Shown here: one piece after another, positions 1-64,000 of the stretch | Layout of the letters: the number at the start of each line of letters is the position of its first letter | How positions within the stretch are numbered: position 1 is the stretch's first letter | Sequence record: MW349128.1 | Source: Staphylococcus phage Machias | Reading direction: 5' to 3' (one strand) | Length of the DNA: 64,000 nt | Position numbers and translations under genes: made by a program | Notes under the pieces: generated by a model | The model's database searches: none | Told to the model about the DNA's origin: nothing | What the model saw: the letters and a program-made list of their open reading frames with translations, nothing else

Positions 1-168
1 AAATATTTACTTTGGAAGTTTTCTTTTAAATAATAAAAACAAAAAAGATGATCCAATTTACTTGTTACAAGTGGATAGTAGTCTGGTTGATTTCAGTTTA
101 ATTGAAAATAAAAAATATAAAGAATTTGGACGTAATTTATTTAAATTAATTAAATAGGAGTGATATAA

Positions 169-447
169 ATGGATAAAGAAATCGAAGATTTAGCAGGAGG
201 AATAAATAATCTAGAAATTGACCTTAAAGGGATGAATTACAGATTATCTAATGATAAACAAGTTATTGATTTTGAAATAGAGAAAATTAATGGATATATT
301 AAATTTTTACATGAAGAAAATCAAAGCATCAAAAAAGAAAATATGTTGTTAAAAGAAGCAATAGTATCTATTTCTAAGCATACAGGATTTAATAATGATT
401 ATATAAATAAATTGTCTAACGAAATTATCAAAGAAAACTTTAAATAA
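169..447 (+). CDS. small coiled-coil protein; C-terminus ...NEIIKENFK resembles the tail of the 19.9-29.7 kb paralogue family
   Basis: ORF preceded by RBS aggag; heptad-like charged sequence; C-terminal ENFK tail. Confidence 0.5.
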   Translation: MDKEIEDLAGGINNLEIDLKGMNYRLSNDKQVIDFEIEKINGYIKFLHEENQSIKKENMLLKEAIVSISKHTGFNNDYINKLSNEIIKENFK

Positions 448-467
448 TAAAGAGATGTGATTTTATT

Positions 468-743
468 TTGAATAATGAAAAAAGTTTAATTAAGCGTATG
501 GAAGATTTAGAAGAACGTACTAGAATGAATGAAATTAAATTAAATACTATGAAAGATAATTATCATTATATAAATGACATTATAGGTACATTAATTAATA
601 GAATAGATAATTCTAATCAAACTAATGAAAAGAAATTGGATGAGGTAAGATTAGAATTAGTTCGTCTTTCTAACGAATTAAATTCACATTCTGAAGTAAC
701 TAAAAAGTATATAAAGAATTTTATCAGAGATAATCTTAAATAA
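468..743 (+). CDS. small coiled-coil protein (tail ...FIRDNLK)
   Basis: compact ORF in operon-like array; TTG start in the ORF track; no recognisable domain. Confidence 0.45.
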   Translation: MNNEKSLIKRMEDLEERTRMNEIKLNTMKDNYHYINDIIGTLINRIDNSNQTNEKKLDEVRLELVRLSNELNSHSEVTKKYIKNFIRDNLK

Positions 744-747
744 AGGA

Positions 748-1029
748 ATGAAGTGTATGAAAGCTATTAAAAGAATAATTGGTTCAGAAGAATTTATTAA
801 CACTGTAAAGAAAACTATAGCTAGAACTAAGAAAGCAGAAGAGAAATTTTATGATTTAAATAATAGAGTTGATAAAGCTGTATCTTTAGCTAGTAAAGTT
901 GTTGAAGATAATAAAGAAAAAGAAAGAAAAATTAAAGAACTAAAAGAAGCTTTATCTAAAGAGAAAATTAATAATAGAAGTATAAAATCCAGATATAATA
1001 GATTATTATATAAAAATGAGGGAAAATAA
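748..1029 (+). CDS. small basic coiled-coil protein
   Basis: ORF with RBS aaaggaatg; K/E-rich sequence. Confidence 0.45.
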   Translation: MKCMKAIKRIIGSEEFINTVKKTIARTKKAEEKFYDLNNRVDKAVSLASKVVEDNKEKERKIKELKEALSKEKINNRSIKSRYNRLLYKNEGK

Positions 1030-1031
1030 TT

Positions 1032-1259
1032 ATGAATCCAAATATTAATTTTAATGATAATGGAAAATCTATGGATGAACTTTATTCAAAGTTACAATTT
1101 TCATTTGCTAAACAAGTAGAAAAAGATATATTGGAAGATAATGAAAAAGATTCTCTAGAAAAAGAATTAAAAGAACTTAGAGAGCTTATTTTCGAAGTAG
1201 CTAAAAAATATGACGTTAAAGAAGTAAAAGATTATTTAGTTAGAAAAAATATGAAATAA
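1032..1259 (+). CDS. small acidic protein; C-terminus EVKDYLVRKNMK (tail-family-like)
   Basis: ORF with RBS gagggaaaataattatg; C-terminal YLVRKN motif. Confidence 0.5.
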   Translation: MNPNINFNDNGKSMDELYSKLQFSFAKQVEKDILEDNEKDSLEKELKELRELIFEVAKKYDVKEVKDYLVRKNMK

Positions 1260-1262
1260 ATA

Positions 1263-1294
1263 AGAGGTAATGACATTAATTTGTCATTACCTCA
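1263..1294. terminator. bidirectional rho-independent terminator hairpin (GAGGTAATGACA / TTAATTT loop / TGTCATTACCTC)
   Basis: perfect 12-bp inverted repeat between convergent genes; ATTAATTT-type loop. Confidence 0.7.
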
Positions 1295-1305
1295 ATTATA
1301 CTTCT

Positions 1306-3534
1306 TTAGTCATCATATTTATCTCTATATTCATAATAACTATCATATTGAACTTCTAAACCTGAGAAAGCTGAAATGAATCCCATATGCCCTTCCATAT
1401 TGATATTTTCAATATCTTTAATATCAACATCAGGTTCTCTATAATTAAAATCTTTATTTTTATCTATAAAAATTCTAATTCTATTTTCATTCTTTATAAT
1501 CTTAATATATTTATTATTAATATCTAAAGGTACATGATTAGTTACATATAGCTGTTTTTCTTTTTCATCTTGGAATATTTCTTTAGGTTTTCCAAATACT
1601 TTATCAATTTCATAGAAACCAGTTTTCATTACACGATCAGGATCATCCATCACATCTTTATCATCTAAATCAAAATAAGGTACATCCCAATTTTCTTGTT
1701 GAGAAGCTATCCACAACATATAACCTGAGTTAAGATTAGAATTATAATCAAATACAATACCTGCTCCACCAGTATTATTTTTATTAATAACTTTAAATGT
1801 CATAATATAATTTTTAGGGAATTTGAAATTTTGACTATATACATAGTTTAAAGAATCATCATCAAATTTAGTTGTTCCATCTTTAAAACTAATGTAACCA
1901 TAGTTTCCTAATGATTGTTTAGTAATTGATTTATTGTAAAATCCTGTATATGTCTGTGTATCAACTGGATAAGTTCCATAAGAACGTAAAGCAACTATCG
2001 TAGGATTAAAGAAGATTCCTGAACGACTCTCATCAAAGAAATACTGTGACCCATCTGGATTTTTTAATGAATAGTTGTATTCCAATTCTACATCATACCA
2101 ATCTTCTTTAGTCACTATAAATGTGTTATTAAATTCTTCATGACTAATTCCAGCTATTTCAAGTTCATCAAGACTAACTTGTATAATTTCATTTGGATCA
2201 ACTTCATTATCAAAATTAGTTAATTTAACTTCTATCTCCATTTTTTTAATATTCTTCATATTATACATCATATGCTTAAGATAAGATTTTTGACCTTGAG
2301 TATTATAATTTTTATTAGTTGAAGGGAATATGTTTTCAACTTTCTTAACTTTACCAGTATTAGAAGTTAATGTAATATCATAAACTAATTTAGCTGTTGG
2401 ATGATTATTATCTTTAAAATTAGTTGAATAACCTAAATTAAATGCAAAGAAATCATATTTAAGTAAACGCTTAATATTCATTCTAGGATTTTCATTTTCA
2501 TCATCTAAAGTTATCTTGACAAAAGAAGCTGAATCACCTTCTTCTTTATCTGATTTACTGAACATATCTCCTTTAACTTCATAAAGACCAGTTTCTTTAT
2601 TAAAACTTACCGAAGATAATCTAGTTGATTCTAAATTAGAATGCTGTACATCTTCATCATTAGCTTTTCTTAAATCAAATATAGCAGTTGGAGCTTTAAA
2701 TTGGTAATTTTCTGTAGCATTAATTATATTAAACCCTTTACTATCTGTTATATTTAATTTAGAAGTTCCGTTTTGTAATGGAGCAAATAAGTATTTTTCA
2801 CCAGGTTTGAAATACATCTTACCTTTAAATTTACGAGAGAAACCTTTCTTATAAAAGATATGAGGTAAAGTTTTTAAACCATCATTATTAAGTGTAAAAG
2901 GTTCAACTAATTCTTTATTATCTGTATCAGGTCTATAGAATTTGTGTTCATGAACTTCATATCTTTCTCTTAAATAGCGATCTGAAGTAATATCATTCAA
3001 TTTATCATCAAAGTCTAATTCAGGTACAAAAGGTATAATTTTAGGATTTCTGTATTTAGGTGTTACTCTGTCTGAATCTTCTTCAGTACTTTTAATCATA
3101 TGTTTATATATTGGTTTAGGATTAGTTTCAGATCCTAATACATCGTTTTCACTATTGATAATCTTATTTAAATCGTTAATTACAGTTTCTGTGAATACTT
3201 TAACAGTATCTGTATTAAATTGATCCACTGTCTGCATATCATTTACGAATAATAATAAATACCATAGATCTGTTGTTCCATATAATTCATTGGAAAGATA
3301 TTCAGGTTTATAATGATATGCTTTATCTAATTCATAATCTATCAAATCTGCCTTTAATACATTTTCATATTTCTTTAATAATGGAAAACCGAATACTGAT
3401 TGCTTTTCAAATATATACCATTCAGATATATTATTTAATAATAGTTTATTTGATTTGGAATATTGTATTTCTTCAGCCATTTCAGGAACATCATTCTTTC
3501 CCATATTCGAGTTCCCTACGTTACGTATAAGCAT
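1306..3534 (-). CDS. large hypothetical protein (742 aa), possibly virion structural
   Basis: long uninterrupted ORF; no motif I can name. Confidence 0.55.
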   Translation of the reverse strand: MLIRNVGNSNMGKNDVPEMAEEIQYSKSNKLLLNNISEWYIFEKQSVFGFPLLKKYENVLKADLIDYELDKAYHYKPEYLSNELYGTTDLWYLLLFVNDMQTVDQFNTDTVKVFTETVINDLNKIINSENDVLGSETNPKPIYKHMIKSTEEDSDRVTPKYRNPKIIPFVPELDFDDKLNDITSDRYLRERYEVHEHKFYRPDTDNKELVEPFTLNNDGLKTLPHIFYKKGFSRKFKGKMYFKPGEKYLFAPLQNGTSKLNITDSKGFNIINATENYQFKAPTAIFDLRKANDEDVQHSNLESTRLSSVSFNKETGLYEVKGDMFSKSDKEEGDSASFVKITLDDENENPRMNIKRLLKYDFFAFNLGYSTNFKDNNHPTAKLVYDITLTSNTGKVKKVENIFPSTNKNYNTQGQKSYLKHMMYNMKNIKKMEIEVKLTNFDNEVDPNEIIQVSLDELEIAGISHEEFNNTFIVTKEDWYDVELEYNYSLKNPDGSQYFFDESRSGIFFNPTIVALRSYGTYPVDTQTYTGFYNKSITKQSLGNYGYISFKDGTTKFDDDSLNYVYSQNFKFPKNYIMTFKVINKNNTGGAGIVFDYNSNLNSGYMLWIASQQENWDVPYFDLDDKDVMDDPDRVMKTGFYEIDKVFGKPKEIFQDEKEKQLYVTNHVPLDINNKYIKIIKNENRIRIFIDKNKDFNYREPDVDIKDIENINMEGHMGFISAFSGLEVQYDSYYEYRDKYDD

Positions 3535-3628
3535 TTAATTTCACTTCCGTTCATTTTATTGGTATAATAAATGGTTGTTAAAGCATTTATCAATATAGAT
3601 AAAAAATTAGAATTTTCAAATAATATTT

Positions 3629-3646
3629 TAAATATATATTATTTTA
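3629..3646 (+). promoter_or_regulatory. promoter-like motif TAAATATATATTATTTTA followed by leader hairpin 3648..3679
   Basis: near-identical copies of TAAATATATATTATAAAA upstream of at least 7 other genes in this window. Confidence 0.4.
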
Positions 3647-3720
3647 TTGAGAATGAGTTATTATTAGACTTAATTCTCAAATATAAAATAAAAATTTTAA
3701 TTAAGAGGAGAGATTTGGAT

Positions 3721-5268
3721 ATGTCAGTAACAAAATACAGTGATGTAAAATTAGTAGCAAAATTAAACTTTGAGGCGGATAACTTGGTGAATATCATCGG
3801 ACACGGAGGAATCGGTAAGACTCAATTATTCAAAGAAATTGCTAGAGAAGAAAATATGAACTTCATTACTATTGCAGCTAACAACTTAAAAGAAGGTGAG
3901 CTTTCAATGCCAATGCTTTCACCTAAAGATAATGAAGTTGTATATGCTCCAATGGATAAAATTAAAGAAGCAAATAGACTTTATGAAGCTTATAAAGAAT
4001 ATCAAGCTAATGGTGGAGTTCAATATTCTCAAAGAGATTTAGCTAATATGAAATTAGATGAACTTAAAGAAATTTATAAAGATTTATCTAAAGAAGATAA
4101 TCTAGTTGAATATTATGAAGATACTCAAGAAAACTATGTGAACAAAGTATTTAACAAAGCTAAAGTTAAAAATGTTAAATATACTCATGCAGAATTAAGA
4201 AATAAATCTGTACCAGAATTAGAAGAAATCTTTAAAGAACTTACTGGTAAAGAACTAAAAGATAAATTAGGTAAAGGTTATTATATTAGTAAAGTATTAG
4301 AATTAATTCCTAGACCTTATACACTTCTATTTGTTGATGAAATTGCTCGTACAGATCAACAAGTACAATCTGAACTTATGAACTTCTTATTAGAACGTCA
4401 AGTTAATGGATATCATTTACCAGACAATGTTAAAATTGCTCTAGCACAAAATCCAAGTTCTGATATGCCTGGTTTTGAAGATACAGATTATTCTTCAACA
4501 TCTATGGATAATGCAGTATCTTCTCGTTTACTTCATATTCATATGGAACCAGATATGACTAGTTTCGTACAATATGCAACTCAATATAAACCAGATTCTG
4601 AAAAACAAAATATTCATCCTTCTGTATTAGAATTTATTACTGAAAAAGAAAGTTATGAATATTTATTCAATCCTAATAAAGAGGCGAATGTTGACTTTAA
4701 CGATACTAACCCTCGTTCTTGGGAAATGTTAAGTAATCTTGTATACACTATTGAAGATAGTGATTTATTAAAAACAGGAAGTCCAGAAGAAAATAGACGT
4801 AATAAACAAAAAGCATTACAGATTTCTGCAGAGGGTAAAATTAATATGTCTTTAGCTAATAAATTTACTAAATTCTATATTGATAATCAAGCTAAGCTTC
4901 CAAGACCTTCTGATATTCTATTTGAATATGATAGAGGAGTAATGACACCAAGAAAAGAATTATTGAAACAGCACATTGAAGTTATTGAAGGTCAATCTAC
5001 AATTCGTCAATTGACATTGAAAACTGCAATTATTAACTATCTTAAAAATAATCCAGATTTAATTGATGAGAAAGTTATTCAAGTTGCAGTAGAAGCTTTA
5101 TTATTAGGTAAAACTGAAACTAATGCTACATCAGTAAGATTAATTAGTAGATTATCTGAATCAACAGAAGATACAGATCAAATTCTATATGATAAATTTA
5201 CTGATAATGATTTATATAGTGAAGAAGCATTTAAACTATATGAAAAAATGACAGGTTCTTTAGGATAA
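3721..5268 (+). CDS. AAA+ ATPase (MoxR/AAA_5-like)
   Basis: Walker A GHGGIGKT, Walker B LLFVDEIAR; strong RBS aagaggagag before ATG at 3721 (ORF track gives upstream alternative start 3571). Confidence 0.6.
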   Translation: MSVTKYSDVKLVAKLNFEADNLVNIIGHGGIGKTQLFKEIAREENMNFITIAANNLKEGELSMPMLSPKDNEVVYAPMDKIKEANRLYEAYKEYQANGGVQYSQRDLANMKLDELKEIYKDLSKEDNLVEYYEDTQENYVNKVFNKAKVKNVKYTHAELRNKSVPELEEIFKELTGKELKDKLGKGYYISKVLELIPRPYTLLFVDEIARTDQQVQSELMNFLLERQVNGYHLPDNVKIALAQNPSSDMPGFEDTDYSSTSMDNAVSSRLLHIHMEPDMTSFVQYATQYKPDSEKQNIHPSVLEFITEKESYEYLFNPNKEANVDFNDTNPRSWEMLSNLVYTIEDSDLLKTGSPEENRRNKQKALQISAEGKINMSLANKFTKFYIDNQAKLPRPSDILFEYDRGVMTPRKELLKQHIEVIEGQSTIRQLTLKTAIINYLKNNPDLIDEKVIQVAVEALLLGKTETNATSVRLISRLSESTEDTDQILYDKFTDNDLYSEEAFKLYEKMTGSLG

Positions 5269-5273
5269 TATAA

Positions 5274-5306
5274 TAAAGATAATGGAGATTAGGTTCTCCA
5301 TTATCT
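5274..5306. terminator. terminator hairpin (GATAATGGAGA / TTAGGT loop / TCTCCATTATC) plus T-run
   Basis: inverted repeat directly after the stop of the ATPase gene. Confidence 0.6.
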
Positions 5307-5337
5307 TATTTATTTTTTTATTTATAAATATTAGGAG

Positions 5338-7281
5338 ATGAATTGGATAATGGAAAAACGTACTATTAAAGTTATTAGAAGAGATATACTTGATGAAGTT
5401 CAAGATTCTATTAGAGAAGATAGAAGTTATGATAAAGAAAAATTAGTTAAACTTGGTAAAGAATTAATGGAGAATAGTATATTTGTATTATATACTTCAG
5501 ATGTAGATATCTATGGAGTTATGTTAATGACTGTAGAAAAGATTATTGATTTAGAAGTACCTGAAGCTACATTTTCAGTATATGATGAAGATAAAGGATA
5601 TAGAATTGGTATTAATCCAATACTATTAGCTACTACAGTTGATAAAGATGAGGAAATTATTTCTATGTTCCTACATGAAGCTATGCATGTTGCTCATGGA
5701 CATTTGATTGAATTTAGAATGTTAAAGAATAAGGAAGATCAACAATTGAAAATGATAAGTCACTTAGGTATGGATTTATCTATATTTGAAATTGAAGAAG
5801 ACTTCCAATTAGGTAAACGTGAAGCTAATACAAGTAAAAAAGTATTACCTGAAATTGCACCTAATGTAGATAAGATTGAAAAGTACATTCAAGATAAATT
5901 TAATAAGACAGATTTTAAATTAAATCACAAAGATGGTTCTCATTATTATATTAAAGAATTAGTAGATGTATATAGAGAAAATGAAGAAGAAGATTTGTTT
6001 GAATCTATGGGACAATCTATTCAAGATATGATTCAAGAAGCTTCTGAGAAACAAAATGAAAGAAGTGAAGAATCATTAGAACAAGAAAATGAACAGTTGA
6101 AAGATATGTTGGATAAATTAAAAGATATAGAAGAAAAGAATGATTTATCAAAACAACTTTCCAATAATAAAATTGATGATTCAGATATTGATGACTTTGA
6201 AAAACAAGCTCAAGATTATATGAATCAGTTAGATGATTTGAATGGTAATAATGAAAAAGAAAGTAATGATACTAAAAGTCAAAAAGAAATTGAAGAAAAG
6301 ATGAATGATTTATTAGATTCTATGAAAGATAATAGTAATAATAATGATTTTGATCAATCTAATAATTCTGATTTATCTGACAAAATTCAAGAAATGAAAT
6401 CAAACTTATTAAATCAGATGATTCAAAATAGTATGCAGCAAGGTTCTGAAGGTATGCAAGGTGAAGATAGTGGAATGAGCAATGGTCAAAATATTAGTGA
6501 AATGGGAAGTAATATGACTATGTCTTCTTCATTAGAAGGTAATAAAAAATATGAAGATAGATTTGATGTTAATCCATTACAAAATGATGCTACTGAAGAA
6601 AGAATGAAAGATCAACTTCATGAATTATTAACTAACGCTGTTAGCAATAGTAGAGGTGATACTCCAGCTCATATTAAAGAACAAATTGAAATACTGAAAC
6701 GTAAACCAAAAATTAAATGGCAAGATTTCTTAAAATCTAAAGTTGGTAAGAAACGTGCAGACACTAGAAAAACTATTTTAAGACGTAATAGAAGACAACC
6801 TTATCGTAATGATGTTAGAGGAACTTTACCTGGTAAGAAATTAGGAAAAGTGTTTGCAGCAATTGATACTTCAGGTTCAATGAGTAAAACTGAAATTGAA
6901 GAAATTATTGCTGAATTATATTATATCAGTAAAGATATGAAGATTGATTTAGTTTTATTATTCTTCTCTACAGATGTAGAAGAAGTTGTAGAAGTAACTA
7001 GACCTAACCAATTTAATAATTATGTAATGGGTCGAGGAGGAACTTATTTTAGTTCTGTATTTGATTATTTAAATGATGATAATAATAAAAATAAATACAA
7101 TGTAACAAAAGATGACATTTTACTATTCTTCTCAGATGGTTTTGGAGAGCCGGAAGTTGATTATGGTGTATTAAAAGATATTATTTGGGTTATCACTGAA
7201 GATGAGAAAAACTTATCAGTTAATGATCCAAAAGGTAAAGTACTAAAATTAGAAATAGATAATAATCGTAATAATTTCTAA
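5338..7281 (+). CDS. VWA-domain protein with N-terminal HExxH metallopeptidase-like motif (DUF2201-like partner of a MoxR ATPase)
   Basis: HEAMHVAHGH motif; MIDAS-like AIDTSGSMS; long acidic/Q-rich linker; start may be the ATG at 5350. Confidence 0.6.
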   Translation: MNWIMEKRTIKVIRRDILDEVQDSIREDRSYDKEKLVKLGKELMENSIFVLYTSDVDIYGVMLMTVEKIIDLEVPEATFSVYDEDKGYRIGINPILLATTVDKDEEIISMFLHEAMHVAHGHLIEFRMLKNKEDQQLKMISHLGMDLSIFEIEEDFQLGKREANTSKKVLPEIAPNVDKIEKYIQDKFNKTDFKLNHKDGSHYYIKELVDVYRENEEEDLFESMGQSIQDMIQEASEKQNERSEESLEQENEQLKDMLDKLKDIEEKNDLSKQLSNNKIDDSDIDDFEKQAQDYMNQLDDLNGNNEKESNDTKSQKEIEEKMNDLLDSMKDNSNNNDFDQSNNSDLSDKIQEMKSNLLNQMIQNSMQQGSEGMQGEDSGMSNGQNISEMGSNMTMSSSLEGNKKYEDRFDVNPLQNDATEERMKDQLHELLTNAVSNSRGDTPAHIKEQIEILKRKPKIKWQDFLKSKVGKKRADTRKTILRRNRRQPYRNDVRGTLPGKKLGKVFAAIDTSGSMSKTEIEEIIAELYYISKDMKIDLVLLFFSTDVEEVVEVTRPNQFNNYVMGRGGTYFSSVFDYLNDDNNKNKYNVTKDDILLFFSDGFGEPEVDYGVLKDIIWVITEDEKNLSVNDPKGKVLKLEIDNNRNNF

Positions 7282-7289
7282 TATTAATT

Positions 7290-7330
7290 ATGTGGTAATG
7301 GGGATTAATTTCTCTATTACCACATATTAT
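7290..7330. terminator. terminator hairpin (ATGTGGTAAT ... ATTAATTT ... ATTACCACAT)
   Basis: inverted repeat after the stop at 7281; loop contains ATTAATTT. Confidence 0.55.
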
Positions 7331-7371
7331 ATTTTATTTTTTATATATTGAAAGGAATGAATATTTAGGAT

Positions 7372-9594
7372 ATGGAAAATTTTGTAAAAGATGAGATAGA
7401 AAAATTATTTAATGTAACTATATATAATAAAGAATTTTGTGATTTAGATGTTATGTACAATAGAAAAGATACGAATACTAGAACCTTTTTAACTGATAAT
7501 TTGAAAAGTAGAATAGAAGAAAATTTAATTAATCTCATTAGATACTCGTATGGTGATGTCAAACAAAAAGTAATGGTTAGAGATAATGAATATAGAAAAA
7601 ATTATAAAGATTTTTTAATGAACCATCCTGATATTAATACAGAAGGTTTATTGGATGAAAATGAAGAAGGTATTTCTATTTTTAGAGATCCGTATGGTGA
7701 TAACAGCACAATAAGAGATTCAGATATTATAAATAATGTAAATAGACGTGAGGATATTTTTACAAATAAAGGTGAACGACTAGATAATGGTACTAAATTA
7801 AAAGATACTTTTGTACTTAGAAATATGTCTATAAATTATAATAATGTAATTACGGATAGATTAGAAACTGATATAAAATTCTTCCAATCTGATTCCTTTA
7901 TTGATGAAAATAATAAAATATCTGAATTATCTTTTGAAAATATATTATGTATTGATGAGACAGTATCTATTAGGGAAAGAAGAAAATGGTATAAATCAAT
8001 AGAAAAAGAATCCATTCCAAATATGAATATCATATATAAATATGTACCAGAGGTAATGAAATTTATAGCTACAGGTATATATAAAACTACTAACTTTAAA
8101 CCAGATATATACCACTTTATTGGATTAGAATATTTATTGTTTGTAGGTGCATATAGAGGATATAACAGAAACAGTTATTATTCTCTTGCAAATCTAATGA
8201 TGTTATTAAATAATTTAATTAGAGTTAATGATATCAATAATATTATTGATGATCAAAAATTAAAATATTCTGATTTTAGAAAAAGATTGGATAGAAATGT
8301 AATTGAAATTAAAAAAGATAAAAATATATCATTAGAAGGATTCATGATACAAAGAAATGATTTAAATAAAAGAATTTTAAGTGAATTTAATGATGTTCTT
8401 AATAAATTAAATAAAAATTTAGATATTAATGAGAATATAAAAATTGGTTTTAATAATACCTTAGATAAATCAATTGAAGAAGTTATTAAAGATAATAATT
8501 CAGGTATTTCTAGTTATACAATTGATAAAGTTAAAGAAAAATACAATAATATATTATCTAGTATTATTGATGAAATTAAAAACTCTATAGGTTATATAAA
8601 TCAAGAAAATATAATTAATTATTTCCTTGATGAAAAAGCTAATGAAAAAGTAGAACAATTAGATGATTTTGAAATTAGAATTTTTAATAAATATAATTCT
8701 TTAACGAATCTAAGCAATGAAGATAAATTTTATATTAAAGATTTAAATGATGAAAATCTTATAAGAAAGTTAATTGAAGTTATTAAAAAATATAATAAAA
8801 AAATAGATATTGACGCAACTAATATTGATTTCAGTAAATTAAAAGATTCAACATATGATTTAATTAGTTCTCTTGAAAATGATAATTTTATGAAAATAAC
8901 GATGTCTCCTTCTTTAGATAATATAGATTATTTCACTAAAATGTGTATTAAAGATATAAATGAATTTGATAGAGATTATTTAATTAAAAATTACAAAAAG
9001 ATTTTTGAAGAAATAGACAGTAAGAAAAATGATCATAAAAATATAATAAGTGTTAGTCTAGACAATTTTATAATTAACTTTAATAAATTTACTGGTTTTG
9101 GATCGAATAATATATTAACTGAAAGTGTTAGAATTATTAATAATGATCTAAGTATTGAGGATGTATCATTAATATTCTTAATTTCAATTAATGGATTTAA
9201 ACAAGAAAATGAAGATTTAGAAATTACAAGTACAGATAATATGATTTCTTCATTTAGAGAGGAAGTAGATTATAAAGGACAAACAACTTCATTGAATGCA
9301 ATTAAAAATATATTTATAGACGGTAATTATGAGTCTATTTCAAATATACTTTTACTATTATTTGGAAATATTAATTTCAACCAACCGTATAATAATTTTT
9401 ATTTAGAAAAGCTTAATACAAGTTCAAAATATTTCTTAAATTCAGAATTTGCTTACAAAGATAATGAAGGTAAAATTAAAAGTGGAAGTTTCAATAATTT
9501 CATTAAAGATAATAAAGATAATTTAAATTCTGAAGTATTGAATAAATTTAGAAAATACAGAACTAAATACCTAGCAAGAAATATATTTTTATAA
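7372..9594 (+). CDS. hypothetical protein (740 aa, N/K-rich)
   Basis: long ORF with RBS gaaaggaatg; no recognisable motif. Confidence 0.55.
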   Translation: MENFVKDEIEKLFNVTIYNKEFCDLDVMYNRKDTNTRTFLTDNLKSRIEENLINLIRYSYGDVKQKVMVRDNEYRKNYKDFLMNHPDINTEGLLDENEEGISIFRDPYGDNSTIRDSDIINNVNRREDIFTNKGERLDNGTKLKDTFVLRNMSINYNNVITDRLETDIKFFQSDSFIDENNKISELSFENILCIDETVSIRERRKWYKSIEKESIPNMNIIYKYVPEVMKFIATGIYKTTNFKPDIYHFIGLEYLLFVGAYRGYNRNSYYSLANLMMLLNNLIRVNDINNIIDDQKLKYSDFRKRLDRNVIEIKKDKNISLEGFMIQRNDLNKRILSEFNDVLNKLNKNLDINENIKIGFNNTLDKSIEEVIKDNNSGISSYTIDKVKEKYNNILSSIIDEIKNSIGYINQENIINYFLDEKANEKVEQLDDFEIRIFNKYNSLTNLSNEDKFYIKDLNDENLIRKLIEVIKKYNKKIDIDATNIDFSKLKDSTYDLISSLENDNFMKITMSPSLDNIDYFTKMCIKDINEFDRDYLIKNYKKIFEEIDSKKNDHKNIISVSLDNFIINFNKFTGFGSNNILTESVRIINNDLSIEDVSLIFLISINGFKQENEDLEITSTDNMISSFREEVDYKGQTTSLNAIKNIFIDGNYESISNILLLLFGNINFNQPYNNFYLEKLNTSSKYFLNSEFAYKDNEGKIKSGSFNNFIKDNKDNLNSEVLNKFRKYRTKYLARNIFL

Positions 9595-9602
9595 ATATGA
9601 TT

Positions 9603-9620
9603 TAAATATATATTATAAAA
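9603..9620 (+). promoter_or_regulatory. promoter-like motif TAAATATATATTATAAAA
   Basis: exact consensus copy; followed by hairpin 9633..9664 (TTAATTT loop), then the RBS of gene 9693. Confidence 0.45.
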
Positions 9621-9692
9621 ATGTAATAATTAGAGTGTAATATCATTAATTTGATATTACACTATTTTAATTTATAAGGAGATGAAATAGAT

Positions 9693-10937
9693 ATGGTAGA
9701 AGATTTATATGAAAATGATATATTTATCTTTGATTTAAAAAATAATGATTTAAATGAAGATGATAAATATATGGTTAATAAGTTTATTACAAATTTGTTC
9801 TATAGATATTCACTTGCAGAAGGTATAGATAATTTGAATATTTTAAATTCAAAAGAAGTAAAAATAAATGATAATATTAAGATTATCAAAATAAGAAATT
9901 TTAATAATTTAAAAAATGGTGACATATTAGCTTCATTAATATTAAATTATTACCATACTGAAAATTTAGATTTAAAAGAAATATTAAAGGATAATTTAAT
10001 TAAAGAAATAAATATGGAAGATAATTATTATATGAATAAAGATATAAATGTATTAATTAAATTTATGTATATCAGTAAATTTACTTATGATAATGATTTA
10101 AATGAAATTAATATTGATATAGATGAATATTTCTCTAACGAAACAGATATTGCATATATAGTTAAATTAATAAAAGATGAAGATATGAACTTCTTTAAAG
10201 AGAACACACATATAATGAGTTTAAAGTATATTAATGAAATAGGTATAACTCAATTATTTAATAAAATATTTTATACTAAATCTTTTAATAAAGATAAAGA
10301 AGAAAAATTTATTAAAACCGTAATTGATTATATTTATACTGGAACTAAAAATAAAACGTACAGTAATAAAATATTAATTATGAATGAGTTGTATGGTGTA
10401 TTTGGAAGAAAATATAAAAAACCTAGTAACGATATATTAAATTATATTGAAAATACAGTGGATAATATCATTAAGAATAAAGTTAAAGATAGTAAATATA
10501 AAGAATTTGATAAAAAGTATTTAATTGAAAGAATAAGAATTTTTAATAGAAATATAAAAGATATAGGTGTTTATAATAGAATAGATAATTATTTAAAATA
10601 TGATAAAGAAACTTACTTAGGTGATAATGATGATATAGTTAAAGCATTCTTTTTCAATAATTATCAATATGATAGTATTTTTCGTTTATGTGTAATATTT
10701 AAAAATAAATTACCTGAAAAGGAAAATGTTGAAGAATTCTTTATTAAATTATTAGATTTAATTAATAAAAATACAACTACAACAGAGAAGAAAAAACTTA
10801 TGAAAGATATTTTAAACCCTAGTTTTAATAATATTGATAAATTTAAATATAACGATCCAAGCTTTTTAGTTAGTAAATCTAAAGGAGAGCTTAAGAGAAT
10901 AATCATGCACAATACAGTTAAGAAAACATTTATTTAA
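9693..10937 (+). CDS. hypothetical protein (414 aa)
   Basis: ORF with RBS taaggagatg. Confidence 0.55.
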   Translation: MVEDLYENDIFIFDLKNNDLNEDDKYMVNKFITNLFYRYSLAEGIDNLNILNSKEVKINDNIKIIKIRNFNNLKNGDILASLILNYYHTENLDLKEILKDNLIKEINMEDNYYMNKDINVLIKFMYISKFTYDNDLNEINIDIDEYFSNETDIAYIVKLIKDEDMNFFKENTHIMSLKYINEIGITQLFNKIFYTKSFNKDKEEKFIKTVIDYIYTGTKNKTYSNKILIMNELYGVFGRKYKKPSNDILNYIENTVDNIIKNKVKDSKYKEFDKKYLIERIRIFNRNIKDIGVYNRIDNYLKYDKETYLGDNDDIVKAFFFNNYQYDSIFRLCVIFKNKLPEKENVEEFFIKLLDLINKNTTTTEKKKLMKDILNPSFNNIDKFKYNDPSFLVSKSKGELKRIIMHNTVKKTFI

Positions 10938-10956
10938 AAGAAAGAGGTTATGCGAT

Positions 10957-11679
10957 ATGTTAGTAAAGGAGAATAAAGAAGTGAAGTTAAAGAATAGAGA
11001 CAGTATACGTATAGATCAATTAATGACAATTAATTTAAATGATCCATCTTCAAAGAATATTATTACTTTTCAGTTATTACTGGAAAGTAATATTTTAAGT
11101 TGTTATATTAAAGATAATCTAGATAAAACGTTATTTACTAAAAATGAGTTAAACAAATATGAAGAATTTATAAATTATACCATAGACAATTTTGAATCTG
11201 AAGGTATAAGAATTAATGGAAAAGAGGATAAATTTTTAACTGATCTATTAAGAAAAGCATCAATTAAAAGATTAGTTAAAATGGTAGACTCTGATACTAT
11301 GATTATTAATGATAAATATCTATTTATTAATCGATTAATTAATATAGGAACTAAAATTAAAGAAGATGATTCCAAGTATATTTCGGATGTAATATACATC
11401 AATTTTAAAGATGAAGTTAATCAAAATAAATTAAATAAAATTATATTAAATCCTAATTTACAATCTGTAATAGAATATCTAATTCATAGGAATTTAATTA
11501 AAGAAATTGATGAAAAAATATTATACAAATGGATTATGTTTTTAGATGAGAATATTAGTAAATGTAAAAGTACTGTATATTATAGGTTAAATCATAGCTT
11601 AGTTAGTTTAATAAATAAGTATAATAATATACAAGAAGCTAAAGGTTATTTAGGATATGAAAGATTAGAATTAGAATGA
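10957..11679 (+). CDS. hypothetical protein (240 aa)
   Basis: ORF with RBS gaaagaggtt. Confidence 0.55.
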   Translation: MLVKENKEVKLKNRDSIRIDQLMTINLNDPSSKNIITFQLLLESNILSCYIKDNLDKTLFTKNELNKYEEFINYTIDNFESEGIRINGKEDKFLTDLLRKASIKRLVKMVDSDTMIINDKYLFINRLINIGTKIKEDDSKYISDVIYINFKDEVNQNKLNKIILNPNLQSVIEYLIHRNLIKEIDEKILYKWIMFLDENISKCKSTVYYRLNHSLVSLINKYNNIQEAKGYLGYERLELE

Positions 11680-11733
11680 TTTAATATTTTTAGATATTAT
11701 TATAGATAACTTTAAATAAGGAGAGAATAAATA

Positions 11734-11946
11734 ATGAACCCATCCAGTCCAACTAGTCCTCTAAACCCAGCTAATCCAGCTAGTCCAACTAATCCTGCAA
11801 ATATGTCAGATCATAATAATAATAGCCTTAACGAATCATTATTTAACTTTCCAGATTCTTTCTTAGAGTTTATAATAACGTTTGGTGTGTTAACAATTAT
11901 TTTATTTGGTATTTTCTTTGCAATTTCATTTATTAGAAATTATTAA
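11734..11946 (+). CDS. small tail-anchored membrane protein (Pro/Ser/Asn-repeat N-terminus, C-terminal TM helix)
   Basis: PTSPLNPANPASPTNPAN repeats; hydrophobic stretch FIITFGVLTIILFGIFFAISFI; RBS aaggagag. Confidence 0.5.
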   Translation: MNPSSPTSPLNPANPASPTNPANMSDHNNNSLNESLFNFPDSFLEFIITFGVLTIILFGIFFAISFIRNY

Positions 11947-11954
11947 AATATATT

Positions 11955-11984
11955 CCCCTAATACTATTAATTTAGTATTAGGGG
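11955..11984. terminator. bidirectional terminator, conserved family (CCCCTAATACT / ATTAATTT / AGTATTAGGGG)
   Basis: perfect 11-bp stem between convergent genes; same stem/loop family at 26477, 47725, 59675, 61421. Confidence 0.75.
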
Positions 11985-11998
11985 AAAATTATTATTTT

Positions 11999-12274
11999 TT
12001 ATTTCTTACTGTCTAATTCAGCTAATTTTAATTTAGCTTTAGTCGCATATTTTTGACGGATTATATCACGCCATTTTTTACGAGCACGAGCAGCTTTTTG
12101 ATATTTAAAGTAAATTGGATCTTGAGCTTCTTTAGCAGCAACTAAAGCTAATTGGTTCAATCTACGTTTACGTTTAGTTTGTTCATCTAAACGCATGATA
12201 TTTTGCTCACGTAAAAGAGCTTCATCAGTAGCTTTCATAATTTGCTCTTCTAGTGGAGATAAATTATTAGACAA
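11999..12274 (-). CDS. small basic (K/R-rich) protein, possible nucleic-acid-binding
   Basis: ORF of 91 aa; KRKRRLNQ and KKWRDIIRQKYATKAKLK segments. Confidence 0.45.
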   Translation of the reverse strand: MSNNLSPLEEQIMKATDEALLREQNIMRLDEQTKRKRRLNQLALVAAKEAQDPIYFKYQKAARARKKWRDIIRQKYATKAKLKLAELDSKK

Positions 12275-12406
12275 AATATTTCACATCTCTTTCTTAGATT
12301 TATTTAGTTTATTAATAAATAGTATGTTTTGTTAATGATAGTTTAAAAATTTTAATAATAAAGAATAACTAGATTTTTATAATTATGTAGGAGGTTAGTA
12401 AACCAA

Positions 12407-13409
12407 ATGACAACAGAATTAAAGAATAAAGAAGAAAGAAAAAGAGCTTTAACTGGATATTTAGAACAATTGGTATGGATGGTTCAAAAGAATAATCCTG
12501 ATTTTGATAAAGAAGAAATATTAAAAGAATGTAGAGAATTTGTAAAAGAAAATGTTAAACCTGTTATGACAGAGGTATCAGGTCAAGAAATGAATGTTGA
12601 TTCTTTATTACGTACAGTTATTAATTCAAATTTAATAGTAACTGGATCAGGTTCGATTTATCAAACACAATCACAAAGAAAAAATTTAAATGCAGAGATG
12701 TTAAAAGACTTCATTGATTCACGTAAAGTAGCTAAACATAATATGTTTATAAGTAAAGGTGTAGACGATGTTAAATATCATAAATATATGAATGAACAAA
12801 AAACAATTAAGATCTTGGCTAATAGTTACTATGGTGCTATGATACAAGGAAATAGTATTTTCTATGATCCTTATTCAGGACCTGCTATCACATATAGTGG
12901 TGTTGATATTGTTACGACTTCAGCAATAGCTTTAGAAAGATTTATAGGTAGTAAAATATTCTTTATGAATATTAGTGAGATTTATAATTATATCGTAAGA
13001 ATATGTCAAGAAGAATATAAAGATCATGATATTAAGATAAATTCAGTTCCTACTGATAATGAAATATTAAAAGGTTTATTGGATAACGTAGAATATAATT
13101 TCTCTGAAGATGAAGAAAATGATTTAAAAGAATTCTTTAGTAATTTAACTCAAGATGAGAAAAATAGAGTTTATTTTAAAAATAATCTTTATGGTTTATT
13201 AGATCACACTGATATATTTGATAATAAAATTAGTAAAATGACAGGTAGAGAAGATTTCTTAGATCCGAACGAACCACCTGAAGATATGATACCATTATTA
13301 GATGAATTATTTGATATATTAGAAGACTGGGTTATTTATAATTATCAAGATTACAATAGAATGTATAGAATGAATTATAAAAAACGTAGAAGTGTACTTA
13401 CAATCGATT
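12407..13409 (+). CDS. DNA polymerase family B, C-terminal subunit, exon 1 (motif B KILANSYYGAM, degenerate motif C region, KKRRSVL = KKRY motif)
   Basis: alignment to T4 gp43 (KxxxNSxYG, ...KKRYALNVWD); own strong RBS aggagg and ATG; exon ends at CGATT (13405..13409), which pairs with intron IGS GGTCG. Confidence 0.75.
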
Positions 13410-14050
13410 ATGATAACATGGTCGCTGCTTAAAGTAATTTAAGTTGATTCACATTATTAATTGCTGAGAAAGTATTTATTAAATTAATCAGCATCAATCA
13501 ATATGATTGTTCAACGACTAAATATAATGATACTCATAAAGAGTATATGATATAGTCTATTTTATATTTAAAAATATAATATTAAAGACAGATAGTAACT
13601 TCGTACATTTAGATCCATTATATCAAAAAATGAAAGAAAAGAAACCTGAAGATTTCCCTATTGCAGAAAATGGTTTAGAAGATAAATTAGAACAACGTGT
13701 AGGTAATATATCTATTATTAACTATCAAATTACTAAATTGCTAGAATTATCTTATCATAGATTCTGTAAAGATTTAGGATTAGAAGATGAACATTTAGGT
13801 GTTATATCTATGAAAAATGAGTATGTAAATGCTCCAGTATACAGTAATGTGTATTAGTAAATATTATTAATTGCTGAGACAAAATAAAATTAATCAGCAT
13901 CTTCAAATAATGAAGTTCAACGACTAAATATAATAATTCTTAATAATAAAGAATATGATATAGTCTAGTCTTATATTTAAAATATAAGTATAAACGTTTT
14001 ACTTGACAAACAGTTAACAACAGATAAAAAGAAAACTTATGCTTCATCAG
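13410..14050 (+). mobile_element. composite (twin/tandem) group I intron region: core A 13410..~13625, internal ORF 13630..13857, core B ~13825..14050
   Basis: two complete copies of P3-P4 (ATTAATTGCTGAG), P4'-P6 (AATCAGCATC..), J6/7-P7 (GTTCAACGACTAAAT), P8, P7' (GATATAGTCTA) and P9 hairpins; joining 13409 to 14051 restores ...KKRRSVLTID-L-IQQEGNLVQPPDLDVKGM, colinear with T4 ...KKRYALNVWDMEGTRYAEPKLKIMG. Confidence 0.6.
13630..13857 (+). other. 75-codon ORF between intron cores A and B: either an intron-borne ORF or an insertion exon of polB (unresolved)
   Basis: open frame with no SD sequence; does not align to the T4 gp43 KKRY-to-KIMG segment. Confidence 0.3.
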
Positions 14051-14697
14051 TAATTCAACAAGAGGGTAATTTAGTTCAACCACCAGACTTAGATGTTAAA
14101 GGTATGGCTATTAGAAAAGTTAATACTAATAAACGTATTAGAGAATTATTTACTGAAATATTACAAAAAGATATCTTAGAAAATAAAACTGGAATTGATA
14201 GAATTGGAATTATACGTAAATATAAAGAAATTGAAGAAATGATTAAAAAATCATTAGAGAATGGTGATATTGAATTCTTAAAACCTGGTAAAGCTAATAA
14301 CGCAGAAGTATATAAAGATCCTTATACACAAATGAATTATAGAGCAGCTTTATCATGGAATTTAATGTATCCAGATAAAGAAATATCTCTTCCAGCAAAT
14401 ATCTTAATGGTTAAATTAAATATTAAATCATTTGGAGATATTAAGGATAAAGTTGATGATGAAGAATTATTAGATAAATTTAGAGAAGTATTTAGAAACG
14501 AAAGATTAGTTAAAAATGGAATGAATGTAATTGCAGTTGAAGGTAATACAATTCCTGAAGAATTTAGACCTTTTATTGATTATGATTCAATGATAGAAGA
14601 TCATATTAAACCAGGTAAAGATATTATTGAATCTATTGGAGTTAAAGTGTTAGAATCTTCAAATAGTTCTTTCGTATCAAATATGGTTAAATTTTAA
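14051..14697 (+). CDS. DNA polymerase family B, C-terminal subunit, last exon (thumb region)
   Basis: in-frame continuation ...QQEGNLVQPPDLDVKGMAIRKVNTNK aligns to T4 MEGTRYAEPKLKIMGLETQKSSTPK; omega-G at 14050. Confidence 0.65.
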
Positions 14698-14720
14698 AAA
14701 AAAAAAGGAGGGTATATTTA

Positions 14721-15224
14721 ATGAGATACTTTTTATTTAAACCTAAAAAGTTTCAAGAACTATTTGAAACTGAAAAGAAATTATCATCTGTCTTTGAATA
14801 TTATAGAGATATGAAAAAAGATATTGTATTTAAAGTTGATGAAAATGATGATATTTTTATGATGTTATATAATATTTTAAGTGATGAAATATTACCTTTT
14901 ATAAGATGTAAAGTATACAATAAAAAAGATGGAGAAATACTAAAAGCATCAGAATTATATGTCCCTATTAGTTTGGATATTCATAAAGAAATAAATATAA
15001 ATAAAAATAGTATAGAGTATGATTCTAACATGCCTTATAAACATGGTTTAATTGAATGTCCATCTATTGACGAAGATAATACTAACAATTATCTTCGTTT
15101 AAATTTTCAATATAATGACAAAGATGATTATTTTTATATTTACTTAAATGATATTTATGCTATTTTTGAAGAGATAGATAAAACAGAATTTATGAAAATA
15201 GAAACTAAAAAGAATTTTATGTAG
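14721..15224 (+). CDS. hypothetical protein (167 aa)
   Basis: ORF with RBS aaaggaggg. Confidence 0.5.
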   Translation: MRYFLFKPKKFQELFETEKKLSSVFEYYRDMKKDIVFKVDENDDIFMMLYNILSDEILPFIRCKVYNKKDGEILKASELYVPISLDIHKEININKNSIEYDSNMPYKHGLIECPSIDEDNTNNYLRLNFQYNDKDDYFYIYLNDIYAIFEEIDKTEFMKIETKKNFM

Positions 15225-15283
15225 ATTGAAAAAATTTATTATTTTCATATAAAAATTCTTGCTTAATTTTTAATTTTATGTTA

Positions 15284-15300
15284 AAATATATATTATAAAA
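15284..15300 (+). promoter_or_regulatory. promoter-like motif AAATATATATTATAAAA
   Basis: consensus copy 60 nt upstream of gene 15362; followed by weak hairpin AGAATA..TATTCT. Confidence 0.45.
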
Positions 15301-15361
15301 ACGAGAATATGTCACTATTAAAATTAAACTTATTCTTAATAAATTTGGAGAGTGAAAAGAA

Positions 15362-16672
15362 ATGGCAAAACAATCAGATGTATTTAGTAAAAAGAAATCA
15401 TTATATAGAAAAAATGGTAGAAAAATACCTTCTAAGTTTAGAAAGATGGATGTAGATGGTACTTGGTTTTATAGATTTGATCATAATAGATTTATCATTG
15501 ATAATTTAACTAGATTTATGGAAGATAAAGAATTAAAAAAATTATTAAATGATTATAGAAATAATTATGATAATAAAGAAAAATTTAATAATGATTGTTA
15601 CTTCTTTGAATTAGATAAAGATATACCTAAATTAAATAAATCTCAATTAAAGATATTCTTCACTCATTTATCTAGAAAACATATTGGAAAAGATTTCTTA
15701 AAAAATATTACTTTGAAAGATAATTCTAAATTAGAAATAAAAGAATTTGATGATTTAGAAATATGGTCAAGAGAACCTGATAAAGAAGAAGTATATGACG
15801 TTGGTTATCTTGATATGAAAGATTATAGAATGATTGCTCATATTGATCATGAAAATGAAGAAATTGTTATTCATACAGATATTGAAGAAGAAAATCCAAA
15901 ATCATATAGTACTTTAATTAGTTCTTTAGAATCAATTGAAATTGATGATTATTATGAAGATATTAGCTCTGATGAAATAAGAATTAAATTAAATGACTTT
16001 AATTTAAGAAAAGTATTTAATAAGACTAATAGTAAAATATTTAAAGTTATTTTACCAGTTACTTATAATTATGAAGGTTTTGATGATCAAGTGTCCTTCT
16101 TATTTGATAATTTCAGTAAAACATATATTAAACAACTTGAAAAAGAAGAATACGATAAGAAAATGCCTATCGGAGGACAACCTTATCATTTAAGACCTGA
16201 AAATAGACCTTATTATGCTAAACGTAGAATAATTAAAGATTGGAATATTTATGAAATATTTGATGAAGATAAAGATGGATATAAATTATTCAGTGTTAAA
16301 GATGATCAAGGGTTTATTTATTTAATATACTATATTGGTAAGAATTATCATGGTAAAGGTATAATAGTTAACGGTAAAGAATCTCCAGAACTTCAAGATC
16401 CGTCTAATTATAGAAAATCAGTTAAATTAAAAGATATTTATTACAGTGTATTAATTTCACAAGCTAAATATAATCTAATGAAGAAAAATAAATTTGATAT
16501 TTATACAGCTTTTGATACATCCAACCCTAAATATATGACAATTTCAGATGAAGAAAATATTCATACAACTGATTTCTTAATACCTGAAAGACCATTTAAA
16601 ATTAGACAAACTAAATTTAGAGAAGATAAAATATCAAATTTAAAAGATAAATTCGTAGAGGAGTTTGAATAG
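15362..16672 (+). CDS. hypothetical protein (436 aa)
   Basis: ORF with RBS ggagagtgaaaag. Confidence 0.55.
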   Translation: MAKQSDVFSKKKSLYRKNGRKIPSKFRKMDVDGTWFYRFDHNRFIIDNLTRFMEDKELKKLLNDYRNNYDNKEKFNNDCYFFELDKDIPKLNKSQLKIFFTHLSRKHIGKDFLKNITLKDNSKLEIKEFDDLEIWSREPDKEEVYDVGYLDMKDYRMIAHIDHENEEIVIHTDIEEENPKSYSTLISSLESIEIDDYYEDISSDEIRIKLNDFNLRKVFNKTNSKIFKVILPVTYNYEGFDDQVSFLFDNFSKTYIKQLEKEEYDKKMPIGGQPYHLRPENRPYYAKRRIIKDWNIYEIFDEDKDGYKLFSVKDDQGFIYLIYYIGKNYHGKGIIVNGKESPELQDPSNYRKSVKLKDIYYSVLISQAKYNLMKKNKFDIYTAFDTSNPKYMTISDEENIHTTDFLIPERPFKIRQTKFREDKISNLKDKFVEEFE

Positions 16673-16675
16673 TAT

Positions 16676-17410
16676 ATGGAGGATAATGAATATATGTATA
16701 CAGAAGATGAAATGAATACAGGTCATATAGTTGCGGATTGTGATGAAGTTTTAGTCAATATATCGCCAAAGATAGTTCAATTAATGCATGAAGATTATGA
16801 ATATTATAATCAATTCTTTAGATTATCTGAAGATTTTGATTATAATAAACATTATGATGTAATATTAAGTAGACCTGAATACTATATAGATCAATGGTTA
16901 GTTAGAAAAGATGTTTATAATAACTTTTCAGAAAAAGAAGTTAATGAAGCAAGAGAAAGACTACAAAATGAAATTATATTTAAAAAAGATTTATATGATG
17001 AACTTCAACCAACTAATTTAGGTAGAAGTTTATCATATACCATTAATACACCGTTAATGAATAAATTAACTATCGTTACTAAAACTTCAGATAATAATCT
17101 AAAATCTAAAGAGAAGTTTTTAAAAACTTTATTTAGAGGAAGTATGGATAAAGTTGATATATTCTACTTAGAACCAGATGAGAAAAAATCTGATGTGATT
17201 AATTCTTTAGGATATGTTACTAGAATATATGAAGATGAAGTAAGTAATATTAGTGATATTATAAAGAACTGTCAAAATGTAACACAAACAGGAATTGATA
17301 TTCCTTCATTGGGATATAATCAAGATATCGATGAAGGAACGATATTAAAAGCTAAAGAAAAGAAAATTGATTTAAACTATTTCAGTTATATGGGACAAAG
17401 TATTAAATAA
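16676..17410 (+). CDS. hypothetical protein (244 aa)
   Basis: ORF with RBS tatggagg, tightly coupled to the upstream gene. Confidence 0.55.
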   Translation: MEDNEYMYTEDEMNTGHIVADCDEVLVNISPKIVQLMHEDYEYYNQFFRLSEDFDYNKHYDVILSRPEYYIDQWLVRKDVYNNFSEKEVNEARERLQNEIIFKKDLYDELQPTNLGRSLSYTINTPLMNKLTIVTKTSDNNLKSKEKFLKTLFRGSMDKVDIFYLEPDEKKSDVINSLGYVTRIYEDEVSNISDIIKNCQNVTQTGIDIPSLGYNQDIDEGTILKAKEKKIDLNYFSYMGQSIK

Positions 17411-17412
17411 AC

Positions 17413-17470
17413 AAATAATCCATGTTTGACAAATTCAAGTCAAACATGGATTTATTATAATTTTTTTTTT
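17413..17470. terminator. rho-independent terminator (AATCCATGTTTGAC / loop / GTCAAACATGGATT + T10)
   Basis: 14-bp perfect stem followed by a poly-T run. Confidence 0.75.
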
Positions 17471-17508
17471 ATAAAAATTGACATTGAGGAAGGAAATTAA
17501 AATGAAAA

Positions 17509-17802
17509 ATGGACATTAAAGATTTCATAATAGTTTTTTCTTTATTCTATCTTATTTTAGTTGCTATACCGTCTGTAATATTCTTAAGTAAAATTAATTA
17601 CAAAAAGAGTAATAAAATTATTATATTATTCTTTAATATAATAATCGTTTTATTTATATGTATTACTGTATTACTGTATAATTTATTTAATAAAGAAGAT
17701 AATAAAGAATCACTAAAATATTATAATAAAGAAGAAAATATAATAGATTATTATATCGAAAAAGATATTAATCCATTATTAAAAGAAAGTGATGTGAAAT
17801 AG
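17509..17802 (+). CDS. small membrane protein (two predicted TM helices)
   Basis: FIIVFSLFYLILVAIPSVIFL and IIILFFNIIIVLFICITVLLY hydrophobic segments. Confidence 0.5.
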   Translation: MDIKDFIIVFSLFYLILVAIPSVIFLSKINYKKSNKIIILFFNIIIVLFICITVLLYNLFNKEDNKESLKYYNKEENIIDYYIEKDINPLLKESDVK

Positions 17803-17805
17803 TAA

Positions 17806-18957
17806 ATGAAAGTAGATATGATAGATATTGAACAAGTCATAACTGATACAAATGCTAAAGAAGTAACCAATCCTGTATTTTTCGATTCAGGTATACTACC
17901 AAAAGAAGATGGTTTATTTTCATATGATATATTTGGTTTAATAGGTACTCCTGAAAGAAAAACCAATTTAGGTTGGATTAATTTAAAGGATAAATACCTT
18001 AATCCGGTGGCTTATAAAGCATTAAAAGATTTAGATAAAAATATTGAACTATGTATTCAGGGTTCAGAGTATTTTAAAGTAGAAAAAGGTCAATTAGTTC
18101 CTTCAGAAGATGGAGATACTGGACTGAATTTCTTATATGAAGTATTTGATGATTTAAAATTTAGAAAGAATGATTCTCGTATTAGATCTGAAAAAATTGA
18201 TATGATTAAAAATACAGATAAGCAAAAAATATTTGTAGATAAATGGCTAGTAATACCTGCTTTTTATAGAGACTTTAATCCTAATGAAACTTCAGGAGAA
18301 ATTCAAGATACTGAAGAAGTTAATAATATGTATTCTTCTATTATACGTTCTGTAGATGCTATTAGTTTTAATTCTTTTGGTTTTATTGCTAACAGTACTA
18401 AATATAATATACAAAATACATTATTTGAAATATATCAGAAATTTACTTCAGGAGAATTATCAGGTAAAACTGGTTTTATGCAAAAACGTATATTGGGTAA
18501 AACAGTAGATAATAGTACTCGTGCAGTTATTTCTTCACCTAAAATTAATTCGAATAGATGGGATGAAATGCAGATAGAGTTTGGTGAGTTAGGTGTACCA
18601 TTAACTCAATTAGTTACCTTATTTTTACCATTCTTTAATAAGTATATAATTGATTTTATTGAACTTCATAAAGATGCTTTCCAAACAGCTACTGGAAATG
18701 ATGAGAAAGAATTATCATTAGAAGAAGTGTATGAACAATTCGATGATAAATCTATTAAGAATATGCTAGAATTCTTTATTAAAGATCCTAATGAAAGATT
18801 TAGTCCTATATATGTAAATGATAGAGAAGGTAAACGCCATAAAGTTAAATTATTTGAAAAAACTTTGGGTAGAGATTTTACTGTAATTGATTTACTTTAT
18901 ATTGCTGCAACCGAAATAGTAGAAGATAAGCATGTTATGTATTCAAGATATCCGATT
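17806..18957 (+). CDS. multisubunit RNA polymerase beta-prime-like subunit, N-terminal half, exon 1
   Basis: PKEDGLFSYDIFG ~ E. coli KPERDGLFCARIFGP; GKTGFMQKRILGKTVDNSTRAVIS ~ [23 protein letters not shown]; exon ends MYSRYPI (NRAPTLH region) at CGATT 18953..18957. Confidence 0.75.
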
Positions 18958-19152
18958 AATAAAATGGTCGCTGCTTAAAGTGATTTAAGTTGATAAACAT
19001 TGTTAATTGCTGAAATACTATTAATAAAGTTAATCAGCATCAATTAAATATAATTGTTCAACGACTAAATGCAATGATACTATTTAATAGTATATAATAT
19101 AGTCTAATTTATATAATACTTATATAAATATAATAAATGCGAAAATTTCTTG
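18958..19152 (+). mobile_element. group I intron C (compact, no ORF)
   Basis: first 31 nt identical to intron A (ATGGTCGCTGCTTAAAGTRATTTAAGTTGAT, IGS GGTCG); cores TTAATTGCTGAAA / AATCAGCATC / GTTCAACGACTAAATGC / ATATAGTCTA; 3' end approximate. Confidence 0.65.
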
Positions 19153-19341
19153 AACGTAGCACCTGCTAAAATTAAAATATTAACTACTGTTGATACTATT
19201 CCAGAAATAATTTTAGATGATATAGTATTAAAAGATTACCCTAAAGTAGTAAGAGAGTATCCTGTTGATGAAGATATTTTCTTAGATACTGCAATCATAC
19301 ACAATTCATATGCTCAAGCACTTGGTGCAGATTTTGATGGC
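19153..19341 (+). CDS. RNAP beta-prime N-half, exon 2 (ends ...AQALGADFDG = first part of the NADFDGD catalytic motif)
   Basis: in-frame segment ending GADFDG immediately before intron D; start boundary uncertain (ORF track 19150..19365 reads through into the intron). Confidence 0.5.
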
Positions 19342-19491
19342 AAAATTTTATATTACCATCATTAAATAATATTAATTGCTGGAAAATCTAATAAGATAAT
19401 CAGCATCAACTTAATAAAAGTTGTTCAACGACTAAATATATTACTAAAGAAGATATAGTCTAATTATATGTAAATACATGTATATAAAATG
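19342..19491 (+). mobile_element. group I intron D (compact, no ORF)
   Basis: ATTAATTGCTGGAAAA / AATCAGCATCAAC / GTTCAACGACTAAATAT / GATATAGTCTAATT; omega-G at 19491. Confidence 0.65.
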
Positions 19492-19635
19492 GATATGATT
19501 TCAATACGCTCTTTATGGTCTGTAGAAGCAAATAAAGAAGCTGATAAACTTATTAATAAGAAAACTAATTACTTAAACTACACAGGAAATAGTATACGTG
19601 GAGTTGGTAATGAGAGTAAGTTTGTATGCTCTCAA
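19492..19635 (+). CDS. RNAP beta-prime N-half, exon 3 (DMISIRSLWSVEANKEADKLI...)
   Basis: aligns to E. coli [21 protein letters not shown] directly after NADFDG; the 3' end could lie anywhere 19606..19635. Confidence 0.5.
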
Positions 19636-19760
19636 TAAATTTCATTAATTGCTGGAAAAACAAAATTAATCAGCATCAACTTAATAAAAGTTGTTCAACG
19701 ACTAAATATGAAAATGATTTAAATATCATAAGATATAGTCTAATTATCATAAATATATGG
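19636..19760 (+). mobile_element. group I intron E (compact, no ORF)
   Basis: ATTAATTGCTGGAAAAA / AATCAGCATCAAC / GTTCAACGACTAAATATG / GATATAGTCTAATT, nearly identical to intron D; boundaries approximate. Confidence 0.6.
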
Positions 19761-19781
19761 TACAAGCTTTATATTCTTTAA
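19761..19781 (+). CDS. RNAP beta-prime N-half, tiny terminal exon (YKLYIL-stop ~ E. coli LGLYYMT), ends the N-terminal beta-prime polypeptide
   Basis: in-frame continuation after the omega-G at 19760; stop at 19779..19781; the beta-prime C-half is encoded separately at 39794. Confidence 0.3.
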   Translation, partial: YKLYIL

Positions 19782-19802
19782 CTAAAGAATAATTTAAAAA
19801 TT

Positions 19803-19837
19803 CAGAGTAACGGTCTAATATAGATCGTTACTCTTAT
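19803..19837. terminator. terminator hairpin (AGAGTAACG / loop / CGTTACTCT)
   Basis: 9-bp inverted repeat after the beta-prime N-half gene, followed by T-rich sequence. Confidence 0.55.
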
Positions 19838-19865
19838 TATATTGCTTTTATACAAAATACTTATT

Positions 19866-19883
19866 TAAATATATATTATAAAA
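19866..19883 (+). promoter_or_regulatory. promoter-like motif TAAATATATATTATAAAA upstream of the paralogue array
   Basis: exact consensus copy 30 nt upstream of the RBS of gene 19913. Confidence 0.45.
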
Positions 19884-19912
19884 TAGAAGTATATTAAAAT
19901 ACAAAAGGAGAA

Positions 19913-20545
19913 GTGATTATTTTGAATATTAATGATTATAGATATTTTAAAATGGATGATGGATTAATGCAAATCCATAAAGATAAAATTAAAGGAAATA
20001 TTACAGACTTGATAGGAATGTTGCATATTGATGTAGATCGTATCAAGGAAGATAATTTTCTAAATTTAGGTTTAGAAAGATTAAATATAAATATTTCTTT
20101 TGATAATCTTGAATTGGTATGGGAAAATATAAAATTTCAATTTAGTTTGTCGATAATTATTTTTGCTGAAAAACAAGAAAATGAATTAAATGAATATACA
20201 AGTAGTATAAGATTTTTTTATGATAATGAAGAAAGACAAATGGAGAGTGATAGATTTAAAAAACTTATATTAAATGTTGATTATATAAAAAATTTTGTAA
20301 GTTTAATGGTAGATGATAAAGAAATCGATGATTTAACAATTTCTATTTTTAATTATGATAAAAATGATTTTCATTTAAAATGTTCTGATATTGTAATTAG
20401 ATACTTATACGATTTAGAAAGAAGATTTAATGATAAAGGTTATGATTTGTTATTAAATGGTAAGAATATAAATGAATTAGAAGACAATGAAGAAAAAGAT
20501 ATTGATAAGATTAAGAAATATTTAGTGAAAGAAAATTTTAAATAA
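19913..20545 (+). CDS. tail-family paralogue 1 (C-terminus ...DIDKIKKYLVKENFK)
   Basis: RBS aaaggagaag; GTG/TTG start region; conserved C-terminal tail. Confidence 0.6.
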   Translation: MIILNINDYRYFKMDDGLMQIHKDKIKGNITDLIGMLHIDVDRIKEDNFLNLGLERLNINISFDNLELVWENIKFQFSLSIIIFAEKQENELNEYTSSIRFFYDNEERQMESDRFKKLILNVDYIKNFVSLMVDDKEIDDLTISIFNYDKNDFHLKCSDIVIRYLYDLERRFNDKGYDLLLNGKNINELEDNEEKDIDKIKKYLVKENFK

Positions 20546-20556
20546 GGAATGATAAA

Positions 20557-21219
20557 ATGGATAATATAAAAGTATACAATAATACAATAACTAATCAAAA
20601 ATTTTCTTTAGATAATAATGAAATTGATAATGGTAGATTCTTATATAAAGCTATGGAACAAGTAACAAATAAAAATCAAAAGAATATTGAATTTCTTGAT
20701 AGTAGTTTTCTAGTAAATAATATGCAGATGAATTTCCATTTTTATATTTACTCGGATTTTATTATAAACTTTAAAAATCTAACTGGAAAAGATAAAAATA
20801 TATTAATTAATGGTAATAATTCTGATATAACAAGGGCTTCATTTGTCTGTTTTTATGACAATATTGATAATGAAAGAATATTCCAAATTTATCTAAAAAC
20901 AAAGAAATCTAAAAAGATAAGAAATATATTAAAAGATTATGAAAGTGAGAAATATTTAATTGAAAGAATAATGTTAATTGGTGAAGATATATCTTTTAAA
21001 GTAGATTTTAAAAAAGAATATTTAGATAGTATAGAAGATAATGAATATAAGTCTTTAGACAGTTTGATTCACTATATATTAAAAGATATGTTAATTAATA
21101 TAGATGGAGAATTTATACCTTTTATGGAATTTATTAAAAATTATCTTTATTCTATATCTAAAGAAATTACTGATGAAAAAGAAATTAAGAAATATTTAAT
21201 TAAAGAAAATTTTAAATAA
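20557..21219 (+). CDS. tail-family paralogue 2 (...ITDEKEIKKYLIKENFK)
   Basis: RBS taaggaatg; conserved tail. Confidence 0.65.
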   Translation: MDNIKVYNNTITNQKFSLDNNEIDNGRFLYKAMEQVTNKNQKNIEFLDSSFLVNNMQMNFHFYIYSDFIINFKNLTGKDKNILINGNNSDITRASFVCFYDNIDNERIFQIYLKTKKSKKIRNILKDYESEKYLIERIMLIGEDISFKVDFKKEYLDSIEDNEYKSLDSLIHYILKDMLINIDGEFIPFMEFIKNYLYSISKEITDEKEIKKYLIKENFK

Positions 21220-21236
21220 TGGAGTTGAAATAGATA

Positions 21237-21722
21237 ATGATATATTACAAAAATAAAGTAAATGGTGAAATATATGAAGTTAATAATATTCATAGAAAAG
21301 ATGATGCTTTTTATTATGTGTTTGGTAATGAATTTAAAAAAGAGAATTCGTCTTTTTATAGATCTGATGGTAAAAAGATTGACCTATATGATGAAGATGT
21401 AGGAAGTATAAAATTGGAGTTTTTCTTAATTTACGGTTTTATTAATCTTCATTTAACTACGCACATTTCTTGGGATCTTAATAGTATTCCTTTTATACCT
21501 AAAAATATAGATTTAACAAACCAAAATCTTGTCATATCAGACTCTTCAATTGATCTTTATTATTTATTTTATAAAAGATTATGTTATGCGATAGATGTAA
21601 ATATGACACATTATAATATTCCATTAGAAAAATTTAATTTTGATAATGAAGATATATTTGAAATAATTTCAGAAGATTGCAAAGAAGTAAAAGATTTTAA
21701 AGTTAGAAATCATTTTAAATAA
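21237..21722 (+). CDS. tail-family paralogue 3, divergent tail (...KEVKDFKVRNHFK)
   Basis: RBS tggagttg; divergent but recognisable tail. Confidence 0.55.
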   Translation: MIYYKNKVNGEIYEVNNIHRKDDAFYYVFGNEFKKENSSFYRSDGKKIDLYDEDVGSIKLEFFLIYGFINLHLTTHISWDLNSIPFIPKNIDLTNQNLVISDSSIDLYYLFYKRLCYAIDVNMTHYNIPLEKFNFDNEDIFEIISEDCKEVKDFKVRNHFK

Positions 21723-21735
21723 GGAGGAATTATTA

Positions 21736-22407
21736 ATGGAAGGTTATGATTTTGATTTATATATAACAAATAGGGATTTGAAAGATAATCATTTTATGAA
21801 AATAAATAAAGATAGGTATAATAATGATAGAGACTATATTGAAAGAGTAAATACTATCAATATGATAAAATTATTAACTCATGTCTCTTATCCTGATTAT
21901 GAAAATATTATATCATTTAATGTTGACTGTAAACTGAAATTAAGAGGTTTTAATGATTATAAAGATATTAAGTTATCTTATTATCAAGAAGTAGAATCAA
22001 AATCAACTATTATTGCCGGAATATCATTTGTAAAAACTGAATTAAATTTAATAAGTAAAGAGAAAGATAATAGATATCTAACAGATGAATTATTGTATGA
22101 GTATGATATGATGAAAATAAATACAAGTATAAATAATAAACTTAATACAATTAAATTAACTAAAAATGAAGCCACTGCTTTGAATAGTATTAGTCAGAGA
22201 AGTCCTAAATTTCATTTATCACTTGATAAGTTTAGAAGAGAATTCTTAAAGATGATAACTGAATTAAATAAGTATGAAGATATACAGTTTTTAATTGATG
22301 GAACGTATTATAGTTTAGAAGATATCAATTTATACAATAAAGATTTATTTAGAACTGCTACTGATAAGGAATTCAAGAATTATTTAGTTAAAGAAGGATT
22401 TAGATAA
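21736..22407 (+). CDS. tail-family paralogue 4 (...ATDKEFKNYLVKEGFR)
   Basis: RBS taaggagg; conserved tail. Confidence 0.65.
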   Translation: MEGYDFDLYITNRDLKDNHFMKINKDRYNNDRDYIERVNTINMIKLLTHVSYPDYENIISFNVDCKLKLRGFNDYKDIKLSYYQEVESKSTIIAGISFVKTELNLISKEKDNRYLTDELLYEYDMMKINTSINNKLNTIKLTKNEATALNSISQRSPKFHLSLDKFRREFLKMITELNKYEDIQFLIDGTYYSLEDINLYNKDLFRTATDKEFKNYLVKEGFR

Positions 22408-22417
22408 AAAAGTGTAT

Positions 22418-22436
22418 TAAATATATATTATAAAAA
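22418..22436 (+). promoter_or_regulatory. promoter-like motif TAAATATATATTATAAAAA inside the paralogue array
   Basis: consensus copy abutting ORF 22444 with no SD (real start probably 22504, which has RBS gaggag). Confidence 0.4.
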
Positions 22437-22503
22437 TGAGATAATGAATCTAACAGAGTTCATTATCTCTAATAATATCTTAAATAGAGGAGATGAAGTT
22501 AAT

Positions 22504-23145
22504 ATGGATAATAATGAATATATAAATAATCATGAATTCTATAAAGTTGATAGTAGAGGACAAATAATAGTAACTAATAAAGATGTTACTAAAGATGAAT
22601 TAAATGTTAATCTATTCAAAGAATTATTTAATTTTAATAATGTTAAGAAAAAAATAGATGAAATTGGTTTATTTTCATTAAAAACCAATAGTATTTTGAT
22701 AAGGGACAAAAATACTTATTACAGAACTAAGAATTCTTATATAGATATAACAGACATGTGCAATAATAATTATTTTGAATTATATTTTGTATTTTCATTA
22801 TTAGATAAAAATGAAAATGGATGCAAGAATATAGGACCTTTTAAAAGTTCAATTAGCAGTCAAGTATTTTCATATACAGCTAAAATTCAAATTAAAAATA
22901 GAGACAATTTGGAACATGAATTAATTTCAAATATAATTGATCTCTTTAGTAGTAAAAAAGAAACAAATTTAATAATATATACAGTTGATTCAGTAGAGGA
23001 TGATATTGATTTTATGACAAGTCGAGAATTTAAGAAAGATTTAATTTTAGAAGAATATACACTCGATGAAATATACAAGGTCTTAGAAAAATTAGAAAGT
23101 GAAAAAGAAATTAAACAATACTTAGTTAAAGAAAATTTTAAATAG
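22504..23145 (+). CDS. tail-family paralogue 5 (...ESEKEIKQYLVKENFK); the ORF track starts it at 22444
   Basis: internal ATG with RBS agaggagatg; conserved tail. Confidence 0.6.
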   Translation: MDNNEYINNHEFYKVDSRGQIIVTNKDVTKDELNVNLFKELFNFNNVKKKIDEIGLFSLKTNSILIRDKNTYYRTKNSYIDITDMCNNNYFELYFVFSLLDKNENGCKNIGPFKSSISSQVFSYTAKIQIKNRDNLEHELISNIIDLFSSKKETNLIIYTVDSVEDDIDFMTSREFKKDLILEEYTLDEIYKVLEKLESEKEIKQYLVKENFK

Positions 23146-23160
23146 AGAGGAGTGAAATAT

Positions 23161-23697
23161 ATGGATTTAAAAAATTCTAGATTTTTAAGAAAAAGTAAAC
23201 ATCATAAAATAATACAATTTAAGCATAATAATATAAATAATGATCATGTATTAGGATTATCTTTATTAATATTATTTACTAATGTTTATATAAGAAGTGA
23301 TTCTGATGATATTAGTATTTATGATTATTTATCAAATGTATACATGAAAATAGATGGTTATTTAAAAGGTCCTTTATCAATAACGCATGGAGACAATAAT
23401 AGCGTATTAGTATATTCTAGAATTAGATTACCATTAGATCTATTTAAATTAAGAGAATACAATGTTAATACTAGATTATACACATATATTCTTCTTGATA
23501 ATTATGAAACTGATAAAGGAGATTTAATTCAATCCGTTGTTAATGCTTCTGATTATATTATTAAGAATGATAGAATTAAATTAAAAATAATTATTGATGG
23601 AATTGAAAAAGATATTGGTGGTATATTAAAATACTTTGATGAAGTTAAAGATGAAAAAGAAATTAAGAAATATTTAGTAGAAAAAAATTTTAAATAA
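23161..23697 (+). CDS. tail-family paralogue 6 (...VKDEKEIKKYLVEKNFK); the ORF track starts it at 23152 (GTG)
   Basis: RBS agagaggag; conserved tail. Confidence 0.6.
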   Translation: MDLKNSRFLRKSKHHKIIQFKHNNINNDHVLGLSLLILFTNVYIRSDSDDISIYDYLSNVYMKIDGYLKGPLSITHGDNNSVLVYSRIRLPLDLFKLREYNVNTRLYTYILLDNYETDKGDLIQSVVNASDYIIKNDRIKLKIIIDGIEKDIGGILKYFDEVKDEKEIKKYLVEKNFK

Positions 23698-23714
23698 TGA
23701 AAGAGGTAATTAAA

Positions 23715-24332
23715 ATGAATGAATCATTATATGTATCTGATATTTTAGAATATAGTTTCATTGATAAAAAGAGTCTTTCTAGAAAAGAATTATTTGATAT
23801 ATCTTTTGATCAATTTTTCAAACATCCAGGCTGTACTGGTTATGATGTTAAAAATGTTCGTCTTTGGATAAATTCTATGGATGGTCTAATTCTAAGATTC
23901 GGTTATGATATGAATAATCTTTTTTATGTAAATGAATTTGATCTTTTCGTAGATAAAAATGATGGTCAATATGAATTTAGTTTTGTATTAGATATTCCAG
24001 CGTTTTCAAAAAAAGAAGTTCACTGTGAAATAGGACCTTTTGTATCTAGAGAAGGTGAAATTGAATTTTATTTTAATGATACAGAAATATATACTGAAGG
24101 AAAAACTTTACTAGACAAAGCTAAAGAATACTTGACTAGAGATATATTTAATAAAAATGGTTCTGCATTTAATGTCTTTTCATTAAATAACGAAGACAAT
24201 ATTCATGATTACAAAATAAGTAAAGAGGATATAAAAGAAATCTATAATTTAAATATTATAGATGAACTATTTAAAGAAGTAACGGATGAAAAGGAAATTA
24301 AAAATTACTTAGTCAAGAAAGGTTTTGAATAA
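23715..24332 (+). CDS. tail-family paralogue 7 (...VTDEKEIKNYLVKKGFE); the ORF track starts it at 23697
   Basis: RBS aagaggtaat before ATG 23715; conserved tail. Confidence 0.6.
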   Translation: MNESLYVSDILEYSFIDKKSLSRKELFDISFDQFFKHPGCTGYDVKNVRLWINSMDGLILRFGYDMNNLFYVNEFDLFVDKNDGQYEFSFVLDIPAFSKKEVHCEIGPFVSREGEIEFYFNDTEIYTEGKTLLDKAKEYLTRDIFNKNGSAFNVFSLNNEDNIHDYKISKEDIKEIYNLNIIDELFKEVTDEKEIKNYLVKKGFE

Positions 24333-24333
24333 T

Positions 24334-25011
24334 ATGATTGATTTTAAATTATACAAAAATATAGATAATGGAAAATATATAGAAGCAAAAGATGGTATAG
24401 AAAAATATATTAGATCTTTTTCATTTATTAACTATGTGGATGATAATCTATACTTAGTGAAGCATGAAAAATATACAAAAGACGACTATATATTGAGACA
24501 TCAAGGAATGACTAGAAATTTCATTGTAATTAATCACAATAACATTATGTATAGAATAAAACACATAGAATTGACTATTCGGTTGAAGCTTAATCATGAA
24601 GCTATAATTAATATTAAACTTACACCTACAGCTGCAACTCTTAATAAATTTGAAAGTGTTGGAAATTTCACAAAAGTAAGAAACTTATTTTATAACCGGA
24701 AATTATTTAAATATGAAAATTATCCTAAATTTGAATATGATTATAAAGAAGAAGATCAGATTTTCTTTAGTGAAATGTTTGAAGCGGTATTAAAAGAAAT
24801 TGAAAATGATGATATTGATTTTTATGTAATTAATGAAGAAATTATAGAAGAATTTGAAGAAAATAAGAATAAAATAAAACTAGAAAATTTCTCGAAGTAT
24901 AAAGATGGTACATTAGAAGATTATAATATATTAAATTTCAGTAAGAAATTTATTGAAATTAAAGATGAGAAAGAAATTAAAAACTATTTAGTAAATAAAA
25001 ACTTTAGGTAA
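24334..25011 (+). CDS. tail-family paralogue 8 (...IKDEKEIKNYLVNKNFR); the ORF track starts it at 24325 (TTG)
   Basis: ATG 24334 with RBS aaaggtttt; conserved tail. Confidence 0.6.
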   Translation: MIDFKLYKNIDNGKYIEAKDGIEKYIRSFSFINYVDDNLYLVKHEKYTKDDYILRHQGMTRNFIVINHNNIMYRIKHIELTIRLKLNHEAIINIKLTPTAATLNKFESVGNFTKVRNLFYNRKLFKYENYPKFEYDYKEEDQIFFSEMFEAVLKEIENDDIDFYVINEEIIEEFEENKNKIKLENFSKYKDGTLEDYNILNFSKKFIEIKDEKEIKNYLVNKNFR

Positions 25012-25057
25012 TTTAATTAACTTACTTTTATAATATATGAAAGAAGTGATTAACTAA

Positions 25058-25843
25058 ATGTCTAATGAAAATAACGGAATTGATTTAATTTCACAAATTA
25101 ATGATATGATGGAAGAATATAAAATGCTAGTTGGATTTAAATCTAAAATGGAACGTAAAGAAATTCAATTAGAAGAAAGAATTAGAGATTTAACTAAGAA
25201 TCTGAAATATCCTAAACATACATTTGTATCTAATATGGAAGCTAATATTATTAGTGTAGAAAAAGAAATTAAAGACACTATTATGCAAATGAAAAATGTT
25301 AAAAAAGATATTATTGACTTAACTATGAAAGCTCAGAAAATGGCTGAAGATGATGAATCTGAAGATAACTATAAAGTGCTTGCTAAAAATGTACTTAGTC
25401 AGCTTAATAATATGTCTAATAAAGATATATTAAACAGCATGACAGAAAATGAAGAAGATACTGCTGAAGATGAAGAAGATTTGAAAGATAAATTAGATCA
25501 AACTTTAGAAAATCTAAATAAAGATATAGATGAAGATGAAAAAGAAATTGAAAAAAGAGAGGAATTACAAAAAGAAGTTAATGAACTTAAACATCAAGAC
25601 TTAGCTTCTATTTTAAAAGTATATAAAGGCACATTGCAATTCTTTGTATTAGGTGATACTCCAAATGAATATGAACTAGTAATTGCTGATAATGAAATGA
25701 ATATCATTGAAGAAGATGAGCTTGAAGATGAATATCCAGAATTATTTACTATGACTAGAGATCTTATCTTTGAAGATGTTGAAGGTAATGATGAAATAGT
25801 TAAAGATGAATTTGGAAATATTTATCAAAAAGCAGAATTTTAG
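25058..25843 (+). CDS. acidic coiled-coil protein, not a tail-family member, embedded in the array
   Basis: ORF with RBS gaaagaagtg; E/D/K-rich heptads. Confidence 0.5.
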   Translation: MSNENNGIDLISQINDMMEEYKMLVGFKSKMERKEIQLEERIRDLTKNLKYPKHTFVSNMEANIISVEKEIKDTIMQMKNVKKDIIDLTMKAQKMAEDDESEDNYKVLAKNVLSQLNNMSNKDILNSMTENEEDTAEDEEDLKDKLDQTLENLNKDIDEDEKEIEKREELQKEVNELKHQDLASILKVYKGTLQFFVLGDTPNEYELVIADNEMNIIEEDELEDEYPELFTMTRDLIFEDVEGNDEIVKDEFGNIYQKAEF

Positions 25844-25851
25844 ATTATTTT

Positions 25852-25882
25852 GCCCATAATATATCGCATTAATATATTATGG
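25852..25882. terminator. hairpin CCCATAATATAT / CGCATTA / ATATATTATGGG
   Basis: 12-bp perfect inverted repeat after the stop at 25843. Confidence 0.6.
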
Positions 25883-25911
25883 GTATTTATTATATAGGAG
25901 ATGAATTAAAT

Positions 25912-26037
25912 ATGTTAAAAAGATTATATGAATTATTAACTAGAAAAAGATTTGAAAAGAAACTATATGAATTTAAATTTAGTTATCAAGACCATGAGCA
26001 TCTTAATGAAGTTCATGAATTTAGTAAAAACAATTAA
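25912..26037 (+). CDS. small ORF (41 aa) not in the ORF track
   Basis: ATG with RBS taggagatg; basic peptide MLKRLYELLTRKRFEKKLYEF... Confidence 0.3.
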   Translation: MLKRLYELLTRKRFEKKLYEFKFSYQDHEHLNEVHEFSKNN

Positions 26038-26040
26038 GGA

Positions 26041-26451
26041 GTGATATTATTGCTATCAGAATACAGATTAAATAGTAATAAAGAAAATATTAAACAACTA
26101 TTAAGAGATTATGGTTTTAGAAAAGATTCTTATACTAAAGCGTTATTATATAGAAAGCGTGTGACTGATCCAAATGATATTTTGTTCATAGAAGCTGAAG
26201 TGGTTATTGAAACTAATTCAGATCTAGTTAAATTAAATTATTATGATAATAAACATAATAGATTTAATCCTTCTAATGAATCGCCAGAGGTTCAAAAAGG
26301 TTTAAGTATATTAGAAGACATGAAAGAAAAAGAATTATTAATTGAACCAGAATTAACTCAAAATAAAGAAGAAAAAGAAGTTCTTGATAGACTTAAAGAA
26401 CAACGTGAAGAAATGGAAAATGGACAAGTATCACCTAATTCTGAAGATTAG
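26041..26451 (+). CDS. hypothetical protein (136 aa), not a tail-family member
   Basis: ORF with RBS ttaaggagtg; TTG start. Confidence 0.5.
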   Translation: MILLLSEYRLNSNKENIKQLLRDYGFRKDSYTKALLYRKRVTDPNDILFIEAEVVIETNSDLVKLNYYDNKHNRFNPSNESPEVQKGLSILEDMKEKELLIEPELTQNKEEKEVLDRLKEQREEMENGQVSPNSED

Positions 26452-26453
26452 AA

Positions 26454-26472
26454 TAAATATATATTATAAAAA
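26454..26472 (+). promoter_or_regulatory. promoter-like motif TAAATATATATTATAAAAA
   Basis: consensus copy immediately upstream of hairpin 26477..26506 and gene 26532. Confidence 0.45.
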
Positions 26473-26476
26473 CGTT

Positions 26477-26506
26477 ATCCCAATACTATTAAATTAGTAT
26501 TGGGAT
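26477..26506. terminator. conserved-family hairpin (ATCCCAATACT / ATTAAATT / AGTATTGGGAT)
   Basis: member of the CCCAATAC stem family; sits between the promoter motif and an RBS, so it may be a 5'-leader structure as well as a terminator. Confidence 0.65.
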
Positions 26507-26531
26507 TATTATAATAAAAGGAGTTAAATAA

Positions 26532-27311
26532 ATGGAGAAAATTAACAAATACTATGCTAGTAAATCTGAAAAAGAATTTATGGAATTAACTTTCAATGAA
26601 AATGAAACAAACTATTTTGACTTTAAATGGAAAGTTTTAAGCAAATTATTCGCTGAAATGCAGTTAAAGTATAATGAAAGATTTTTCATAACTCATGAAG
26701 AATATGATGATAATGATGGCTTATTTGGTGTTAGATTATTTTTTGATGCTTTCCCTACAGTAAAATATAAATATAAGGGTAAAAAAAATAAAATGGAACT
26801 TCTCTTTTACGCTACAATACGTTTTAGTTTAAAAGAAGAAGACGATAACTATATTAAGATTAGAGCTTTCCCTGTATATAATAATAGTAAGATAGGTAAA
26901 AGATTATTTAGTAAAAGATCTGGTATATTTGATGATGATGGTGAACTATATTTACATCATAGCTTTAATGAAGAAATTATATCTCGATTTTTAAAATATT
27001 ATAAAAGTCATATACAAAAAGGAAAAAGAGCTGTAGAACTCAAAGATGATTTATATAAAATATTTAATGATACAAATAAATTAATCTTTGAATTACTGGA
27101 TCAGATACAAGACCATTCAGATATTGAATTTCTTATTGCACCGGATTGGGATTTTAGCGTTAAGGAAAAGGTAAAAGAAAAAGGTTTTAGTTTTGAAAAA
27201 GAATATGATAAGTATATCAGTTTAAATGATTTTGACGCTGATGCATATTTTAGAGAAATAACTGATGAGAAAGAGATTAAAAAATTTAAAGTCAAGAAAG
27301 GATTTTCCTAA
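26532..27311 (+). CDS. tail-family paralogue 9 (...ITDEKEIKKFKVKKGFS)
   Basis: RBS aaaaggagtt; conserved tail; N-terminal helix LSKLFAEMQLKYNER shared with paralogues 11 and 12. Confidence 0.65.
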   Translation: MEKINKYYASKSEKEFMELTFNENETNYFDFKWKVLSKLFAEMQLKYNERFFITHEEYDDNDGLFGVRLFFDAFPTVKYKYKGKKNKMELLFYATIRFSLKEEDDNYIKIRAFPVYNNSKIGKRLFSKRSGIFDDDGELYLHHSFNEEIISRFLKYYKSHIQKGKRAVELKDDLYKIFNDTNKLIFELLDQIQDHSDIEFLIAPDWDFSVKEKVKEKGFSFEKEYDKYISLNDFDADAYFREITDEKEIKKFKVKKGFS

Positions 27312-27312
27312 T

Positions 27313-28122
27313 ATGAAAAATAATACAAAATATTTTATAGATAAAGAAAGAGACGAATTAATTGAAATTGATAGAAATTATCTTAACCGATATGAATATA
27401 TTGCATATGTATTAACCACTATGGATATTAATAATATTTTAAGTAGTAAAGGATACGCTAAATCTTTCATAGATAATATTTCTAAAGAAGAAGATTATAT
27501 GAATTTTCATTATAAAGAAATTGATAATGATATTTATTTTATAGACAAACATAATAAAAATGATGCTTTTAAAAGATTTAATACTAATTTTCATATTAAT
27601 TTCAATACTGGTAGAATGGATAAAATTGAAACTGGAGAATTTAAATTAGATTTTCATTTTGATAATTCATTATATAAAGAATATTTCAATACAATTACTA
27701 ATGGTTTAGTAAATGAAAATAATTTAGTTAATGAAGGAATAAATGAAAAAATGAGATCTCTTGTAAATATTGAATTATTTGAAAAGAGTTTATACGAGAT
27801 CAAATATAATAATGAATCATTTATGGATTTAAGTTTTTCAATATCGGCATTTGAGAAAAATCCTATTATTAAATTTATAGAAGATTTTAAGGATTTATTC
27901 TTTATAATATTATATCAGAATAATCTTAGTGTATTAATGTCTCTTTATGAGATTAAATATATGTATAAAGATGATATAGAATTTTATATTAGTTTCTCCA
28001 GTAAGGGTGGCGGTTTAATTAATTTATTACATCTAATAGAAAGTGATGAAAATGATTTATTCAAAGAATTAACAGATGAAAAAGATATTAAAAATTTTAA
28101 AGTCAAGAAAGGATTTTCATAA
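27313..28122 (+). CDS. tail-family paralogue 10 (...LTDEKDIKNFKVKKGFS); the ORF track starts it at 27265
   Basis: ATG 27313 with RBS aaaggatttt; conserved tail. Confidence 0.6.
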   Translation: MKNNTKYFIDKERDELIEIDRNYLNRYEYIAYVLTTMDINNILSSKGYAKSFIDNISKEEDYMNFHYKEIDNDIYFIDKHNKNDAFKRFNTNFHINFNTGRMDKIETGEFKLDFHFDNSLYKEYFNTITNGLVNENNLVNEGINEKMRSLVNIELFEKSLYEIKYNNESFMDLSFSISAFEKNPIIKFIEDFKDLFFIILYQNNLSVLMSLYEIKYMYKDDIEFYISFSSKGGGLINLLHLIESDENDLFKELTDEKDIKNFKVKKGFS

Positions 28123-28859
28123 TGGAATATAATAATTATTATAGATATAAATTAGATGGAAAAATACTTCACTTTAATATGGATAGAACTGACTTGCGTA
28201 GAGATATATTGGCTGAAATATTTACTAAAATGCAGATGGAATATATTTATAAAAATGAAGAAATGATCATCAGACCAAGAAACTTTAGACATCGATCTGT
28301 ACTTTCTTTAGTTTATTCTCTTTTTAATGATAAAGTAGTTAAAATCGAACAAATTTCTAAAATATTAATTAAAGATCATGCAAGAGATTTATTAAAATAT
28401 AATACGAATTTTAATTTAGAATTTAATTCTATTTTAGATAAAGGAATATTTAAAAAAGATTTTCCAAAGGAATCTTTTCATGACAAAACAGAAAGTAATA
28501 TGAATGGATACTCAATTTTAAGTGATAATATAAGACATACTAGTGAAAATTTTGTTAATCTAGAAGATAGAGATCGTATTTTAAATTTTGGAGAAATAGA
28601 ATTTCTAGTCAAAGAATTTAATAGAGCTCTTTTAAATTATCTTATGGATTTAGTGGAATATGGAGATTTAGAATTAAATGTTAAGAAATCAGAGTTAGCA
28701 TATTTTATGACCGGAATATATACAAAAATGGAAGAACAAGAAGACAAATTATTTTCTATATTCGATTATAAATTTTTACTTAATGAATCTGGGTTATTTG
28801 AAGAGGTTACAGATGAAAAAGTTATTAAAGAATATTTAGTGAAAAATAATTTTAAATAA
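28122..28859 (+). CDS. tail-family paralogue 11 (...VTDEKVIKEYLVKNNFK)
   Basis: TAATG overlap with the upstream gene; conserved tail. Confidence 0.65.
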   Translation: MEYNNYYRYKLDGKILHFNMDRTDLRRDILAEIFTKMQMEYIYKNEEMIIRPRNFRHRSVLSLVYSLFNDKVVKIEQISKILIKDHARDLLKYNTNFNLEFNSILDKGIFKKDFPKESFHDKTESNMNGYSILSDNIRHTSENFVNLEDRDRILNFGEIEFLVKEFNRALLNYLMDLVEYGDLELNVKKSELAYFMTGIYTKMEEQEDKLFSIFDYKFLLNESGLFEEVTDEKVIKEYLVKNNFK

Positions 28860-28873
28860 AGGAGGATTTTTCG

Positions 28874-29734
28874 TTGAATAAAAATAAAGATTATTATCTA
28901 TATAAATTAGAAGACAAAATGTACACAGTTGAAAATGAAATTGAAGATTTATCGGATATAGGTATAAAGAATTTTATAACTCCAGAAATTAATACTTTAA
29001 GTCATATATTCTCAAATTTACAATTCTCACATAAAGAAAATAGAAACCCTGATAAATCTCCTTTTATGCTTTTTAATATTTTTAAAGAGGAACCAAGACA
29101 TATTAAAGGAGCTATTATAGATATAATGCCATTTCTACCTTTTTTAGCTTATAATATAAACGATTCAAAAATATTAAATAATTTTAGTATAAATTTAAAT
29201 TCAGATGTCAAATTTCATGAAAAAGGTGAATATAAAGATAAAGACGATAATGATATTTATGTACTTAAAAATGGCATTGATCTTAGTTTAGAATTGAGTA
29301 TTTCAAATCTTGGAACTGAATTAGACAAAAAATTATTTAATGAATCATGTGGAAATGTCTTTGAGTTTAAAGGAGAAAATAATACATTAGTATTTAAAAT
29401 AAATAAATTTATACCTGAAGAAGATCCAATTCAACTATATAATGCTTTAAAGAAAAATAATCTAGGTCATCATAGGATGTATAAATTTCTTCTAAATATA
29501 AATAATGAAATACTAACATTATTGAATAAAATAACCAATCATCTTAATATAAATTTTTATTTAAATGAAAGATATTTTTTAGAATTTAGCAAAGATGATT
29601 TAAAAATAAAAGAAGAAGATATTAAAGATAAATATGTAGAATTATTTAGTTATATAGATGAAACAGATACATTTGAGAAAATTAATGATGAAAAGATTAT
29701 AGCTAAATATAAAGTAAGAGATAATTTTAAATAA
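28874..29734 (+). CDS. tail-family paralogue 12 (...INDEKIIAKYKVRDNFK)
   Basis: RBS aaggagg, TTG start; conserved tail. Confidence 0.6.
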   Translation: MNKNKDYYLYKLEDKMYTVENEIEDLSDIGIKNFITPEINTLSHIFSNLQFSHKENRNPDKSPFMLFNIFKEEPRHIKGAIIDIMPFLPFLAYNINDSKILNNFSINLNSDVKFHEKGEYKDKDDNDIYVLKNGIDLSLELSISNLGTELDKKLFNESCGNVFEFKGENNTLVFKINKFIPEEDPIQLYNALKKNNLGHHRMYKFLLNINNEILTLLNKITNHLNINFYLNERYFLEFSKDDLKIKEEDIKDKYVELFSYIDETDTFEKINDEKIIAKYKVRDNFK

Positions 29735-29794
29735 AATTAAAATTCTATAATAACGGAAAATTATAGTAGTATAACTAGGAGATGAAATTAGATA

Positions 29795-32530
29795 ATGAAA
29801 ATTAAACGATTAAAGTTAGTTAACTTTATAGGTATATATGCTGGGACAGGTCTTAAAGAAATTGAGATAGACTTCAGTAAGAGTAAAAATAATATGATAA
29901 TGCTACTTGGAAATAACGGATCTAGTAAGACTGTGATACTTTCACAACTAAGTCCGTATAGAACTTCTAATGATAATCGTAAGACAATTACGATTGAAGG
30001 AGAAAAAGGAGTTAAAGAAATCGATTATATTAAAGGTAATGATGTATATAAAATTAAACATCATTATGGTAAAAATAGTTCTCAGAATAAATCATTTATT
30101 AAAAAGAATGATGAAGAATTAAATGAAAATGGTGGCATTAAACTGTTTAATGAAATAGTTGATAATGAATTAGACGTATCACAAGAATATTTCACAGTAG
30201 GTAGATTAGGAGATAATGTATCTAACTTTATAGACTATACTACAGGTGATCGTAAAACATATATTAACAAATTTGTACCTAATATTGATAAGTATTTAGA
30301 AGCTTATAAAGTTGCTAATGAAAAGAAAAAGCTTATTGATAAAGATCTTAAGTCATTAAGATTTGATTTAGATAAATATAAAGAATTTGATGAAATTAAG
30401 AAAGAAAAAGAAGTACTAGAAAATTTAATTAATGAAATTCAAGATGAATTAGATAATGCTAATAAAGAAAAGACTTCTAATGAGACCAAATTAAATTCTA
30501 TTATGGAAGAAAAGTATAATGAAATTCATCCAACTCAATTAAAAGAAAATTTAATTAATGAACTTCATGAACTTGAAAATGAATTAGAAAAAGAAAGAAA
30601 GTTAAAAGAATCTAATGAAAATCTAAATAATTATACATTAGAATCTGCTAATGAAAAGAAAGAAAAAGTATCTTCTATACTTAATGAAGTTCATACAAAT
30701 TTAACATCAACTAAAAAGGATAAAGAATCTAATCAAGATAAATTAGATGATTTAATTAGTAGAAAATCTAAAATTGAATCTAGAATGAATGCTATTAAGT
30801 TCAATGAAGATTATGATGCTTCACAGGAAATTGATGAAATTCTTCAATCATATAAAGATGATCTAACTGATTTAGATAATGATATAGATGTTGCTAGAGG
30901 ATCCTATTTCAATAACTTTAATATTAAAATTAAAGATAATATTGAAGTTAATACACTTAATTTATATATAGATAACCTATTAAATAAAGTTAATAAATTC
31001 AAGAGTCTAGTTAATGATAATAAATTTAAATATAATGATATTCATGGAGATTTTGAAACTGAAATTAAATCTAATAAAGAAAAAATTTCTATGAACCTAA
31101 ATGAAGCTAATGAACTTAATACAAGTCTTAATCAAATTAAAGGTAAATCAGATTTACTTAAAATATTAGAACAAAAAGATCATGAACATTATAAAGAATG
31201 TGTATTTGTACCTTTAGTAGTTGATTTTAAAGATAATGAATATGATTCAATTGATAAATTGGAAACTAGAGTTAATGAACTTTATGAAGAAAATAATCAG
31301 TTAGAAAATGATAATGAACTTCTTTCTAATCATATCGATATATTAAATCAATTTAATTATATTAAAGAAGATGTCGATTCATTAAACGAATATTTAGGTT
31401 TTGATATTATTACTATGGATAATATTAAAGAGATATTTATTAATAATAGCTCATTTACTAATGAAGAAAATAGCTTGAAATCATTATCAGATAATGTTAA
31501 TGAAATTAGAACATCTGAACGCAATAGAGATGAATTATCTAAAGAATTGGAAAGAAAAAGATATGCGTTTAAAGAAGATCATTCTAATCAAAAATTAATG
31601 AATCAATATAACGAAGATAAAGCTGAATTAGAAAAGCAGATTGAAGAAGTTAAAAGTAATAAAGATAATATCTTAGAGAATCTTAATGAACTTAATGCAA
31701 AGAAAGATAAAGGACAAAATACTTTAGACATTATTAATGAATTTATTAATTTAACAGAAAAGTCTGATGAAATTAAATCTAACATTAAAGATAAACAATC
31801 TAATATTGATGAAGTTGATAAAGATTTAAATAATTTAAGTAGATTATATGAACTTAATCAACAATCAGATAGTAAGATTAATTCTATTAAAGATAATTTA
31901 ACTATGAAGAAAAATGATTTAGAATCTACTAAAGAAAAATACTTTACAGTAAATACGATTATTAATAAGATTGATGATATTGAGAAAGTATTATGGAAAT
32001 ATTCATTAGTAGTCGATTCATTGAATCCTAAAAAAGATTCTATACCATTAATATTCATTACTAATTACCTTAAAGATATTGCAGTAAGTACTAATGAACT
32101 TCTTTCAGTGGCGTACAATAATTCATTCAAGATTGATTTTGATTTAACTGACAAGGATTTCTTTATTAATGTTTATAAAGGTAATGGTACTGAATTACAA
32201 GACATTAAAGAAGCTTCTCAAGGGGAAACAGCTTTAACTAATATTAGTTTATCATTATCATTATTAAATAAAGTTTCACAAGATTATAATATTCTTTATC
32301 TAGATGAAATGGATGCAACATTAGACTCTAATAATCGTAGAAGATTTGTTGATGTTATTGATAAGCAAATTGAATTAATGGGATTAGAACAAGTATTCTT
32401 AATTAGTCATAATGATGAATTTTATAGTTCTGATATTGATTTAATTTTGCTTAAAGGATATGAAAATAAGATTGATATTAATGATGAAGAAATGATGCAA
32501 GGTAAAAATGTATTGTTTAAATTAAATTAA
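29795..32530 (+). CDS. SbcC/Rad50-like SMC-family ATPase (T4 gp46-like)
   Basis: N-terminal Walker A LLGNNGSSKT; long coiled-coil; C-terminal signature ASQGETAL and Walker B/D-loop NILYLDEMDATLD. Confidence 0.7.
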   Translation: MKIKRLKLVNFIGIYAGTGLKEIEIDFSKSKNNMIMLLGNNGSSKTVILSQLSPYRTSNDNRKTITIEGEKGVKEIDYIKGNDVYKIKHHYGKNSSQNKSFIKKNDEELNENGGIKLFNEIVDNELDVSQEYFTVGRLGDNVSNFIDYTTGDRKTYINKFVPNIDKYLEAYKVANEKKKLIDKDLKSLRFDLDKYKEFDEIKKEKEVLENLINEIQDELDNANKEKTSNETKLNSIMEEKYNEIHPTQLKENLINELHELENELEKERKLKESNENLNNYTLESANEKKEKVSSILNEVHTNLTSTKKDKESNQDKLDDLISRKSKIESRMNAIKFNEDYDASQEIDEILQSYKDDLTDLDNDIDVARGSYFNNFNIKIKDNIEVNTLNLYIDNLLNKVNKFKSLVNDNKFKYNDIHGDFETEIKSNKEKISMNLNEANELNTSLNQIKGKSDLLKILEQKDHEHYKECVFVPLVVDFKDNEYDSIDKLETRVNELYEENNQLENDNELLSNHIDILNQFNYIKEDVDSLNEYLGFDIITMDNIKEIFINNSSFTNEENSLKSLSDNVNEIRTSERNRDELSKELERKRYAFKEDHSNQKLMNQYNEDKAELEKQIEEVKSNKDNILENLNELNAKKDKGQNTLDIINEFINLTEKSDEIKSNIKDKQSNIDEVDKDLNNLSRLYELNQQSDSKINSIKDNLTMKKNDLESTKEKYFTVNTIINKIDDIEKVLWKYSLVVDSLNPKKDSIPLIFITNYLKDIAVSTNELLSVAYNNSFKIDFDLTDKDFFINVYKGNGTELQDIKEASQGETALTNISLSLSLLNKVSQDYNILYLDEMDATLDSNNRRRFVDVIDKQIELMGLEQVFLISHNDEFYSSDIDLILLKGYENKIDINDEEMMQGKNVLFKLN

Positions 32531-32551
32531 ATTTGAAAAGGATGTTTTAAA

Positions 32552-32695
32552 ATGAATAAAAAAAGACTATTAATATCTACTTTAATGACTATTGCAATTG
32601 CTTTACCACTTAACGTATTCTTTGAACATTTAAGAACTAGATATCAGCAAGATGATATAGACACAGTTGATACAGAGAAAGAATTATTCTTATAG
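32552..32695 (+). CDS. small hydrophobic peptide (47 aa), not in the ORF track
   Basis: ATG after aaaggatg; TM-like LLISTLMTIAIALPL. Confidence 0.3.
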   Translation: MNKKRLLISTLMTIAIALPLNVFFEHLRTRYQQDDIDTVDTEKELFL

Positions 32696-32707
32696 TTAAT
32701 CAAACAT

Positions 32708-32745
32708 GCCAAACGATTCTAATCGAGTCGTTTGGCATTATATTT
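32708..32745. terminator. rho-independent terminator (ATGCCAAACGAT / loop / GTCGTTTGGCAT + T-run)
   Basis: 12-bp GC-containing stem followed by TTATATTTTT. Confidence 0.75.
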
Positions 32746-32813
32746 TTAATTTTTTACAAAATTGTAATAACTAGCAATTATGAAATAACTTGAATTAGGA
32801 GGAATTTTTAGTT

Positions 32814-33282
32814 ATGGGTCGTTTTATAAAATCAACATATTTGAATAAAAAAGAAACATCTAATAAAAAAGAGAAAGTAGTAATGGTTGTTAAGGAAGAA
32901 GATGGAACTAAGAAACATATGGAAATAGTAGATCCTATGATGCATTATTATGTAACTAAAGATGAACATTGGTTACCACCTAATATAGTTGTAGGTTCTA
33001 TGGCTAAAGAAAAAGTTAGAACTGTACACTGTAAACATAAAGATGTTATTAAATCTATAGTTAGAGAAGCAGGTAATGCTCAAGATAAATCAGAATACGA
33101 TAGAATATTATCTTCAGGTAATTATGAAGAGTTTAGAAAATTAAAAGATTTTCATTTAATGAATAATGTTCATGGATCTGATATTAATATTGAAGATTAT
33201 AATATTAATGAGTATATCAAACAAAACTTAGATAGTAAAGTTGGAATTGATATATGTCTATTTGATATAGAGGTAGATGGAT
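32814..33282 (+). CDS. DNA polymerase family B, N-terminal subunit, exon 1 (Exo I motif FDIEVDG)
   Basis: RBS aggagg; ICLFDIEVDG ~ T4 gp43 ANCDIEVTGD; the exon end is approximate, chosen so the product reads DIEVDG-F-PEPGMAE against T4 DIEVTGDKFPDPMKAE. Confidence 0.7.
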
Positions 33283-34070
33283 CGCAAACAGTTGGGTTAA
33301 TTTAGGTAGCTCAATTAAAAAATTATTAATTGCTGAAAAGTTTAAAAATAATCAGCATCACTAATTTAGTGTTCAACGACTAAATATAATAATATAATTC
33401 AAATATACTTCCTTTATAAAAGGAGGAAAATAATGAAAGAAATATGGAAAGACATTAAAGATTTTGAAAATTACTATAAAATATCCAATACTGGTAAAGT
33501 TAAATCGGTTTCAAGATATGTATATAATGATTCTTTAAAAGGTAAAGATAAAAGAATGCTTATTAAAGAAAGAGTATTAAAAACAAGAATAAATAAAAAT
33601 GGTTATGAAGATGTTCAATTATATAGAAATAATAAGAAGCATACAAGAAGAATACACCGTTTAGTTGCAGAGAATTTTATCGAAAATAAAGATATTGATA
33701 AAAATGTAGTTAATCATATTGACGGTAATAAATTAAATAACAATTTATCTAATTTAGAATGGATGTCAGTATTAGAAAATAATTTACATGCTATAGAAAA
33801 TAATCTTCATAAAACTGATAAAATGGAAGAATCATTAAAAAAGAGAAGAAAACCAGTAGCACAAATAGATAAAGAAACAGATAAAATTATAAAAGAATAT
33901 GAAAGTGCTAAATTTGCAGCGGAAGAATTAAATATAGATAGAAAAGGAATACAAGCAGTTGCAAATGGTTATAGAAATAGTAAAACTTACAAAAATTTTA
34001 AATGGAAATATATTTGAATTTAAAAGATATAGTCTAATCTTTATACAATTGTATAAAGTTAATATAAATG
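33283..34070 (+). mobile_element. group I intron F with an HNH homing endonuclease ORF inserted between P7 and P7'
   Basis: ATTAATTGCTGAAAAG / AATCAGCATC / GTTCAACGACTAAATAT before the ORF and GATATAGTCTAATC (34026..34036) after it. Confidence 0.65.
33433..34017 (+). CDS. intron-encoded HNH homing endonuclease (NUMOD4-like N-terminus, HNH_3 core, C-terminal NUMOD1/IENR1-like HTH)
   Basis: MKEIWKDIKDFENYYKISNTGKVKS; VNHIDGNKLNNNLSNLEW; RBS aaaggagg. Confidence 0.8.
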   Translation: MKEIWKDIKDFENYYKISNTGKVKSVSRYVYNDSLKGKDKRMLIKERVLKTRINKNGYEDVQLYRNNKKHTRRIHRLVAENFIENKDIDKNVVNHIDGNKLNNNLSNLEWMSVLENNLHAIENNLHKTDKMEESLKKRRKPVAQIDKETDKIIKEYESAKFAAEELNIDRKGIQAVANGYRNSKTYKNFKWKYI

Positions 34071-34360
34071 TCCCTGAACCAGGAATGGCTGAAATTAATA
34101 TTATAACTGTAGTTGATTGGAGTAAACGTAAATGTTTAACATTTGCATTAAAATATGATACAGATAATTATAATGAAGTTATGACAGATAAAACTAAATT
34201 AATGGAAGATCTAAATAATATTTATAATAATAAAGATAGCGAGATTGGAGAAGATTTAGGTTTAGAATTTGAAATATATGAATTAGATACTGAAATGGAA
34301 ATTATTAAATCATTCTTATACTATATTAATGAAATTAGTAAGCCTGATATATGTACGGCT
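34071..34360 (+). CDS. DNA polymerase family B, N-terminal subunit, exon 2 (ends ...KPDICTA before Exo II)
   Basis: PEPGMAEINIITVVDWSKRKCLTFAL ~ T4 PDPMKAEYEIDAITHYDSIDDRFYVFDL; the exon end ACGGCT pairs with intron IGS GGTCGT. Confidence 0.7.
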
Positions 34361-35447
34361 TGAGAAACACACTGGGTCGTGTAAAACCTTTTTAATTGCT
34401 GGAACGTCCTTATTGCTTAGTGAGCTACAACGTGACTGGTAACGGTGAGCGTGATATGCTTAAAAATCATTAAGATTGGATAATCAGCAGCGAAGACTCT
34501 ATAAATCCTTTTCAAGAAAGGATGATTAATATGAATTATAAACCGAAAAATAAAAAGAAAATAACCAATGAAGATTGGAAAGAAATTGTCAAAGAATTAG
34601 GTAATGATGAATATGAAGTATTAGGAGATTACCTGGGTACAAAAAACAAAATTGAAATGAAACATAAAATATGTGGAGAGACATTTTTTATGACACCAAA
34701 TAATTTTAAAATAAGTGAAAATCGTTGTCCTATCTGTTCTATAAAGAAAGTTTCAGAAAAACGTAGGAAGAAGACAAAGGAATTAAATGAAAAAATAAAA
34801 GAAGTTCTTGATGATTCTTATGAATTTAAATTGAACGGTAATGAAACTGTTCATAATAAAATAAAAGTAAAACATAAACAATGTGGAAACGAATACAGTG
34901 TTTTAATAAGACATATAATTTATGATAAAAATAAATGTAGTAAATGTCAAGATTTTGTTAATTCAAGAGATGAAAAAGAAATAAATAAATTCCTTATAGA
35001 AATGGGCGTAGATTTCGAAAGACAATATAAATTTGAAGATGACAAAGTAAAAAATCTTAGATTTGACTTTGCAGTTTTTAAAAATAACGAAATCAAACTT
35101 ATAGAATTTGATGGTGAATTTCATTTTAAAGAAAAATTTGGTGGACCAAAAGCATTTGAGAAAGTAGTATACAATGACTATCTCAAAAATAAATTTTGTT
35201 TTGACAATAACATAAAATTACTTAGAATACCTTATTGGGAAAGTAATAATAAAAAAGAAATAATAAAAAGGTTTATAGAGTAACGTTCAACGACTATCGA
35301 AAAGTGAGCATTATGTCGAGAGGACCTATTGCAATATAACTGAGTAGAGTACACTTTTAATTAAGTGGAAAAAGAAGGGTATGTAGAGTAACGTCTATAT
35401 ACAAGATATAGTCTATCTTTCAATAAAATATATTTTATTGAAATTTG
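34361..35447 (+). mobile_element. group I intron G carrying a homing endonuclease ORF between P6 and P7
   Basis: P1 pairing ACGGCU/GGUCGU; TTAATTGCTGGAACG ... TAATCAGCAGC; after the ORF come GTTCAACGACTATCG ... AGATATAGTCTATC and a P9 hairpin; omega-G at 35447 immediately before TGG AAT (WN of Exo II). Confidence 0.7.
34522..35283 (+). CDS. intron-encoded homing endonuclease, tandem Zn-finger-like DNA-binding modules plus Vsr/PD-(D/E)xK-like (DUF559-like) nuclease domain
   Basis: two HKxCGxxF...NxxxxxRCPICS / KCSKC repeats; C-terminal LRFDFAVFKNNEIKLIEFDGEFH; homologous to ORF 63260..64000(-). Confidence 0.55.
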   Translation: MINMNYKPKNKKKITNEDWKEIVKELGNDEYEVLGDYLGTKNKIEMKHKICGETFFMTPNNFKISENRCPICSIKKVSEKRRKKTKELNEKIKEVLDDSYEFKLNGNETVHNKIKVKHKQCGNEYSVLIRHIIYDKNKCSKCQDFVNSRDEKEINKFLIEMGVDFERQYKFEDDKVKNLRFDFAVFKNNEIKLIEFDGEFHFKEKFGGPKAFEKVVYNDYLKNKFCFDNNIKLLRIPYWESNNKKEIIKRFIE

Positions 35448-36389
35448 TGGAATCTAGATTTTGACTTTGCAACTATATTTGAAAGAATTAAAGTTAATGG
35501 AGAAGATCCAGCTGATTATTTCTGTTCTAAAGATTTACAAGATAAAAAAGCTTATTATAGATTAGATAAAAACGCTACAGATGCAGCTAATAGATCATCT
35601 ACGTTCGAAACTAACTCATACACTAACTGGATTGACCAATTAGCTTTATATGCAAATGTAAATAAACCAAATGGTGTTATGGAATCAGTTAAGTTAAATG
35701 ATGTTGGTGAAAAAGAAACTGGTATTAAGAAAGATGTATATGAAGGATCTATCTCTGATTTACATTTTAGAGATTATTATACATTCATTCTTTATAACAT
35801 TAAAGATACTGTATTAACTGCTTTAATAGAAAAGAACACTAATATGTTTGATTTATTATTCTCTATTGTAGATATGACTAGAACTAGACCAAGTAAAGCA
35901 CTTAAGAAAACTATTTGTTTAAGAAATCGTAGTTCTGTCTTCTTTGAAAATCAAGGATATGTATTAAGTAATAATCACTCTAAAATACTATCTGATCCAA
36001 ATGCAGATAAAATACGTGGTGGATTTGTAGCTAATATGACATTAATAGAACGTATGGGTGATATTTTAGTTAAAGGTAGAGATATTAGATCTAATAGATT
36101 ATTTAGTAATGTTTGTGACTTTGACTTGAGTTCACTATATCCTTCTATTATTAGAGGATTTAATATAACACCTGAAGGGCATATAGGTAAAATTCAAATA
36201 CAAGATAAATCTACAATGACAGTTCCTAAGTATGAAGAAGACAAATTAAATTACGACTTTAATACTGAATTTATTAGTAAATTTAACAGTCAAGATAGTG
36301 TAGCATTTGCTCAAGAATTTCATGGTTTACCTCCATTGAATATTGCAGCTAAGAAAGTATCTGATAAAATAAAAAGTAAAGGAGCTTAA
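35448..36389 (+). CDS. DNA polymerase family B, N-terminal subunit, exon 3 (Exo II WNLDFDF, Exo III YNIKDTV, motif A [12 protein letters not shown]); the polypeptide ends 70 aa after motif A
   Basis: colinear with T4 gp43 GWNVESF / YNIIAVY / [23 protein letters not shown]; stop at 36389 with no intron signature after it. Confidence 0.8.
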   Translation, partial: [313 protein letters not shown]

Positions 36390-36392
36390 CCT

Positions 36393-37178
36393 TTGAGTAT
36401 TTTAATTGAAGAAAGTAAAATAGTAAATAAATTAGTCATGACTTTTGAAGAAATTTCTAAATTATTTAATAATATTGAAAATGGAAGTAAATTGATAGAT
36501 TTCAAAAATAATGTATTTACTAATGGTTCTAATTTAGAAACTATACCTAATAATGTTAATGTACAAATTAAAGAAGATAATCCAATTTATGATTATCTTC
36601 TTCCAATTGAATATTGTAGCTTTAATGTAGAAGATTTTATACAGGTTAGAACTAATAAAGCTGATAAAATTATTAAAGTAGAATTCTTTAATGATGAAGA
36701 TAATAAAGGTATTAAGTTTACTAGAGAATCTGATTTAGAAACAATTATTGATGATAAAGATTATTATATTGAAGAGAATATTAATGAAGAATATAATTAT
36801 ACAGAGGATGCTATTAAATTTCTTAAAGAATCAGATCCTTTCTATTCTTTTAATTTAGATGAAAAATCTTTATTATATATTAAAGAATGTAAACCTTCTG
36901 AATTCTTTAAATGTATATTTACTGAAAATGAAATGTTTGTAAGAGAACCGTATTATATTTATAATGAAGATGATTATTTAATTGATTTTAGAACTTCAAA
37001 GAAATATCTATTAGGATTAAAATATAAAACTACAAAAGGAAATATTGTTTGTCCTGAAGTTCATGTAGATATCTTTGCTCCGGAAACAGATGTATATAGT
37101 GAATTTATCTTACTAAAATTTTCAATTTCTCAAGATAAATTTATAGCAAATTTAGATTTTTTGATTTATAATATATAA
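36393..37178 (+). CDS. hypothetical protein (261 aa)
   Basis: ORF 3 nt after the polB-N stop; TTG/ATG start. Confidence 0.5.
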   Translation: MSILIEESKIVNKLVMTFEEISKLFNNIENGSKLIDFKNNVFTNGSNLETIPNNVNVQIKEDNPIYDYLLPIEYCSFNVEDFIQVRTNKADKIIKVEFFNDEDNKGIKFTRESDLETIIDDKDYYIEENINEEYNYTEDAIKFLKESDPFYSFNLDEKSLLYIKECKPSEFFKCIFTENEMFVREPYYIYNEDDYLIDFRTSKKYLLGLKYKTTKGNIVCPEVHVDIFAPETDVYSEFILLKFSISQDKFIANLDFLIYNI

Positions 37179-37203
37179 TGTAAGGAAAAATTCTAAAAAG
37201 GAG

Positions 37204-39687
37204 ATGAAATGGAATTTGGCTGAAGAAAATAATAAAATAAATAATTCTTTTAATAATTTAGATAAAGACATTATTAAAAGTTTAGATCCTGAAGAAAATC
37301 CTAAAATACTAGGAAATAGTATTAACGATTTTAATAAAAGATTACCTAATATAAGAAGAAAAACTAGTCATAGAGATGAAAATGGTGGAGATTTATTATC
37401 TTTAGGTGCTAAAGTTACTGCCAAAGAAATGAGTAACAGTAGAAAGAATAAAACTGTATCTAAAGATGAGAGACAAAACTTTGTTAATGATTTTATTAAA
37501 GAGAATATAGATGATCAAGATTTTAGTACTGAAGTAGCTAGAATATCTAGATATGACGATTATCGTATTATAGATAAATTTATACCAGAAATTTCTGCTA
37601 GTATAGATGTATTCTCAACTTCAATTATAGCTCCTGATGATACTAGTAAGTTATCATTAATGTATAGATATAAATCTGACATTAATGAAAATAATGAAGA
37701 GAATAGAAAAGTTAAAAGAGAATTAGATCGTATTGTAGAAAAATACGATTTAAATAAATTAATATATCCTTCAGTAAGAGAAGGACTAATGTTAGGTGAT
37801 CTTTTCTATATTATTAAAGATACTAGAAAAGATTTTGAAGAAATACTTACTGAGAACGATGATGTTTTAGGTAGAGAAAGTTCTTCTGTTGATGATGCTA
37901 AAGTTATTAATGAATCATTTTTAGATGAAGAAATTAATAATGAAGACTTGGATATTTTGCTTAAGGAATTAAATAATCATATTGATGAAGGATCAATATA
38001 TAAAGATGAAAAGAATGTTAAATTACAAAAAGAAAATTTTAAAAATGAGATTCTTAAGAGTATTAATGAAAATGTAGAATTCTTTAAAAATTCTTCTGAA
38101 TTGCTTTCTGATGTTGGTAAATATAAAGGATCAAATGACCTTCAATCTTTCTTAGATAAAGCTCAAGGAAGTAACAGAGATAAAAAGATTAAAAGTGGAA
38201 CTACATACTTCCGTAATGTAAATCCTGAAGATATGATTAAATTAGAAGTTGATGGTTTATGTATTGGTTATCTTTATATTGAACCTGATTCTGGTACTGA
38301 TATTAGAGGAGGAGCAAATCCTTTATTAAGTGCTATGAACGGTATTATGGGAGATGGATATCAAAAACAATCCCAAATGGGTTCTATGCCAAATGGAATG
38401 GGAATAACTAATTTAGATCCTGTTACAGGTAATTCAGCTACAGGAGGAACAACTACTAATTCTAAAAATCCAAATGCTGGAATGAATGCTACATCAGGTT
38501 CTTACTTTGAAAATGGTAATACATTGATGGCTTATCAAGGTCTTGTAGACGTAATGGTTAAAGGTATCGCTCAAAAAATCGATATGGATTTTGTAAATAA
38601 AAATGATTCTTTTAAAGATGTTATATATCGTTTAATACGTAAAAATTATATTATTGAAAATGGTATTAAATTGACATACTTAGAACCTGAAGAAGTTGTA
38701 CATCATAAACTTGATAGTCAAAAGACATATGGAGTTTCAAGATTATATAAATCATTATTCTTTGCTAAATTATATTTAAGTACATTAATTACTACTATGA
38801 TGGTTAAAATAAATCAGTCAAGAGACAGACGTGTATTTAGAGTTAAATCTGGATTAGATGATGATTATGAAGGTACTGTAGAAGAAGTTATCCGTAATGT
38901 AAGATCTAGTGAAATGTCTTCTGGTATGTTTGGAGATGGAACATCAGTTCAAACAATGTTTAACCAAGTAGGTAATTTAGAGAACATGTACATTCCTGAG
39001 AATAAAGATGGTAATACACCTTTAGAAATAGATACCATTTCAGGTATTCAAATTGATATTAATGATGAATTCTTAGAATGGCTTAAGAAATCCGTTATTT
39101 CAGGTACAGGAGTACCTTTAAATTATATTGATTCTGAAGCTGAAACTGATTATGCAAGATCATTAGCAATGCAAAATAATGGATTTGTAAGAAAAGTAGT
39201 TAACTATCAAAATTCATTTGGAGATTTCTTTACTAAAGTATTAAGACGTTTATATTATTTAGAAAATAAAGAAACTAATAATGACAAAGATTATGAAGAA
39301 CTATTAGGAACTGTATCAGAAATAGAAGCATATTTCCCACCACCAGTATTTTTAAATTTAGGTAATTTAAATGAAGAAGTTGGTGCAGTAACACAAATGT
39401 TAGATTTCTTAGTTCCTTTATATACTCCAGAAACTGAAGACGAGACTGAAAATGATAAACTTAAGAGATTATTTAGGAAAGAATTAGTAACACAAGAATT
39501 TATGTCTAATTTATCTTATGATAGATTTGAAAATATTATTGAAAATGTTAAAAAAGATATAGAAAAAGATAATAAAGAAGATGAATTATCGAAAAAATCT
39601 GGCGATGATTCATTTGGTTCTGATGACAATGCAGGCGATGATTCATTTGGTTCTGATGATAATTCAGATGATAATAGTGATTTTTAA
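37204..39687 (+). CDS. large hypothetical protein (827 aa) with G/N/T-rich low-complexity core and C-terminal GDDSFGSDDN tandem repeat
   Basis: RBS aaaggagatg; repeated GDDSFGSDDN x2 at the C-terminus. Confidence 0.55.
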   Translation: MKWNLAEENNKINNSFNNLDKDIIKSLDPEENPKILGNSINDFNKRLPNIRRKTSHRDENGGDLLSLGAKVTAKEMSNSRKNKTVSKDERQNFVNDFIKENIDDQDFSTEVARISRYDDYRIIDKFIPEISASIDVFSTSIIAPDDTSKLSLMYRYKSDINENNEENRKVKRELDRIVEKYDLNKLIYPSVREGLMLGDLFYIIKDTRKDFEEILTENDDVLGRESSSVDDAKVINESFLDEEINNEDLDILLKELNNHIDEGSIYKDEKNVKLQKENFKNEILKSINENVEFFKNSSELLSDVGKYKGSNDLQSFLDKAQGSNRDKKIKSGTTYFRNVNPEDMIKLEVDGLCIGYLYIEPDSGTDIRGGANPLLSAMNGIMGDGYQKQSQMGSMPNGMGITNLDPVTGNSATGGTTTNSKNPNAGMNATSGSYFENGNTLMAYQGLVDVMVKGIAQKIDMDFVNKNDSFKDVIYRLIRKNYIIENGIKLTYLEPEEVVHHKLDSQKTYGVSRLYKSLFFAKLYLSTLITTMMVKINQSRDRRVFRVKSGLDDDYEGTVEEVIRNVRSSEMSSGMFGDGTSVQTMFNQVGNLENMYIPENKDGNTPLEIDTISGIQIDINDEFLEWLKKSVISGTGVPLNYIDSEAETDYARSLAMQNNGFVRKVVNYQNSFGDFFTKVLRRLYYLENKETNNDKDYEELLGTVSEIEAYFPPPVFLNLGNLNEEVGAVTQMLDFLVPLYTPETEDETENDKLKRLFRKELVTQEFMSNLSYDRFENIIENVKKDIEKDNKEDELSKKSGDDSFGSDDNAGDDSFGSDDNSDDNSDF

Positions 39688-39731
39688 GATATAAAAATAA
39701 TTGAATAATGGTTTATTACAAATCATTATTC

Positions 39732-39749
39732 AATTATATATTATAAACA
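39732..39749 (+). promoter_or_regulatory. promoter-like motif AATTATATATTATAAACA
   Basis: close match to the consensus, 45 nt upstream of the beta-prime C-half gene. Confidence 0.4.
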
Positions 39750-39793
39750 TGTAACAATATTTGATTTATTTATACTTAAGGAGAGATTAGGAT

Positions 39794-41710
39794 ATGAGTG
39801 AAGAAAAGTTAGTTTTGGATTTAAAATTGGGTAAATATAATAATTATTTACATTCAGATAATTATTATGAAATAATAGAAGAATTAAAGCAGGATATTAT
39901 TAATAACCCTAAAGATAGAATGAATGACTATTTTGAAGATAATATTTCTAAAAGTAATTATTTAACATTATTAATTTTAGGAAAACCTTTTAGAGAAATG
40001 AATAAGAAATTTACAGAAGAGTATTTAGTTAATCCAACTAATATTAATGAATACTATGATTATTTTGATAAAATTGTAGTGAACTTTATTAAAGAAGGAC
40101 ATGATCCTATTAAAATCAGTCAATCAATAGCTTATATCATTGATGAACTTACTATATTCTCAAATGAATATATTCTTCCTGTAGATGGACCTTCTATATC
40201 TTTATATGATATTATGAGATTAGCTAATGAAGATAAAGAAATTGAAAGATTAATTAATTTTGATAATGATGATATTGATCCTAATTTAACTTATCAACAA
40301 ATTATTAATGAAGTTCAAAAACCTAATATGGATAATCTTATTAAACATATTAAGATGGATAAAGAAAATGATTATAAAACTTTCTTAGAGTCAGGAACAG
40401 GTATAAATAAAATACAATTGAATGAGGTATTAAGTTTTGTAGGATTTAAACCTGATATTCGTGGAGATGTTGTTACTGATATTATTGATACTTCATTTAT
40501 GCGTGGATTAAAGAATACAACTCAATTTGCTATTGATGCAGAATCTTCTTTAAATGCATTAATGAACTCTAAGAATAAAGTTAGAGAATCAGGATACTTA
40601 AACCGTAAGATTACATTATTAACTTCAGATTTAAAACTATCAGATAATCATGATTGTGGTAGTAAGCATTTACTTTACTTTAATGTAGATAGTCAAGAAA
40701 AACTAGATCGTATTAATGATAGATATTATTATGATGATAACGATCAAGAATTTAAATTAATTGATAGTAGAAATGATGTTCATTTAATAGGGCAAATTGT
40801 ACCATTAAGATCTCCTATAACATGTGCTGAACCAAATGGTAAAATATGTCAAATGTGTTATGGAAGAAGACTATATGATATTAATAGAAATTTAGCAGTA
40901 GGTATCATAGCTACATTACAGTTAACAGAACCTATGACACAGAAATTACTTTCAACAAAGCATCTTCAAGCTGTTCAACTTTCTGAATTCTCATGGTCAG
41001 ATATATTTAATGAACACTTTGAATTCTCTGGTGATAATATTATTCCTCGTGATGAGAAAACTAAAGTTATTATAGATGATATGATTATTAATGAAGATAT
41101 TGATTATGGAAAATATAAAGCTAAATCATTTAAATTTAAAATAGGTACTAAAGTACATGAAGTTAAATCACCTGTTATTCTTAGAATACCGGATCAGAAA
41201 TTTGATTCAATTGAAAAATTCTACAATGAAGATGAAAATGCTTATGTATTTAATATGAAAGATTTAGGAGAGAATTTCTTATTTAATATTAAAATTAAAA
41301 ATGAAGGTGTCGCAGATCCACTTCTAAAAATTCGTTCTATATTAGAAAGAAGTAATTTTATTAAGAATGATTATGAAGAAAAAGATTATCAAAGAATGTT
41401 TAATGATGTAATGGATCTATTATTAAAATCAGGTACAGATGTTATGTCAGTTCATGTTGAGACTATTATTCGTAATATGGTATTCTTAAATGATACTATA
41501 TATAAAGATAGAGTGAAATATAAAGATCCTGACTTTAATCCTAAAATTACTTTACGTAATGTAGGTAACTCTATATTAAATTCACCTTCACCAGTACATT
41601 CATTGATATTTGAAAATGTTCGTGCTCAGCTTACTACAGATGAAACTAATGGATTCTTCAGTAAAGATGATGAATCTATGTTCGATCCGTTATTTGATTT
41701 TGATATTTAA
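39794..41710 (+). CDS. multisubunit RNA polymerase beta-prime-like subunit, C-terminal half (bridge-helix / trigger-loop region)
   Basis: [27 protein letters not shown] ~ E. coli [52 protein letters not shown] ~ [46 protein letters not shown]...[22 protein letters not shown] ~ [21 protein letters not shown]...[21 protein letters not shown]. Confidence 0.75.
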   Translation: [638 protein letters not shown]

Positions 41711-41721
41711 TAATTGATTTA

Positions 41722-41751
41722 ACCAAACTCTAATTAACTTTAGAGTTTGGT
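41722..41751. terminator. terminator hairpin (ACCAAACTCTA / ATTAACTT / TAGAGTTTGGT)
   Basis: 11-bp stem after the beta-prime C-half stop; loop of the ATTAAYTT family; followed by a TATATTATATAAAAA promoter-like element at 41751..41765. Confidence 0.65.
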
Positions 41752-41786
41752 ATATTATATAAAAATTACTAAGGAGGAATTTAAGT

Positions 41787-42080
41787 ATGATTAATGAAGA
41801 AAATATTTTTAATGATAATTTATTAGAGAAGTTTCATTATGATAAAGATGAATTACTAAAGGTGATATTTAAAAATTGTGATGTGGTATTTGACAATATT
41901 AATGACGATGGTGAACGAAATATATATTTAATTTCTGATGCTGATATTAATGATAAATATGTACTTTCATTCTTATTAACTAAAGATGATATACCTGTAT
42001 CTTCACATAGTTTTTCTATTGAAGATATTTATGAGTTTGAAGATTTAAATAAAAAGATAATTAGAGAAATTAATTCGTAA
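41787..42080 (+). CDS. hypothetical protein (97 aa)
   Basis: RBS taaggagg. Confidence 0.5.
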   Translation: MINEENIFNDNLLEKFHYDKDELLKVIFKNCDVVFDNINDDGERNIYLISDADINDKYVLSFLLTKDDIPVSSHSFSIEDIYEFEDLNKKIIREINS

Positions 42081-42149
42081 AAAATTAAAAATTTATAATA
42101 ACTGATAGATATAAAATTTTAAAATTATATAGAATGGAGAATTTTCAAT

Positions 42150-42608
42150 ATGCTGAAAGTTACTAAATTAAAAGAATTAGAATACCCTAAAGAAGTTACA
42201 ATTGAGTTAAATACAGAAGATAAATACTTAAAAGAGATTAAAGATGCTTTTTTCAATTCAGAAAAAGGTACTTTTTCTATTACTAAATTAATTAATGAAA
42301 ATGTTGAAGATTATTTAAAATACTCAAAAGATGGTATTACATCTAAAGATATTTATAAATTAAATATTATTGTAGATAAAGAAGAAGATCAACAGATTAC
42401 TTTAATTAAAGCTGAAGAAAATAATCAATTCAAAGAAGGTTTATTCTATGTTGTTTCTGATATTTTATTCGGTCCTATGCCTGTATATGTTAATTTAGAA
42501 GATGAAAATGCTACATTTGATCTTTCAGGAATGTTTAAAGCTGATGGACCTGATATCTTTGAAACAATTAGCAACGTATTTTCTTCTACAATTGAAATTA
42601 ATAAATAA
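42150..42608 (+). CDS. hypothetical protein (152 aa)
   Basis: RBS atggagaat. Confidence 0.5.
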   Translation: MLKVTKLKELEYPKEVTIELNTEDKYLKEIKDAFFNSEKGTFSITKLINENVEDYLKYSKDGITSKDIYKLNIIVDKEEDQQITLIKAEENNQFKEGLFYVVSDILFGPMPVYVNLEDENATFDLSGMFKADGPDIFETISNVFSSTIEINK

Positions 42609-42616
42609 GAAAGTAG

Positions 42617-44173
42617 TTGAAAATTATGGTAGTTTTAAATAAAACAAGAAAAATAAAAGTGTCGGTTTATCCGACACGAATTCTTGTTGAAAATTATGAA
42701 CTAGGATATTGTTCAGCAATAGAGAAATATCTATCTGTATGGGATAAAATATACTTTAAACATACGTATAAAGCTTTCGTATATAATGAAGAAGAGAAAA
42801 CTATATCGTTTCCTGCTGGAATAAATATGAAGATACTAATTCAGTCATTACAAAATCATGGAGAAGTAGATTTTCAAGATTTTAGAAAAGTAGACAATTT
42901 ATATTTTAAACCTAAAAAGAATTATGATGTAGAAATGAATTTTAAACCAAGAGATTTATTACAAAAGAAATCTATTGAATTCTTAAACGCTTTTAGTATA
43001 TATGAAGCTTCAACTCAGAAATTTTTATCACTTAAAACTGGTGAAGGTAAAACTTTTTGTGCTTTAAAAAGTGTTATTGATCGTCAGTTAGTTCCTATGA
43101 TATTTGTCAATAATAATAAACTTAAAGAACAATGGTTTGATAAGATTAAAGAATATACCAATATTGATGATGAAAGAATATATATTATTCAAGGTAAATC
43201 AAGTATTAATAAATTATTTAAAATGAAGTCTGATGAACGTAATAAAATAGATTTCTATATAGTTATGTATAAGACATTAAATTCATTTATAGAAGACGAC
43301 ATTGAAAAACTACAAGAACTAATATTTAAAACTAAAGTATCTATTAAGATATTTGATGAAGCACATTTAGACTTTAGAAGTTTAACAAATATAGATATAC
43401 AAACAGATTTACCGTCTATATATCTCTCTGCAACTCCTGAAAGATCTGATAAATCAGAGAACTTTGTATTTAATAATATATTCTTAAATGTTCCTATATT
43501 TAGATCTGACAATTATGATAAACAAATAGCTTCTAATAGAAAGATACCATCTAAATATCATGATGTGTTCATTATACGCTACAATAGTGAACCTAGTGAA
43601 ACAGAGCTAGCAGATTTTGTTTCAGCATCAAGAAGAAATGGTCTTAATGTAAATCATTACAGTAAATATCTTATAGATAAAGATGAGAGAAAAGATAAAT
43701 ATTTTGATATGATATTTAATATCATTAATGAAGTTATTATGAAAAAAGAAATAAGAAAAACTGTCGTTATGTTTAAATTGAAAAATATGATAGATGAGTT
43801 TTATTACTATTTAGAAGAAAAATTAGGTAAAGAAGGATTAGAATTTCTAAACTGTATTCGCTACTATGATGGAATTGATAAAGAAGAAAAATCTAAAGTA
43901 TTAGAATCTAATCTAATAATTACTACAGATTTATCTTTAGGAACAGGTATAGACATACCTGATCTCAAAGCTGTCATTAATACAGTTCCATTATCTTCTG
44001 AAAGTAAAGTTATACAGATAATGGGAAGATTACGCTATATTGAAAATGAAAAATTGATGTATTTTGATTTTGTCGATCATGGTTTTAAAAAACTAGTAAC
44101 GCAAGCTAATAATAGATTAAAAAATGTATTTAAGAAAAAAGCTTTAAACGTTACTGATTTTAAGTTAAAATAA
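42617..44173 (+). CDS. superfamily-2 DEAH-box helicase
   Basis: motif I LKTGEGKTF, motif II IFDEAHLDF, motif VI QIMGRLRY. Confidence 0.65.
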   Translation: MKIMVVLNKTRKIKVSVYPTRILVENYELGYCSAIEKYLSVWDKIYFKHTYKAFVYNEEEKTISFPAGINMKILIQSLQNHGEVDFQDFRKVDNLYFKPKKNYDVEMNFKPRDLLQKKSIEFLNAFSIYEASTQKFLSLKTGEGKTFCALKSVIDRQLVPMIFVNNNKLKEQWFDKIKEYTNIDDERIYIIQGKSSINKLFKMKSDERNKIDFYIVMYKTLNSFIEDDIEKLQELIFKTKVSIKIFDEAHLDFRSLTNIDIQTDLPSIYLSATPERSDKSENFVFNNIFLNVPIFRSDNYDKQIASNRKIPSKYHDVFIIRYNSEPSETELADFVSASRRNGLNVNHYSKYLIDKDERKDKYFDMIFNIINEVIMKKEIRKTVVMFKLKNMIDEFYYYLEEKLGKEGLEFLNCIRYYDGIDKEEKSKVLESNLIITTDLSLGTGIDIPDLKAVINTVPLSSESKVIQIMGRLRYIENEKLMYFDFVDHGFKKLVTQANNRLKNVFKKKALNVTDFKLK

Positions 44174-44193
44174 AGAAAGGTAGTTGAGGTATT

Positions 44194-44907
44194 GTGACAC
44201 GTATATCTCGTAAAGAGGCAATTGATAATTATCAATACCTCAACGAATTATTTATAAATGTAAGAAGAGATATTAATAAATTTCTATCAGATGAGATATT
44301 TAAAATTAATCATACTAGTTTTAAATCATCTATTATTAAAAATATTAAATCTAATTTTGATATAGTTGAAAATAAGAATAATATATCCCTTTTAATCTTA
44401 AACAAATTTATTGAATTTGATATTTACGAAGGTATTATATTCTTATATGACTTAGAAGAGAATATTGAATTTTTAAAAGAATCAATTAATAATCAAATAA
44501 ATATATTAGAAAATAAAATAGACACTAGAAAAAATACTATCGAAATTATGAATAGAAATAATAAAAAATATAATAGAGAATTAGAAGATAAGAATAATGA
44601 ATTAATTGAAAAAATTAAACTAGGTTCTTTATCTAATGCATTATTAAATCTAGTAGGTATGGATAATTCATTTAAAATTAAAAAAGAAATAAATGAATTA
44701 AAAGAGAGAATCTATAGTAATGAAGAGTTATTAGATAAGAATAATAAAGAATTAAACTCACTTCAAAAAGAAAAAGATACAATTAGTAAATATGACTTCA
44801 GATTTGCTAATAAAGATTTCATTATCAATAAGATAAATGGTTTCTTACAGTATTTTAGAAATGAATATGGTTTTGAATTTTACATTAAATATGAAGGTAG
44901 GTTATAA
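44194..44907 (+). CDS. hypothetical coiled-coil protein (237 aa)
   Basis: ORF with RBS aaaggtagttgagg; GTG start. Confidence 0.5.
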   Translation: MTRISRKEAIDNYQYLNELFINVRRDINKFLSDEIFKINHTSFKSSIIKNIKSNFDIVENKNNISLLILNKFIEFDIYEGIIFLYDLEENIEFLKESINNQINILENKIDTRKNTIEIMNRNNKKYNRELEDKNNELIEKIKLGSLSNALLNLVGMDNSFKIKKEINELKERIYSNEELLDKNNKELNSLQKEKDTISKYDFRFANKDFIINKINGFLQYFRNEYGFEFYIKYEGRL

Positions 44908-44909
44908 GA

Positions 44910-45515
44910 TTGATAGAATTTGAAGAAAAATTGCCAGCGTTAAATATAATAGTTTCTGCAGTAACTACTTCACCTAAAACTAATACTGAATTTATCAATA
45001 TGACATTTATGGTAGATAGTCCTAAATTTAAAGACTTGTATTTAGAATTCTCAGATATAGATCTAAATGAAGTATTTAAAAATGAAATGCTTAAGGATGC
45101 ATATGAAAAAGGTCAATTGTCTGAATATACTAAGATTGATAAAACGTTAGATGATTATAACTTGAGATTAATTAAAGATGATACAGTTATTCAAGTTCAA
45201 CGTATTAGAGATTATTTTGAAGGTCTTTCTGAATATGCAGATAAATTAGTTTTCTGGATAGATGAAATAACTTTATGGAGTCAATTAATTGAATTGGTAT
45301 ACGGTGGATCTTCAGATAACACTTATGAATTTCCTTCATATATTGATTTCCAACCTATTGATGTGAAATCAGTAGTAAGAATGTCTAGTATTAAAGATGG
45401 TGATTATTCTTATGCAGAAGAATTAATGGGAACAAATGAATCTATGACTGATTCCTCATTATCAATTGCATCATTATTATTGTCATTCATTAAGAAAGCA
45501 AAAATTTTAGATTAA
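44910..45515 (+). CDS. hypothetical protein (201 aa)
   Basis: translationally coupled ORF (TTG start). Confidence 0.5.
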   Translation: MIEFEEKLPALNIIVSAVTTSPKTNTEFINMTFMVDSPKFKDLYLEFSDIDLNEVFKNEMLKDAYEKGQLSEYTKIDKTLDDYNLRLIKDDTVIQVQRIRDYFEGLSEYADKLVFWIDEITLWSQLIELVYGGSSDNTYEFPSYIDFQPIDVKSVVRMSSIKDGDYSYAEELMGTNESMTDSSLSIASLLLSFIKKAKILD

Positions 45516-45520
45516 AAATT

Positions 45521-45540
45521 TAAATATATATTATATAAAA
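45521..45540 (+). promoter_or_regulatory. promoter-like motif TAAATATATATTATATAAAA
   Basis: consensus copy 40 nt upstream of gene 45581. Confidence 0.45.
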
Positions 45541-45580
45541 GTAGTAATACAAAAATTATTTTATTAGGAGAGATTTTATT

Positions 45581-46786
45581 ATGTTAACAAATTTCAAAGA
45601 CCATCTATACCGAGGACAAAATGTTTCAGTTTCAATTTACACACTATTTGCTAGAAAGAATAAAAACACTGGTAATGCTATTAATGGTGAATATATCAAT
45701 ACTTATAAATCAAGTCAATATAACAATATTCCATTTTTAAGTGAAATTGAAAATAACGGTAATCATTATATTTCATTCTCTTACAGTAAATTTCAACAAG
45801 GTCAAGCACCTATCTCAGAGGATGTATTAATTAGTTATCCACATTTACAAGAATTTAATAATTTCTTAAAAGCTACTTACAAGAGTATTGGTGAAAACTT
45901 TAATAGTATTTTCCAAAATAATCAAGTAACTGCTGAGTATCAAAATCATATTTGGCAATCACCTAGTTTAGTTTCAGGTAAAGGTATTGCTTTCGCTCCA
46001 ACTACAATTGTTAATAAACGTACTAATTCAACTGAAATTGGTTTTGCTATTATTGTAAATGATAATAATAAATATGATTTCATTTCAGCAAATGCTTTTA
46101 TTAGTTTAGTTAATTTATTAGTTAGAATTACTAATGATCCTTTAACATTTAGAAATCAATGTGTACAAGCTGAAATGCAAGCTAAAGAAATTGAGAATAA
46201 TCAATTACTTAAAGGATTATTAAGAGCACAAGGTTTACCAACTGATATGTCTAATCACCATATGGATGAGAAAGCTTCATACAATAATGCTCCAAGACAA
46301 CAAAATAACTCAGGTGGATTTAATCAACAAAATAATGGTTTTGGAAATTTCGGTAACAATAATGGAGGATTCAATCAACAACAGAATAATGCTCCTCAAC
46401 AATCAAATAACCAATTTGGTAATTTTAATCAACCTCAACAACAGCAACAATCAAATCCAAATCCTTTCGGTAATGTAAATAATACACCACAAAATCAACA
46501 ACAAAGTACTCCGGAAAATCCTTTTGGTGCAGTGGATAATATTTCTGATGACGATTTACCTTTTGCTGATAAAACAGAAACTAACAATCAACAAGATGAT
46601 AGACAAATTGATAAATCTACAATGTTTAAAGATGCAGATGTTAATAAAGAATCTGGATCTATGGAAGACTTATCAAATAATGTAAATGAAGAAAATGGTG
46701 AAGATCAAGGTAGATCACAATCATTATTAGATAAATTTACAAGTAAAAGTAAAGAATTAGATAAAGATGACGATTTAGGAATTTAA
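45581..46786 (+). CDS. SSB-like protein? N-terminal globular domain plus Q/N/G-rich FG-type disordered region plus DDDLPF acidic motif, with a further acidic C-terminal extension
   Basis: GFNQQNNGFGNFGNNNGGFNQQQNN...PFGNV...PFGAVDNISDDDLPF resembles a bacterial SSB disordered linker and acidic tip, but the tip is internal. Confidence 0.35.
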   Translation: MLTNFKDHLYRGQNVSVSIYTLFARKNKNTGNAINGEYINTYKSSQYNNIPFLSEIENNGNHYISFSYSKFQQGQAPISEDVLISYPHLQEFNNFLKATYKSIGENFNSIFQNNQVTAEYQNHIWQSPSLVSGKGIAFAPTTIVNKRTNSTEIGFAIIVNDNNKYDFISANAFISLVNLLVRITNDPLTFRNQCVQAEMQAKEIENNQLLKGLLRAQGLPTDMSNHHMDEKASYNNAPRQQNNSGGFNQQNNGFGNFGNNNGGFNQQQNNAPQQSNNQFGNFNQPQQQQQSNPNPFGNVNNTPQNQQQSTPENPFGAVDNISDDDLPFADKTETNNQQDDRQIDKSTMFKDADVNKESGSMEDLSNNVNEENGEDQGRSQSLLDKFTSKSKELDKDDDLGI

Positions 46787-46793
46787 TAAATAA

Positions 46794-46824
46794 GGTATAA
46801 TGTGATTAATTTCACATTATACCA
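46794..46824. terminator. terminator hairpin (AGGTATAATGTGA / TTAATTT / CACATTATACC)
   Basis: 11-bp stem with TTAATTT loop after the stop at 46786. Confidence 0.65.
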
Positions 46825-46866
46825 ATATTATATTTATTTTTTATATACTGTAAGGAGATTATGTAA

Positions 46867-47715
46867 ATGAAAAACAATAGAGACGTTTCAGATGAATTAG
46901 AAAGAATTATATCTAATGTAGACGAAGTTGATGTTAAATCAGTATTTAAAGATGTCAGATATACTGAATTAAATGATGAAATGGAAGATCAAGAAGAGCA
47001 ATCAAATTCTTCAAAATATCATGGTAGTATACAAGGAATTGTTACTAAAGAAGAATATGATAAATTACCTTATTTAGGTAAAAAGGTAATCCAATTTATG
47101 GAAAATATTGTAGGCGATAAAGAAGGAATGACTTTCGAAGAATATTTTGAAAGATATGCTAAAGTATATGGTGAAGGTGAAATCGATTCATTTAAAAACA
47201 CTATGTATAGATTAAAGAGTAGTAAAGTATTTACTATACATTCATTAATTAGTATTTGTGAAGTAATCGGATATAAAGTTTCATTAGTTTCAGAAGAATT
47301 TAAAGATAAAGATGAATTAACTTTATATAATCCTAAAAGAAAAACTAAGACATCTAAATTTTCAGGTAAACTAGGATTTAAATTAATGCCGGATGTTTTA
47401 TATGAAGAATATATATTAGAATTTGTGGATTTCTTAGAAATATTAGGTAATGAAGGTTATACATTTGAAATGTTATTTGGTGAGCTAGAAAAGAATTCAG
47501 ATGAAGTTAATGTAGTAAGTAAATTAAAATCATCTTTAGATAAAATGATCAAACAAGGAAAATTAACTTGGAAGACTATGGAAACAGTCATCAATTCTTT
47601 AGGAATGAATTTAAAAATAGAATTCATTAAAGAAACAATAGATACAGATGAGATAAATAAAATGGATGCAAGTAATAAAATAGAACTTTCTGATGATGAT
47701 ATTATTAGAGGTTAA
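46867..47715 (+). CDS. hypothetical acidic protein (282 aa)
   Basis: RBS taaggagatt. Confidence 0.5.
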   Translation: MKNNRDVSDELERIISNVDEVDVKSVFKDVRYTELNDEMEDQEEQSNSSKYHGSIQGIVTKEEYDKLPYLGKKVIQFMENIVGDKEGMTFEEYFERYAKVYGEGEIDSFKNTMYRLKSSKVFTIHSLISICEVIGYKVSLVSEEFKDKDELTLYNPKRKTKTSKFSGKLGFKLMPDVLYEEYILEFVDFLEILGNEGYTFEMLFGELEKNSDEVNVVSKLKSSLDKMIKQGKLTWKTMETVINSLGMNLKIEFIKETIDTDEINKMDASNKIELSDDDIIRG

Positions 47716-47724
47716 AAATATAAT

Positions 47725-47754
47725 CCCCAATACCTATTAATTTAGGTATTGGGG
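47725..47754. terminator. bidirectional terminator, conserved family (CCCCAATACCT / ATTAATTT / AGGTATTGGGG)
   Basis: between convergent genes; CCCAATAC stem family. Confidence 0.75.
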
Positions 47755-47772
47755 AAATTTTATTATTTTTTT

Positions 47773-49692
47773 TTATTCTAAAGATCCTTCATCAGTTGAC
47801 TCTGGAGATTCTTCTACTTGTGATGTAGAAATATTAACATTAATATCTTTACTTACACTATCAGAAACAACTTTAACTTTAGAAGTTCCTTCAGCTTTAG
47901 CAGTTACAAGACCGTTATTGTCAACTGAAGCAAATTCAGATCCTTCAGTAATAGAGTAACTTACAGGGTTTCCTTTAGGATCTGTAGTTACTGTTAATTG
48001 TTGAGTTTCATTATCTTTCATATCAACACTATCAGGAGTAACTGTTAGACTTTTAGTCTTTACTCTAGTTACATTAACGCTAACTGTCTTACTTACACTA
48101 TCAGAAACAACCTTAACTTTAGCAGTTCCTACAGCTTTAGCAGTTACAAGACCACTACTATTAACTGAAGCAAATTCAGATCCTTCAGTAATAGAATAGT
48201 TTACAGGGTTTCCTTTAGGATCTGTAGTTACTGTTAATTTTTGAGTTGATTCTGCATCTATGTTAATTGTTTGTGGATTAACATTTATGCTTTTAGTCTT
48301 TACTCTAGTTACATTAACATTAACTGTCTTACTAATAGAATCAGAACTTACTTTAATTTTAGCAGTTCCTACAGCTTTAGCAGTTACAAGACCGTTATTG
48401 TCAACTGAAACGTATTCAGAGCCTTCAGTAATAGAATAATTTACAGTATTTGTAGATGGTTGAATTTTAACGTCTAACTGTTGATATGATTCTGCATCTA
48501 TGTTAACTTCTTCTGGAGTAACAGTTAGACTTTTAGTCTTTAAACGACTTACATTAACCTTTACATCTTTAGAAACATTATCTGATTTAACTGTAACAGT
48601 TGCAGTTCCTTCAGAAATACCAGTAATATTTCCTTTATTATCTAATGAAGCAAATTCAGAACCGTCTTTTAATTCAAAGCTTACTTTTCTTCCTTCAGGT
48701 TCAGTAGTAACTTCTAATTGTTGAGTTCCTTCAGCTTCAATATTAACTGTTTCTGGAGTAACATTTATACTTTTAGTTTGATTAATGCTTTCAAATTTTC
48801 CATCTTTAGGATTATAAACAGAATATTCAAGTTTTTTATCAATTTCTTTTTGTGCAGTTTCTTCACTTAAAATACGTACATTAAAGTTAATGATATTGTC
48901 TTGAATGTTTCTTTCAATAACTTTAACAACTATTTTTCCTTCTTTACTATAGAAGAATAAGCGATTTTTATTACGTTCAAATTTAGCAAAGCTAGTATCA
49001 CTAACTTCAACTGATAATAATTGTAATAAATTCTCTTTACTTATAGGAGTTACTTCTTTAGAATCAAAGTCTTTATATCCTACAATTTTCTCTAAAGGTA
49101 ATACAGATTCTTTATATACATTAATATCTTGTTGTAATTGAACAAGACGACCTGTAATTTTACCATATTCTTTTACTTGAATAAATACTTCATCATGTAC
49201 TCTTTCAAAAAGATCTTTATGACCTTCAGAAATAGCAATGTCATAATTTTCATCTGCATCTTCAGGGAAGTATAATCTTAATTTGTATTCTTCATCAATT
49301 TCAAGATCAGAAGTAGGTATACTTAATATTTCATTTTTAATATCTTTAACATTATGTGTACTTACAACTGTTTTATCAGATAATTTGATTAAATCAAATT
49401 TAAGTAAACCAAATACATCACGAGCATCAACAGGATTTACATAGAAAGGAACATTAATAAATTTATCTTGTTCTCCTTCAGTTTTGAAATAAATAGTACG
49501 TCTATCATATTTAATTTTTCCAGTTTCAGGTAAAGGTGTAACATCAGTAATAGTCCAACCAGCTTGTTTTAAACTAGCTAAATCACTACCAGAAAGAATA
49601 ACATTTTCTCTAGGACCGTATTCTTTATAACCTAAAAATGGAATTATTTTTTCGTCTAATACTTTCACTTTATAAAAGTTAGTAGTTGCCAT
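47773..49692 (-). CDS. virion-associated protein with N-terminal shared attachment module and five C-terminal tandem Ig-like (Big_2-type) repeats
   Basis: ~75-aa repeats (VTPE-VNIDAES-QQLTVTTDPKGNPVNYSITEGSEFASV-NNGLVTAKAVGTAKVKVVSDSVSKTVNVNVTR) x5; N-terminal KIIPFLGYKEYGPRENVILSGSDLASLKQAGW shared with 49713(-) and 54034(-). Confidence 0.65.
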   Translation of the reverse strand: MATTNFYKVKVLDEKIIPFLGYKEYGPRENVILSGSDLASLKQAGWTITDVTPLPETGKIKYDRRTIYFKTEGEQDKFINVPFYVNPVDARDVFGLLKFDLIKLSDKTVVSTHNVKDIKNEILSIPTSDLEIDEEYKLRLYFPEDADENYDIAISEGHKDLFERVHDEVFIQVKEYGKITGRLVQLQQDINVYKESVLPLEKIVGYKDFDSKEVTPISKENLLQLLSVEVSDTSFAKFERNKNRLFFYSKEGKIVVKVIERNIQDNIINFNVRILSEETAQKEIDKKLEYSVYNPKDGKFESINQTKSINVTPETVNIEAEGTQQLEVTTEPEGRKVSFELKDGSEFASLDNKGNITGISEGTATVTVKSDNVSKDVKVNVSRLKTKSLTVTPEEVNIDAESYQQLDVKIQPSTNTVNYSITEGSEYVSVDNNGLVTAKAVGTAKIKVSSDSISKTVNVNVTRVKTKSINVNPQTINIDAESTQKLTVTTDPKGNPVNYSITEGSEFASVNSSGLVTAKAVGTAKVKVVSDSVSKTVSVNVTRVKTKSLTVTPDSVDMKDNETQQLTVTTDPKGNPVSYSITEGSEFASVDNNGLVTAKAEGTSKVKVVSDSVSKDINVNISTSQVEESPESTDEGSLE

Positions 49693-49712
49693 TATCAGTT
49701 AAACTTCCTTTC

Positions 49713-50237
49713 TTATTTTGAGTTTTCTTTTAATAATTCAATTAAATCTTTTTTACGTGCATTATTTGGATATTCAATGCCTTTTGAATCTAATTCATCT
49801 TTAAGTTCAGCAACAGTGAATTCATTTAAATCTTCTTCACTAATTTCTGATTCTTCTTTAGAATTATCTTCTTGAGGTTCATCTACTTTTTCATCAACTG
49901 ACTGTTCTTCATTACTTCCTTCAGAAACTTCGCTCTCTTCTTTGCTTTCTGAAGAGTCGCTTTCCTCATCTTTCTTTGTCTCAACTGTTGTATCATTATT
50001 TTCTTCAACATTGACTTCTTCATTCTTTTCAGCTTTTTCTTCTTTTTTATTATCTTTATCACTAGGATATTCATAATCTTCATCCACTACTGTTACTTGT
50101 AAACCTAAACGTCTATATAAACGAATTTGAGATCCTGTAGCAATAAATGGTTTAACAAAAGGTCCTTTACCTTTACCAGGAACAAATGCTTTTTCATTAA
50201 TAATAATGAAATTATTATCTTCATTGAAATTTAACAT
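49713..50237 (-). CDS. protein with shared N-terminal module (AFVPGKGKGPFVKPFIATGSQIRLYRRLGL), acidic linker and C-terminal SAP-like DNA-binding motif
   Basis: LNEFTVAELKDELDSKGIEYPNNARKKDLIELLKE fits the SAP helix-extended-helix pattern. Confidence 0.5.
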   Translation of the reverse strand: MLNFNEDNNFIIINEKAFVPGKGKGPFVKPFIATGSQIRLYRRLGLQVTVVDEDYEYPSDKDNKKEEKAEKNEEVNVEENNDTTVETKKDEESDSSESKEESEVSEGSNEEQSVDEKVDEPQEDNSKEESEISEEDLNEFTVAELKDELDSKGIEYPNNARKKDLIELLKENSK

Positions 50238-50287
50238 ATAATTTTCTTTCCTTTCATCTTTATTATTTTATTATATAAAAAAGTTAA

Positions 50288-50313
50288 AAAGGGATTTTAT
50301 AAAAATCCCTTTA
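50288..50313. terminator. terminator hairpin (AAAGGGATTTT / ATA / AAAATCCCTTT)
   Basis: perfect inverted repeat between genes 49713(-) and 50323(-). Confidence 0.7.
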
Positions 50314-50322
50314 AGAACTTAA

Positions 50323-51120
50323 TTAACTAAATGTACCCCATGCAGCACCAATACGTTGTCCTTTACCATTTGATTTACCAATTGGTACATAAACATATTG
50401 ACCTTTAAAGTTACCTGATACCCAAATATGTCCATCGAAATCTTGAATTTCATCATATTTAATAGTATCACCTTTCTTCATAAATGGACCTTGAGCCCAT
50501 CCAGTCCATGGACCATTTTTACGAGTAATAATTCCTGAAGAAACATTACATGTGAATTTAGCTTTTTCAGTTTTCCATAGAATACCTGCTGAGTTGCGTT
50601 TCCAAGTATTAGTTGTAGACGCTTTCTTAGGAGCTGCTTTCTTAACTACTTTTTTCTTAGGAGCCGCTTTCTTAGGAGTTGCTTTCTTAGTAGCTGTACT
50701 ACCAAAAGCTGGACGAATTACTCCCCAGAAACCTGTATAATCATGAAATACTTTAGCTGCCGGTGAACCGTTACTTCCTGCATTAAACCAGTTTTGGTCA
50801 ACTGAATAGAAGTTATTTAAGTTAGCTGAAGTAATAATACCTGTATGACCATAAACATCATAAGGTGCATAAGCCCAAATAGCAATATCACCAGGTTGAG
50901 GTAAGAATGATGGAGTATTTTTAATTAATTTCCATCCAGCTGGCATTGTGTTGTCTTTAAGATTAATTGCATTACCCCAAGGACGGAAAGAACCACCTGA
51001 GATGTAATTACAGTAACCTATAGTTAAATCCATACACTGAGCTCCATACCAACCATCAAAATCTAGTCTACGACCAATGCGGTTGTTAACCCAATCAAGA
51101 GCTTGAGTTTTTGTTTTCAT
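50323..51120 (-). CDS. peptidoglycan hydrolase: N-terminal CHAP domain plus C-terminal SH3b (SH3_5) cell-wall-binding domain
   Basis: CHAP catalytic-Cys region WYGAQCMDL and downstream His (VYGHTG); C-terminal WKRNSAGILWKTEKAKF...GNFKGQYVYVP..AWGTFS resembles staphylococcal SH3b (lysostaphin/LysK type). Confidence 0.8.
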   Translation of the reverse strand: MKTKTQALDWVNNRIGRRLDFDGWYGAQCMDLTIGYCNYISGGSFRPWGNAINLKDNTMPAGWKLIKNTPSFLPQPGDIAIWAYAPYDVYGHTGIITSANLNNFYSVDQNWFNAGSNGSPAAKVFHDYTGFWGVIRPAFGSTATKKATPKKAAPKKKVVKKAAPKKASTTNTWKRNSAGILWKTEKAKFTCNVSSGIITRKNGPWTGWAQGPFMKKGDTIKYDEIQDFDGHIWVSGNFKGQYVYVPIGKSNGKGQRIGAAWGTFS

Positions 51121-51191
51121 ATAGAATTCAAATCCTTTCTTTATTCCATTTTATATATTTATAATAACCTGTTCTTCTATTAAAGAAATAA

Positions 51192-51222
51192 GTCCTAACG
51201 CTCTATATGAACGTTAGGACAA
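51192..51222. terminator. terminator hairpin (GTCCTAACG / loop / CGTTAGGAC)
   Basis: 9-bp stem after the stop of 51236(-). Confidence 0.6.
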
Positions 51223-51235
51223 TTAAATTAATAAA

Positions 51236-52198
51236 TTAACTAAATGTACCCCATGCTGGCCCTACACGTTTACCATTTCCTGTTGATTTACCAACCGGTA
51301 CATAAACATATTGACCTTTAAAGTTACCTGATACCCAAATATAACCATCAAAATCTTGAATTTCATCATATTTAATAGTATCTCCTTTAGCCATAAATGG
51401 ACCTTGCGGCCATCCAGTCCATGGACCACCTTTACGAGTTTTAATACCTACTGAAACACCACATTTAAATGTAGCTTTTTCAGTTTTCCATAGAATACCT
51501 GCAGAATTACGTTTCCAAGTTTTAGAAGTTACAGTTGAAGTTTTAGCTGGTTTAGCTGGAGCTTTCTTAGCAACTTCTTCTTTAGTAGCAACTTTAGTTG
51601 TTTTACTGTCTTTTGCAGTCGAAGTAACACCAGATTTCATATAAGCTAATACTTTTTTATCTACATTAGAAACACTACGAGACATACCGCACGCAGCTAA
51701 TAAGTTACCTGGATCTTGTTTATCTGCCTGAATATCTTGATGTCCAGGCATATTTGTGCTAGCGTTAATCTTATATGTTTTACATAAATAAGCTAATACA
51801 CGACAGTAATTATCAAATGATTTTAATGAACGATTACGGTCTGAGAAGTAACATCCTTCTACACCGATAGCACCGTCATTAGCATCAATACCGTACCAAG
51901 AGTTATCAGTTGGTGTATTGTACATAACATGCCAAGCTTTTTCATCTAAAGGAACACAAATAATGCATTCTTTATCGTCAACAAAGATATGAGCTGATGC
52001 TGTGTAGTTCCAATCGATATTATATGAATTACGATAGTAATCAACATTATTTTGAGCCGTTGTATTCGGGTTTCCTGTGTCATGAGCAACAATAAATTTA
52101 GGTCCGTTAAGCTTATCTCCAGCTCTACGAGTACCTATTGGTAAAAAATCAGTATATACAGGAACACCGTTCCATGTACCGATATGTTTTTTAGCCAT
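51236..52198 (-). CDS. endolysin: N-acetylmuramoyl-L-alanine amidase (amidase_2/PGRP-like) plus C-terminal SH3b domain
   Basis: N-terminal FIVAHDTGNPNTTAQNNVDYY... amidase_2-like; C-terminal SH3b nearly identical to that of 50323(-). Confidence 0.75.
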   Translation of the reverse strand: MAKKHIGTWNGVPVYTDFLPIGTRRAGDKLNGPKFIVAHDTGNPNTTAQNNVDYYRNSYNIDWNYTASAHIFVDDKECIICVPLDEKAWHVMYNTPTDNSWYGIDANDGAIGVEGCYFSDRNRSLKSFDNYCRVLAYLCKTYKINASTNMPGHQDIQADKQDPGNLLAACGMSRSVSNVDKKVLAYMKSGVTSTAKDSKTTKVATKEEVAKKAPAKPAKTSTVTSKTWKRNSAGILWKTEKATFKCGVSVGIKTRKGGPWTGWPQGPFMAKGDTIKYDEIQDFDGYIWVSGNFKGQYVYVPVGKSTGNGKRVGPAWGTFS

Positions 52199-52239
52199 AA
52201 AAAATTTCCTCCATTTATTTTTATTATATTTACTTGTTC

Positions 52240-52473
52240 TTATTCTTCTTCTTTACTAGACCATTCTTCAGTATTCATAATATCTTGGGCTTCAGCTGCA
52301 TCAACAACTAAAACATTTTCTTCCTCTTGAATTCCATTATCTAAAATTTCAGCATATTCTAGATGACAAATAGTTTTATTTCCATCTACAGATTTTCTCC
52401 AATATTTAGTACTATATCCTAATTTCTCAAAAAATTCTACATTTGCAATTACAAATTTCATTACAAGTTCCAC
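52240..52473 (-). CDS. small acidic hypothetical protein (77 aa; no TM, so not an obvious holin)
   Basis: ORF between the lysin and LamG genes. Confidence 0.4.
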   Translation of the reverse strand: MELVMKFVIANVEFFEKLGYSTKYWRKSVDGNKTICHLEYAEILDNGIQEEENVLVVDAAEAQDIMNTEEWSSKEEE

Positions 52474-53300
52474 CTTTCTTTTTCTAAATTATAGTTGTAC
52501 TGAATTTCTTGTTCAGTAAGCACTCTATCGTAAATTTTCATTGAATAGAGTTCATGTTCAAATCTTCTATAATAAGCTGTAGCATCTCCTTGACCTAAAA
52601 ATACTTTAAAATCTGTTTCTTGAGAAGTTGTAATTGTAATATCATTTAAAGGTTTCTCATCCTTTTTTACCCCATTTACATATAATGTAATTTTGTCGTT
52701 TTTATCAACTGTAGATACTAGATGAAATTCATCGCCATATTTATATCCTTCTGATTTACTAAATGAATAGGTACTTCTACCACCTTCAGCTCCATAGTAA
52801 GTAGAAGCAGAAATACTATATTCCTCAGAAGAAACTATATTATTGTCCTTTATAAACTGTAACCAAAATCTACCATATGTTTTACTGGTCATAAAAATTT
52901 CAGATCCTTTTTCTATAAGTTTATCTGACATTTTTAGTGTCATTTCAACTGAAAATTTTTGACCATTGTTAATTTTCTTCATATCTAACTGACTTACCGT
53001 TCCGTCAGGGTGTTTTGCCATAGGTATAATTCTATCATCAATACCATCAAATTTTAATCCTTTATTATAACCACTTTCAGAGTTATATAGGAAATTAAAA
53101 TGTTGTGCGTTTTCAGTAGATCTTCCAGTTAGGTCTTTGGTAACACCTTTATTAGTATCAATATTTTTCATACCATTAAAATCATACCATAAAACTAATC
53201 CATCTTTAATTGGGTTAGGGTATATTAATTTACTACCTTGATAAACAAAAGATATGGGATTATTGCCTAATCTAATTGTATTCATAATTATAACCCCCAT
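52461..53300 (-). CDS. LamG/concanavalin-A-like (Laminin_G_3) jellyroll protein, probable receptor-binding/tail-fibre component (paralogue A)
   Basis: N-terminal YQGSKLIYPNPIKDGLVLWYDF; C-terminal MKIYDRVLTEQEIQYNYNLEKERWNL (typical Laminin_G_3 ending). Confidence 0.6.
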   Translation of the reverse strand: MGVIIMNTIRLGNNPISFVYQGSKLIYPNPIKDGLVLWYDFNGMKNIDTNKGVTKDLTGRSTENAQHFNFLYNSESGYNKGLKFDGIDDRIIPMAKHPDGTVSQLDMKKINNGQKFSVEMTLKMSDKLIEKGSEIFMTSKTYGRFWLQFIKDNNIVSSEEYSISASTYYGAEGGRSTYSFSKSEGYKYGDEFHLVSTVDKNDKITLYVNGVKKDEKPLNDITITTSQETDFKVFLGQGDATAYYRRFEHELYSMKIYDRVLTEQEIQYNYNLEKERWNL

Positions 53301-54028
53301 CTTTCTTTTTCTAACTGATAATTATGTTTGATTTCTTCTTCAGTAAGAGTTCTGTTATATATTCTAGTTGACATTAAACTTCCTTCTAAATCATTCATAA
53401 TCTCTATATCAAACATTTTTTCATATTGAGGTTTTATTTCTGTAGTGTTTGATCCGTTTTCTTTATAATCTCCATTAATATAACATTTAATTCCATTAGG
53501 ACTGAAAACTGCAGTAAAATGAAAAGCTTCTGAACCAACCTCGAATACATTTCTCGATAGGTAATTTCTATTCCATCCATCTTCCTTTAAAGAATTTTTC
53601 ATGCACAACATCAATTGATTTGAATCATGATAAGTTAAGGACCAACCCATATAATAACCACAATATATTATATGATTTGTTCCACTATTTTCAGTTGCAT
53701 TCATTTTTCCAGTCCATTCTACAGTTAAATTATCTAACATAAATCTACCATCAGAACCATCAACAATTATCTTGTCATCTATTCCGTCAAAATTAAGATT
53801 ATTATTACTATATCCACTTTCACTATTAAAAGCAAAATTATTTAATTTTCCATCATTATCAATATTTATCATATTTTTTGCAATACTTTTATTAGCACTA
53901 TCATTTTTCATGCTTGCAAAATCATACCATAGAATTAAACCATCTTTAATAGGATTCGGATAGATTAAATCTTTACCTTTATATAGAAAAGATGATTTAA
54001 GACTTCCTATATTTATCATTTTAGTCAT
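53288..54028 (-). CDS. LamG/concanavalin-A-like jellyroll protein (paralogue B of 52461..53300)
   Basis: LYKGKDLIYPNPIKDGLILWYDF ... TRIYNRTLTEEEIKHNYQLEKERWGL. Confidence 0.6.
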   Translation of the reverse strand: MTKMINIGSLKSSFLYKGKDLIYPNPIKDGLILWYDFASMKNDSANKSIAKNMINIDNDGKLNNFAFNSESGYSNNNLNFDGIDDKIIVDGSDGRFMLDNLTVEWTGKMNATENSGTNHIIYCGYYMGWSLTYHDSNQLMLCMKNSLKEDGWNRNYLSRNVFEVGSEAFHFTAVFSPNGIKCYINGDYKENGSNTTEIKPQYEKMFDIEIMNDLEGSLMSTRIYNRTLTEEEIKHNYQLEKERWGL

Positions 54029-54033
54029 CCTTT

Positions 54034-55188
54034 CTATATAATAAAGTAAAGAGTATTAGGGTCTTTTTCTTCTAAAGTTTCATACTCTTCTCTAGTAAAA
54101 ACTTTAGGAGGAGCTGAATCACCTTTTTCACCTTTTAAGTTAGATAACTGTCCCTCAGTGAAATCAGAATATTTGAAGGGGTCGCCTTTTTCACCTTTTA
54201 ATTCTTCTTTATCTTTAGTAGTTAAATCATTAAAAGTTAATTTATCTCCTTTTTCACCTTTTAATTCATTTAACTGTTCTTCTGTAAAATCAGAATATTT
54301 GAAGGGGTCGCCTTTTTCACCTTTTAAGTTAGATAACTGTTCCTCTGTAAAATCAGAATATTTGAACGGTTCTCCTTGAGGGCCTTGAGGACCTTGATCA
54401 CCTTCATACATTTCAGCATTTTCTATCATATAATTTTTAAGATTCTCTTTATAATCTAATAAATTATTTTCAAAATCGTTTATTCTATTATTAAATGATT
54501 CTTGTGAAGATTTTAATTCTTCAGATTTATCTTTTATAAGGTTTAATTTTTCTTCAACTTTAATTACACTATTTTCCATATCCTTAATATAATTTGCAGT
54601 TTCACTTAAACTTTGCATTTCATCATTAAGACTCATTGTATTGTTATAATTACTATTGAACTGTTCTTTGACTTTTTCAAAATCAGATAAAGTGGCTTTC
54701 ATATCATTCAACTTAGTATTCATATCTTCTATTGTTGAAATCACATCTTCTTTTTCAGATTGAAGATCTGATTTTTTATTTTCTATGCTGTTTTTAAATT
54801 CATCAAGATCACTTAAGTATGCATCAAGATTATCAGTGTCAATTGAATTTTCTTTAACTTTGTTAAATTTATCTTCCATTTCTTTATTAATCTTTTCACT
54901 GTCATTAGACATAATCTTTATTTGTTTAAGTATTTCATTAACTTGTAGATACTTTAGTTCAATAAATTCTTCTACCGATTTTATTTCTTCAACTTCGTAT
55001 TTCCCATCTTCATTTATATCTACATAATCATATTCAGTTATTCTCTTATATTGTATATTCATTAAGTCATATAATTTTAAAATATCTTTATCAACATAAA
55101 AAGGTTTATTTATTGGTCCCATTCCTTTATTAGGTATATATGTTTTATGGGGAACCGTTATTAAAACTTTACCATCTTCTTTATTCAA
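54034..55188 (-). CDS. fibre-like virion protein: shared N-terminal module, central coiled-coil, C-terminal collagen-like / KGEKGDPFKYSDFTEEQLSNL x4 repeats
   Basis: GDQGPQGPQGEP Gly-X-Y triplets; four ~21-aa tandem repeats; N-terminal TYIPNKGMGPINKPFYVDKDILKLY shared module. Confidence 0.6.
   Translation of the reverse strand: MNKEDGKVLITVPHKTYIPNKGMGPINKPFYVDKDILKLYDLMNIQYKRITEYDYVDINEDGKYEVEEIKSVEEFIELKYLQVNEILKQIKIMSNDSEKINKEMEDKFNKVKENSIDTDNLDAYLSDLDEFKNSIENKKSDLQSEKEDVISTIEDMNTKLNDMKATLSDFEKVKEQFNSNYNNTMSLNDEMQSLSETANYIKDMENSVIKVEEKLNLIKDKSEELKSSQESFNNRINDFENNLLDYKENLKNYMIENAEMYEGDQGPQGPQGEPFKYSDFTEEQLSNLKGEKGDPFKYSDFTEEQLNELKGEKGDKLTFNDLTTKDKEELKGEKGDPFKYSDFTEGQLSNLKGEKGDSAPPKVFTREEYETLEEKDPNTLYFII
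54110..54380. repeat. ~63-bp tandem DNA repeats (x4) encoding the KGEKGDPFKYSDFTEEQLSNL repeat
   Basis: near-identical units GGGGTCGCCTTTTTCACCTTTTAA...; these create the spurious + strand ORF 54158..54379. Confidence 0.7.
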
Positions 55189-55359
55189 AAGGTTTCTCCT
55201 ACTTTCTGTTTAAATTTTTTCAAATAAATCCCCCTAATACACTTTATAAATCGATGATTGTCTCTTATTTTTAAATTGGCTCATCGTTTAGTAATGTATT
55301 AGGGTATTTATTCAAAACAGCGAAAAATAATTAATATTATATAATAATGTTATAAAATT

Positions 55360-57276
55360 CTAACCATTAATAATTTTAAAAATATTTTCGTTCAATAGAT
55401 TTTGTTCTAATCTATCTTCATTCATTAGCATTTCTTTTAATTCTTTTTCACTTTTATCTTCAAAATCAATAGTTTTTCCATTGATAATTAATGATGATTC
55501 ACTAACTTTAATTTCTTTATTGATATTAAGATCATTGATATTTTCACTTAAAGCTTTTTTGAATTTTTCTTCATCTTTATTAGGTACATTTTCATAAGCT
55601 TCAAAAACAATATCTTCATAGAATTCTTCTAAAGACTCTTGATGACCTTCATATAATACTTCATCTTTATTTTTCATTTCAGCATTAATTGATTCTTCTA
55701 ATTGTTCTAGATCAACTTCATTATTATTAAGTTCCTCTTTTACACTATGATCAACTTCATCTAAAGGATTTAAAAAGTTTTCTAAAATTCCATTTAGTGA
55801 TTCATTAGTGACACGTTGTAATAATTGAGTATTGAATTCTTCTTTAAGTGAATCAAAATCAATTTCATTACTAGTGTAAAGTTCTTTAAGTAATTTATTT
55901 CCTTTAGGAGCTACAACAATTACTTTCTTAAATCCTTTACCAAAGTCAACTTTATCTACAAGTAAAGAAGATGGATTATATACAGAAGGAGTTTGTGAAT
56001 AAGATTCTTTAGATACAACTATATCTACACGTTTACCTAATGATTCGGAAATTGTAGTTGCATATCTTAATAAATCTTTAGGTGAAAATTCTTCATTAGT
56101 TTCAAATTCATTAATAACTTTAGTTTTAAATTCAACATCATCAGAACCACAATTTTCACAAACTAATTCAGCTTCATTAACGTTAGGGTCAACTTCTTCT
56201 TGAACACCACACTCATTACAGATAACTTCTCCAATTTCTTTTTCTTGTTTAATCGCTTCATTCATATCTTTGCTACAATTTTCACAGATTAATTCATTGG
56301 ATTCATTAAGAGAAAGTTTACTACCACAATCTTCACAAATTTGTTGACCGTTTTTAATTTTTCCAGTTTCATTTAATAATCCACGCATAGTTTCAATTGA
56401 TTCATTAGTAACAAAAATTTGTTTTCTACTTTTAGATTCTAATTTAAAAGTATTTAAAATGGATTCACTAATTTTCTTAACTTCACCATTAAAAGCTTTT
56501 ACAATAGCAGTATCGTAATTTTCATTTACTTTAACAAAAGGAAATGCTTTATTTTCCTCATCTACGTAAGTTTCATTCGCAACAATATTTTTACTTTGAT
56601 TTTTTACTTCACTAGATTCAGGTGTACCTATTGTATATCCTACTTCGGCATCAGTATCTAACAAAGCATTTTTTAAATCTACAAAAGTAAATTCAGGTTT
56701 AGGGTCTTTATCGTATAAATAAGTTTCAGTAACTGCTCCTCCAACACTAGCTGTACCGTTAGCTGTTGACATTCCTCCATCACTAACAGAAGGTGCTGAA
56801 GTACTTGCACTAGATGTATTAACTCCATAAGTTGAATGAGGACCAAAAGTAGTAGGAACTACCATTTGAGAATCTAAGAATTTAGCTCTTAATTCAGTAT
56901 AACCAGGTTGTGTTTCTTCTTCATCTTCTTTATCATCTTCATTAAATAAAAGATTTTCTTGAACGTCATTATTTGCAGTATCAACATCAATTACTTCATC
57001 TTTATCTAAGATAATAGGATTATCGTATTCAGGATCATCAGAATCAATAATTTTTACATTATCTTCTTCTTCAGCATCTTCTATTTCATCAAGATCATCA
57101 GATTCCTCATCATCAATTTCTTCTTCATTGATTAATTTATTGAAAGTTTCTTCAATTTCTTCATCATCTTCAGGAATATCTCTTTTTAATTCCTCATCAT
57201 TACTATCTAAATCATTTCCTTCATATAAAAACATATCTTCTTCATTTAAATCTGTTTTATTTATTTTTTTAGACAT
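55360..57276 (-). CDS. acidic protein with tandem Zn-ribbon motifs (CEDCGSK...CENC, CNECG...CENCG)
   Basis: four CxxC pairs; D/E-rich N-terminus; Zn-ribbon paralogous to 60340(-). Confidence 0.5.
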   Translation of the reverse strand: MSKKINKTDLNEEDMFLYEGNDLDSNDEELKRDIPEDDEEIEETFNKLINEEEIDDEESDDLDEIEDAEEEDNVKIIDSDDPEYDNPIILDKDEVIDVDTANNDVQENLLFNEDDKEDEEETQPGYTELRAKFLDSQMVVPTTFGPHSTYGVNTSSASTSAPSVSDGGMSTANGTASVGGAVTETYLYDKDPKPEFTFVDLKNALLDTDAEVGYTIGTPESSEVKNQSKNIVANETYVDEENKAFPFVKVNENYDTAIVKAFNGEVKKISESILNTFKLESKSRKQIFVTNESIETMRGLLNETGKIKNGQQICEDCGSKLSLNESNELICENCSKDMNEAIKQEKEIGEVICNECGVQEEVDPNVNEAELVCENCGSDDVEFKTKVINEFETNEEFSPKDLLRYATTISESLGKRVDIVVSKESYSQTPSVYNPSSLLVDKVDFGKGFKKVIVVAPKGNKLLKELYTSNEIDFDSLKEEFNTQLLQRVTNESLNGILENFLNPLDEVDHSVKEELNNNEVDLEQLEESINAEMKNKDEVLYEGHQESLEEFYEDIVFEAYENVPNKDEEKFKKALSENINDLNINKEIKVSESSLIINGKTIDFEDKSEKELKEMLMNEDRLEQNLLNENIFKIING

Positions 57277-57314
57277 ATTAAAATTCTCCTTTATTTTCTG
57301 TATTTTACAGTTTA

Positions 57315-58583
57315 TTATTTTTTAAATTTAGATTCAATATTATTTTTTATAATAAATAATATGCATGGTAATAATATATAATCTTCCATATCTAATTCAA
57401 ACTTATCATCATAATACTTAAATATTTTATCAAGAATTTTTTCATCAATATTATCTTTTTGTAAATAAAGTACAATTAATTTATAACGTTCATCAAGATC
57501 AGTTAAACTATTTACACCTTGATAATCTTCATTAATTCTATTAATCTTACTTATATTAGATAATTCGGTGAAATCATTCATATCATTTAATATTTTTGTA
57601 TCATGAAGAACTTTATTCATAAAGTTAATCTCCAAATATTTCTCTCTAAACATCTTTAAAAAGTTATCTTTAGTTTCATTTAAAGTTATTATATTAGGTA
57701 ATTCTTTTCTATCTTTCAATCTTTCATATAAAGAATATTTATAATTCTTTTGGTTTATTCTTTCATTTTTAGGATTTTTATCTTTATAAGGCATTATGTT
57801 TGATAAGTAGGTACTAGACTTTACTAATAAATTATTATCGTATATAAATCTAGATAAATTTAAATCTATATATTTTATATTTGCTACTGCACTAATTTCA
57901 TCTTCATAATAAATGAATGTATTTAATGAAGAATTATAGAAATTATCAATAATTAACGCAGATATTTCATCGGAGTATTTAATACTATTATTAACTTGAT
58001 AGAAATCTTCTTCTAATATTAATGATTTATTATCTGTACCAATATTAGAAAATACAGTTCTATAAGTATTAGAAACTTGTCTTTCAATATCTTCTGTATT
58101 TACATTAAAATTCTGGTAACTTATTTTATAATATGATGAATTTTCTAATGAACTCATTTCTACATTATTTACTCTATATATTCTACTAGTTGCATTTTCT
58201 TTAGATTGATACTGAAATACAATAAAATCATCTGGAAGAGGTTCAATAGTTCCAGGTAATATTACAGCTTCACTTTCTAAATCTTTTTCAGTTCCCCACT
58301 CTTCATCCCATTCTATAGTAGGATTCATTTCAGTAACAGAATATATAGGAAAATCTTTTAATTTATTATATTTAAGTGGAGAATTATCTCCAACAATTTC
58401 TTCAACATTATCTAATGATCTATCTGAGGTTGAGTTCTCATGATCTTTACTGTAATAAGTAACAAAACTAGGAGCTCCAGCTTGGAATTTACTATACTTT
58501 TCAGTACCTGAAAGATATGAAGATACATAACTATTTACAATATCTTTCGGTTGAAGATCATCATTACTAATAAAATAACCCAT
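57315..58583 (-). CDS. hypothetical protein (422 aa)
   Basis: ORF with RBS aagtgaggaaaa. Confidence 0.5.
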   Translation of the reverse strand: MGYFISNDDLQPKDIVNSYVSSYLSGTEKYSKFQAGAPSFVTYYSKDHENSTSDRSLDNVEEIVGDNSPLKYNKLKDFPIYSVTEMNPTIEWDEEWGTEKDLESEAVILPGTIEPLPDDFIVFQYQSKENATSRIYRVNNVEMSSLENSSYYKISYQNFNVNTEDIERQVSNTYRTVFSNIGTDNKSLILEEDFYQVNNSIKYSDEISALIIDNFYNSSLNTFIYYEDEISAVANIKYIDLNLSRFIYDNNLLVKSSTYLSNIMPYKDKNPKNERINQKNYKYSLYERLKDRKELPNIITLNETKDNFLKMFREKYLEINFMNKVLHDTKILNDMNDFTELSNISKINRINEDYQGVNSLTDLDERYKLIVLYLQKDNIDEKILDKIFKYYDDKFELDMEDYILLPCILFIIKNNIESKFKK

Positions 58584-58668
58584 TAATTTTCCTCACTTTC
58601 TTATTATTATTATTATTTATACGATATGTTAATGTTAACATTAAATTTATATAAAAAATAATAATAAA

Positions 58669-59667
58669 ATGAGGGAAGATACTATGTTAGAGATGAAAGA
58701 ATATGAAATAGATTTTGTTAAAGAATCAATTTCTTTTTATGAAGTAATTAATGAAGAAGAATCTTCAAATAAAAATAAAAAGAGTGTATTAGAAAAGATT
58801 AAGAAAATGCTTTTAAAAATTAAAAATTTCTTAGTAAATATTTATAAGAAATTCAAGAAATTTATAGTTAATCTAATTAATAAAATTAAAGATTATTCTA
58901 AGAAAGAGGAAGCATATATAGCTGAAATAGATAAAGTTAAAAAAGAAAATGAAAAAATTAAAAAAGCAAATTCAAGTAATTATATTATTCATGCTTCAGA
59001 GAAAAAAGAAATTAATGATAAAATAATGTCTAAGAAAAAAGCTTTAAGTGAAATTAAAATAAGAGATGGTTATGAAGGATTAATCGAAAAAGGTAATATA
59101 GGATTATTAAAAGAACTTTATACATTAACTGAAATTAAATATTTCTTTATGTCATTAAAAGGTGAAGTTGATATAAACAGTTCAGAAAAAGAAGTTAAAA
59201 AAAGTGTAAAACACTTAGATGAATTAATATCTGATTATAGAAATTATAAGAGTTCTTTAAAAACTATTTCAGCTGAAGAAGCAATTAATGAAACTAATGC
59301 TAGTGATATTAAATATTATAGTATGAAAAAAATTGATAGCTTCACAAATGAATTAAAATTATTCTCTAAAGATATGGATAAAATTTATAAAGAAGTTGAA
59401 GGAGAACTTAATGAGGATTTAGAAAGAGCAGAGTATTGTATTAAAGCAGTTAAGAATCCAGAATCAATTATAACTAAAGAAGACATAGATGAACTTAATA
59501 TGTTTATTGCATCAAATAGAAAGAAATTAACTTATATTAATTTCTTAAATACTGAGATTTCTTATATTATTCCTACAATTGTAACTGAAAGAAAAAATAT
59601 TCTTAAAGCAGTCAAACTAGGTATAGAAATTGAAACGTTACAAAATAAATTAAAATTAATTAAATAA
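58669..59667 (+). CDS. hypothetical coiled-coil protein (332 aa)
   Basis: RBS gagggaag. Confidence 0.5.
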   Translation: MREDTMLEMKEYEIDFVKESISFYEVINEEESSNKNKKSVLEKIKKMLLKIKNFLVNIYKKFKKFIVNLINKIKDYSKKEEAYIAEIDKVKKENEKIKKANSSNYIIHASEKKEINDKIMSKKKALSEIKIRDGYEGLIEKGNIGLLKELYTLTEIKYFFMSLKGEVDINSSEKEVKKSVKHLDELISDYRNYKSSLKTISAEEAINETNASDIKYYSMKKIDSFTNELKLFSKDMDKIYKEVEGELNEDLERAEYCIKAVKNPESIITKEDIDELNMFIASNRKKLTYINFLNTEISYIIPTIVTERKNILKAVKLGIEIETLQNKLKLIK

Positions 59668-59674
59668 TAATAAT

Positions 59675-59706
59675 ATCCCAATACCTATTAATTTAGGTAT
59701 TGGGAT
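59675..59706. terminator. bidirectional terminator, conserved family (ATCCCAATACCT / ATTAATTT / AGGTATTGGGAT)
   Basis: between convergent genes; identical core to 47725. Confidence 0.75.
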
Positions 59707-59711
59707 AATTT

Positions 59712-60302
59712 TTATAAACCGAATTCTTTATCTAAAGATTCTTCTAAAGAATCTAATTCTTTTTTATTATCATTTTCTTCTTTATTTTCTTCAGATAAAA
59801 TTTGCTCTGTAACGCCTTCTAAATATTCAAATAATTTGTCTTCAAAATCTTCATTAATACCTAATTCTTCCATACTTTCATTAACTGATTTAGATTTCTT
59901 AGGTTTTTTATCTGCTTTAGTTGTTTTAAATATTTTTAATAAATCTTTTCCATGTTTATTTTGGAATGATACAGCTTCTTGCATTGTTCCGAAACGATTA
60001 TAAATAAAAACGCTTCTATCAAAGAAACTCTGCTTACCATTAGGTTTAGTAAAAGAAAATACTAAACTTAATTCGTAATCTATAGTATGAGAATCCTTAC
60101 GTGTAGTAGCATGTGTAAATAATTTAGCGTCAGAATAATTTATCTTATAGCCTTTTTTAACTTCAATACTGTATTTCTTTTTAGCTACACGTACAGCAAA
60201 TTTTTCTTTAATTTCTTCAGGAGTTAATCCTATAAAAATTTTTCTAGCTACTTTTTTAGCTTTATCTAATTTTTTACCTTCTTGAATGTAAATATCTTCC
60301 AT
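59712..60302 (-). CDS. hypothetical protein (196 aa); C-terminus ...LDSLEESLDKEFGL duplicated at the N-terminus of 60340(-)
   Basis: ORF with RBS aaaaggtaggaaat. Confidence 0.5.
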   Translation of the reverse strand: MEDIYIQEGKKLDKAKKVARKIFIGLTPEEIKEKFAVRVAKKKYSIEVKKGYKINYSDAKLFTHATTRKDSHTIDYELSLVFSFTKPNGKQSFFDRSVFIYNRFGTMQEAVSFQNKHGKDLLKIFKTTKADKKPKKSKSVNESMEELGINEDFEDKLFEYLEGVTEQILSEENKEENDNKKELDSLEESLDKEFGL

Positions 60303-60339
60303 AATTTATTTCCTACCTTTTTTTTATTTTTAATAATTA

Positions 60340-61383
60340 TTAGTTTAAAAAGAATTCTTCATTCAATTTATTTTCTAATTCTTCTACCACTTTATCATCT
60401 TCATCAATTTTAGGTTTTTTATCGGGAGCTTTCTTAAAGATAGAAATAAATTTATTTCCATTACTTTGAGCCCATTTTTGTGCTTCTTTGAAACGGTCTG
60501 CAACTATTCCAATAGGTATTCTTCTAATTTTATCTTTACCTTTATATTTAATAGGTACCTCTAAAGCGGCATTTTTACCACCAGTACGTTTGGCTACAAC
60601 TACAGCATTACCTGAATCAATTCTAATGCCTTTACTTTTAGCTTTTATTTTAAAATTCATACAAGCTTTAGCAAAATCCGCTTCAAGAGTATCAGGTTCA
60701 ACAATTCCTTCTTGAACTGCAACATCGGAAGTGTTACCACATTCTTCGCATACTAATTGACCTGATTCATTTGGAGACATTTTAGACCCACATTCTTCAC
60801 AAATAGGTTCTTCTTTATCAGTATCAATATCACGATTTAATTCTTCATTTAATTTTTTCTTACTATTTTTCAATTTTTCTTTATATTCTTTAAGCTTTCT
60901 TTTTTTCTCTTTTCTATCTTTAGTATTTCTAATATCCTCAATATCTTTTTGAAGTTCTAGTTTTAATTTATCTTTCTTAATTCTACTTTCAGCAGCTTTT
61001 TTAGCTTCATCTGAAGGTTTCATTTTTTTAAGTTCAGGGAATACAGATGATTTATTTCTATTCATTAAGCTTTCATATTGTCCGCCAGATGCAATATTTC
61101 TATTAACTCTAATTACAGCAAAGTCTCTTTCTGTGTTTTCTCCACTAACTAGGTTTTTACATTTTACTTCTAAGTTTATATTAACTCCCGCATAAACAAA
61201 TTTACTAGGTTGAAAGTTAGCATAACCTTGTTTAGTTAATCTATCAATTCCTTTTTGATATTGATTTATAATAACGCCTTTTAAATCATTAAAAAGGTTT
61301 TGTTCTGGGTTTTCATTAACTAATCCAAATTCTTTATCTAAAGATTCTTCTAAAGATTTTAAATTCATATTTAATTTCCTCAT
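60340..61383 (-). CDS. Zn-ribbon protein (CEECGSKMSPNESGQLVCEECG); N-terminus MRKLNMNLKSLEESLDKEFGL
   Basis: ORF with RBS gagg; Zn-ribbon paralogous to 55360(-); immediately downstream of the RNAP beta gene. Confidence 0.5.
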   Translation of the reverse strand: MRKLNMNLKSLEESLDKEFGLVNENPEQNLFNDLKGVIINQYQKGIDRLTKQGYANFQPSKFVYAGVNINLEVKCKNLVSGENTERDFAVIRVNRNIASGGQYESLMNRNKSSVFPELKKMKPSDEAKKAAESRIKKDKLKLELQKDIEDIRNTKDRKEKKRKLKEYKEKLKNSKKKLNEELNRDIDTDKEEPICEECGSKMSPNESGQLVCEECGNTSDVAVQEGIVEPDTLEADFAKACMNFKIKAKSKGIRIDSGNAVVVAKRTGGKNAALEVPIKYKGKDKIRRIPIGIVADRFKEAQKWAQSNGNKFISIFKKAPDKKPKIDEDDKVVEELENKLNEEFFLN

Positions 61384-61420
61384 TTCTTTAATATTTATAA
61401 TAATATTGTGTTAAATAATA

Positions 61421-61453
61421 ATATCCCAATGATCAATATAATCATTGGGATAT
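61421..61453. terminator. terminator hairpin, variant of the conserved family (ATATCCCAATGAT / loop / ATCATTGGGATAT)
   Basis: 13-bp stem 6 nt after the RNAP beta stop on the minus strand. Confidence 0.7.
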
Positions 61454-61458
61454 GTGAA

Positions 61459-62217
61459 TTAAATCATATCTTTTACTTTACGTTTTAATTCTATTAAAGC
61501 TTTATTTGTGAATAGCATCATATAAATATCAACTGTCATACGAGAGACAATACTTAATGGAGAGAATACAGCTTCGATTTCCTCATCAGGTCTATATTCC
61601 GCATAAGGAGATTCATTTGGAGGAGTTACATCAGCAACTACAGTTTTACAAGCTCCATAGAAACTAATTTTATCTCCAACACTCATATCATCTTCATACT
61701 CAGTGAAGATTTCAATAAGAACTCCATCAACTTTTTCTCCTTTAATTTTCTCTGTATTAATTTTATCAACTGCAGCGATATCTACATCAATACCAGGTAA
61801 AGTTTCTTTATTATTTTTAATTCCAGATTTATACTCTTTATATTTATCATTTGATTTTTTAATGTAATTATTAACTAATTTAGCTAAACTATCAGTCATA
61901 TTTTCAATATCATCATTATAATAAATATTAATCTTTTTAATATTACCTGTATATTTACTTCTAACAGCTCGGTTAGCTATATCTTGAATATCTTGTTCAA
62001 ATTCACTACCAATTTTATCTAATAAAGAACCAATACCTTCTTCATCGAATGAAGTTTCAAATATCATTAAAGGATCTCCTGTACGTACTTTCTGACCTTC
62101 TTTAACTATATATTGAATATTTGTGTTTGATGGAATATTTACTGTTTTCTTCATAGTAACTTTAGTAGACATTGCTTCAGACATACTACTAGAAATAATA
62201 GAACTATCTTCATAAGT
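61459..62217 (-). CDS. multisubunit RNA polymerase beta-like subunit, last exon in window (TYEDSSIISS ... GDKISFYGACKTVV ... PLSIVSRMTVDIYMM)
   Basis: aligns to E. coli beta NFEDSILVSE ... GDKMAGRHGNKGVIS ... PLGVPSRMNIGQILE; the polypeptide stops shortly after the SRM motif, so the beta C-terminus is missing or encoded elsewhere. Confidence 0.75.
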   Translation of the reverse strand, partial: TYEDSSIISSSMSEAMSTKVTMKKTVNIPSNTNIQYIVKEGQKVRTGDPLMIFETSFDEEGIGSLLDKIGSEFEQDIQDIANRAVRSKYTGNIKKINIYYNDDIENMTDSLAKLVNNYIKKSNDKYKEYKSGIKNNKETLPGIDVDIAAVDKINTEKIKGEKVDGVLIEIFTEYEDDMSVGDKISFYGACKTVVADVTPPNESPYAEYRPDEEIEAVFSPLSIVSRMTVDIYMMLFTNKALIELKRKVKDMI

Positions 62218-62397
62218 CATTTATATTAGCTATTATATTTTTATAATAGATTAGACTATATCAAATTCATTAGTATTAATGAATAATCATATTTAGTCGT
62301 TGAACTCTATAAATGTAGAGATGCTGATTAATTTAATATTTCTCAGCAATTAATAATTTTTTGACATTACATTACTATAATGAAAGGCATTTATAAT
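62218..62397 (-). mobile_element. group I intron Z (~180 nt, no ORF), interrupting the GYNFEDA-motif region of beta
   Basis: minus-strand cores TTAATTGCTGAGAAAT / AATCAGCATC / GTTCAACGACTAAATATG / GATATAGTCTAATC plus P9 hairpin; omega-G is the G of the ATG at 62218. Confidence 0.65.
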
Positions 62398-62799
62398 ACC
62401 ATATGAGCTAGCTACAGATACTTTAGATAATTTACCTGAAGTGAATTGAATATCATTATTTTTACCAGATCCAGCAAAGAAATTATTATTTTTAGCAAGT
62501 ATTTGACCTTTATTAAAAGTGTCATCTACATTAAATTGTGGATCAAGTTTATTAGATTGATAAAAACCTGAGTTAGAGTTTTTGGCTAATTTTTCAGATA
62601 TATCAACAATATCTTTTTCACCATTGATATATTCCACTGTCATTAAACCAGTTTTCTCGTTAATTTTTAATACTTTACCATCTTGTTTAGCTTTAAAAGC
62701 AAATGTATCTGATAATTGATAAGCTAAAGATTTATCAACACCAGATCCAACTAATGGTTTACTATTAGTTTTTGTTGGAATTACGTGCTTGGCTTGAGT
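62398..62799 (-). CDS. RNAP beta-like subunit, exon (TQAKHVIPTKTNSKPLVGSGVDKSLAYQLSD ... KGQILAKNN ... SSYG)
   Basis: aligns to E. coli beta [29 protein letters not shown] ... RGDVLADGPS ... WNGYN. Confidence 0.75.
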
Positions 62800-63011
62800 C
62801 AGATTATCTTAATACACTTTGTTTATTGTGTATTAGTTCTTAATGAACTTCTTTAAAATAAATTAAAGCTGAGACTATATCAAATACCATTTAGGTATAA
62901 TCTTATTTAGTCGTTGAACAATTTGATTGATGCTGATTAATTTAATTATTATTTTCTCAGCAATTAAAGATTTTTCTATTATTATATTACTATAATAAAG
63001 GGCATTCATAT
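62800..63011 (-). mobile_element. group I intron Y (~212 nt, no ORF)
   Basis: minus-strand TTAATTGCTGAGAAAAT / AATCAGCATCAATC / GTTCAACGACTAAATAAG / GATATAGTCTCAGC; 5' leader region ATATGAATGCCCTTTATTATAGTAAT shared with intron Z. Confidence 0.65.
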
Positions 63012-63176
63012 ACCAGTCATTCCTATACGTGGACTATCTGCATGTTTTGAGCTGAATGGGTTGAGCAATTCTAATGGAGTGTATAGAGATGTATCACTCG
63101 CATCTTTCTTACCGCCATCTGTATAACCTCTAGTGGATTTAATTAGTGAATCATATGAAAGCTGTCTGACCACTCC
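63012..63176 (-). CDS. RNAP beta-like subunit, exon (…LELLNPFSSKHADSPRIGMTG ~ E. coli SLIPFLEHDDANRALMGAN); 5' boundary unresolved
   Basis: relatively GC-rich conserved segment; joins to the next exon as MTG-TQAKHVIP ~ MGANMQRQAVP. Confidence 0.55.
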
Positions 63177-64000
63177 TCAAATATCTTCAATAATGGGCGT
63201 TAACCATTACCAGTTCTCTTATGAACTTCTTTAGGATTTCCCTAAAAGTTGAGACTATATCAAATACCATCAATTAATGGTATAGTTCTTTTTCCACTCA
63301 CTTGAGTGTACTCTACTTCATCAAATATATCTTTGAAATAATTTTTATTAAAATCAGTGTAATAATCTTTTTCATTTAATATTTTTTTATTTCTTATAAT
63401 GAGTATATTTGATTTTTCGATAGTCGTTGAACTATTTAAAATATCATGAAAGTTATCTAAAAAGAAATTGATATTATTTTTATTTATACGAATTAAAGTT
63501 AAATTATTTTTTAAACAAAAGTCATTTTTTATGTGGTCTTTTAGTGCATTTTCTTTGACATTTTCTAATTTTTGATATTTAGAATTATTTCTATACTTAA
63601 AATGTTGAACCCCATCAAATTCCAAAAGTATATTTTCGTTATTTAATGTAAATAAGAAATCAAATCTAAATCTATTAGTATTTTTAGAATAATAAAAATC
63701 ATTAAAAGACTTTTCTCTTTCATAATTTATATTATTTTCATCAAAGAATTTTCTAATTGATATTTCACCATTAGACTTAATAGCACAAATAGGACATCTG
63801 TGCCCTGCACTTACAAAACTGTTTGCACGCATCTCAAATACTTTACCACACTTATGATGTAATATTTTCATTTTAGTGAATAGATTAGTATATGTTTGTC
63901 CATCAATAAGAGAGTATTCATTTTTGCCTAAATATTCTATTTCTTTTTTAAAACTTTCAATTGTTCTTTTTTTTATATTTAGAACATTTAGGACACTTCT
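63177..64000 (-). mobile_element. group I intron X (3' part; the 5' part and P1-P6 lie beyond the window end) carrying a homing endonuclease ORF
   Basis: minus-strand GTTCAACGACTATCGAAAAA (63417..63436) and GATATAGTCTC (63249..63259) plus a P9 hairpin; 3' region homologous to intron G of polB. Confidence 0.55.
63260..64000 (-). CDS. intron-encoded homing endonuclease (homologue of 34522..35283), partial at the window edge; C-terminal coding overlaps the intron P7-P8-P7' core
   Basis: HHKCGKVFEMRANSFVSAGHRCPICA; FRFDFLFTLNNENILLEFDGVQH; open frame continues upstream of the ORF-track start 63871 (…TIESFKKEIEYLGKNEYSLIDG ~ N-terminus of 34522 ORF). Confidence 0.55.
   Translation of the reverse strand, partial: RSVLNVLNIKKRTIESFKKEIEYLGKNEYSLIDGQTYTNLFTKMKILHHKCGKVFEMRANSFVSAGHRCPICAIKSNGEISIRKFFDENNINYEREKSFNDFYYSKNTNRFRFDFLFTLNNENILLEFDGVQHFKYRNNSKYQKLENVKENALKDHIKNDFCLKNNLTLIRINKNNINFFLDNFHDILNSSTTIEKSNILIIRNKKILNEKDYYTDFNKNYFKDIFDEVEYTQVSGKRTIPLIDGI

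What the first reader, a model, noticed from the sequence alone, without database searches (positions are those of the whole stretch)
13410..18990. Introns A (polB) and C (RNAP beta-prime) share an identical 31-nt 5' end and the same 5' exon context CGATT
Both introns begin (A/T)ATGGTCGCTGCTTAAAGT(A/G)ATTTAAGTTGAT. In both genes the 5' exon ends with CGATT, which can pair with the GGTCG internal guide as C:G, G:C, A:U, U.G, U.G. The ORF-track reading frames therefore share the terminal amino acids MVAA-stop, and this is intron sequence, not protein. The same GGTCG(T) guide pairs with the exon end ACGGCU of intron G at 34355..34360. This pattern fits recent intron spread by reverse splicing or homing into ectopic sites that satisfy a short IGS match.
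Basis: seen in the sequence. Interest (0 to 1): 0.6.

Follow-up and report, generated by a model that had tools for sequence, protein, structure and literature searches.

The report
Mini group I introns sharing a guide
Two tiny self-splicing (group I) introns, one in the DNA polymerase gene and one in the RNA polymerase gene of a Staphylococcus jumbo phage, carry almost the same target-recognition cassette and sit after the same four exon letters (CGAU), and related phages have the same cassette after CGAU in two more genes, which suggests the cassette helped choose the insertion sites.

Summary
Window 13418-13448 and 18964-18994 match at 30 of 31 bases. Both ORFs read through into the intron as MVAA-stop.

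The window is an AR9-like Staphylococcus jumbo phage. It carries at least 10 ORF-less or HEG-bearing group I introns that Rfam misses. [quoted passage not shown]

Corrected junctions are intron A 13409-13587 and intron C 18957-19139. The 5' exon ends in CGAU, not CGAUU; the second U is intron nucleotide 1. The shared block starts at intron nucleotide 10 (A) or 8 (C). It holds the guide sequence GUCG plus the P2 hairpin.

The same cassette follows CGAU in gyrB (AH12) and in the prohead protease gene (Madawaska, LY01). Nothing beyond 4-5 nt is shared between sites. At three of these sites, intron-bearing alleles carry synonymous changes that create CGAU.

Intron cores are shuffled between copies. 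The A/C split predates three sequenced phages, so the spread is not recent. The link to intron G is superficial.

Guide-directed ectopic spread is supported. Reverse splicing itself is not shown, although every phage of this clade encodes a reverse transcriptase.

The parts
12407..13408 (+). DNA polymerase (family B catalytic subunit), exon 1. It ends in ...ACA ATC GAT.
   Evidence: tblastn and MAFFT against the intronless SA1, S6 and PALS_2 genes. The spliced ORF is 645 aa and continuous.
13409..13587 (+). Intron A: a 179-nt ORF-less group I intron that splits the catalytic DTDS motif (ID|TDS). It starts with U and ends with G13587.
   Evidence: A 179-nt gap block against five intronless alleles. 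P/Q/R/S boxes at 13457, 13484, 13510 and 13547. P3 pairs 6/6, and P6 and P8 stems are present. The centroid fold recovers P1, P2, P4, P6, P7, P8 and P9.
13405..13424 (+). P1 of intron A. Exon CGAU (13405-13408) pairs with guide GUCG (13421-13424), with U13408.G13421 at the cleavage site. Intron UAUG (13409-13412) pairs with CAUG (13417-13420).
   Evidence: The register is fixed by the DTDS codons.
13418..13448 (+). Shared 31-nt cassette, copy in intron A. It holds the 3' strand of P1 with the guide, then P2 (13428-13443, CUUAAA-GUAA-UUUAAG), then the start of J2/3.
   Evidence: 2 matches, 0 expected.
13588..13822 (+). DNA polymerase exon 2 (235 nt).
13823..13996 (+). Intron B: 174 nt, with P1 GAGU|AU..AU+GCUC. 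It is absent from PB50.
   Evidence: PB50 lacks it and shows a divergent patch on both flanks.
13997..14697 (+). DNA polymerase exon 3.
17806..18956 (+). Virion RNA polymerase beta' (N-terminal part), exon 1. It ends in ...TAT CCG AT.
18957..19139 (+). Intron C: a 183-nt ORF-less group I intron between P-I and E-N-F. It starts with U and ends with G19139.
   Evidence: A 183-nt gap block against intronless S6, PALS_2, Madawaska and SA1. Boxes at 19003, 19030, 19057 and 19094. P3 CAUUGU/GCAAUG is compensatory relative to A's CAUUAU/AUAAUG. Fold.
18953..18970 (+). P1 of intron C. Exon CGAU (18953-18956) pairs with GUCG (18967-18970). Intron UA (18957-18958) pairs with UG (18965-18966).
   Evidence: The register is inferred from the terminal-G rule and from homology with A.
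18964..18994 (+). Shared 31-nt cassette, copy in intron C. P2 is 18974-18989 with a GUGA loop.
19342..19491 (+). Intron D: 150 nt, inside NADFDG|D. It has C19341.A19355 at the cleavage site and almost no P8.
19618..19759 (+). Intron E: 142 nt, with P1 UGAGAGU|A..U+GCUCUCA and no P2.
33298..34070 (+). Intron F in the DNA polymerase exonuclease subunit. It is 773 nt and carries an HNH/NUMOD endonuclease ORF (33433-34017). Its exon ends in AGUUGGGU| and its guide is GCUCAAUU.
   Evidence: 773-nt block against S6; NUMOD4 3.8e-15, HNH_3 7.9e-09.
34361..35447 (+). Intron G: 1087 nt with a 253-aa ORF (34522-35283). Its 9-bp P1 is UGUACGGCU/GGUCGUGUA. It is unrelated to A and C apart from the pentamer GGUCG.
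62800..63011 (-). Intron H in virion RNAP beta (212 nt), with exon ..CUGGU| and guide GCC. It belongs to a second cassette family (AUGCC-CUUUAUUAUAGUAAU...). The 5' site is supported by P1; the 3' site is inferred only from reading frame and the terminal-G rule, because no intronless allele was found for this site.
62218..62397 (-). Intron I in virion RNAP beta (180 nt), with exon ..AUGGU|. It is in the same cassette family as H.

Best explanation
A and C are two members of a multi-copy family of miniature group I introns (142-212 nt, mostly ORF-less). The family populates a subclade of AR9-like Staphylococcus jumbo phages: at least 10 copies in this window and 31 core matches in the AH12 genome.

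Each intron recognises its 5' splice site through P1. In A and C the guide GUCG pairs with the exon end CGAU, with a U.G wobble at the cleavage site. The 31-nt shared block is a targeting cassette made of the guide plus the P2 hairpin with a GNRA loop. Removing the intron restores the catalytic DTDS motif of the DNA polymerase and the P-I-E-N-F stretch of RNAP beta'.

Inferred history:
1. The cassette, with an intron attached, spread from an older home to new sites whose only common feature is CGAU at the 3' end of the 5' exon. The likeliest older homes are the beta' site, where intronless alleles already read CCGAU|U, and/or the gyrB site.
2. Site choice was therefore directed by the guide. 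This is what reverse splicing into RNA, followed by cDNA synthesis and recombination, predicts. A reverse transcriptase is encoded by every phage of the clade.
3. After insertion, synonymous exon positions -4 and -1 matched the guide, either by selection or by very short co-conversion.
4. The catalytic cores were repeatedly swapped between copies by recombination at the invariant P/Q/R/S boxes.

The anatomy, the junctions and the multi-site pattern are shown. The RNA-level integration step is inferred.
For: Identity as group I introns:
- P/Q/R/S boxes occur 8-9 times against 1.4 expected.
- P3 pairs in 155 of 156 cells with many double changes, and P4, P6 and P8 covary.
- Every curated intron has U.G (or C.A) at the 5' site and a terminal G.
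- Spliced polB and beta' are uninterrupted 645-aa and 503-aa ORFs, colinear with intronless homologues.

Shared cassette:
- 30/31 match with 0 expected by chance.
- A and C are mutual best matches within the window, at 80%.

More sites with the cassette or the guide, each after CGAU:
- AH12 gyrB, GCCGAU|.
- MarsHill gyrB, with the same guide.
- Madawaska and LY01 prohead protease, UACGAU|.
- AH12 non-virion RNAP beta' and virion RNAP beta, GCCGAU|.
- CGAU is the exon end of 5 of the 29 curated AH12 introns.

Specificity of the association:
- Exon similarity between sites stops at 4-5 nt.
- Introns with similar 5' cassettes share longer exon ends than permuted sets: 9 of 28 pairs against 3.5 expected, p=0.006. 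Two other cassette families show the same pattern (UUGGGU|U with GCUCAAUU; GGU|AU with GCC).

Exon-guide matching, intron-bearing versus intronless alleles:
- polB: ATC GAT versus ATT GAC.
- Protease: TAC GAT versus TAT GAC, in otherwise identical flanks.
- Virion RNAP beta: GCC GAT versus GCA GAT.

Reverse transcriptase: an RVT_1 protein (5e-20) is present in all nine phages.

The review PMC3984707 states that reverse splicing needs only 4-6 complementary bases and otherwise lacks good natural cases.
Against: - There are no RNA data, so the junction of C rests on the terminal-G rule and on homology with A.
- The guide match is only 4 bp. CGAT occurs about 600 times in AH12, 3 times in spliced polB and 4 times in spliced beta'. 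Pairing is therefore not sufficient. The occupied sites are catalytic motifs, which fits selection or homing at conserved sequence as well as it fits RNA targeting.
- Exon ends of all introns in this 24% GC genome are skewed to G/C-rich tetramers (GGGU x8, CGAU x5, GAGU x4). Selection for a stable P1 would produce some clustering without common descent.
- Across the whole genome, A's core is closer to other introns (88%) than to C's (83%), and gyrB_1 is a clear chimera. The shared piece is the cassette, not the whole intron.
- The reverse transcriptase is also present in the four phages with no match to this intron family, so it does not correlate with intron load.
- Same-site gain or loss shows co-conversion patches typical of DNA-level exchange.
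- SA1 has a perfect GCCGAU site in gyrB that is unoccupied.
Confidence: 0.5

Rival explanations
1. The introns reached their present sites independently. The near-identity of the 5' cassettes comes from later gene conversion between intron copies in one genome. Homology is provided downstream by the invariant P box and upstream by a pre-existing GUCGCU guide. No guide-directed insertion is needed.
For: - Modular recombination is real. AH12 gyrB_1 combines a C-type cassette (80%) with the core and tail of another intron (93% and 85%).
- Introns at orthologous sites in different phages keep their ends but carry different cores: bp1 in the window versus LY01, bp4 in the window versus MarsHill, gyrB in AH12 versus MarsHill.
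- MarsHill gyrB has the same guide (UUGUCGCUG) but a different P2.
Against: - This model requires the two introns to have had the same guide and exon end already, which is the very thing to be explained.
- Upstream homology is at most about 10 nt.
- The GUAA (A) versus GUGA (C) difference is stable in three phages, so there is no ongoing homogenisation.
Confidence: 0.2
2. Ectopic insertion happened at the DNA level, through double-strand breaks made by free-standing or intron-encoded endonucleases of relaxed specificity, or through illegitimate recombination during co-infection. Only insertions whose exon end happened to pair with the guide, or was then mutated to pair, survived, because the host genes are essential.
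For: - The genomes carry many homing endonucleases, including the HNH/NUMOD ORF in intron F and the endonucleases annotated in MarsHill and Madawaska.
- Same-site polymorphisms show short, highly divergent flanking patches typical of co-conversion: AH12 versus the window at the beta site, and PB50 versus the window at polB site 2.
- Occupied sites are catalytic motifs (DTD, DAD, NADFDGD), which are classic endonuclease targets.
Against: - A and C carry no ORF.
- The polB, beta', gyrB and protease sites share nothing beyond CGAU, so one endonuclease cannot explain them.
- No donor exon sequence came along at the ectopic sites.
- In Madawaska versus MarsHill, the flanks are identical apart from the two guide-pairing positions. 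In the LY01-like donor the upstream exon is only 6 nt long, which leaves no room for a homologous crossover.
Confidence: 0.22
3. The shared guide and exon end are chance or convergence, with no special relationship between A and C.
For: - Exon ends are compositionally skewed, so two random introns share a tetramer with a probability of roughly 0.14 (estimated from the counts).
- This does account for the B/E pair (GAGU) and for the A/C-to-G link.
Against: - A 30/31 match has zero expectation by chance.
- The same 24-nt cassette recurs at gyrB and at the protease site.
Confidence: 0.03

Closest known systems
Group I (IA-type) introns of Staphylococcus phage Twort and other phages (orf142, nrdE; T4 td/nrdB/sunY; SPO1 DNA polymerase)
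   Same: - Self-splicing group I architecture with the classic P, Q, R and S boxes.
- Location in conserved motifs of essential phage genes.
- Several introns in one gene, and closely related introns within one genome.
- From my own recollection of Landthaler & Shub 1999 and Landthaler et al. 2002, which are not held in the library. [quoted passage not shown]
- Part of intron G is 98.5% identical to K-like Staphylococcus phages.
   Different: - These introns are much smaller (142-183 nt). Several lack P2 or nearly all of P8.
- There are up to 31 copies per genome.
- Rfam RF00028 does not score them even at E<=10.
- Subgroup assignment was not tested.
Spread of nuclear rDNA group I introns to new rRNA sites by reverse splicing (Roman & Woodson; Bhattacharya et al. 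2005, as summarised in PMC3984707)
   Same: Related introns sit at non-homologous sites. The similarity between targets is limited to the 4-6 nt that pair with the guide.
   Different: - Here the targets are protein-coding mRNAs of a virulent phage, in at least four different genes.
- A phage-encoded reverse transcriptase is available.
- As with the rDNA cases, the evidence is circumstantial only.
Intron-disrupted genes of AR9-like jumbo phages (AR9; MarsHill, Madawaska, Machias: Korn et al., bioRxiv 10.1101/2020.12.14.422802)
   Same: Same phage clade and the same host genes: RNAP subunits, DNA polymerase, gyrB and prohead protease. Exon numbers vary between phages.
   Different: That work inferred introns from protein alignments only. 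It did not describe ribozyme structure, guide sequences, cassette families or exon-guide covariation.
Small group I introns of gut 'Jug' jumbo phages (PMC12880540)
   Same: High load of small introns in essential genes: about 18.5 per genome, about 206 nt on average. The Q..R core motif used here also hits 86 stretches of IMG/VR contigs, mostly 200-400 kb.
   Different: - Different phage lineage.
- Those introns were found with published covariance models.
- The passages I searched contain no analysis of guide families or ectopic spread.
Retrotransposition of bacterial group II introns to sites defined by EBS/IBS pairing
   Same: The logic is the same: the conservation of ectopic targets is limited to the short RNA-pairing motifs.
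   Different: - Group II introns encode their own reverse transcriptase and integrate into DNA by a demonstrated mechanism.
- Group I introns do neither. The phage reverse transcriptase here is retron-like and unlinked to the introns.

Membership tests
Group I intron | Conserved core sequence elements P, Q, R and S in the right order | tested here: met
   TTAATTGCTGA, TTAATCAGCATC, TTCAACGACTAAAT and (A/T)(T/A)GATATAGTCT occur in order in A, B, C, D, E, H and I. The R box occurs 8 times against 1.4 expected.
Group I intron | Long-range P3 plus P4, P6, P7 and P8 helices supported by covariation | tested here: met
   P3 pairs in 155 of 156 cells across 26 introns, with pair types such as C-G/U-A/A-U at the same position. 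P4 shows G-C to A-U (LY01 bp1) and G.U to G-C (AH12 bp2). P6 and P8 stems differ in sequence but always pair. P7 is invariant.
Group I intron | P1 formed by an internal guide sequence and the 5' exon, with a U.G wobble at the cleavage site | tested here: met
   A and C form CGAU/GUCG with U.G. All 24 curated introns have U.G, or C.A in D and in AH12 bp2/bp3. Exon and guide covary between phages at site bp3.
Group I intron | Terminal G (omega G) at the 3' end, with precise restoration of the host ORF | tested here: met
   All curated introns end in G. Spliced polB and beta' are intact and colinear with intronless alleles.
Group I intron | Match to the curated covariance model (Rfam RF00028) | tested here: not met
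   No hit at the gathering score or at E<=10 anywhere in the window. The DC4 genome paper also reports that Rfam identified no introns in that genome. This reflects model sensitivity for tiny AT-rich phage introns. It is not a defining biological feature.
Group I intron | GTP-dependent self-splicing | not testable with these tools
   Needs in vitro transcription and GTP labelling, or RNA-seq.
Ectopic transposition by reverse splicing | Homologous introns or cassettes at non-allelic sites | tested here: met
   The cassette GUCGCU(G/U)CUUAAAGURAUUUAAG is found in polB, beta', gyrB and prohead protease.
Ectopic transposition by reverse splicing | Target similarity restricted to the nucleotides that pair with the guide, with no donor exon carried along | tested here: met
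   The sites share only (C)CGAU. The 3' exons are ACAGAU, CGAAAA, GAUGAU and UGGGUA.
Ectopic transposition by reverse splicing | A reverse transcriptase available to copy the integrated RNA | tested here: inconclusive
   An RVT_1 protein (5e-20) is encoded by AH12 and PB50 and has homologues in all nine phages. This includes the four with no match to this intron family, so there is no correlation. The gene is not in this window.
Ectopic transposition by reverse splicing | Direct detection of reverse-spliced RNA or cDNA intermediates | not testable with these tools
   Experimental.
Endonuclease-mediated homing | Intron-encoded homing endonuclease | tested here: not met
   A (179 nt) and C (183 nt) have no ORF. 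Endonuclease ORFs occur only in other introns: HNH/NUMOD in F, and an unassigned ORF in G.
Endonuclease-mediated homing | Co-conversion of flanking exon sequence at polymorphic sites | tested here: met
   Seen for same-site polymorphisms: polB site 2 in PB50 versus the window, and the beta K site in AH12 versus the window. Not seen at the Madawaska/MarsHill protease site beyond 5 nt.

The most novel reading that the evidence does not exclude
These phages run an RNA-level mobility pathway for group I introns. An excised mini-intron uses its guide-plus-P2 cassette to reverse-splice into any abundant phage mRNA that presents CGAU (or the tetramer to hexamer matching another cassette). The conserved retron-like phage reverse transcriptase copies the product, and recombination fixes it in the genome. 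The cassettes would then act as exchangeable address labels on interchangeable ribozyme cores. Near-isogenic pairs such as Madawaska and MarsHill would make this long-postulated pathway testable in a culturable system.
Probability: 0.25. Interest if true: 0.85.

Novelty: new member of a known kind. Interest (0 to 1): 0.55.

Why it matters
Ectopic spread of group I introns by reverse splicing has been proposed for decades. [quoted passage not shown]

This work adds a culturable Staphylococcus aureus phage clade with the following features:
- Up to about 30 miniature introns per genome.
- Recognisable targeting cassettes reused at unrelated sites.
- Exon-guide covariation.
- Near-isogenic phages with and without a given intron.
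- A phage-encoded reverse transcriptase.

That material can test how ORF-less group I introns reach new sites.

Two practical points follow:
- Standard Rfam screening misses every one of these introns. As a result, the deposited PB50 and AH12 records annotate the exon pieces as separate CDSs, some of which read through into intron sequence (for example the MVAA tails).
- The 140-150-nt members, which lack P2 and nearly all of P8, are candidates for very small natural group I ribozymes.

Tried and rejected
- Rfam at the gathering score and at E<=10 found no intron family, only chance-level hits.
- An exact search for the cassette in IMG/VR found nothing. The Q..R core pattern found 86 stretches (48 parsed by my script), but these have only 7 distinct and different 5' contexts, so they say nothing about this cassette.
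- An automatic splice-site finder based on P1 score plus open frames was unreliable. It picked wrong donors for several known introns. I replaced it with manual curation against the flanks.
- A first junction script failed because alignment indels shifted the protein coordinates. I replaced it with MAFFT against intronless alleles.
- A regex search for a reverse transcriptase missed it. It was found from gene context and confirmed with Pfam.
- The hoped-for correlation between reverse transcriptase presence and intron load does not exist.
- The idea that A and C are recent whole-intron duplicates was rejected after genome-wide core comparison.
- The proposed A/C-to-G relationship was rejected.
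- The B/E pair sharing GAGU is at chance level. They have different cassettes and share only the guide tetramer.
- The Landthaler papers on Twort are not in the library.

Full report
**What the window is.** The window has 24% GC. It is 95-98% identical to the Staphylococcus jumbo phages AH12 and PB50, and about 80-85% identical to LY01, MarsHill, Madawaska, S6, DC4, PALS_2 and SA1. These are AR9/PBS1-like phages with virion and non-virion multisubunit RNA polymerases. Intron-split genes were inferred for them earlier, from protein alignments only (Korn et al.).

**Checking the observation.**
- The pattern ATGGTCGCTGCTTAAAGTRATTTAAGTTGAT occurs twice, at 13418-13448 and 18964-18994. No match appears in 100 shuffles.
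- The two copies differ at one base, giving GUAA versus GUGA.
- CGATT precedes both copies (13405-13409 and 18953-18957).
- ORFs 12407-13432 and 17806-18978 read into the block and both end in MVAA-stop.
Three details need correction; they are given below.

**These are group I introns, although Rfam does not see them.**
- Rfam gives no intron hit at the gathering score or at E<=10.
- The classic P, Q, R and S boxes nevertheless occur in order at least nine times. The R box TTCAACGACTAAAT occurs 8 times against 1.4 expected.
- I compared 26 introns from the window and five related phages. The long-range P3 helix pairs in 155 of 156 cells, with many double changes: CAUUAU/AUAAUG in A, CAUUGU/GCAAUG in C, UUUCAU/AUGAAA in E, AAUCUU/AAGAUU in H. 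P4, P6 and P8 also covary.
- Thermodynamic folding of A recovers P1, P2, P4, P6, P7, P8 and P9 in the centroid structure. The z-scores are modest, -1.8 and -2.1.

**Junctions.** SA1, S6 and PALS_2 have uninterrupted polB and beta' genes. MAFFT against these alleles gives the following clean insertion blocks.

| Intron | Window coordinates | Length (nt) |
|---|---|---|
| A | 13409-13587 | 179 |
| B | 13823-13996 | 174 |
| C | 18957-19139 | 183 |
| D | 19342-19491 | 150 |
| E | 19618-19759 | 142 |

- The MAFFT placement of C is ambiguous by 1 nt.
- Further introns are F 33298-34070 (773 nt, with an HNH/NUMOD ORF), G 34361-35447 (1087 nt), I 62397-62218 (180 nt) and H 63011-62800 (212 nt), the last two on the minus strand.
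- The 3' end of H rests on reading frame and the terminal-G rule only, because no intronless allele was found for that site.
- With these junctions the spliced polB (645 aa) and beta' (503 aa) are continuous and colinear with the intronless proteins.

1. In A, only the junction 13408|13588 restores I-D-T-D-S, the catalytic DTDS motif. The exon therefore ends in CGAU and the next U is intron nucleotide 1.
2. In C, the reading CCGAU|U...G|CGAAAA is the only one that ends the intron in G, and it gives P-I-E. With an identical P1, the same register is expected in both introns.
3. The cleavage-site wobble is U.G with the second G of GGUCG.
4. The shared block is therefore the 3' strand of P1 (the guide) plus P2, not the extreme 5' end of the intron.
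5. Intron G has a 9-bp P1 (UGUACGGCU/GGUCGUGUA) in another register and no shared P2. Its resemblance to A and C is superficial.

**Is the exon match meaningful?**
- I assembled the whole AH12 genome from six fetches. It has 31 R-box cores.
- The same cassette, GUCGCUUCUUAAAGUGAUUUAAG, sits in gyrB after GCCGAU|, inside DAD|DDG of the Toprim motif.
- Madawaska and LY01 carry it in the prohead protease gene after UACGAU|.
- MarsHill gyrB has the same guide with a different P2.
- Two more AH12 introns have a GUCG guide after GCCGAU|. One is in non-virion RNAP beta', flanking a 6-nt micro-exon. The other is in virion RNAP beta.
- Beyond 4-5 nt, these sites have nothing in common on either side.
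- Among the 29 curated AH12 introns, pairs with at least 70% cassette identity share at least 4 exon-terminal bases in 9 of 28 cases. The permutation mean is 3.5 (p=0.006).
- Two further cassette families behave the same way: GCUCAAUU after UUGGGU| at three sites, and GCC plus a CUUUAUUAUAGUAAU P2 after GGU|, which includes H and I.
- A caution: exon ends are generally skewed to G/C-rich tetramers (GGGU x8, CGAU x5, GAGU x4). Part of the clustering may therefore reflect selection for a stable P1.

**Exon and guide match allele by allele.**

| Site | Intron-bearing allele | Intronless allele |
|---|---|---|
| polB site 1 | ATC GAT | ATT GAC |
| Prohead protease | TAC GAT (Madawaska) | TAT GAC (MarsHill) |
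| Virion RNAP beta | GCC GAT (AH12) | GCA GAT (window) |
| gyrB | GCC GAT | GCT GAT (S6); GCC GAT (SA1) |
| beta' site 1 | CCG AT\|C | CCG ATT |

- At the protease site, the flanks of Madawaska and MarsHill are otherwise identical for more than 150 nt.
- SA1 has a perfect but empty target in gyrB.
- At the beta' site the intronless alleles already present CGAU|U, which suggests this is an old home for the cassette.
- The synonymous changes at -4 and -1 are exactly the guide-pairing positions. This supports the P1 assignment. It also shows either selection after insertion or extremely short co-conversion.

**History.**
- The A-type (GUAA) and C-type (GUGA) cassettes are each conserved in the window, PB50 and AH12, so the split predates these phages.
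- LY01, which belongs to the roughly 80%-identity group, has the C-type cassette at the beta' site but a different intron 9 nt downstream in polB. C is therefore probably older and A derived.
- A and C are 80% identical overall and are mutual best matches within the window. Genome-wide, however, A's core is closer to three other introns (87-88%) than to C's (83%).
- AH12 gyrB_1 is a chimera of a C-type cassette and another intron's core and tail.
- Orthologous sites in different phages also keep their ends while carrying different cores.
- The introns therefore evolve as modules. Ends are bound to sites, and cores are exchanged by recombination at the invariant boxes.

**Mechanism.**
- The junction between an unrelated exon and the cassette cannot arise by homologous recombination. 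It needs a precise insertion immediately after CGAU.
- Reverse splicing predicts exactly this, and predicts no transfer of donor exon sequence.
- All nine phages encode a retron-like reverse transcriptase (RVT_1, 5e-20). This includes the four phages with no match to this intron family, so the enzyme is permissive rather than diagnostic.
- Arguing against a purely RNA-level picture, same-site presence/absence polymorphisms are flanked by short, highly divergent patches. Examples are PB50 versus the window at polB site 2, and AH12 versus the window in RNAP beta. These indicate DNA-level exchange between co-infecting phages.
- Only 1 of 3 CGAU sites in polB and 1 of 4 in beta' are occupied, and the occupied sites are catalytic motifs.
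- I therefore commit to guide-directed ectopic spread of the cassette-bearing intron, followed by modular recombination, with a confidence of about 0.5. Reverse splicing is the most likely mechanism for the insertion step, but it is not demonstrated.

**Comparison with what is known.**
- Multiple related group I introns in one phage genome are known from Twort (from my own recollection; echoed).
- Intron-split genes in this clade are known.
- High loads of roughly 200-nt introns were recently reported in gut jumbo phages.
- Bastillevirinae introns range down to 173 nt.
- I did not find any description of three things: the cassette and guide families, the multi-gene CGAU pattern, and the allele-specific exon-guide matching.
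- The finding is a new member of a known kind, with moderate interest as a testable natural case for ectopic group I intron mobility.

Noticed in passing
window 19341-19355 (intron D, 19342-19491): The cleavage-site pair is C19341 opposite A19355 instead of U.G. The orthologous MarsHill and LY01 introns have GACGGU|...GCCGU with U.G. This is a natural U.G to C.A double change, with a further exon/guide compensatory change in the same helix. The AH12 intron at beta' site 2 also uses C.A.
   Followed up: partly
window 19342-19491 and 19618-19759; L003 9004-9143; L005 1909-2062: Some members are only 140-157 nt. D and E lack P2. In D, in MarsHill/LY01 bp4 and in LY01 polB1', P8 is reduced to CUAAAG. 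These are unusually small for natural group I introns; published phage surveys go down to about 173 nt.
   Followed up: partly
window 35289-35354 (3' core of intron G): A 66-nt stretch is 98.5% identical to the K-like (Twortvirinae) Staphylococcus phages phiSA_BS1 and phiSA_BS2. This suggests intron exchange between unrelated myoviruses that share a host.
   Followed up: no
window 34361-35447 versus L012 2463-2604 (PB50): At the same site, PB50 has a 142-nt ORF-less intron and the window has a 1087-nt intron with a 253-aa ORF (34522-35283). The ORF has two CxxC pairs and no Pfam hit. This is either invasion by, or loss of, an endonuclease gene of unassigned family.
   Followed up: partly
AH12 (L016, around record 118739-118928, minus strand); L108 (LY01 protease); L004 7990-8004: Micro-exons lie between adjacent introns. 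Examples are the 6-nt GCCGAT (the 'AD' of GADYDGD in non-virion RNAP beta'), the 6-nt TACGAT in the LY01 protease gene, an 11-nt exon in the AH12 protease gene and a 15-nt exon in AH12 beta'. The catalytic NADFDGD motif of both phage RNA polymerases is invaded more than once.
   Followed up: partly
window about 63178 to beyond 63420 (minus strand), and window 63028-63036 versus AH12 237092: A further intron, J, is present in the window's virion RNAP beta gene. Its 3' end is near 63178, and an ORF lies further upstream. It is absent from AH12. AH12 instead has an intron about 100 nt downstream that the window lacks, flanked by a patch of about 35 nt of dense substitutions, some non-synonymous (YSSR versus FSSK). 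This looks like a co-conversion tract.
   Followed up: partly
AH12 record 177985-179535 (L017); not in the window: A 517-aa retron-like reverse transcriptase (RVT_1, 5e-20) is conserved in all nine Staphylococcus jumbo phages. In AH12 it is preceded by a non-coding stretch of about 1.1 kb. Its function is unknown.
   Followed up: partly
L001 and L004 annotations (PB50, AH12): The deposited records annotate the exon pieces as separate CDSs, some of which read through into intron sequence. For example, PB50 CDS 85-1110 and 5301-6473 end in the MVAA tail. The introns themselves are not annotated.
   Followed up: yes
IMG/VR loci L020-L099: The motif AATCAGCATC...GTTCAACGACTAAAT occurs in 86 stretches of uncultivated contigs, mostly 200-400 kb, with GC about 29%. 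These are probably the gut 'Jug' jumbo phages. My script parsed 48 of them, with only 7 distinct 5' contexts, often as two introns 491 nt apart in one gene.
   Followed up: partly

Follow-up and report, generated by a model that had tools for sequence, protein, structure and literature searches.

Probable virion and non-virion RNA polymerase subunit genes, with probable small ORF-less group I introns in the virion ones, in an AR9-like Staphylococcus jumbo phage

The phiKZ-like phages, which build a phage nucleus and have DNA without uracil, follow a two-enzyme logic with split β and β′ subunits and include the virion β′-like gp178 group. Group I introns, for which a U·G pair at the 5′ splice site is near-universal, are also known from phages, with three in orf142 of Twort. 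In AR9, g145 is annotated as the virion N-terminal β′ gene (three exons), g154 as a non-virion C-terminal β′ gene, and g189 as the virion β gene (six exons); the structure of the AR9 non-virion enzyme has been solved (PDB 7S00, 7S01, 7UM0 and 7UM1). The Staphylococcus phages of the MarsHill group have been described as having five subunit genes for each enzyme, virion and non-virion, and many of these genes are disrupted by introns (bioRxiv 10.1101/2020.12.14.422802); a β′ split site of the cyanobacterial type is described in PMC7598289. The introns of the Jug gut jumbo phages average ~206 nt, and their splicing was confirmed by metatranscriptomes (PMC12880540).

The records nearest to the window, that is, the whole 64,000-nt stretch of DNA analysed here, are those of PB50 (vB_StaM_PB50, an AR9/PBS1-like Staphylococcus jumbo phage, 96.4% DNA identity) and AH12, both at ~96%, and S6, PALS_2, MarsHill, Madawaska, UFV_DC4, SA1 and LY01 follow at ~80%. 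Staphylococcus jumbo phages (PB50, AH12, MarsHill, Madawaska, Machias, S6, PALS_2, UFV_DC4, SA1 and LY01) have the same genes in the same order, although intron content varies by isolate. Protein identity to PB50, whose annotation already lists the corresponding genes as coding for RNA polymerase (RNAP) subunits, is 99.8% for the C-terminal β′ half (C-half), 100% for the β exon and 97.8% for the N-terminal β′ half (N-half). The window phage belongs to the species of vB_StaM_PB50 or stands very near it, and by sequence relationship we place it in the AR9-like branch as a Staphylococcus-infecting jumbo phage, as a preliminary description of this DNA had supposed. That description had also recognized non-canonical RNAP subunits of the AR9/PBS1/phiKZ type, which agrees with the one-to-one orthologs of all three genes in AR9 (g145, g154 and g189) and with matches to phiKZ-like proteins. 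The AR9 proteins differ from those of the window in showing 33–50% identity and in coming from a phage of Bacillus rather than Staphylococcus; for phiKZ-like proteins the identity is ~25–28%. Very probably, the window belongs to an AR9/PBS1-like phage with two multisubunit RNAPs, the N-half and β being virion subunits and the C-half a non-virion subunit, and the three insertions in the N-half gene are group I introns that lack an ORF. Three of ~10 RNAP subunit genes lie in the window (Table 1).

Weak similarity to bacterial β′ and β in PDB searches could also point to host rpoB/rpoC fragments caught by a mobile element. The probability of such an origin is practically negligible: the bacterial matches are partial, with E-values of 1e-13 or worse, whereas the phage matches are full-length; the GC content is ~24%, the genes lie in synteny with those of PB50, MarsHill and AR9, and portal, DNA polymerase and virion genes sit between the RNAP genes. 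No full-length colinearity with bacterial rpoB/rpoC was found, which rules out this origin. The preliminary description had named best hits to the host genes as the result that would speak against it, and its reading stands because the best matches are phage RNAP genes.

Table 1. Coordinates of RNAP-related features in the window.
Feature	Coordinates	Strand	Description
N-half exon 1	17806..18956	+	Codons 1–383 and 2 nt of Ile384; contains the GKTGFMQKRILGKTVDNSTRAVI motif; placed by DNA alignment to the intronless UFV_DC4/SA1 genes
N-half intron 1	18957..19139	+	183 nt, phase 2, putative ORF-less group I; ends in G
N-half exon 2	19140..19341	+	ENFLNVAPAK...ALGADFDG
N-half intron 2	19342..19491	+	150 nt, phase 0, putative ORF-less group I, between the G and D codons of DFDG-D; ends in G
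N-half exon 3	19492..19617	+	DMISIRSLW...GVGNES
N-half intron 3	19618..19759	+	142 nt, phase 0, putative ORF-less group I; ends in G
N-half exon 4	19760..19792	+	VQALYSLTKE and stop codon
Early-promoter-like TTATATATTATA	39734..39745	+	Similar to the early-promoter core of AR9/MarsHill; lies 49–60 nt upstream of the C-half start
Predicted non-virion RNAP C-terminal β′	39794..41710	+	638 aa, uninterrupted; bridge helix, RSPITC...CYGR, trigger loop TEPMTQ
β last exon	61459..62217	-	TYEDSS...KDMI and stop codon; second DPBB domain, VGDKISFYGACKT, PLSIVSRM
β intron	62218..62397	-	180 nt, ORF-less group I; exon ...UAUGGU pairs with IGS GCC; P2 cap GUAA; CM R1 129.5 bits
β exon	62398..62799	-	402 nt; TQAKHVIPTKTNSKPLVGSG...GQILA...SSYG
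β intron	62800..63011	-	212 nt, ORF-less group I; exon ...ACUGGU pairs with IGS GCC; P2 cap GUAA; CM R1 117.1 bits
β exon	63012..63170	-	159 nt; VRQLSYDS...SPRIGMTG
β intron, 3′ part	63171..64000	-	Larger intron running off the window; endonuclease-like ORF 63260–63871

Compared with the uninterrupted 503-aa orthologs of UFV_DC4 and SA1, the N-half gene contains exactly three insertions, the number given earlier. The spliced gene is a 1512-nt coding sequence for 503 aa, which aligns gap-free with the intronless UFV_DC4 and SA1 proteins at 85% identity; PHROG 2986 matches this protein end to end (E = 3e-109), and Pfam RNA_pol_Rpb1_2, which extends across junction 2, is detected in the spliced protein only. 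As claimed earlier, the ORF from 17806 holds SGKTGFMQKRILGKTVDNSTRAVI, GADFDG follows in a downstream fragment, and an intron interrupts the catalytic Asp motif, the insertion falling exactly between the G and D codons. The gene encodes the first double-psi β-barrel (DPBB-A) with its catalytic DFDGD loop and stops after DPBB-A at the cyanobacterial-type split site, which is the split position of rpoC1–rpoC2 in cyanobacteria and plastids, after ...LYxxT (in the window, QALYSLTKE and stop). The end read previously as YKLYIL lies in the wrong frame, in an ORF running through an intron; after intron 3 the frame reads ...GNES followed by VQALYSLTKE, the true C-terminus, with the stop ending at 19792. 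Exon 1 is ~43–44% identical to exon 1 of AR9 g145, which in turn matches the UFV_DC4 ortholog with E = 1.8e-106 and the spliced protein of the window with E = 7e-99. The number of introns in this gene varies among Staphylococcus jumbo phages (0, 1, 3, 4 or 5), and every version splices to 503 aa. An example of a peptide spanning a splice junction is ALGADFDGDMISIR.

If the interruptions were unspliced, the N-half would be a decaying pseudogene or, as in the PB50 annotation, three or four separate small polypeptides. PB50 and AH12 indeed list the fragments as separate CDSs, Rfam at its gathering threshold (50 bits for RF00028, with introns 1–3 all below it) found no intron, and the UFV_DC4 authors likewise report no introns with Rfam (PMC10638138). 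We nevertheless regard this reading as extremely unlikely, because excision of the three insertions yields exactly the protein of the intronless relatives without an indel, exon 4 consists of 10 codons without a start codon, and one break lies inside the catalytic loop. Moreover, the insertions end in G and contain a group I core that covaries, the same sites hold endonuclease-containing introns in MarsHill, Madawaska and AR9, and the viable isolates PB50, AH12 and LY01 carry these insertions in this presumably essential gene. Published annotations of related phages miss some introns; that of MarsHill gives three exons where four exist.

By their sequence features, we assign the three interruptions to the group I introns, and we infer splicing from the restored frame together with the intron structure. 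In intron 1, the 5′ exon end CCGAU pairs with IGS GUCG and the P2 cap is GUGA; RF00028 gives a partial match (22.4 bits, E = 0.003), and the covariance model (CM) R1 scores 133.7 bits, with P3 6/6 paired, P6 of 6 bp and P8 of 7 bp. Intron 2 (RF00028 34.2 bits, E = 7.8e-7; CM R1 101 bits) has no P2, its P8 is shrunk to CUAAAG without a hairpin, and exon GAUGGC and IGS ACCAUC form a C·A pair at its 5′ splice site, as in PB50 and AH12. MarsHill has a U·G pair at this site, and P1 covaries (AUGGC/ACCAU in the window versus ACGGU/GCCGU in MarsHill). Intron 3 (RF00028 27.8 bits, E = 6.6e-5; CM R1 117.5 bits) lacks P2 and the P5 stem; its P1, GAGAGU/GCUCUC, includes a U·G pair, its P10, read from the sequence, is GUACAA/UUGUAU, and its single-sequence fold is no better than that of shuffles (z = −0.9). 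It is uncertain whether the N-half introns are autonomously self-splicing rather than protein-assisted, because of the missing P8 hairpin and the C·A pair of intron 2 and the missing P5 and poor fold of intron 3.

About ten ORF-less group I introns lie in the window, three of them in the β gene. In this family, covariation of the base pairs is strong: P3 is 6/6 paired in 9/9 members through six different sequences, and P6 and P8 differ among members through compensatory changes. Over 21 distinct sequences, pairing holds in 97.4% of cells, and both partners vary in 22 of 27 pairs; because the alignment had been fitted to the model, these counts lean towards the structure. None of 500 shuffles reached the observed level, and slid controls were 25–53% paired. 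IMG/VR jumbo contigs contain the same core motif and 150–190-nt matches to the model in abundance.

The three mini-introns of the N-half gene are shared, position for position, with PB50. In AR9, too, the virion subunit genes have group I introns at or near the PIE-N region, D(F/Y)DG-D and β codon ~978 (hyphens mark the sites), but those at the N-terminal β′ sites carry homing endonuclease genes, whereas those of the window are ORF-less; at or near the site of intron 1, introns with such genes occur in both MarsHill and AR9. The ORF-less introns of the AR9 β gene are also longer (~300–390 nt) than the ORF-less introns of the window (142–212 nt). The latter most likely derive, in endonuclease-less form, from mobile introns. 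In the DNA polymerase-exonuclease gene, the window intron carries an endonuclease and the PB50 version is a 172-nt mini-intron.

The exon map of the β gene, which runs on the minus strand from 61459 to beyond 64000, was drawn against the intronless UFV_DC4_00067. Its last exon matches Pfam RNA_pol_Rpb2_6 and is 100% identical to the PB50 'viral RNA polymerase beta subunit' and 50% identical to AR9 g189. GQILA and PLSIVSRM are present as described before, the motif then given as DKPLVGTG actually reads SKPLVGSG, and the replacement of GRHGNKG by SFYGACKT is borne out by the alignment of VGDKISFYGACKT to VGDKVAGRHGNKG of the plastid β subunit. The cyanobacterial and plastid RNAP differs in being a cellular enzyme with α and ω and canonical motifs. 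The protein ends ~180–200 aa short of bacterial or plastid β rather than the ~100 aa estimated earlier. The preliminary description missed the three introns of this gene in the window. The largest of them, an extra endonuclease-bearing intron relative to other Staphylococcus jumbo phages, gives a weak CM match at 63226–63351; PB50 has no intron there, and at this codon AR9 g189 is interrupted by an HNH-endonuclease intron.

The C-half, in which ...CYGR and TEPMTQ were correctly noted, matches Pfam RNA_pol_Rpb1_5, chain D of the AR9 non-virion RNAP (7S00_D, E = 1.1e-78, residues 31–633) and the phiKZ non-virion gp74 (7OGP_D, E = 7e-18), and its best AR9 locus is g154. We identify it by orthology as the non-virion C-terminal β′ (AR9 gp154). 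As in AR9, where an early promoter, AAATATATATTAT, is annotated about as far from g154, an early-promoter-like element precedes the gene; support for TTATATATTATA as a putative early promoter of the C-half is weak, since elements of this type match twice in the window against 0.75 expected.

The labels virion and non-virion used here are drawn from orthology to AR9 and phiKZ and from the proteomics of a relative: mass spectrometry found the β ortholog of UFV_DC4 in virions (PMC10638138). On this basis the 17.8-kb gene is assigned to the virion N-terminal β′ (ortholog of AR9 g145) and the minus-strand gene to the virion β (ortholog of AR9 g189). A homolog of the N-half in the phiKZ-like phage KTN4 is annotated as a virion-associated β/β′-like protein, and exon 1 (17806–18978) matches the solved non-virion N-terminal β′ chain with E = 4e-12 only. 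The preliminary description took the N-half and C-half as parts of one β′ and, with β, of a single split RNAP; all three are RNAP homologs, and the N-half ends and the C-half starts at about the same β′ position, where the split follows DPBB-A. Such a single enzyme is very unlikely, since the AR9 orthologs of the N-half and β are annotated as virion and that of the C-half is part of the solved non-virion enzyme, the group has five subunit genes for each enzyme, and the C-half segment has a separate virion paralog among these phages. The N-half and C-half would not assemble together, because their orthologs belong to different enzymes. That paralog, the virion mid-β′ MarsHill gp162, is 25% identical to the C-half over the bridge-helix to trigger-loop stretch and adjoins the virion β gene, a position equivalent to that just beyond the right end of the window; a virion mid-β′ of this kind would be the true continuation of the N-half.

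Overall, earlier work on this phage group has essentially described the arrangement (bioRxiv 10.1101/2020.12.14.422802; PMC7598289). As in Twort and Jug, a single essential gene holds several short group I introns; the smallest of the window (~140–150 nt) fall under the Jug average and lack P2 and P5 or P8. Only this very small size, the absent P2, P5 and P8 helices and the C·A pair at one 5′ splice site are modestly new. In splicing, the IGS would pair with the last 4–6 exon nucleotides as P1, exogenous G would attack the 5′ splice site, and the exons would be ligated once the intron's terminal G had docked in the conserved pocket of P7 (GACUA/UAGUC); removal of all three introns would restore the 1512-nt frame. 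The N-half protein would then pair with the virion mid-β′ protein. By analogy with AR9 and phiKZ, from general knowledge, the virion RNAP would be packaged, injected and transcribe early genes, the non-virion subunit genes among them, and the non-virion RNAP would then transcribe late genes, including those of the virion RNAP.

Among the sequences retrieved by megablast, the region 17500–42000 matched Staphylococcus jumbo phages only, with vB_StaM_PB50 (PB50) and AH12 as the closest relatives (~96%), followed at ~80% by PALS_2, SA1, UFV_DC4, Madawaska, S6, MarsHill, and LY01. The window is very AT-rich (GC ~24%), and its gene order (DNA polymerase, RNA polymerase (RNAP) β′, an array of hypothetical genes, virion-associated protein, DNA polymerase exonuclease, portal, RNAP β′, lysins, RNAP β) agrees with the annotations of PB50 and MarsHill. 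This phage and its Staphylococcus jumbo-phage kin are relatives of the Bacillus phages AR9 and PBS1. The proposal of non-canonical RNAPs of the AR9/phiKZ type in a Staphylococcus jumbo phage was correct at the level of the group, as the best matches are annotated phage RNAP orthologs; an origin of these genes as host-derived rpoB/rpoC fragments was rejected. Such polymerases have already been published for Staphylococcus jumbo phages (bioRxiv 10.1101/2020.12.14.422802; PMC7598289), and the RNAP finding itself is already known, the 96%-identical PB50 being in GenBank with its RNAP genes labelled.

The bodies of the ORFs in the tandem array are barely similar, and 12 of the 14 end in a common C-terminal tail, (T)DEKEIKxYLVKxNFK, which may act as a signal for sorting, packaging, or processing. 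The copy number of the array differs from that in PB50.

The two β′ genes of the window, the interrupted one (N-half) and the 638-aa one (C-half), had been read in the preliminary description as halves of a single β′ subunit; they belong to different enzymes, as their AR9 orthologs are the virion g145 and the non-virion g154. The AR9 annotation gives g145, which has three exons and two intron endonucleases, as "virion RNAP subunit, β′ N-terminus", g154 as "non-virion RNAP subunit, β′ C-terminus", and the six-exon g189 as a virion RNAP β subunit. The best AR9 locus for the N-half in tblastn is g145, with 43–44% identity to its exon 1 (E 1.8e-106 for the UFV_DC4 ortholog and 7e-99 for the spliced protein of the window), whereas exon 1 of the window gene reaches only E 4e-12 against the solved AR9 non-virion N-β′ chain. 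The KTN4 homolog is annotated as virion-associated. Judged by this homology, the N-half is a virion-type N-terminal β′ (AR9 g145 / phiKZ gp178 type). For the C-half, the best AR9 locus is g154; residues 31–633 of 638 align with residues 45–630 of 631 of the AR9 non-virion chain 7S00_D (E 1.1e-78), and the phiKZ non-virion gp74 (7OGP_D) is matched with E 7e-18. The Pfam family RNA_pol_Rpb1_5 (E 1e-8) covers the segment of the bridge helix and trigger loop with the CYGR and TEPMTQ motifs. These comparisons place the C-half as the non-virion C-terminal β′ (AR9 gp154 / phiKZ gp74 type).

In MarsHill, a protein of 408 aa, gp162, is annotated separately as "viral RNA polymerase beta-prime"; its gene adjoins the virion β gene with divergent transcription, and the protein covers the β′ segment corresponding to residues 263–381 of the C-half (25% identity, E 3e-7). 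The existence of a separate gene for the same segment indicates that the real continuation of the N-half is a mid-β′ gene, which by analogy with MarsHill would lie just beyond the right end of the window; the C-half is the non-virion paralog of this virion mid-β′. The sequence TTATATATTATA, 49–60 nt upstream of the C-half start, resembles the annotated early promoter of AR9 g154, a statistically weak likeness given two matches against 0.75 expected in the AT-rich window. If the cycle follows that of AR9 and phiKZ, the injected virion RNAP would transcribe early genes, including those of the non-virion subunits, and the non-virion RNAP would then transcribe late genes, including those of the virion RNAP.

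The minus-strand fragments of the β gene carry SKPLVGSG, GQILA, VGDKISFYGACKT, and PLSIVSRM. Identity of the last exon is 100% with the "viral RNA polymerase beta subunit" of PB50 and 50% with AR9 g189; the UFV_DC4 ortholog, an uninterrupted protein of 1417 aa, is present in virions by mass spectrometry (PMC10638138). In a HMMER alignment with a plastid β subunit, VGDKISFYGACKT is aligned to VGDKVAGRHGNKG, which bears out the suggested replacement of GRHGNKG by SFYGACKT. The early end of the subunit also stood, but not the size of the deficit: instead of the ~100 aa first estimated, 22 residues remain in the query after the alignment vs. ~206 in the plastid chain, so that β ends ~180–200 aa early. 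The near-universal GRHGNKG belongs to the second double-psi β-barrel; SFYGACKT is shared by the ortholog of UFV_DC4, and the exon with this motif is 86–100% identical across Staphylococcus jumbo phages. The virion β stops ~20 residues past PLSIVSRM, as does AR9 g189, so that this subunit either lacks the canonical clamp-anchoring regions of the β C-terminus or has them encoded at another location. The first intron of this gene in the window, which bears an endonuclease, is not found in PB50, its presence or absence being a polymorphism of near-identical phages; the intron that AR9 g189 has at this codon (~aa 978) encodes an HNH endonuclease.

The structure of the N-half was derived from the uninterrupted 1512-nt, 503-aa ortholog of UFV_DC4 and SA1, relative to which the DNA alignment reveals three clean insertions; the boundaries in the table were set by this alignment and group I rules. 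The spliced coding sequence comprises 1512 nt and 503 aa and is aligned to both intronless proteins without gaps at 85% identity. The motifs named for the two β′ genes in the preliminary description proved real: ORF 17806–18978 carries SGKTGFMQKRILGKTVDNSTRAVI, the fragment 19150–19365 terminates in ...ALGADFDG, the fragment 19489–19638 starts with (M)DMISIRSLW, and CYGR and TEPMTQ are read in the C-half. Intron 2 interrupts, as had been noticed, the catalytic motif DFDG↓D (arrows mark intron positions), precisely at the boundary of its G and last D codons, and splicing in silico restores GADFDGD, a catalytic loop of the NADFDGD type in the DPBB-A domain. The putative end of the gene at YKLYIL-stop turned out to be the tail of an ORF running through intron 3 in another frame; the true C-terminus, ...GVGNES↓VQALYSLTKE-stop, is colinear with the 503-aa orthologs, and the β′ split site at this point has been described (PMC7598289). 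No Pfam family matched the unspliced pieces, and the spliced protein is recognized across junction 2 by RNA_pol_Rpb1_2 (25.5 bits, cutoff 25.3) and aligns end to end with PHROG 2986 (E 3e-109). The predicted splice-junction peptides are YPIENFLNVAPAK, ALGADFDGDMISIR, and GVGNESVQALYSLTK. Pseudogene decay of the N-half and its further splitting at the protein level were both rejected.

Coordinates of exons, introns, and other features in the window
Feature	Coordinates	Strand	Size	Basis or content
DNA polymerase (B-family, catalytic) intron 1	13409–13587	+	179 nt	ORF-less group I mini-intron
DNA polymerase (B-family, catalytic) intron 2	13823–13996	+	174 nt	ORF-less group I mini-intron
N-half exon 1	17806–18956	+		alignment to intronless orthologs, group I rules
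N-half intron 1	18957–19139	+	183 nt	alignment, group I rules
N-half exon 2	19140–19341	+		alignment to intronless orthologs, group I rules
N-half intron 2	19342–19491	+	150 nt	alignment, group I rules
N-half exon 3	19492–19617	+		alignment to intronless orthologs, group I rules
N-half intron 3	19618–19759	+	142 nt	alignment, group I rules
N-half exon 4	19760–19792	+		alignment to intronless orthologs, group I rules
Tandem ORF array	19913–29734	+		14 ORFs of 136–286 aa
DNA polymerase exonuclease exon 1	~32814–33299	+		
Exonuclease-gene intron 1	~33300–34070	+		group I; HNH/NUMOD endonuclease 33433–34017
DNA polymerase exonuclease exon 2	~34071–34360	+		
Exonuclease-gene intron 2	34361–35447	+		group I; 253-aa zinc-finger ORF 34522–35283
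Match to DNA polymerase I intron	35289–35354	+	66 nt	3′ part of exonuclease-gene intron 2
DNA polymerase exonuclease exon 3	35448–36389	+		
C-half	39794–41710	+	638 aa	
SFYGACKT in virion β	61650–61690	−		
Virion β intron	63171–64000	−		endonuclease-bearing; ORF 63260–63871

At the gathering threshold, Rfam gave no matches in the whole window. In E-value mode, the group I model RF00028 scored introns 2, 3, and 1 of the N-half at 34.2, 27.8, and 22.4 bits (E 8e-7, 7e-5, and 3e-3), none of the three reaching the gathering score of 50 bits; the shortfall reflects how small they are and the peripheral helices they lack, and it weakens the formal assignment by the database but leaves the structural evidence unaffected. 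The three introns have in common TTAATTGCTG...AATCAGCAT...TTCAACGACTAAAT...GATATAGTCT, and the exact 13-mer TCAACGACTAAAT occurs eight times in the window. Their core, UUCAACGACUAAAU...(A/U)(A/U)GAUAUAGUC, resembles the P7 region of Tetrahymena. Anchored dissection was applied to nine members (the window contributed seven, MarsHill two) and showed that P3 is fully paired (6/6) in all nine with six different sequences, that P6 stems of 4–6 bp differ in sequence among the nine, and that P8 stems of 5–8 bp, again with differing sequences, are present in seven; P2 of the 174–212-nt members is capped by GUAA or GUGA. The covariance model built from these nine retrieves members in the window, PB50, MarsHill, and AR9. 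In the alignment of 21 distinct sequences, which was fitted to this model and is biased towards structure, 97.4% of cells in P3, P4, P6, and P8 are paired, and compensatory changes on both sides are seen in 22 of the 27 pairs; the observed values were not attained in any of 500 shuffles, and slid controls are 25–53% paired. Single-sequence MFE folding against mononucleotide shuffles (z = −3.3, −2.6, and −0.9 for the three N-half introns) is not decisive.

The 3′ ends of the N-half introns (...AAAUG, ...AAAUG, ...AUAUG) all have the terminal G (omega G). In intron 1, P1 is CGAU/GUCG with U·G at the 5′ splice site; intron 3 has P1 GAGAGU/GCUCUC, also with U·G, and P10 GUACAA/UUGUAU, and its P5 stem is absent. 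In intron 2, the exon end GAUGGC faces the guide ACCAUC, resulting in a C·A splice-site pair, likewise in PB50 and AH12; the same site in MarsHill has ACGGU/GCCGU with U·G, and the remainder of P1 covaries. Intron 2 has CUAAAG only in place of P8, with no P8 hairpin. The covarying secondary structure thus identifies the interruptions as group I introns, predicted to be self-splicing. The gene identities, orthology, exon–intron boundaries by homology, and covarying structure are established directly; from known group I chemistry, guanosine would attack the P1 splice site, the terminal G of the intron would dock in P7, and the exons would be ligated.

The number of introns in the virion N-β′ gene varies among the Staphylococcus jumbo phages: none in S6, PALS_2, UFV_DC4, and SA1, one in Madawaska, three in the window, PB50, and MarsHill, four in AH12, and five in LY01. 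For AH12 and LY01, in silico splicing at the predicted sites gives 503 aa, the length encoded directly by the intronless genes, and the exon pieces of MarsHill, Madawaska, and PB50 jointly span residues 1–503 of the UFV_DC4 protein. Both of the first two sites hold endonuclease-bearing introns in AR9, as do site 1 in MarsHill and site 2 in Madawaska, and the mini-introns are therefore best read as endonuclease-less derivatives. Introns are crowded at the RNAP active site, with exons down to 15, 14, and 9 nt. The fourth N-β′ intron of AH12 (1822–2002 of its locus) leaves the 15-nt exon GCTGACTTTGATGGC encoding ADFDG, and its splice-site pair is C·A (GGC/ACC), whereas its β-gene paralogs have GGU/GCC. 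Within ALGAD↓FDG↓D, the five introns of LY01 (1804–2548 of its locus) leave two exons of 14 and 9 nt; for one of these introns (384 nt), the boundary is ambiguous and non-canonical (G at −1).

In the whole window there are ~10 group I introns: two in DNA polymerase, three in virion N-β′, two, both endonuclease-bearing, in the polymerase exonuclease, and three in virion β, for which splice junctions are predicted at 63012|62799 and 62398|62217 on the minus strand. The first DNA polymerase intron splits the active-site motif TID↓TDS, and its guide (GUCG) and P2 hairpin are near-identical base for base to those of N-half intron 1, both following ...CGAT. The exonuclease exons were mapped against MarsHill by tblastn, as global MAFFT alignment misplaced them. 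This gene has no introns in MarsHill, and PB50 has a mini-intron of 172 nt where the second one stands. The 66-nt segment in the second intron is 98.5% identical to the DNA polymerase I intron of phiSA_BS1, phiSA_BS2, and JDF86, unrelated Herelleviridae phages of Staphylococcus, which suggests intron exchange between phage families with a common host.

Introns with a common P1/P2 module are found behind identical short exon words in unrelated genes: guide GUCG after CGAU in DNA polymerase (D↓TDS), β′ (PI↓E), and LY01 β′ (GAD↓F); GCC or ACC after GGU or GGC at two β-gene sites and in AH12 β′; and GCUC(UC) after GAG(AG)U in DNA polymerase and β′ (NES↓V). The C·A pair is found in two independent members, intron 2 of the window, PB50, and AH12 (GGC/ACC) and the extra AH12 intron.

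In IMG/VR, the long exact pattern TTAATTGCTG...AATCAGCAT...TTCAACGACTAAAT was not found; a shorter core pattern occurs in at least 120 loci, and the covariance model gave 121 matches of 150–190 nt in 80 loci. These matches lie in uncultivated phage contigs of 200–400 kb and are mostly full-length (150–190 nt). One such RNAP β′ gene (locus L033, 6706–7738, minus strand; NADFDGD, PLNADFDGDTVSIR) has five near-adjacent introns spaced only 14–67 nt.

Among self-splicing introns, that of Azoarcus, at 205 nt, is usually regarded as the smallest; literature searches yielded no usable statement on a minimum size for group I introns. Small ORF-less group I introns are common to the window and to the Jug phages, for which 2513 introns averaging ~206 nt have been reported with splicing supported by metatranscriptomes (PMC12880540), whereas the smallest in the window measure 140–150 nt. 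Since such introns have already been reported in jumbo phages at scale, those of the window are extremes of a known kind. The new detail is small: sizes down to 140–150 nt, losses of P2, P5, or P8, two independent C·A pairs, and recurring P1/P2 modules. We put forward with considerable reservation, as a rather improbable reading, that the ORF-less introns of 140–183 nt may be a modular family of near-minimal group I ribozymes, some without P2 plus P5 or P8, which would splice accurately at an essential active-site codon despite C·A and may spread, within a gene as well as from one gene to another, by guide-directed insertion of the reverse-splicing type, not by endonuclease homing.

The practical value of these results lies in annotation, namely, the exact four-exon structure of the virion N-β′ gene. 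The records of PB50, AH12, and LY01 list the N-β′ exons as separate small CDSs. The GenBank entry of MarsHill joins three exons and misses the third intron (140 nt; 21169–21308 of its locus) and the 10-codon last exon, so that the C-terminus of the deposited protein is wrong. With default thresholds, Rfam identifies none of the introns in these genomes. If splicing is confirmed, ribozyme researchers could take an interest in this covarying family of very small group I introns, crowded into polymerase active-site codons, with core helices missing and a naturally occurring C·A splice-site pair.

Follow-up and report, generated by a model that had tools for sequence, protein, structure and literature searches.

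A 64-kb window of the genome of Machias, an AR9/PBS1-like Staphylococcus jumbo phage with uracil-DNA, contains a tandem array (positions 19913-29734) of 12 plus-strand ORFs, in each of which a conserved peptide tail lies immediately 5′ of the stop codon (Table 1). The tail is under selection as a peptide, the genes sit behind early promoters and turn over between phages, and the family is confined to a small group of Staphylococcus jumbo phages. We tentatively interpret the array as a clade-restricted, expanded and fast-diverging early accessory family that would supply host-interaction proteins with a common docking helix, an interpretation that we favour with somewhat less than even confidence. 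The host-interaction role, the docking function and the identity of the partner are the parts of it that we infer.

Twelve paralogues with a common C-terminal tail

The preliminary description had recognized 12 tandem paralogues sharing a C-terminal tail, and all 12 ORFs bear it; spacers inside the array blocks are 0-17 nt, and the encoded proteins are 160-290 aa long and mostly acidic. The array is interrupted by three ORFs, where two unrelated genes had first been counted. The tail follows the consensus F-x-E-φ-[TK]-D-E-K-E-I-K-x-[YF]-[LK]-V-[KR]-x-[NG]-F-[KR]-stop. As initially outlined, it is a constant terminal peptide, but its length had been underestimated at ~16 aa, as conservation spans ~20-22 aa, back to F(-20) and E(-18). 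With subfamilies weighted, conservation is 100% at F(-2), 94% at K(-10) and 76% at D(-15). A six-frame scan of the 64 kb with the strict tail pattern matched the 12 array genes alone. A tail HMM gave 18.6-33.3 bits for array members compared with ≤6.4 bits for 341 of 342 other ORFs, the lone exception being the ORF at 1032-1259 (17.1 bits, E = 7e-5).

Selection acts on the peptide and not on a DNA site, as had been proposed: the third codon position is the most variable (identity 0.70, 0.76 and 0.57 at positions 1, 2 and 3), pN is below pS in the pooled paralogue tails (0.276 versus 0.585, the latter near saturation), and DNA 3′ of the stop codons shows no conservation across members. Pfam, PHROGs, NCBIfam, PADLOC and PDB, searched with full-length members and with the tail alone, returned zero significant matches. 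By sequence comparison, the tail motif and the family thus appear not to have been described previously, in keeping with the first reading of the tail, and no homology in PADLOC, Pfam or PHROGs tied any member to a host target or defence system.

Table 1. Array members, neighbouring genes, regulatory elements and the second cluster (positions in the window).
Feature	Position	Strand	Description
Member 1	19913..20545	+	210 aa as listed; start probably TTG at 19922; = CPT_Machias_120 (identical); tail ..DKIKKYLVKENFK
Member 2	20557..21219	+	220 aa; tail ..ITDEKEIKKYLIKENFK
Member 3	21237..21722	+	161 aa; divergent tail ..EDCKEVKDFKVRNHFK
Member 4	21736..22407	+	223 aa; tail ..ATDKEFKNYLVKEGFR
Member 5	22444..23145	+	233 aa as listed; likely start 22504 (213 aa), as orthologues start at the internal Met; tail ..ESEKEIKQYLVKENFK
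Member 6	23152..23697	+	181 aa; sole member with basic body; tail ..VKDEKEIKKYLVEKNFK
Member 7	23697..24332	+	211 aa; tail ..VTDEKEIKNYLVKKGFE
Member 8	24325..25011	+	228 aa; tail ..IKDEKEIKNYLVNKNFR
Acidic gene	25058..25843	+	261 aa; coiled-coil-like; clade-wide core gene; non-member of tail family
Array-interrupting ORF	25879-26037		
Conserved embedded gene	26050..26451	+	133 aa; C-terminal half acidic
Member 9	26532..27311	+	259 aa; tail ..ITDEKEIKKFKVKKGFS
Member 10	27313..28122	+	269 aa from likely start at 27313 (P0020 also 269 aa); ORF list extends to 27265; tail ..LTDEKDIKNFKVKKGFS
Member 11	28122..28859	+	245 aa; modelled with AlphaFold; tail ..VTDEKVIKEYLVKNNFK
Member 12	28874..29734	+	286 aa; tail ..INDEKIIAKYKVRDNFK
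SbcC/SMC-like ATPase	29795..32530	+	PHROG 77, E 1e-63; core gene of AR9-like phages
Early promoter P1	19867..19886	+	AAATATATATTAT then AAAATA then G(+1); syntenic copy in PB50
Early promoter P2	22419..22438	+	AAATATATATTAT then AAAAAT then G(+1); syntenic site kept in PB50, DC4, PALS_2, LY01, Madawaska
Early promoter P3	26455..26474	+	AAATATATATTAT then AAAAAC then G(+1); syntenic site kept in 7/7 related phages examined
Terminator-like hairpin	19804..19834	+	14 pairs then T-rich tail; ends upstream virion RNA polymerase β′ transcription unit
Terminator-like hairpin	25851..25885	+	3′ of acidic gene
Palindromic hairpin	26477..26506		directly downstream of P3 start site
Second tandem cluster	169..1259	+	small helical, coiled-coil ORFs 169-447, 468-743, 748-1029, 1032-1259

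Variable bodies and predicted structure

The bodies are, as noted from the outset, mostly unalignable: in all-versus-all BLASTP it is mostly only the last 18-35 residues that align, with longer weak matches for m09-m10, m09-m12, m10-m11 and m05-m07, and body-only hhalign between subfamilies gave nothing in 43 of 45 pairs. An N-terminal helix common to members 9, 11 and 12, also reported initially, is seen in the alignments. The overall architecture of diverging bodies joined to a constant terminal peptide under protein-level selection therefore holds up. A candidate N-terminal hairpin motif common to the family did not survive leave-one-subfamily-out HMM testing, which it failed for 9 of the 10 subfamilies.

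The AlphaFold model of member 11 (pLDDT 70.8, pTM 0.76) has a compact α/β body for which no convincing known fold was found; its tail is predicted to form a strand (226-228) and a capped terminal helix (232-243, pLDDT ~88). Foldseek matched this model to a 206-aa block-A member (E = 1e-5), and in a low-confidence model of member 7 the helices and strands follow one another much as they do in member 11.

A second cluster, missed in the preliminary description, lies near the start of the window. Three of its four ORFs end in the heptapeptide of the array (..IIKENFK, ..FIRDNLK and ..YLVRKNMK), compared with ~0.04 expected by chance; the heptapeptide pattern is terminal in 15 of 67 genes, versus 14 internal matches in 19,472 residues. 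MarsHill gp091-098 represents the full version of this cluster. Since these unrelated small coiled-coil proteins end in the same heptapeptide, their sequences suggest that the tail is a portable tag.

Distribution and turnover

The array was found in all 10 of 10 sequenced relatives, and the eight related Staphylococcus jumbo phages examined encode 96 members, at 7-15 per genome, falling into 10 subfamilies. Among 50,697 phage records the family occurs in nine Staphylococcus jumbo phages only. A HMMER scan of 1.84 billion representative proteins recovered 18 clusters, every one of the tail family, and neither IMG/VR nor the GTDB genomes yielded a relative when scanned.

Gene content of the array varies between phages, and dS is lower in the array than in its flanks, suggesting exchange between phages. 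Orthologous bodies have dN/dS of 0.2-0.8, compared with 0.10-0.35 in flanking core genes. A recent functionless duplication, which had initially been linked to absence of the array from relatives, is ruled out by its presence in every relative, by the near-saturated synonymous sites of the tails and by body dN/dS below 1.

Early promoters and neighbouring genes

Early-promoter-like motifs had been placed at 19866, 22418 and 26454; exact 17-mers start at 19867, 22419 and 26455, and all three match the AR9 early consensus AAATATATATTAT-(6N)-G, +1 G included. Experiments in AR9 established this consensus as that of the virion RNA polymerase (PMC5312081), and it has been predicted as AAATATATATTAT-N6-G in MarsHill (bioRxiv 10.1101/2020.12.14.422802). 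With three exact promoters of this type, the array should be transcribed at once by the injected virion RNA polymerase. The hairpin downstream of P3 may act as a terminator of the upstream unit, or else give the block-B mRNA a 5′ stem-loop. Array genes are absent from the listing in the SA1 RNA-seq paper.

The array shares with AR9/PBS1-like early cassettes both an identical promoter and its slot, between the genes for the virion RNA polymerase β′ subunit and the SbcC-like ATPase, whereas in AR9, PBS1 and Listeria phage LPJP1 this slot holds unrelated small genes and no tail-bearing family. AR9 g142 is a homologue of the acidic gene within the array (BLASTP, E = 3e-5); a similar C-terminus occurs in LPJP1, and the gene evolves with dN/dS of 0.18-0.35. 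The 133-aa gene, which has no match in Pfam or PHROG, is under strong constraint (dN/dS 0.13), and its tblastn matches are limited to the nine family-bearing Staphylococcus jumbo phages (83-99% identity).

The SbcC-like ATPase gene does lie directly downstream of the array, as first described, and is probably co-transcribed with block B up to a terminator at 32706-32738. As its homologues are conserved in AR9, PBS1, LPJP1 and phiR1-37, all without the tail family, we do not single it out as the tail partner. It is annotated as 'virion associated protein' in MarsHill, Madawaska and PB50.

Possible roles of the tail

In the interpretation that we favour, virion RNA polymerase injected with the DNA would transcribe three cassettes from the early promoters, probably within minutes of infection, yielding mostly acidic α/β proteins. 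The variable body of each would bind or neutralize a host component, or an allele of one, distinct from those of the other members, with takeover or anti-defence targets among the possibilities. The constant C-terminal module, predicted as a short strand and then a capped 11-residue helix ending N/G-F-K/R-COOH, would let every member dock on the same single partner and, judging by the coiled-coil cluster, may be portable. On the basis of its co-distribution with the family, the 133-aa protein is the most economical candidate for this partner; a host hub is equally possible. A comparable logic is offered, by analogy, by poxvirus ankyrin-repeat/PRANC (F-box-like) proteins and other multigene families of large viruses, which are tandem lineage-specific paralogues whose copy number differs between close relatives and which join a variable target-binding part to a constant C-terminal module docking on one hub. 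These proteins have no sequence or fold relation to the array, whose host is bacterial and whose hub is hypothetical.

A counterpoint to docking is that, in the compact model of member 11, the tail has high local confidence and could be a structural end-piece. The tail would then be the required last strand and helix of one ancestral fold, carried by ordinary diverged paralogues with no shared partner. Helix-capping features (T/D as N-cap, N/G as C-cap and an E(-14)-K(-10) pair at i, i+4), the weak longer similarities between several subfamilies, the Foldseek match and the member 7 model are all consistent with this view. We nevertheless consider it unlikely, if deserving of real weight: the tail is ~55-70% identical between subfamilies even though profile-profile comparison of their bodies yields no signal, several of its most conserved residues are charged and not core (K-10, K-13 and D-15), and the same heptapeptide terminates small coiled-coil proteins that cannot share an α/β fold.

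C-terminal recognition tags direct proteins to ClpXP-type proteases, and SspB docks on ClpX through its C-terminal tail. With these precedents, the strictly terminal position of the tail, its free carboxylate after invariant F-[KR] and a predicted early expression compatible with later clearance could point to a degron or adaptor tag, through which the early proteins, or targets bound to them, would be delivered to a protease of the host or phage, either to time early functions or to destroy host factors. This is improbable given that the tail is unlike known ClpX, ClpC and Lon tags, that the conserved segment is long (~20 aa) and predicted to be helical and packed instead of floppy, and that the array has no linked protease gene.

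The preliminary description had likened the array to T4 internal proteins (IPI-III and Alt), which also combine variable cargo with a short constant targeting peptide and have a proposed anti-defence role. The tail would then be a virion-packaging or ejection signal for a capsid-loaded, injected arsenal; encapsulin cargo-loading peptides are likewise C-terminal, many proteins are known to be packaged by jumbo phages, and the annotation of the downstream ATPase fits. The analogy fared poorly, and we regard packaging as quite improbable. In T4 the signal is N-terminal and cut by the prohead protease, with genes expressed for packaging, whereas the array tag is C-terminal and all three of its promoters are of the virion-RNA-polymerase early type, which argues against virion cargo, as AR9 virion protein genes are late (PMC5312081). 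In addition, the only available virion proteome, that of phage DC4, a shallow LC-MS list of 15 proteins, includes no array member and none of UFVDC4_00025-00042.

There is very little to recommend an amphipathic helix that tethers the proteins to the cytoplasmic side of the host membrane. The helix at the terminus is basic, has I, Y, L, V and F among its residues and bears a general likeness to the C-terminal sequences that target FtsA and MinD to membranes, but its hydrophobic moment is 0.29-0.30 with negative mean hydrophobicity (E. coli FtsA, 0.57; MinD, 0.45), its hydrophobic residues lie on two opposite faces, and it is far more tightly conserved than typical membrane-targeting helices. 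Conservation at the DNA level, as a recombination or gene-conversion cassette or a translational-coupling element shuffling array genes, might be expected from the tight coupling of the genes and from the recombination implied by variable gene content and low array dS, but is largely refuted by the codon analysis, with the unconserved post-stop DNA and ribosome-binding sites outside the tail making it barely credible.

Other related systems

The T4 early hypervariable regions and SPO1 gp37-60 resemble the array in consisting of small, uncharacterized early genes that lie behind strong early promoters, turn over fast and are presumed to act in host shut-off or anti-defence; to our knowledge, and unlike the array, neither is a single family of paralogues ending in a shared peptide. 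Small α/β binder proteins, including the type III secretion chaperone/YbjN-like fold, AcrIF24, phiKZ Dip and actin-capping protein, are also among the closest known systems.

A tandem array defined by a constant C-terminal tail

In each of the known Staphylococcus jumbo phages, the array occupies ~10 kb (~4% of the genome); the window has 20-27% GC, and every member is annotated as 'hypothetical protein'; the first gene, m01, is CPT_Machias_120 of Machias (100% identity). An ORF listing bore out the preliminary description of twelve + strand ORFs (m01-m12, 19913-29734) with the described motif directly before the stop codon, and a strict tail pattern matched only these twelve genes in the six frames of the window. 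A tail HMM derived from 96 members of the family gave the twelve array proteins 18.6-33.3 bits, compared with ≤6.4 bits for all except one of the other 342 window ORFs. In an all-versus-all BLASTP of the twelve, mostly the last 18-35 residues were alignable, and Phe(-2), counted from the C terminus, was the sole invariant column apart from the initiator Met in a MAFFT alignment. The bodies, which precede this tail, are acidic in 11 of 12 cases (net charge -3 to -14). Coordinates of probable gene starts and other features are collected in the table.

The subfamily-weighted logo of the tail reads F(-20)-x-E-φ-[TKE]-D-E-K-E-I-K-[KN]-[YF]-[LK]-[VI]-[KR]-[KE]-[NG]-F-[KR], with F(-2) conserved at 100% and K(-10) at 94%. 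Tail identity at codon positions 1, 2 and 3 was 0.70, 0.76 and 0.57, pooled pS was 0.585 (near saturation for an AT-rich genome) versus a pN of 0.276, and no DNA conservation was found past the stop codon. These values indicate that the tail is old, under peptide-level selection and not derived from recent gene conversion. They agree with the earlier claim that selection acts on the peptide, as position 3 is the least conserved and pN is below pS. The motif had been described as unrecognised, and it had no significant profile match in Pfam, PHROGs, NCBIfam, PADLOC or the PDB: scans of all members against the first four gave chance-level matches only, and PDB sequence searches with profiles and with the tail alone gave no significant match. 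The best tail-only profile matches, eL38 (E 0.47) and RecX_HTH1 (E 0.03), were both far short of cut-offs.

Distribution and divergence of the family

A megablast search with the region matched only nine Staphylococcus jumbo phages (PB50, PALS_2, SA1, LY01, AH12, S6, DC4, MarsHill and Madawaska). Phages of this group are related to Bacillus phages AR9 and PBS1 (Korn et al., bioRxiv 10.1101/2020.12.14.422802) and are included among the uracil-DNA phages (PMC10303552). In all seven related phages with a syntenic region examined, the array was present in the same slot with 7 to 15 members each, bounded on one side by the N-terminal β' gene of the virion RNA polymerase and on the other by an SbcC-like ATPase gene; a metagenomic contig has the identical layout. 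Genes in the same slot of AR9 and Listeria phage LPJP1 are unrelated, showing no relationship to the family profile in hhalign. Matches in a tblastn search of 50,697 phage records with the tail were confined to the nine Staphylococcus jumbo phages, and HMMER run exhaustively on 1.84 billion representative proteins returned 18 clusters, every one of the array family. Word-indexed homologue searches found nothing outside Staphylococcus jumbo-phage proteins, and IMG/VR and 185,579 GTDB species genomes yielded no confirmed relative, the pattern matches there being unsupported by tblastn. On these searches, the array family appears restricted to Staphylococcus jumbo phages. It is unmentioned in Korn et al. 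(bioRxiv 10.1101/2020.12.14.422802), the DC4 paper (PMC10638138) and a jumbo-phage comparative review (PMC7824862).

Machias and seven relatives together encode 96 members in 10 BLAST subfamilies. Once the last 24 residues were removed, profile-profile signal was nil in 43 of 45 subfamily pairs, the two exceptions having 64% and 31% probability. Many of the best hhalign matches pair N terminus with N terminus. A common N-terminal β-hairpin motif was considered and dropped: the leave-one-subfamily-out HMM test gave no significant N-terminal motif common to the family and, for 9 of 10 subfamilies, did not separate members from decoy ORFs.

Orthologous bodies had dN/dS values of 0.21-0.79 (pooled pN/pS of 0.49, and 0.33 for tails), compared with 0.10-0.35 for flanking core genes. 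The array genes thus seem functional, either under weaker constraint than the core or in part diversifying, and close relatives show turnover in array gene content. Between Machias and MarsHill, dS was 0.10-0.24 for several array genes and 0.69 for the adjacent SbcC-like ATPase gene (29795-32530), a disparity that suggests recent horizontal exchange of array genes among phage lineages.

A predicted helical tail and its recurrence in a second gene cluster

An AlphaFold2 model of m11 (14-sequence alignment; pLDDT 70.8, pTM 0.76) comprises, in order, an N-terminal hairpin, a helix at 26-42, an antiparallel sheet, a long helix and the tail. The helix at 26-42 is the 'LAEIFTKMQMEY' helix pointed out in the preliminary description, and the tail is modelled as a strand (226-228) and a helix (232-243) with a pLDDT of about 88. 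The logo is consistent with a capped helix in which T/D forms the N-cap and N/G, before Phe, the C-cap; in helical-wheel projection, one face would carry I(-11), Y(-8) and L(-7), and the other K(-13), K(-10), V(-6) and F(-2). A BFVD search with the m11 model returned the array family only, including a 206-aa member from block A (m01-m08; E 1e-5), which hints that this block and block B (m09-m12) may have a common fold. The m07 model (pLDDT 43) was too poor for use.

The best non-family match to the tail HMM was a 75-aa ORF at 1032-1259 (17.1 bits, E 7e-5) that ends ..KEVKDYLVRKNMK. In its cluster of small helical ORFs (169-1259), most members share a terminal heptapeptide with the array (..IIKENFK, ..FIRDNLK, ..YLVRKNMK). 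A relaxed hexapeptide pattern was terminal in 15 of 67 genes and internal 14 times in 19,472 residues; from this internal frequency, ~0.04 chance terminal matches are expected in the 55 non-family genes, versus the 3 found. In MarsHill, a RecD-like helicase gene is followed by the full cluster, gp091-098, whose seven genes are small and helical; most of their products end φ-[KR]-x-N-[FLM]-[KR]. A canonical early promoter was not detected ahead of the MarsHill cluster. The proteins of the small-gene cluster (169-1259 in the window, L012 5241-7481 in MarsHill) are 63-93 aa long and coiled-coil-like, and the cluster extends beyond the left end of the window. As short coiled-coil-like proteins cannot share an α/β body, the terminal peptide behaves as a portable module.

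Early promoters and predicted transcription units

The promoter-like motifs reported at the array proved to be exact copies of AAATATATATTAT-(6N)-G(+1) on the coding strand at 19867 (P1), 22419 (P2) and 26455 (P3), conserved at syntenic sites in relatives. The 17-mer AAATATATATTATAAAA has exactly five copies in the window, all on the + strand; three are at the array, and each of these reads AAATATATATTAT-N6-G. In AR9, where the early consensus was defined by dRNA-seq and primer extension, the injected virion RNA polymerase needs no newly made protein to use it (PMC5312081); in MarsHill, 29 genes are preceded by the same motif (Korn et al., bioRxiv 10.1101/2020.12.14.422802). Judged by its promoters, the array would be classed as an AR9-type early (virion RNA polymerase) transcription unit. 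Transcripts of such a unit would be expected within minutes of infection and irrespective of protein synthesis; an examination of the SA1 RNA-seq paper found no gene-by-gene values for ORF180-192. σ70-type host promoters were not enriched in the region (125 found versus 138 expected). The AR9-type early promoter core AAATATATATTAT recurs exactly at four more sites of the window (3630, 9604, 15284 and 45522), all on the + strand, where other early transcription units probably start.

A palindromic hairpin directly follows P3, so P3 transcripts would begin with a stable stem-loop. In T4, 'PeSL' cassettes combine an early promoter with a stem-loop and are implicated in modular gene shuffling; the P3 arrangement may be seen as reminiscent of these.

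Features of the array and its surroundings
Feature	Position	Strand	Remark
Small ORF	169-447		ends ..IIKENFK
Small ORF	468-743		ends ..FIRDNLK
Mini intervening sequence	about 18979-19149		
Mini intervening sequence	about 19366-19490		
Mini intervening sequence	about 19641-19755		
Terminator-like hairpin	19804		
Probable start of m01	19922	+	
Probable start of m05	22504	+	
Terminator-like hairpin	25851		
Terminator-like palindromic hairpin	26477-26506		12-bp stem; immediately after P3
Probable start of m10	27313	+	
Terminator-like hairpin	32706		
Inferred transcription unit P1			m01-m04
Inferred transcription unit P2			m05-m08 and acidic gene
Inferred transcription unit P3			m09-m12 and ATPase gene

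Genes within the array

The preliminary description counted two interrupting genes, a figure we correct to three ORFs within the array. An acidic gene at 25058-25843 is common to Machias and AR9 (g142), from which we infer that it belongs to the clade core and that the array grew around it. At 25879-26037, a 52-aa ORF resembles what is left after truncation of a gene of 113-136 aa, which PB50, PALS_2, SA1 and LY01 carry intact at the equivalent position and whose product there ends ..DFYLILDxSF.

The 133-aa gene at 26050-26451, in mid-array, was detected in the nine Staphylococcus jumbo phages named above and nowhere else, with 83-99% identity and a dN/dS of 0.13, and is far better conserved than its neighbours. 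Its product has an acidic C-terminal half, and Pfam and PHROG searches found no known family for it. Because the gene is single-copy, strongly constrained and distributed exactly as the tails are, it is a candidate hub, and its product could, through guilt by association, be the partner of the tails. A tail-like stretch, KENIKQLLRDYGFRK, near the N terminus of this protein was discarded, as the ungapped tail HMM gave no detection.

Possible roles of bodies and tail

Collectively, these facts support the view that the array is a clade-specific and fast-evolving accessory family, probably expressed early. Our preferred reading, held tentatively and a little short of probable, is that the bodies are host-interaction binders, for takeover or anti-defence, and that the tail is their common docking helix. 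One could go further and regard a helix ending [LI]-[VI]-[KR]-x-N-[FLM]-[KR]-COOH as a portable docking tag through which at least 15 early proteins of Machias, encoded in two separate arrays, would converge on one hub, be it the 133-aa protein or a host machine. We consider this extension doubtful; if true, such a 'tag-and-hub' host-takeover system would be without a described counterpart in bacteriophages. It might be likened to the poxvirus ANK-PRANC/cullin arrangement and to encapsulin cargo tags, the array tail matching in its terminal position the encapsulin C-terminal cargo-loading peptide, which binds to the interior of a shell protein. A docking tag would offer, in one peptide, an experimental handle on the whole early host-interaction set, usable for pull-downs, tail-swap experiments and localisation studies.

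The main rival, that the tail is the mere structural end of one diverged fold, is in our judgement improbable. It would sit easily with a fold common to blocks A and B, and the small coiled-coil-like proteins bearing similar termini weigh on the other side. If the tail is only structural, the family would exemplify extreme divergence of bodies around a fixed terminal element.

Packaging of the array proteins as virion cargo, as the preliminary description had proposed, now seems very unlikely. Against it stand the early-type promoters, a tag placed at the C terminus and the absence of any member from the DC4 virion LC-MS list, a very shallow dataset of 15 proteins. The capsid-targeting sequence of T4 internal proteins is N-terminal, about 10 aa long and removed by the prohead protease; the conserved peptide of the array lies at the extreme C terminus, and the analogy with T4 fails on this point. 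A likeness to polymorphic effector/immunity families fares no better. Polymorphic toxin/immunity cassettes place a constant trafficking region at the N terminus and a variable toxin domain at the C terminus, with the cognate immunity gene directly downstream, whereas in the array the polarity is reversed, the constant part being C-terminal, and two gene types do not alternate. Neither Pfam nor PADLOC revealed a toxin domain in the array proteins.

A degron, a membrane anchor and a DNA-level cause of tail conservation are likewise unlikely, the last being opposed by the tail codon analysis. Membrane-targeting helices of the FtsA/MinD type have a high hydrophobic moment and one hydrophobic face; this reading of the tail is disfavoured by its low moment (0.29-0.30, versus 0.57 and 0.45 for E. 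coli FtsA and MinD) and by hydrophobic residues on two faces. A likeness to the FtsZ C-terminal peptide (D-I-P-x-F-L-R) was too weak, as the key proline is missing.

Lineage-specific early gene arrays in large viruses are already a known kind; an array and a small-gene cluster united solely by a constant C-terminal helix appear to be a new variant. Staphylococcus jumbo phages are candidates for MRSA therapy and efficient transducers. These uracil-DNA phages are without a recognisable Ung inhibitor (PMC10303552), and one paralogue might be a candidate for this missing uracil-DNA glycosylase inhibitor. The array is a reasonable search ground for it and for new proteins that counter defence in Staphylococcus.

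Probable mobile elements near the array

Within 18979-19790, three mutually similar mini intervening sequences of ~125-170 nt interrupt the gene for the N-terminal β' part of the virion RNA polymerase, leaving a last exon of apparently only 10 codons (VQALYSLTKE); the SA1 gene is uninterrupted. With the Rfam group I intron model they reached 34, 28 and 22 bits, short of the gathering score of 50, and they would be unusually small if they were group I introns. Downstream, in the segment 32814-34363, an HNH/NUMOD homing endonuclease gene (33433-34017; Pfam NUMOD4, E 4e-15, and HNH_3) is flanked by fragments annotated in PB50 as a DNA polymerase exonuclease domain; it is probably another mobile-element insertion in a replication gene.
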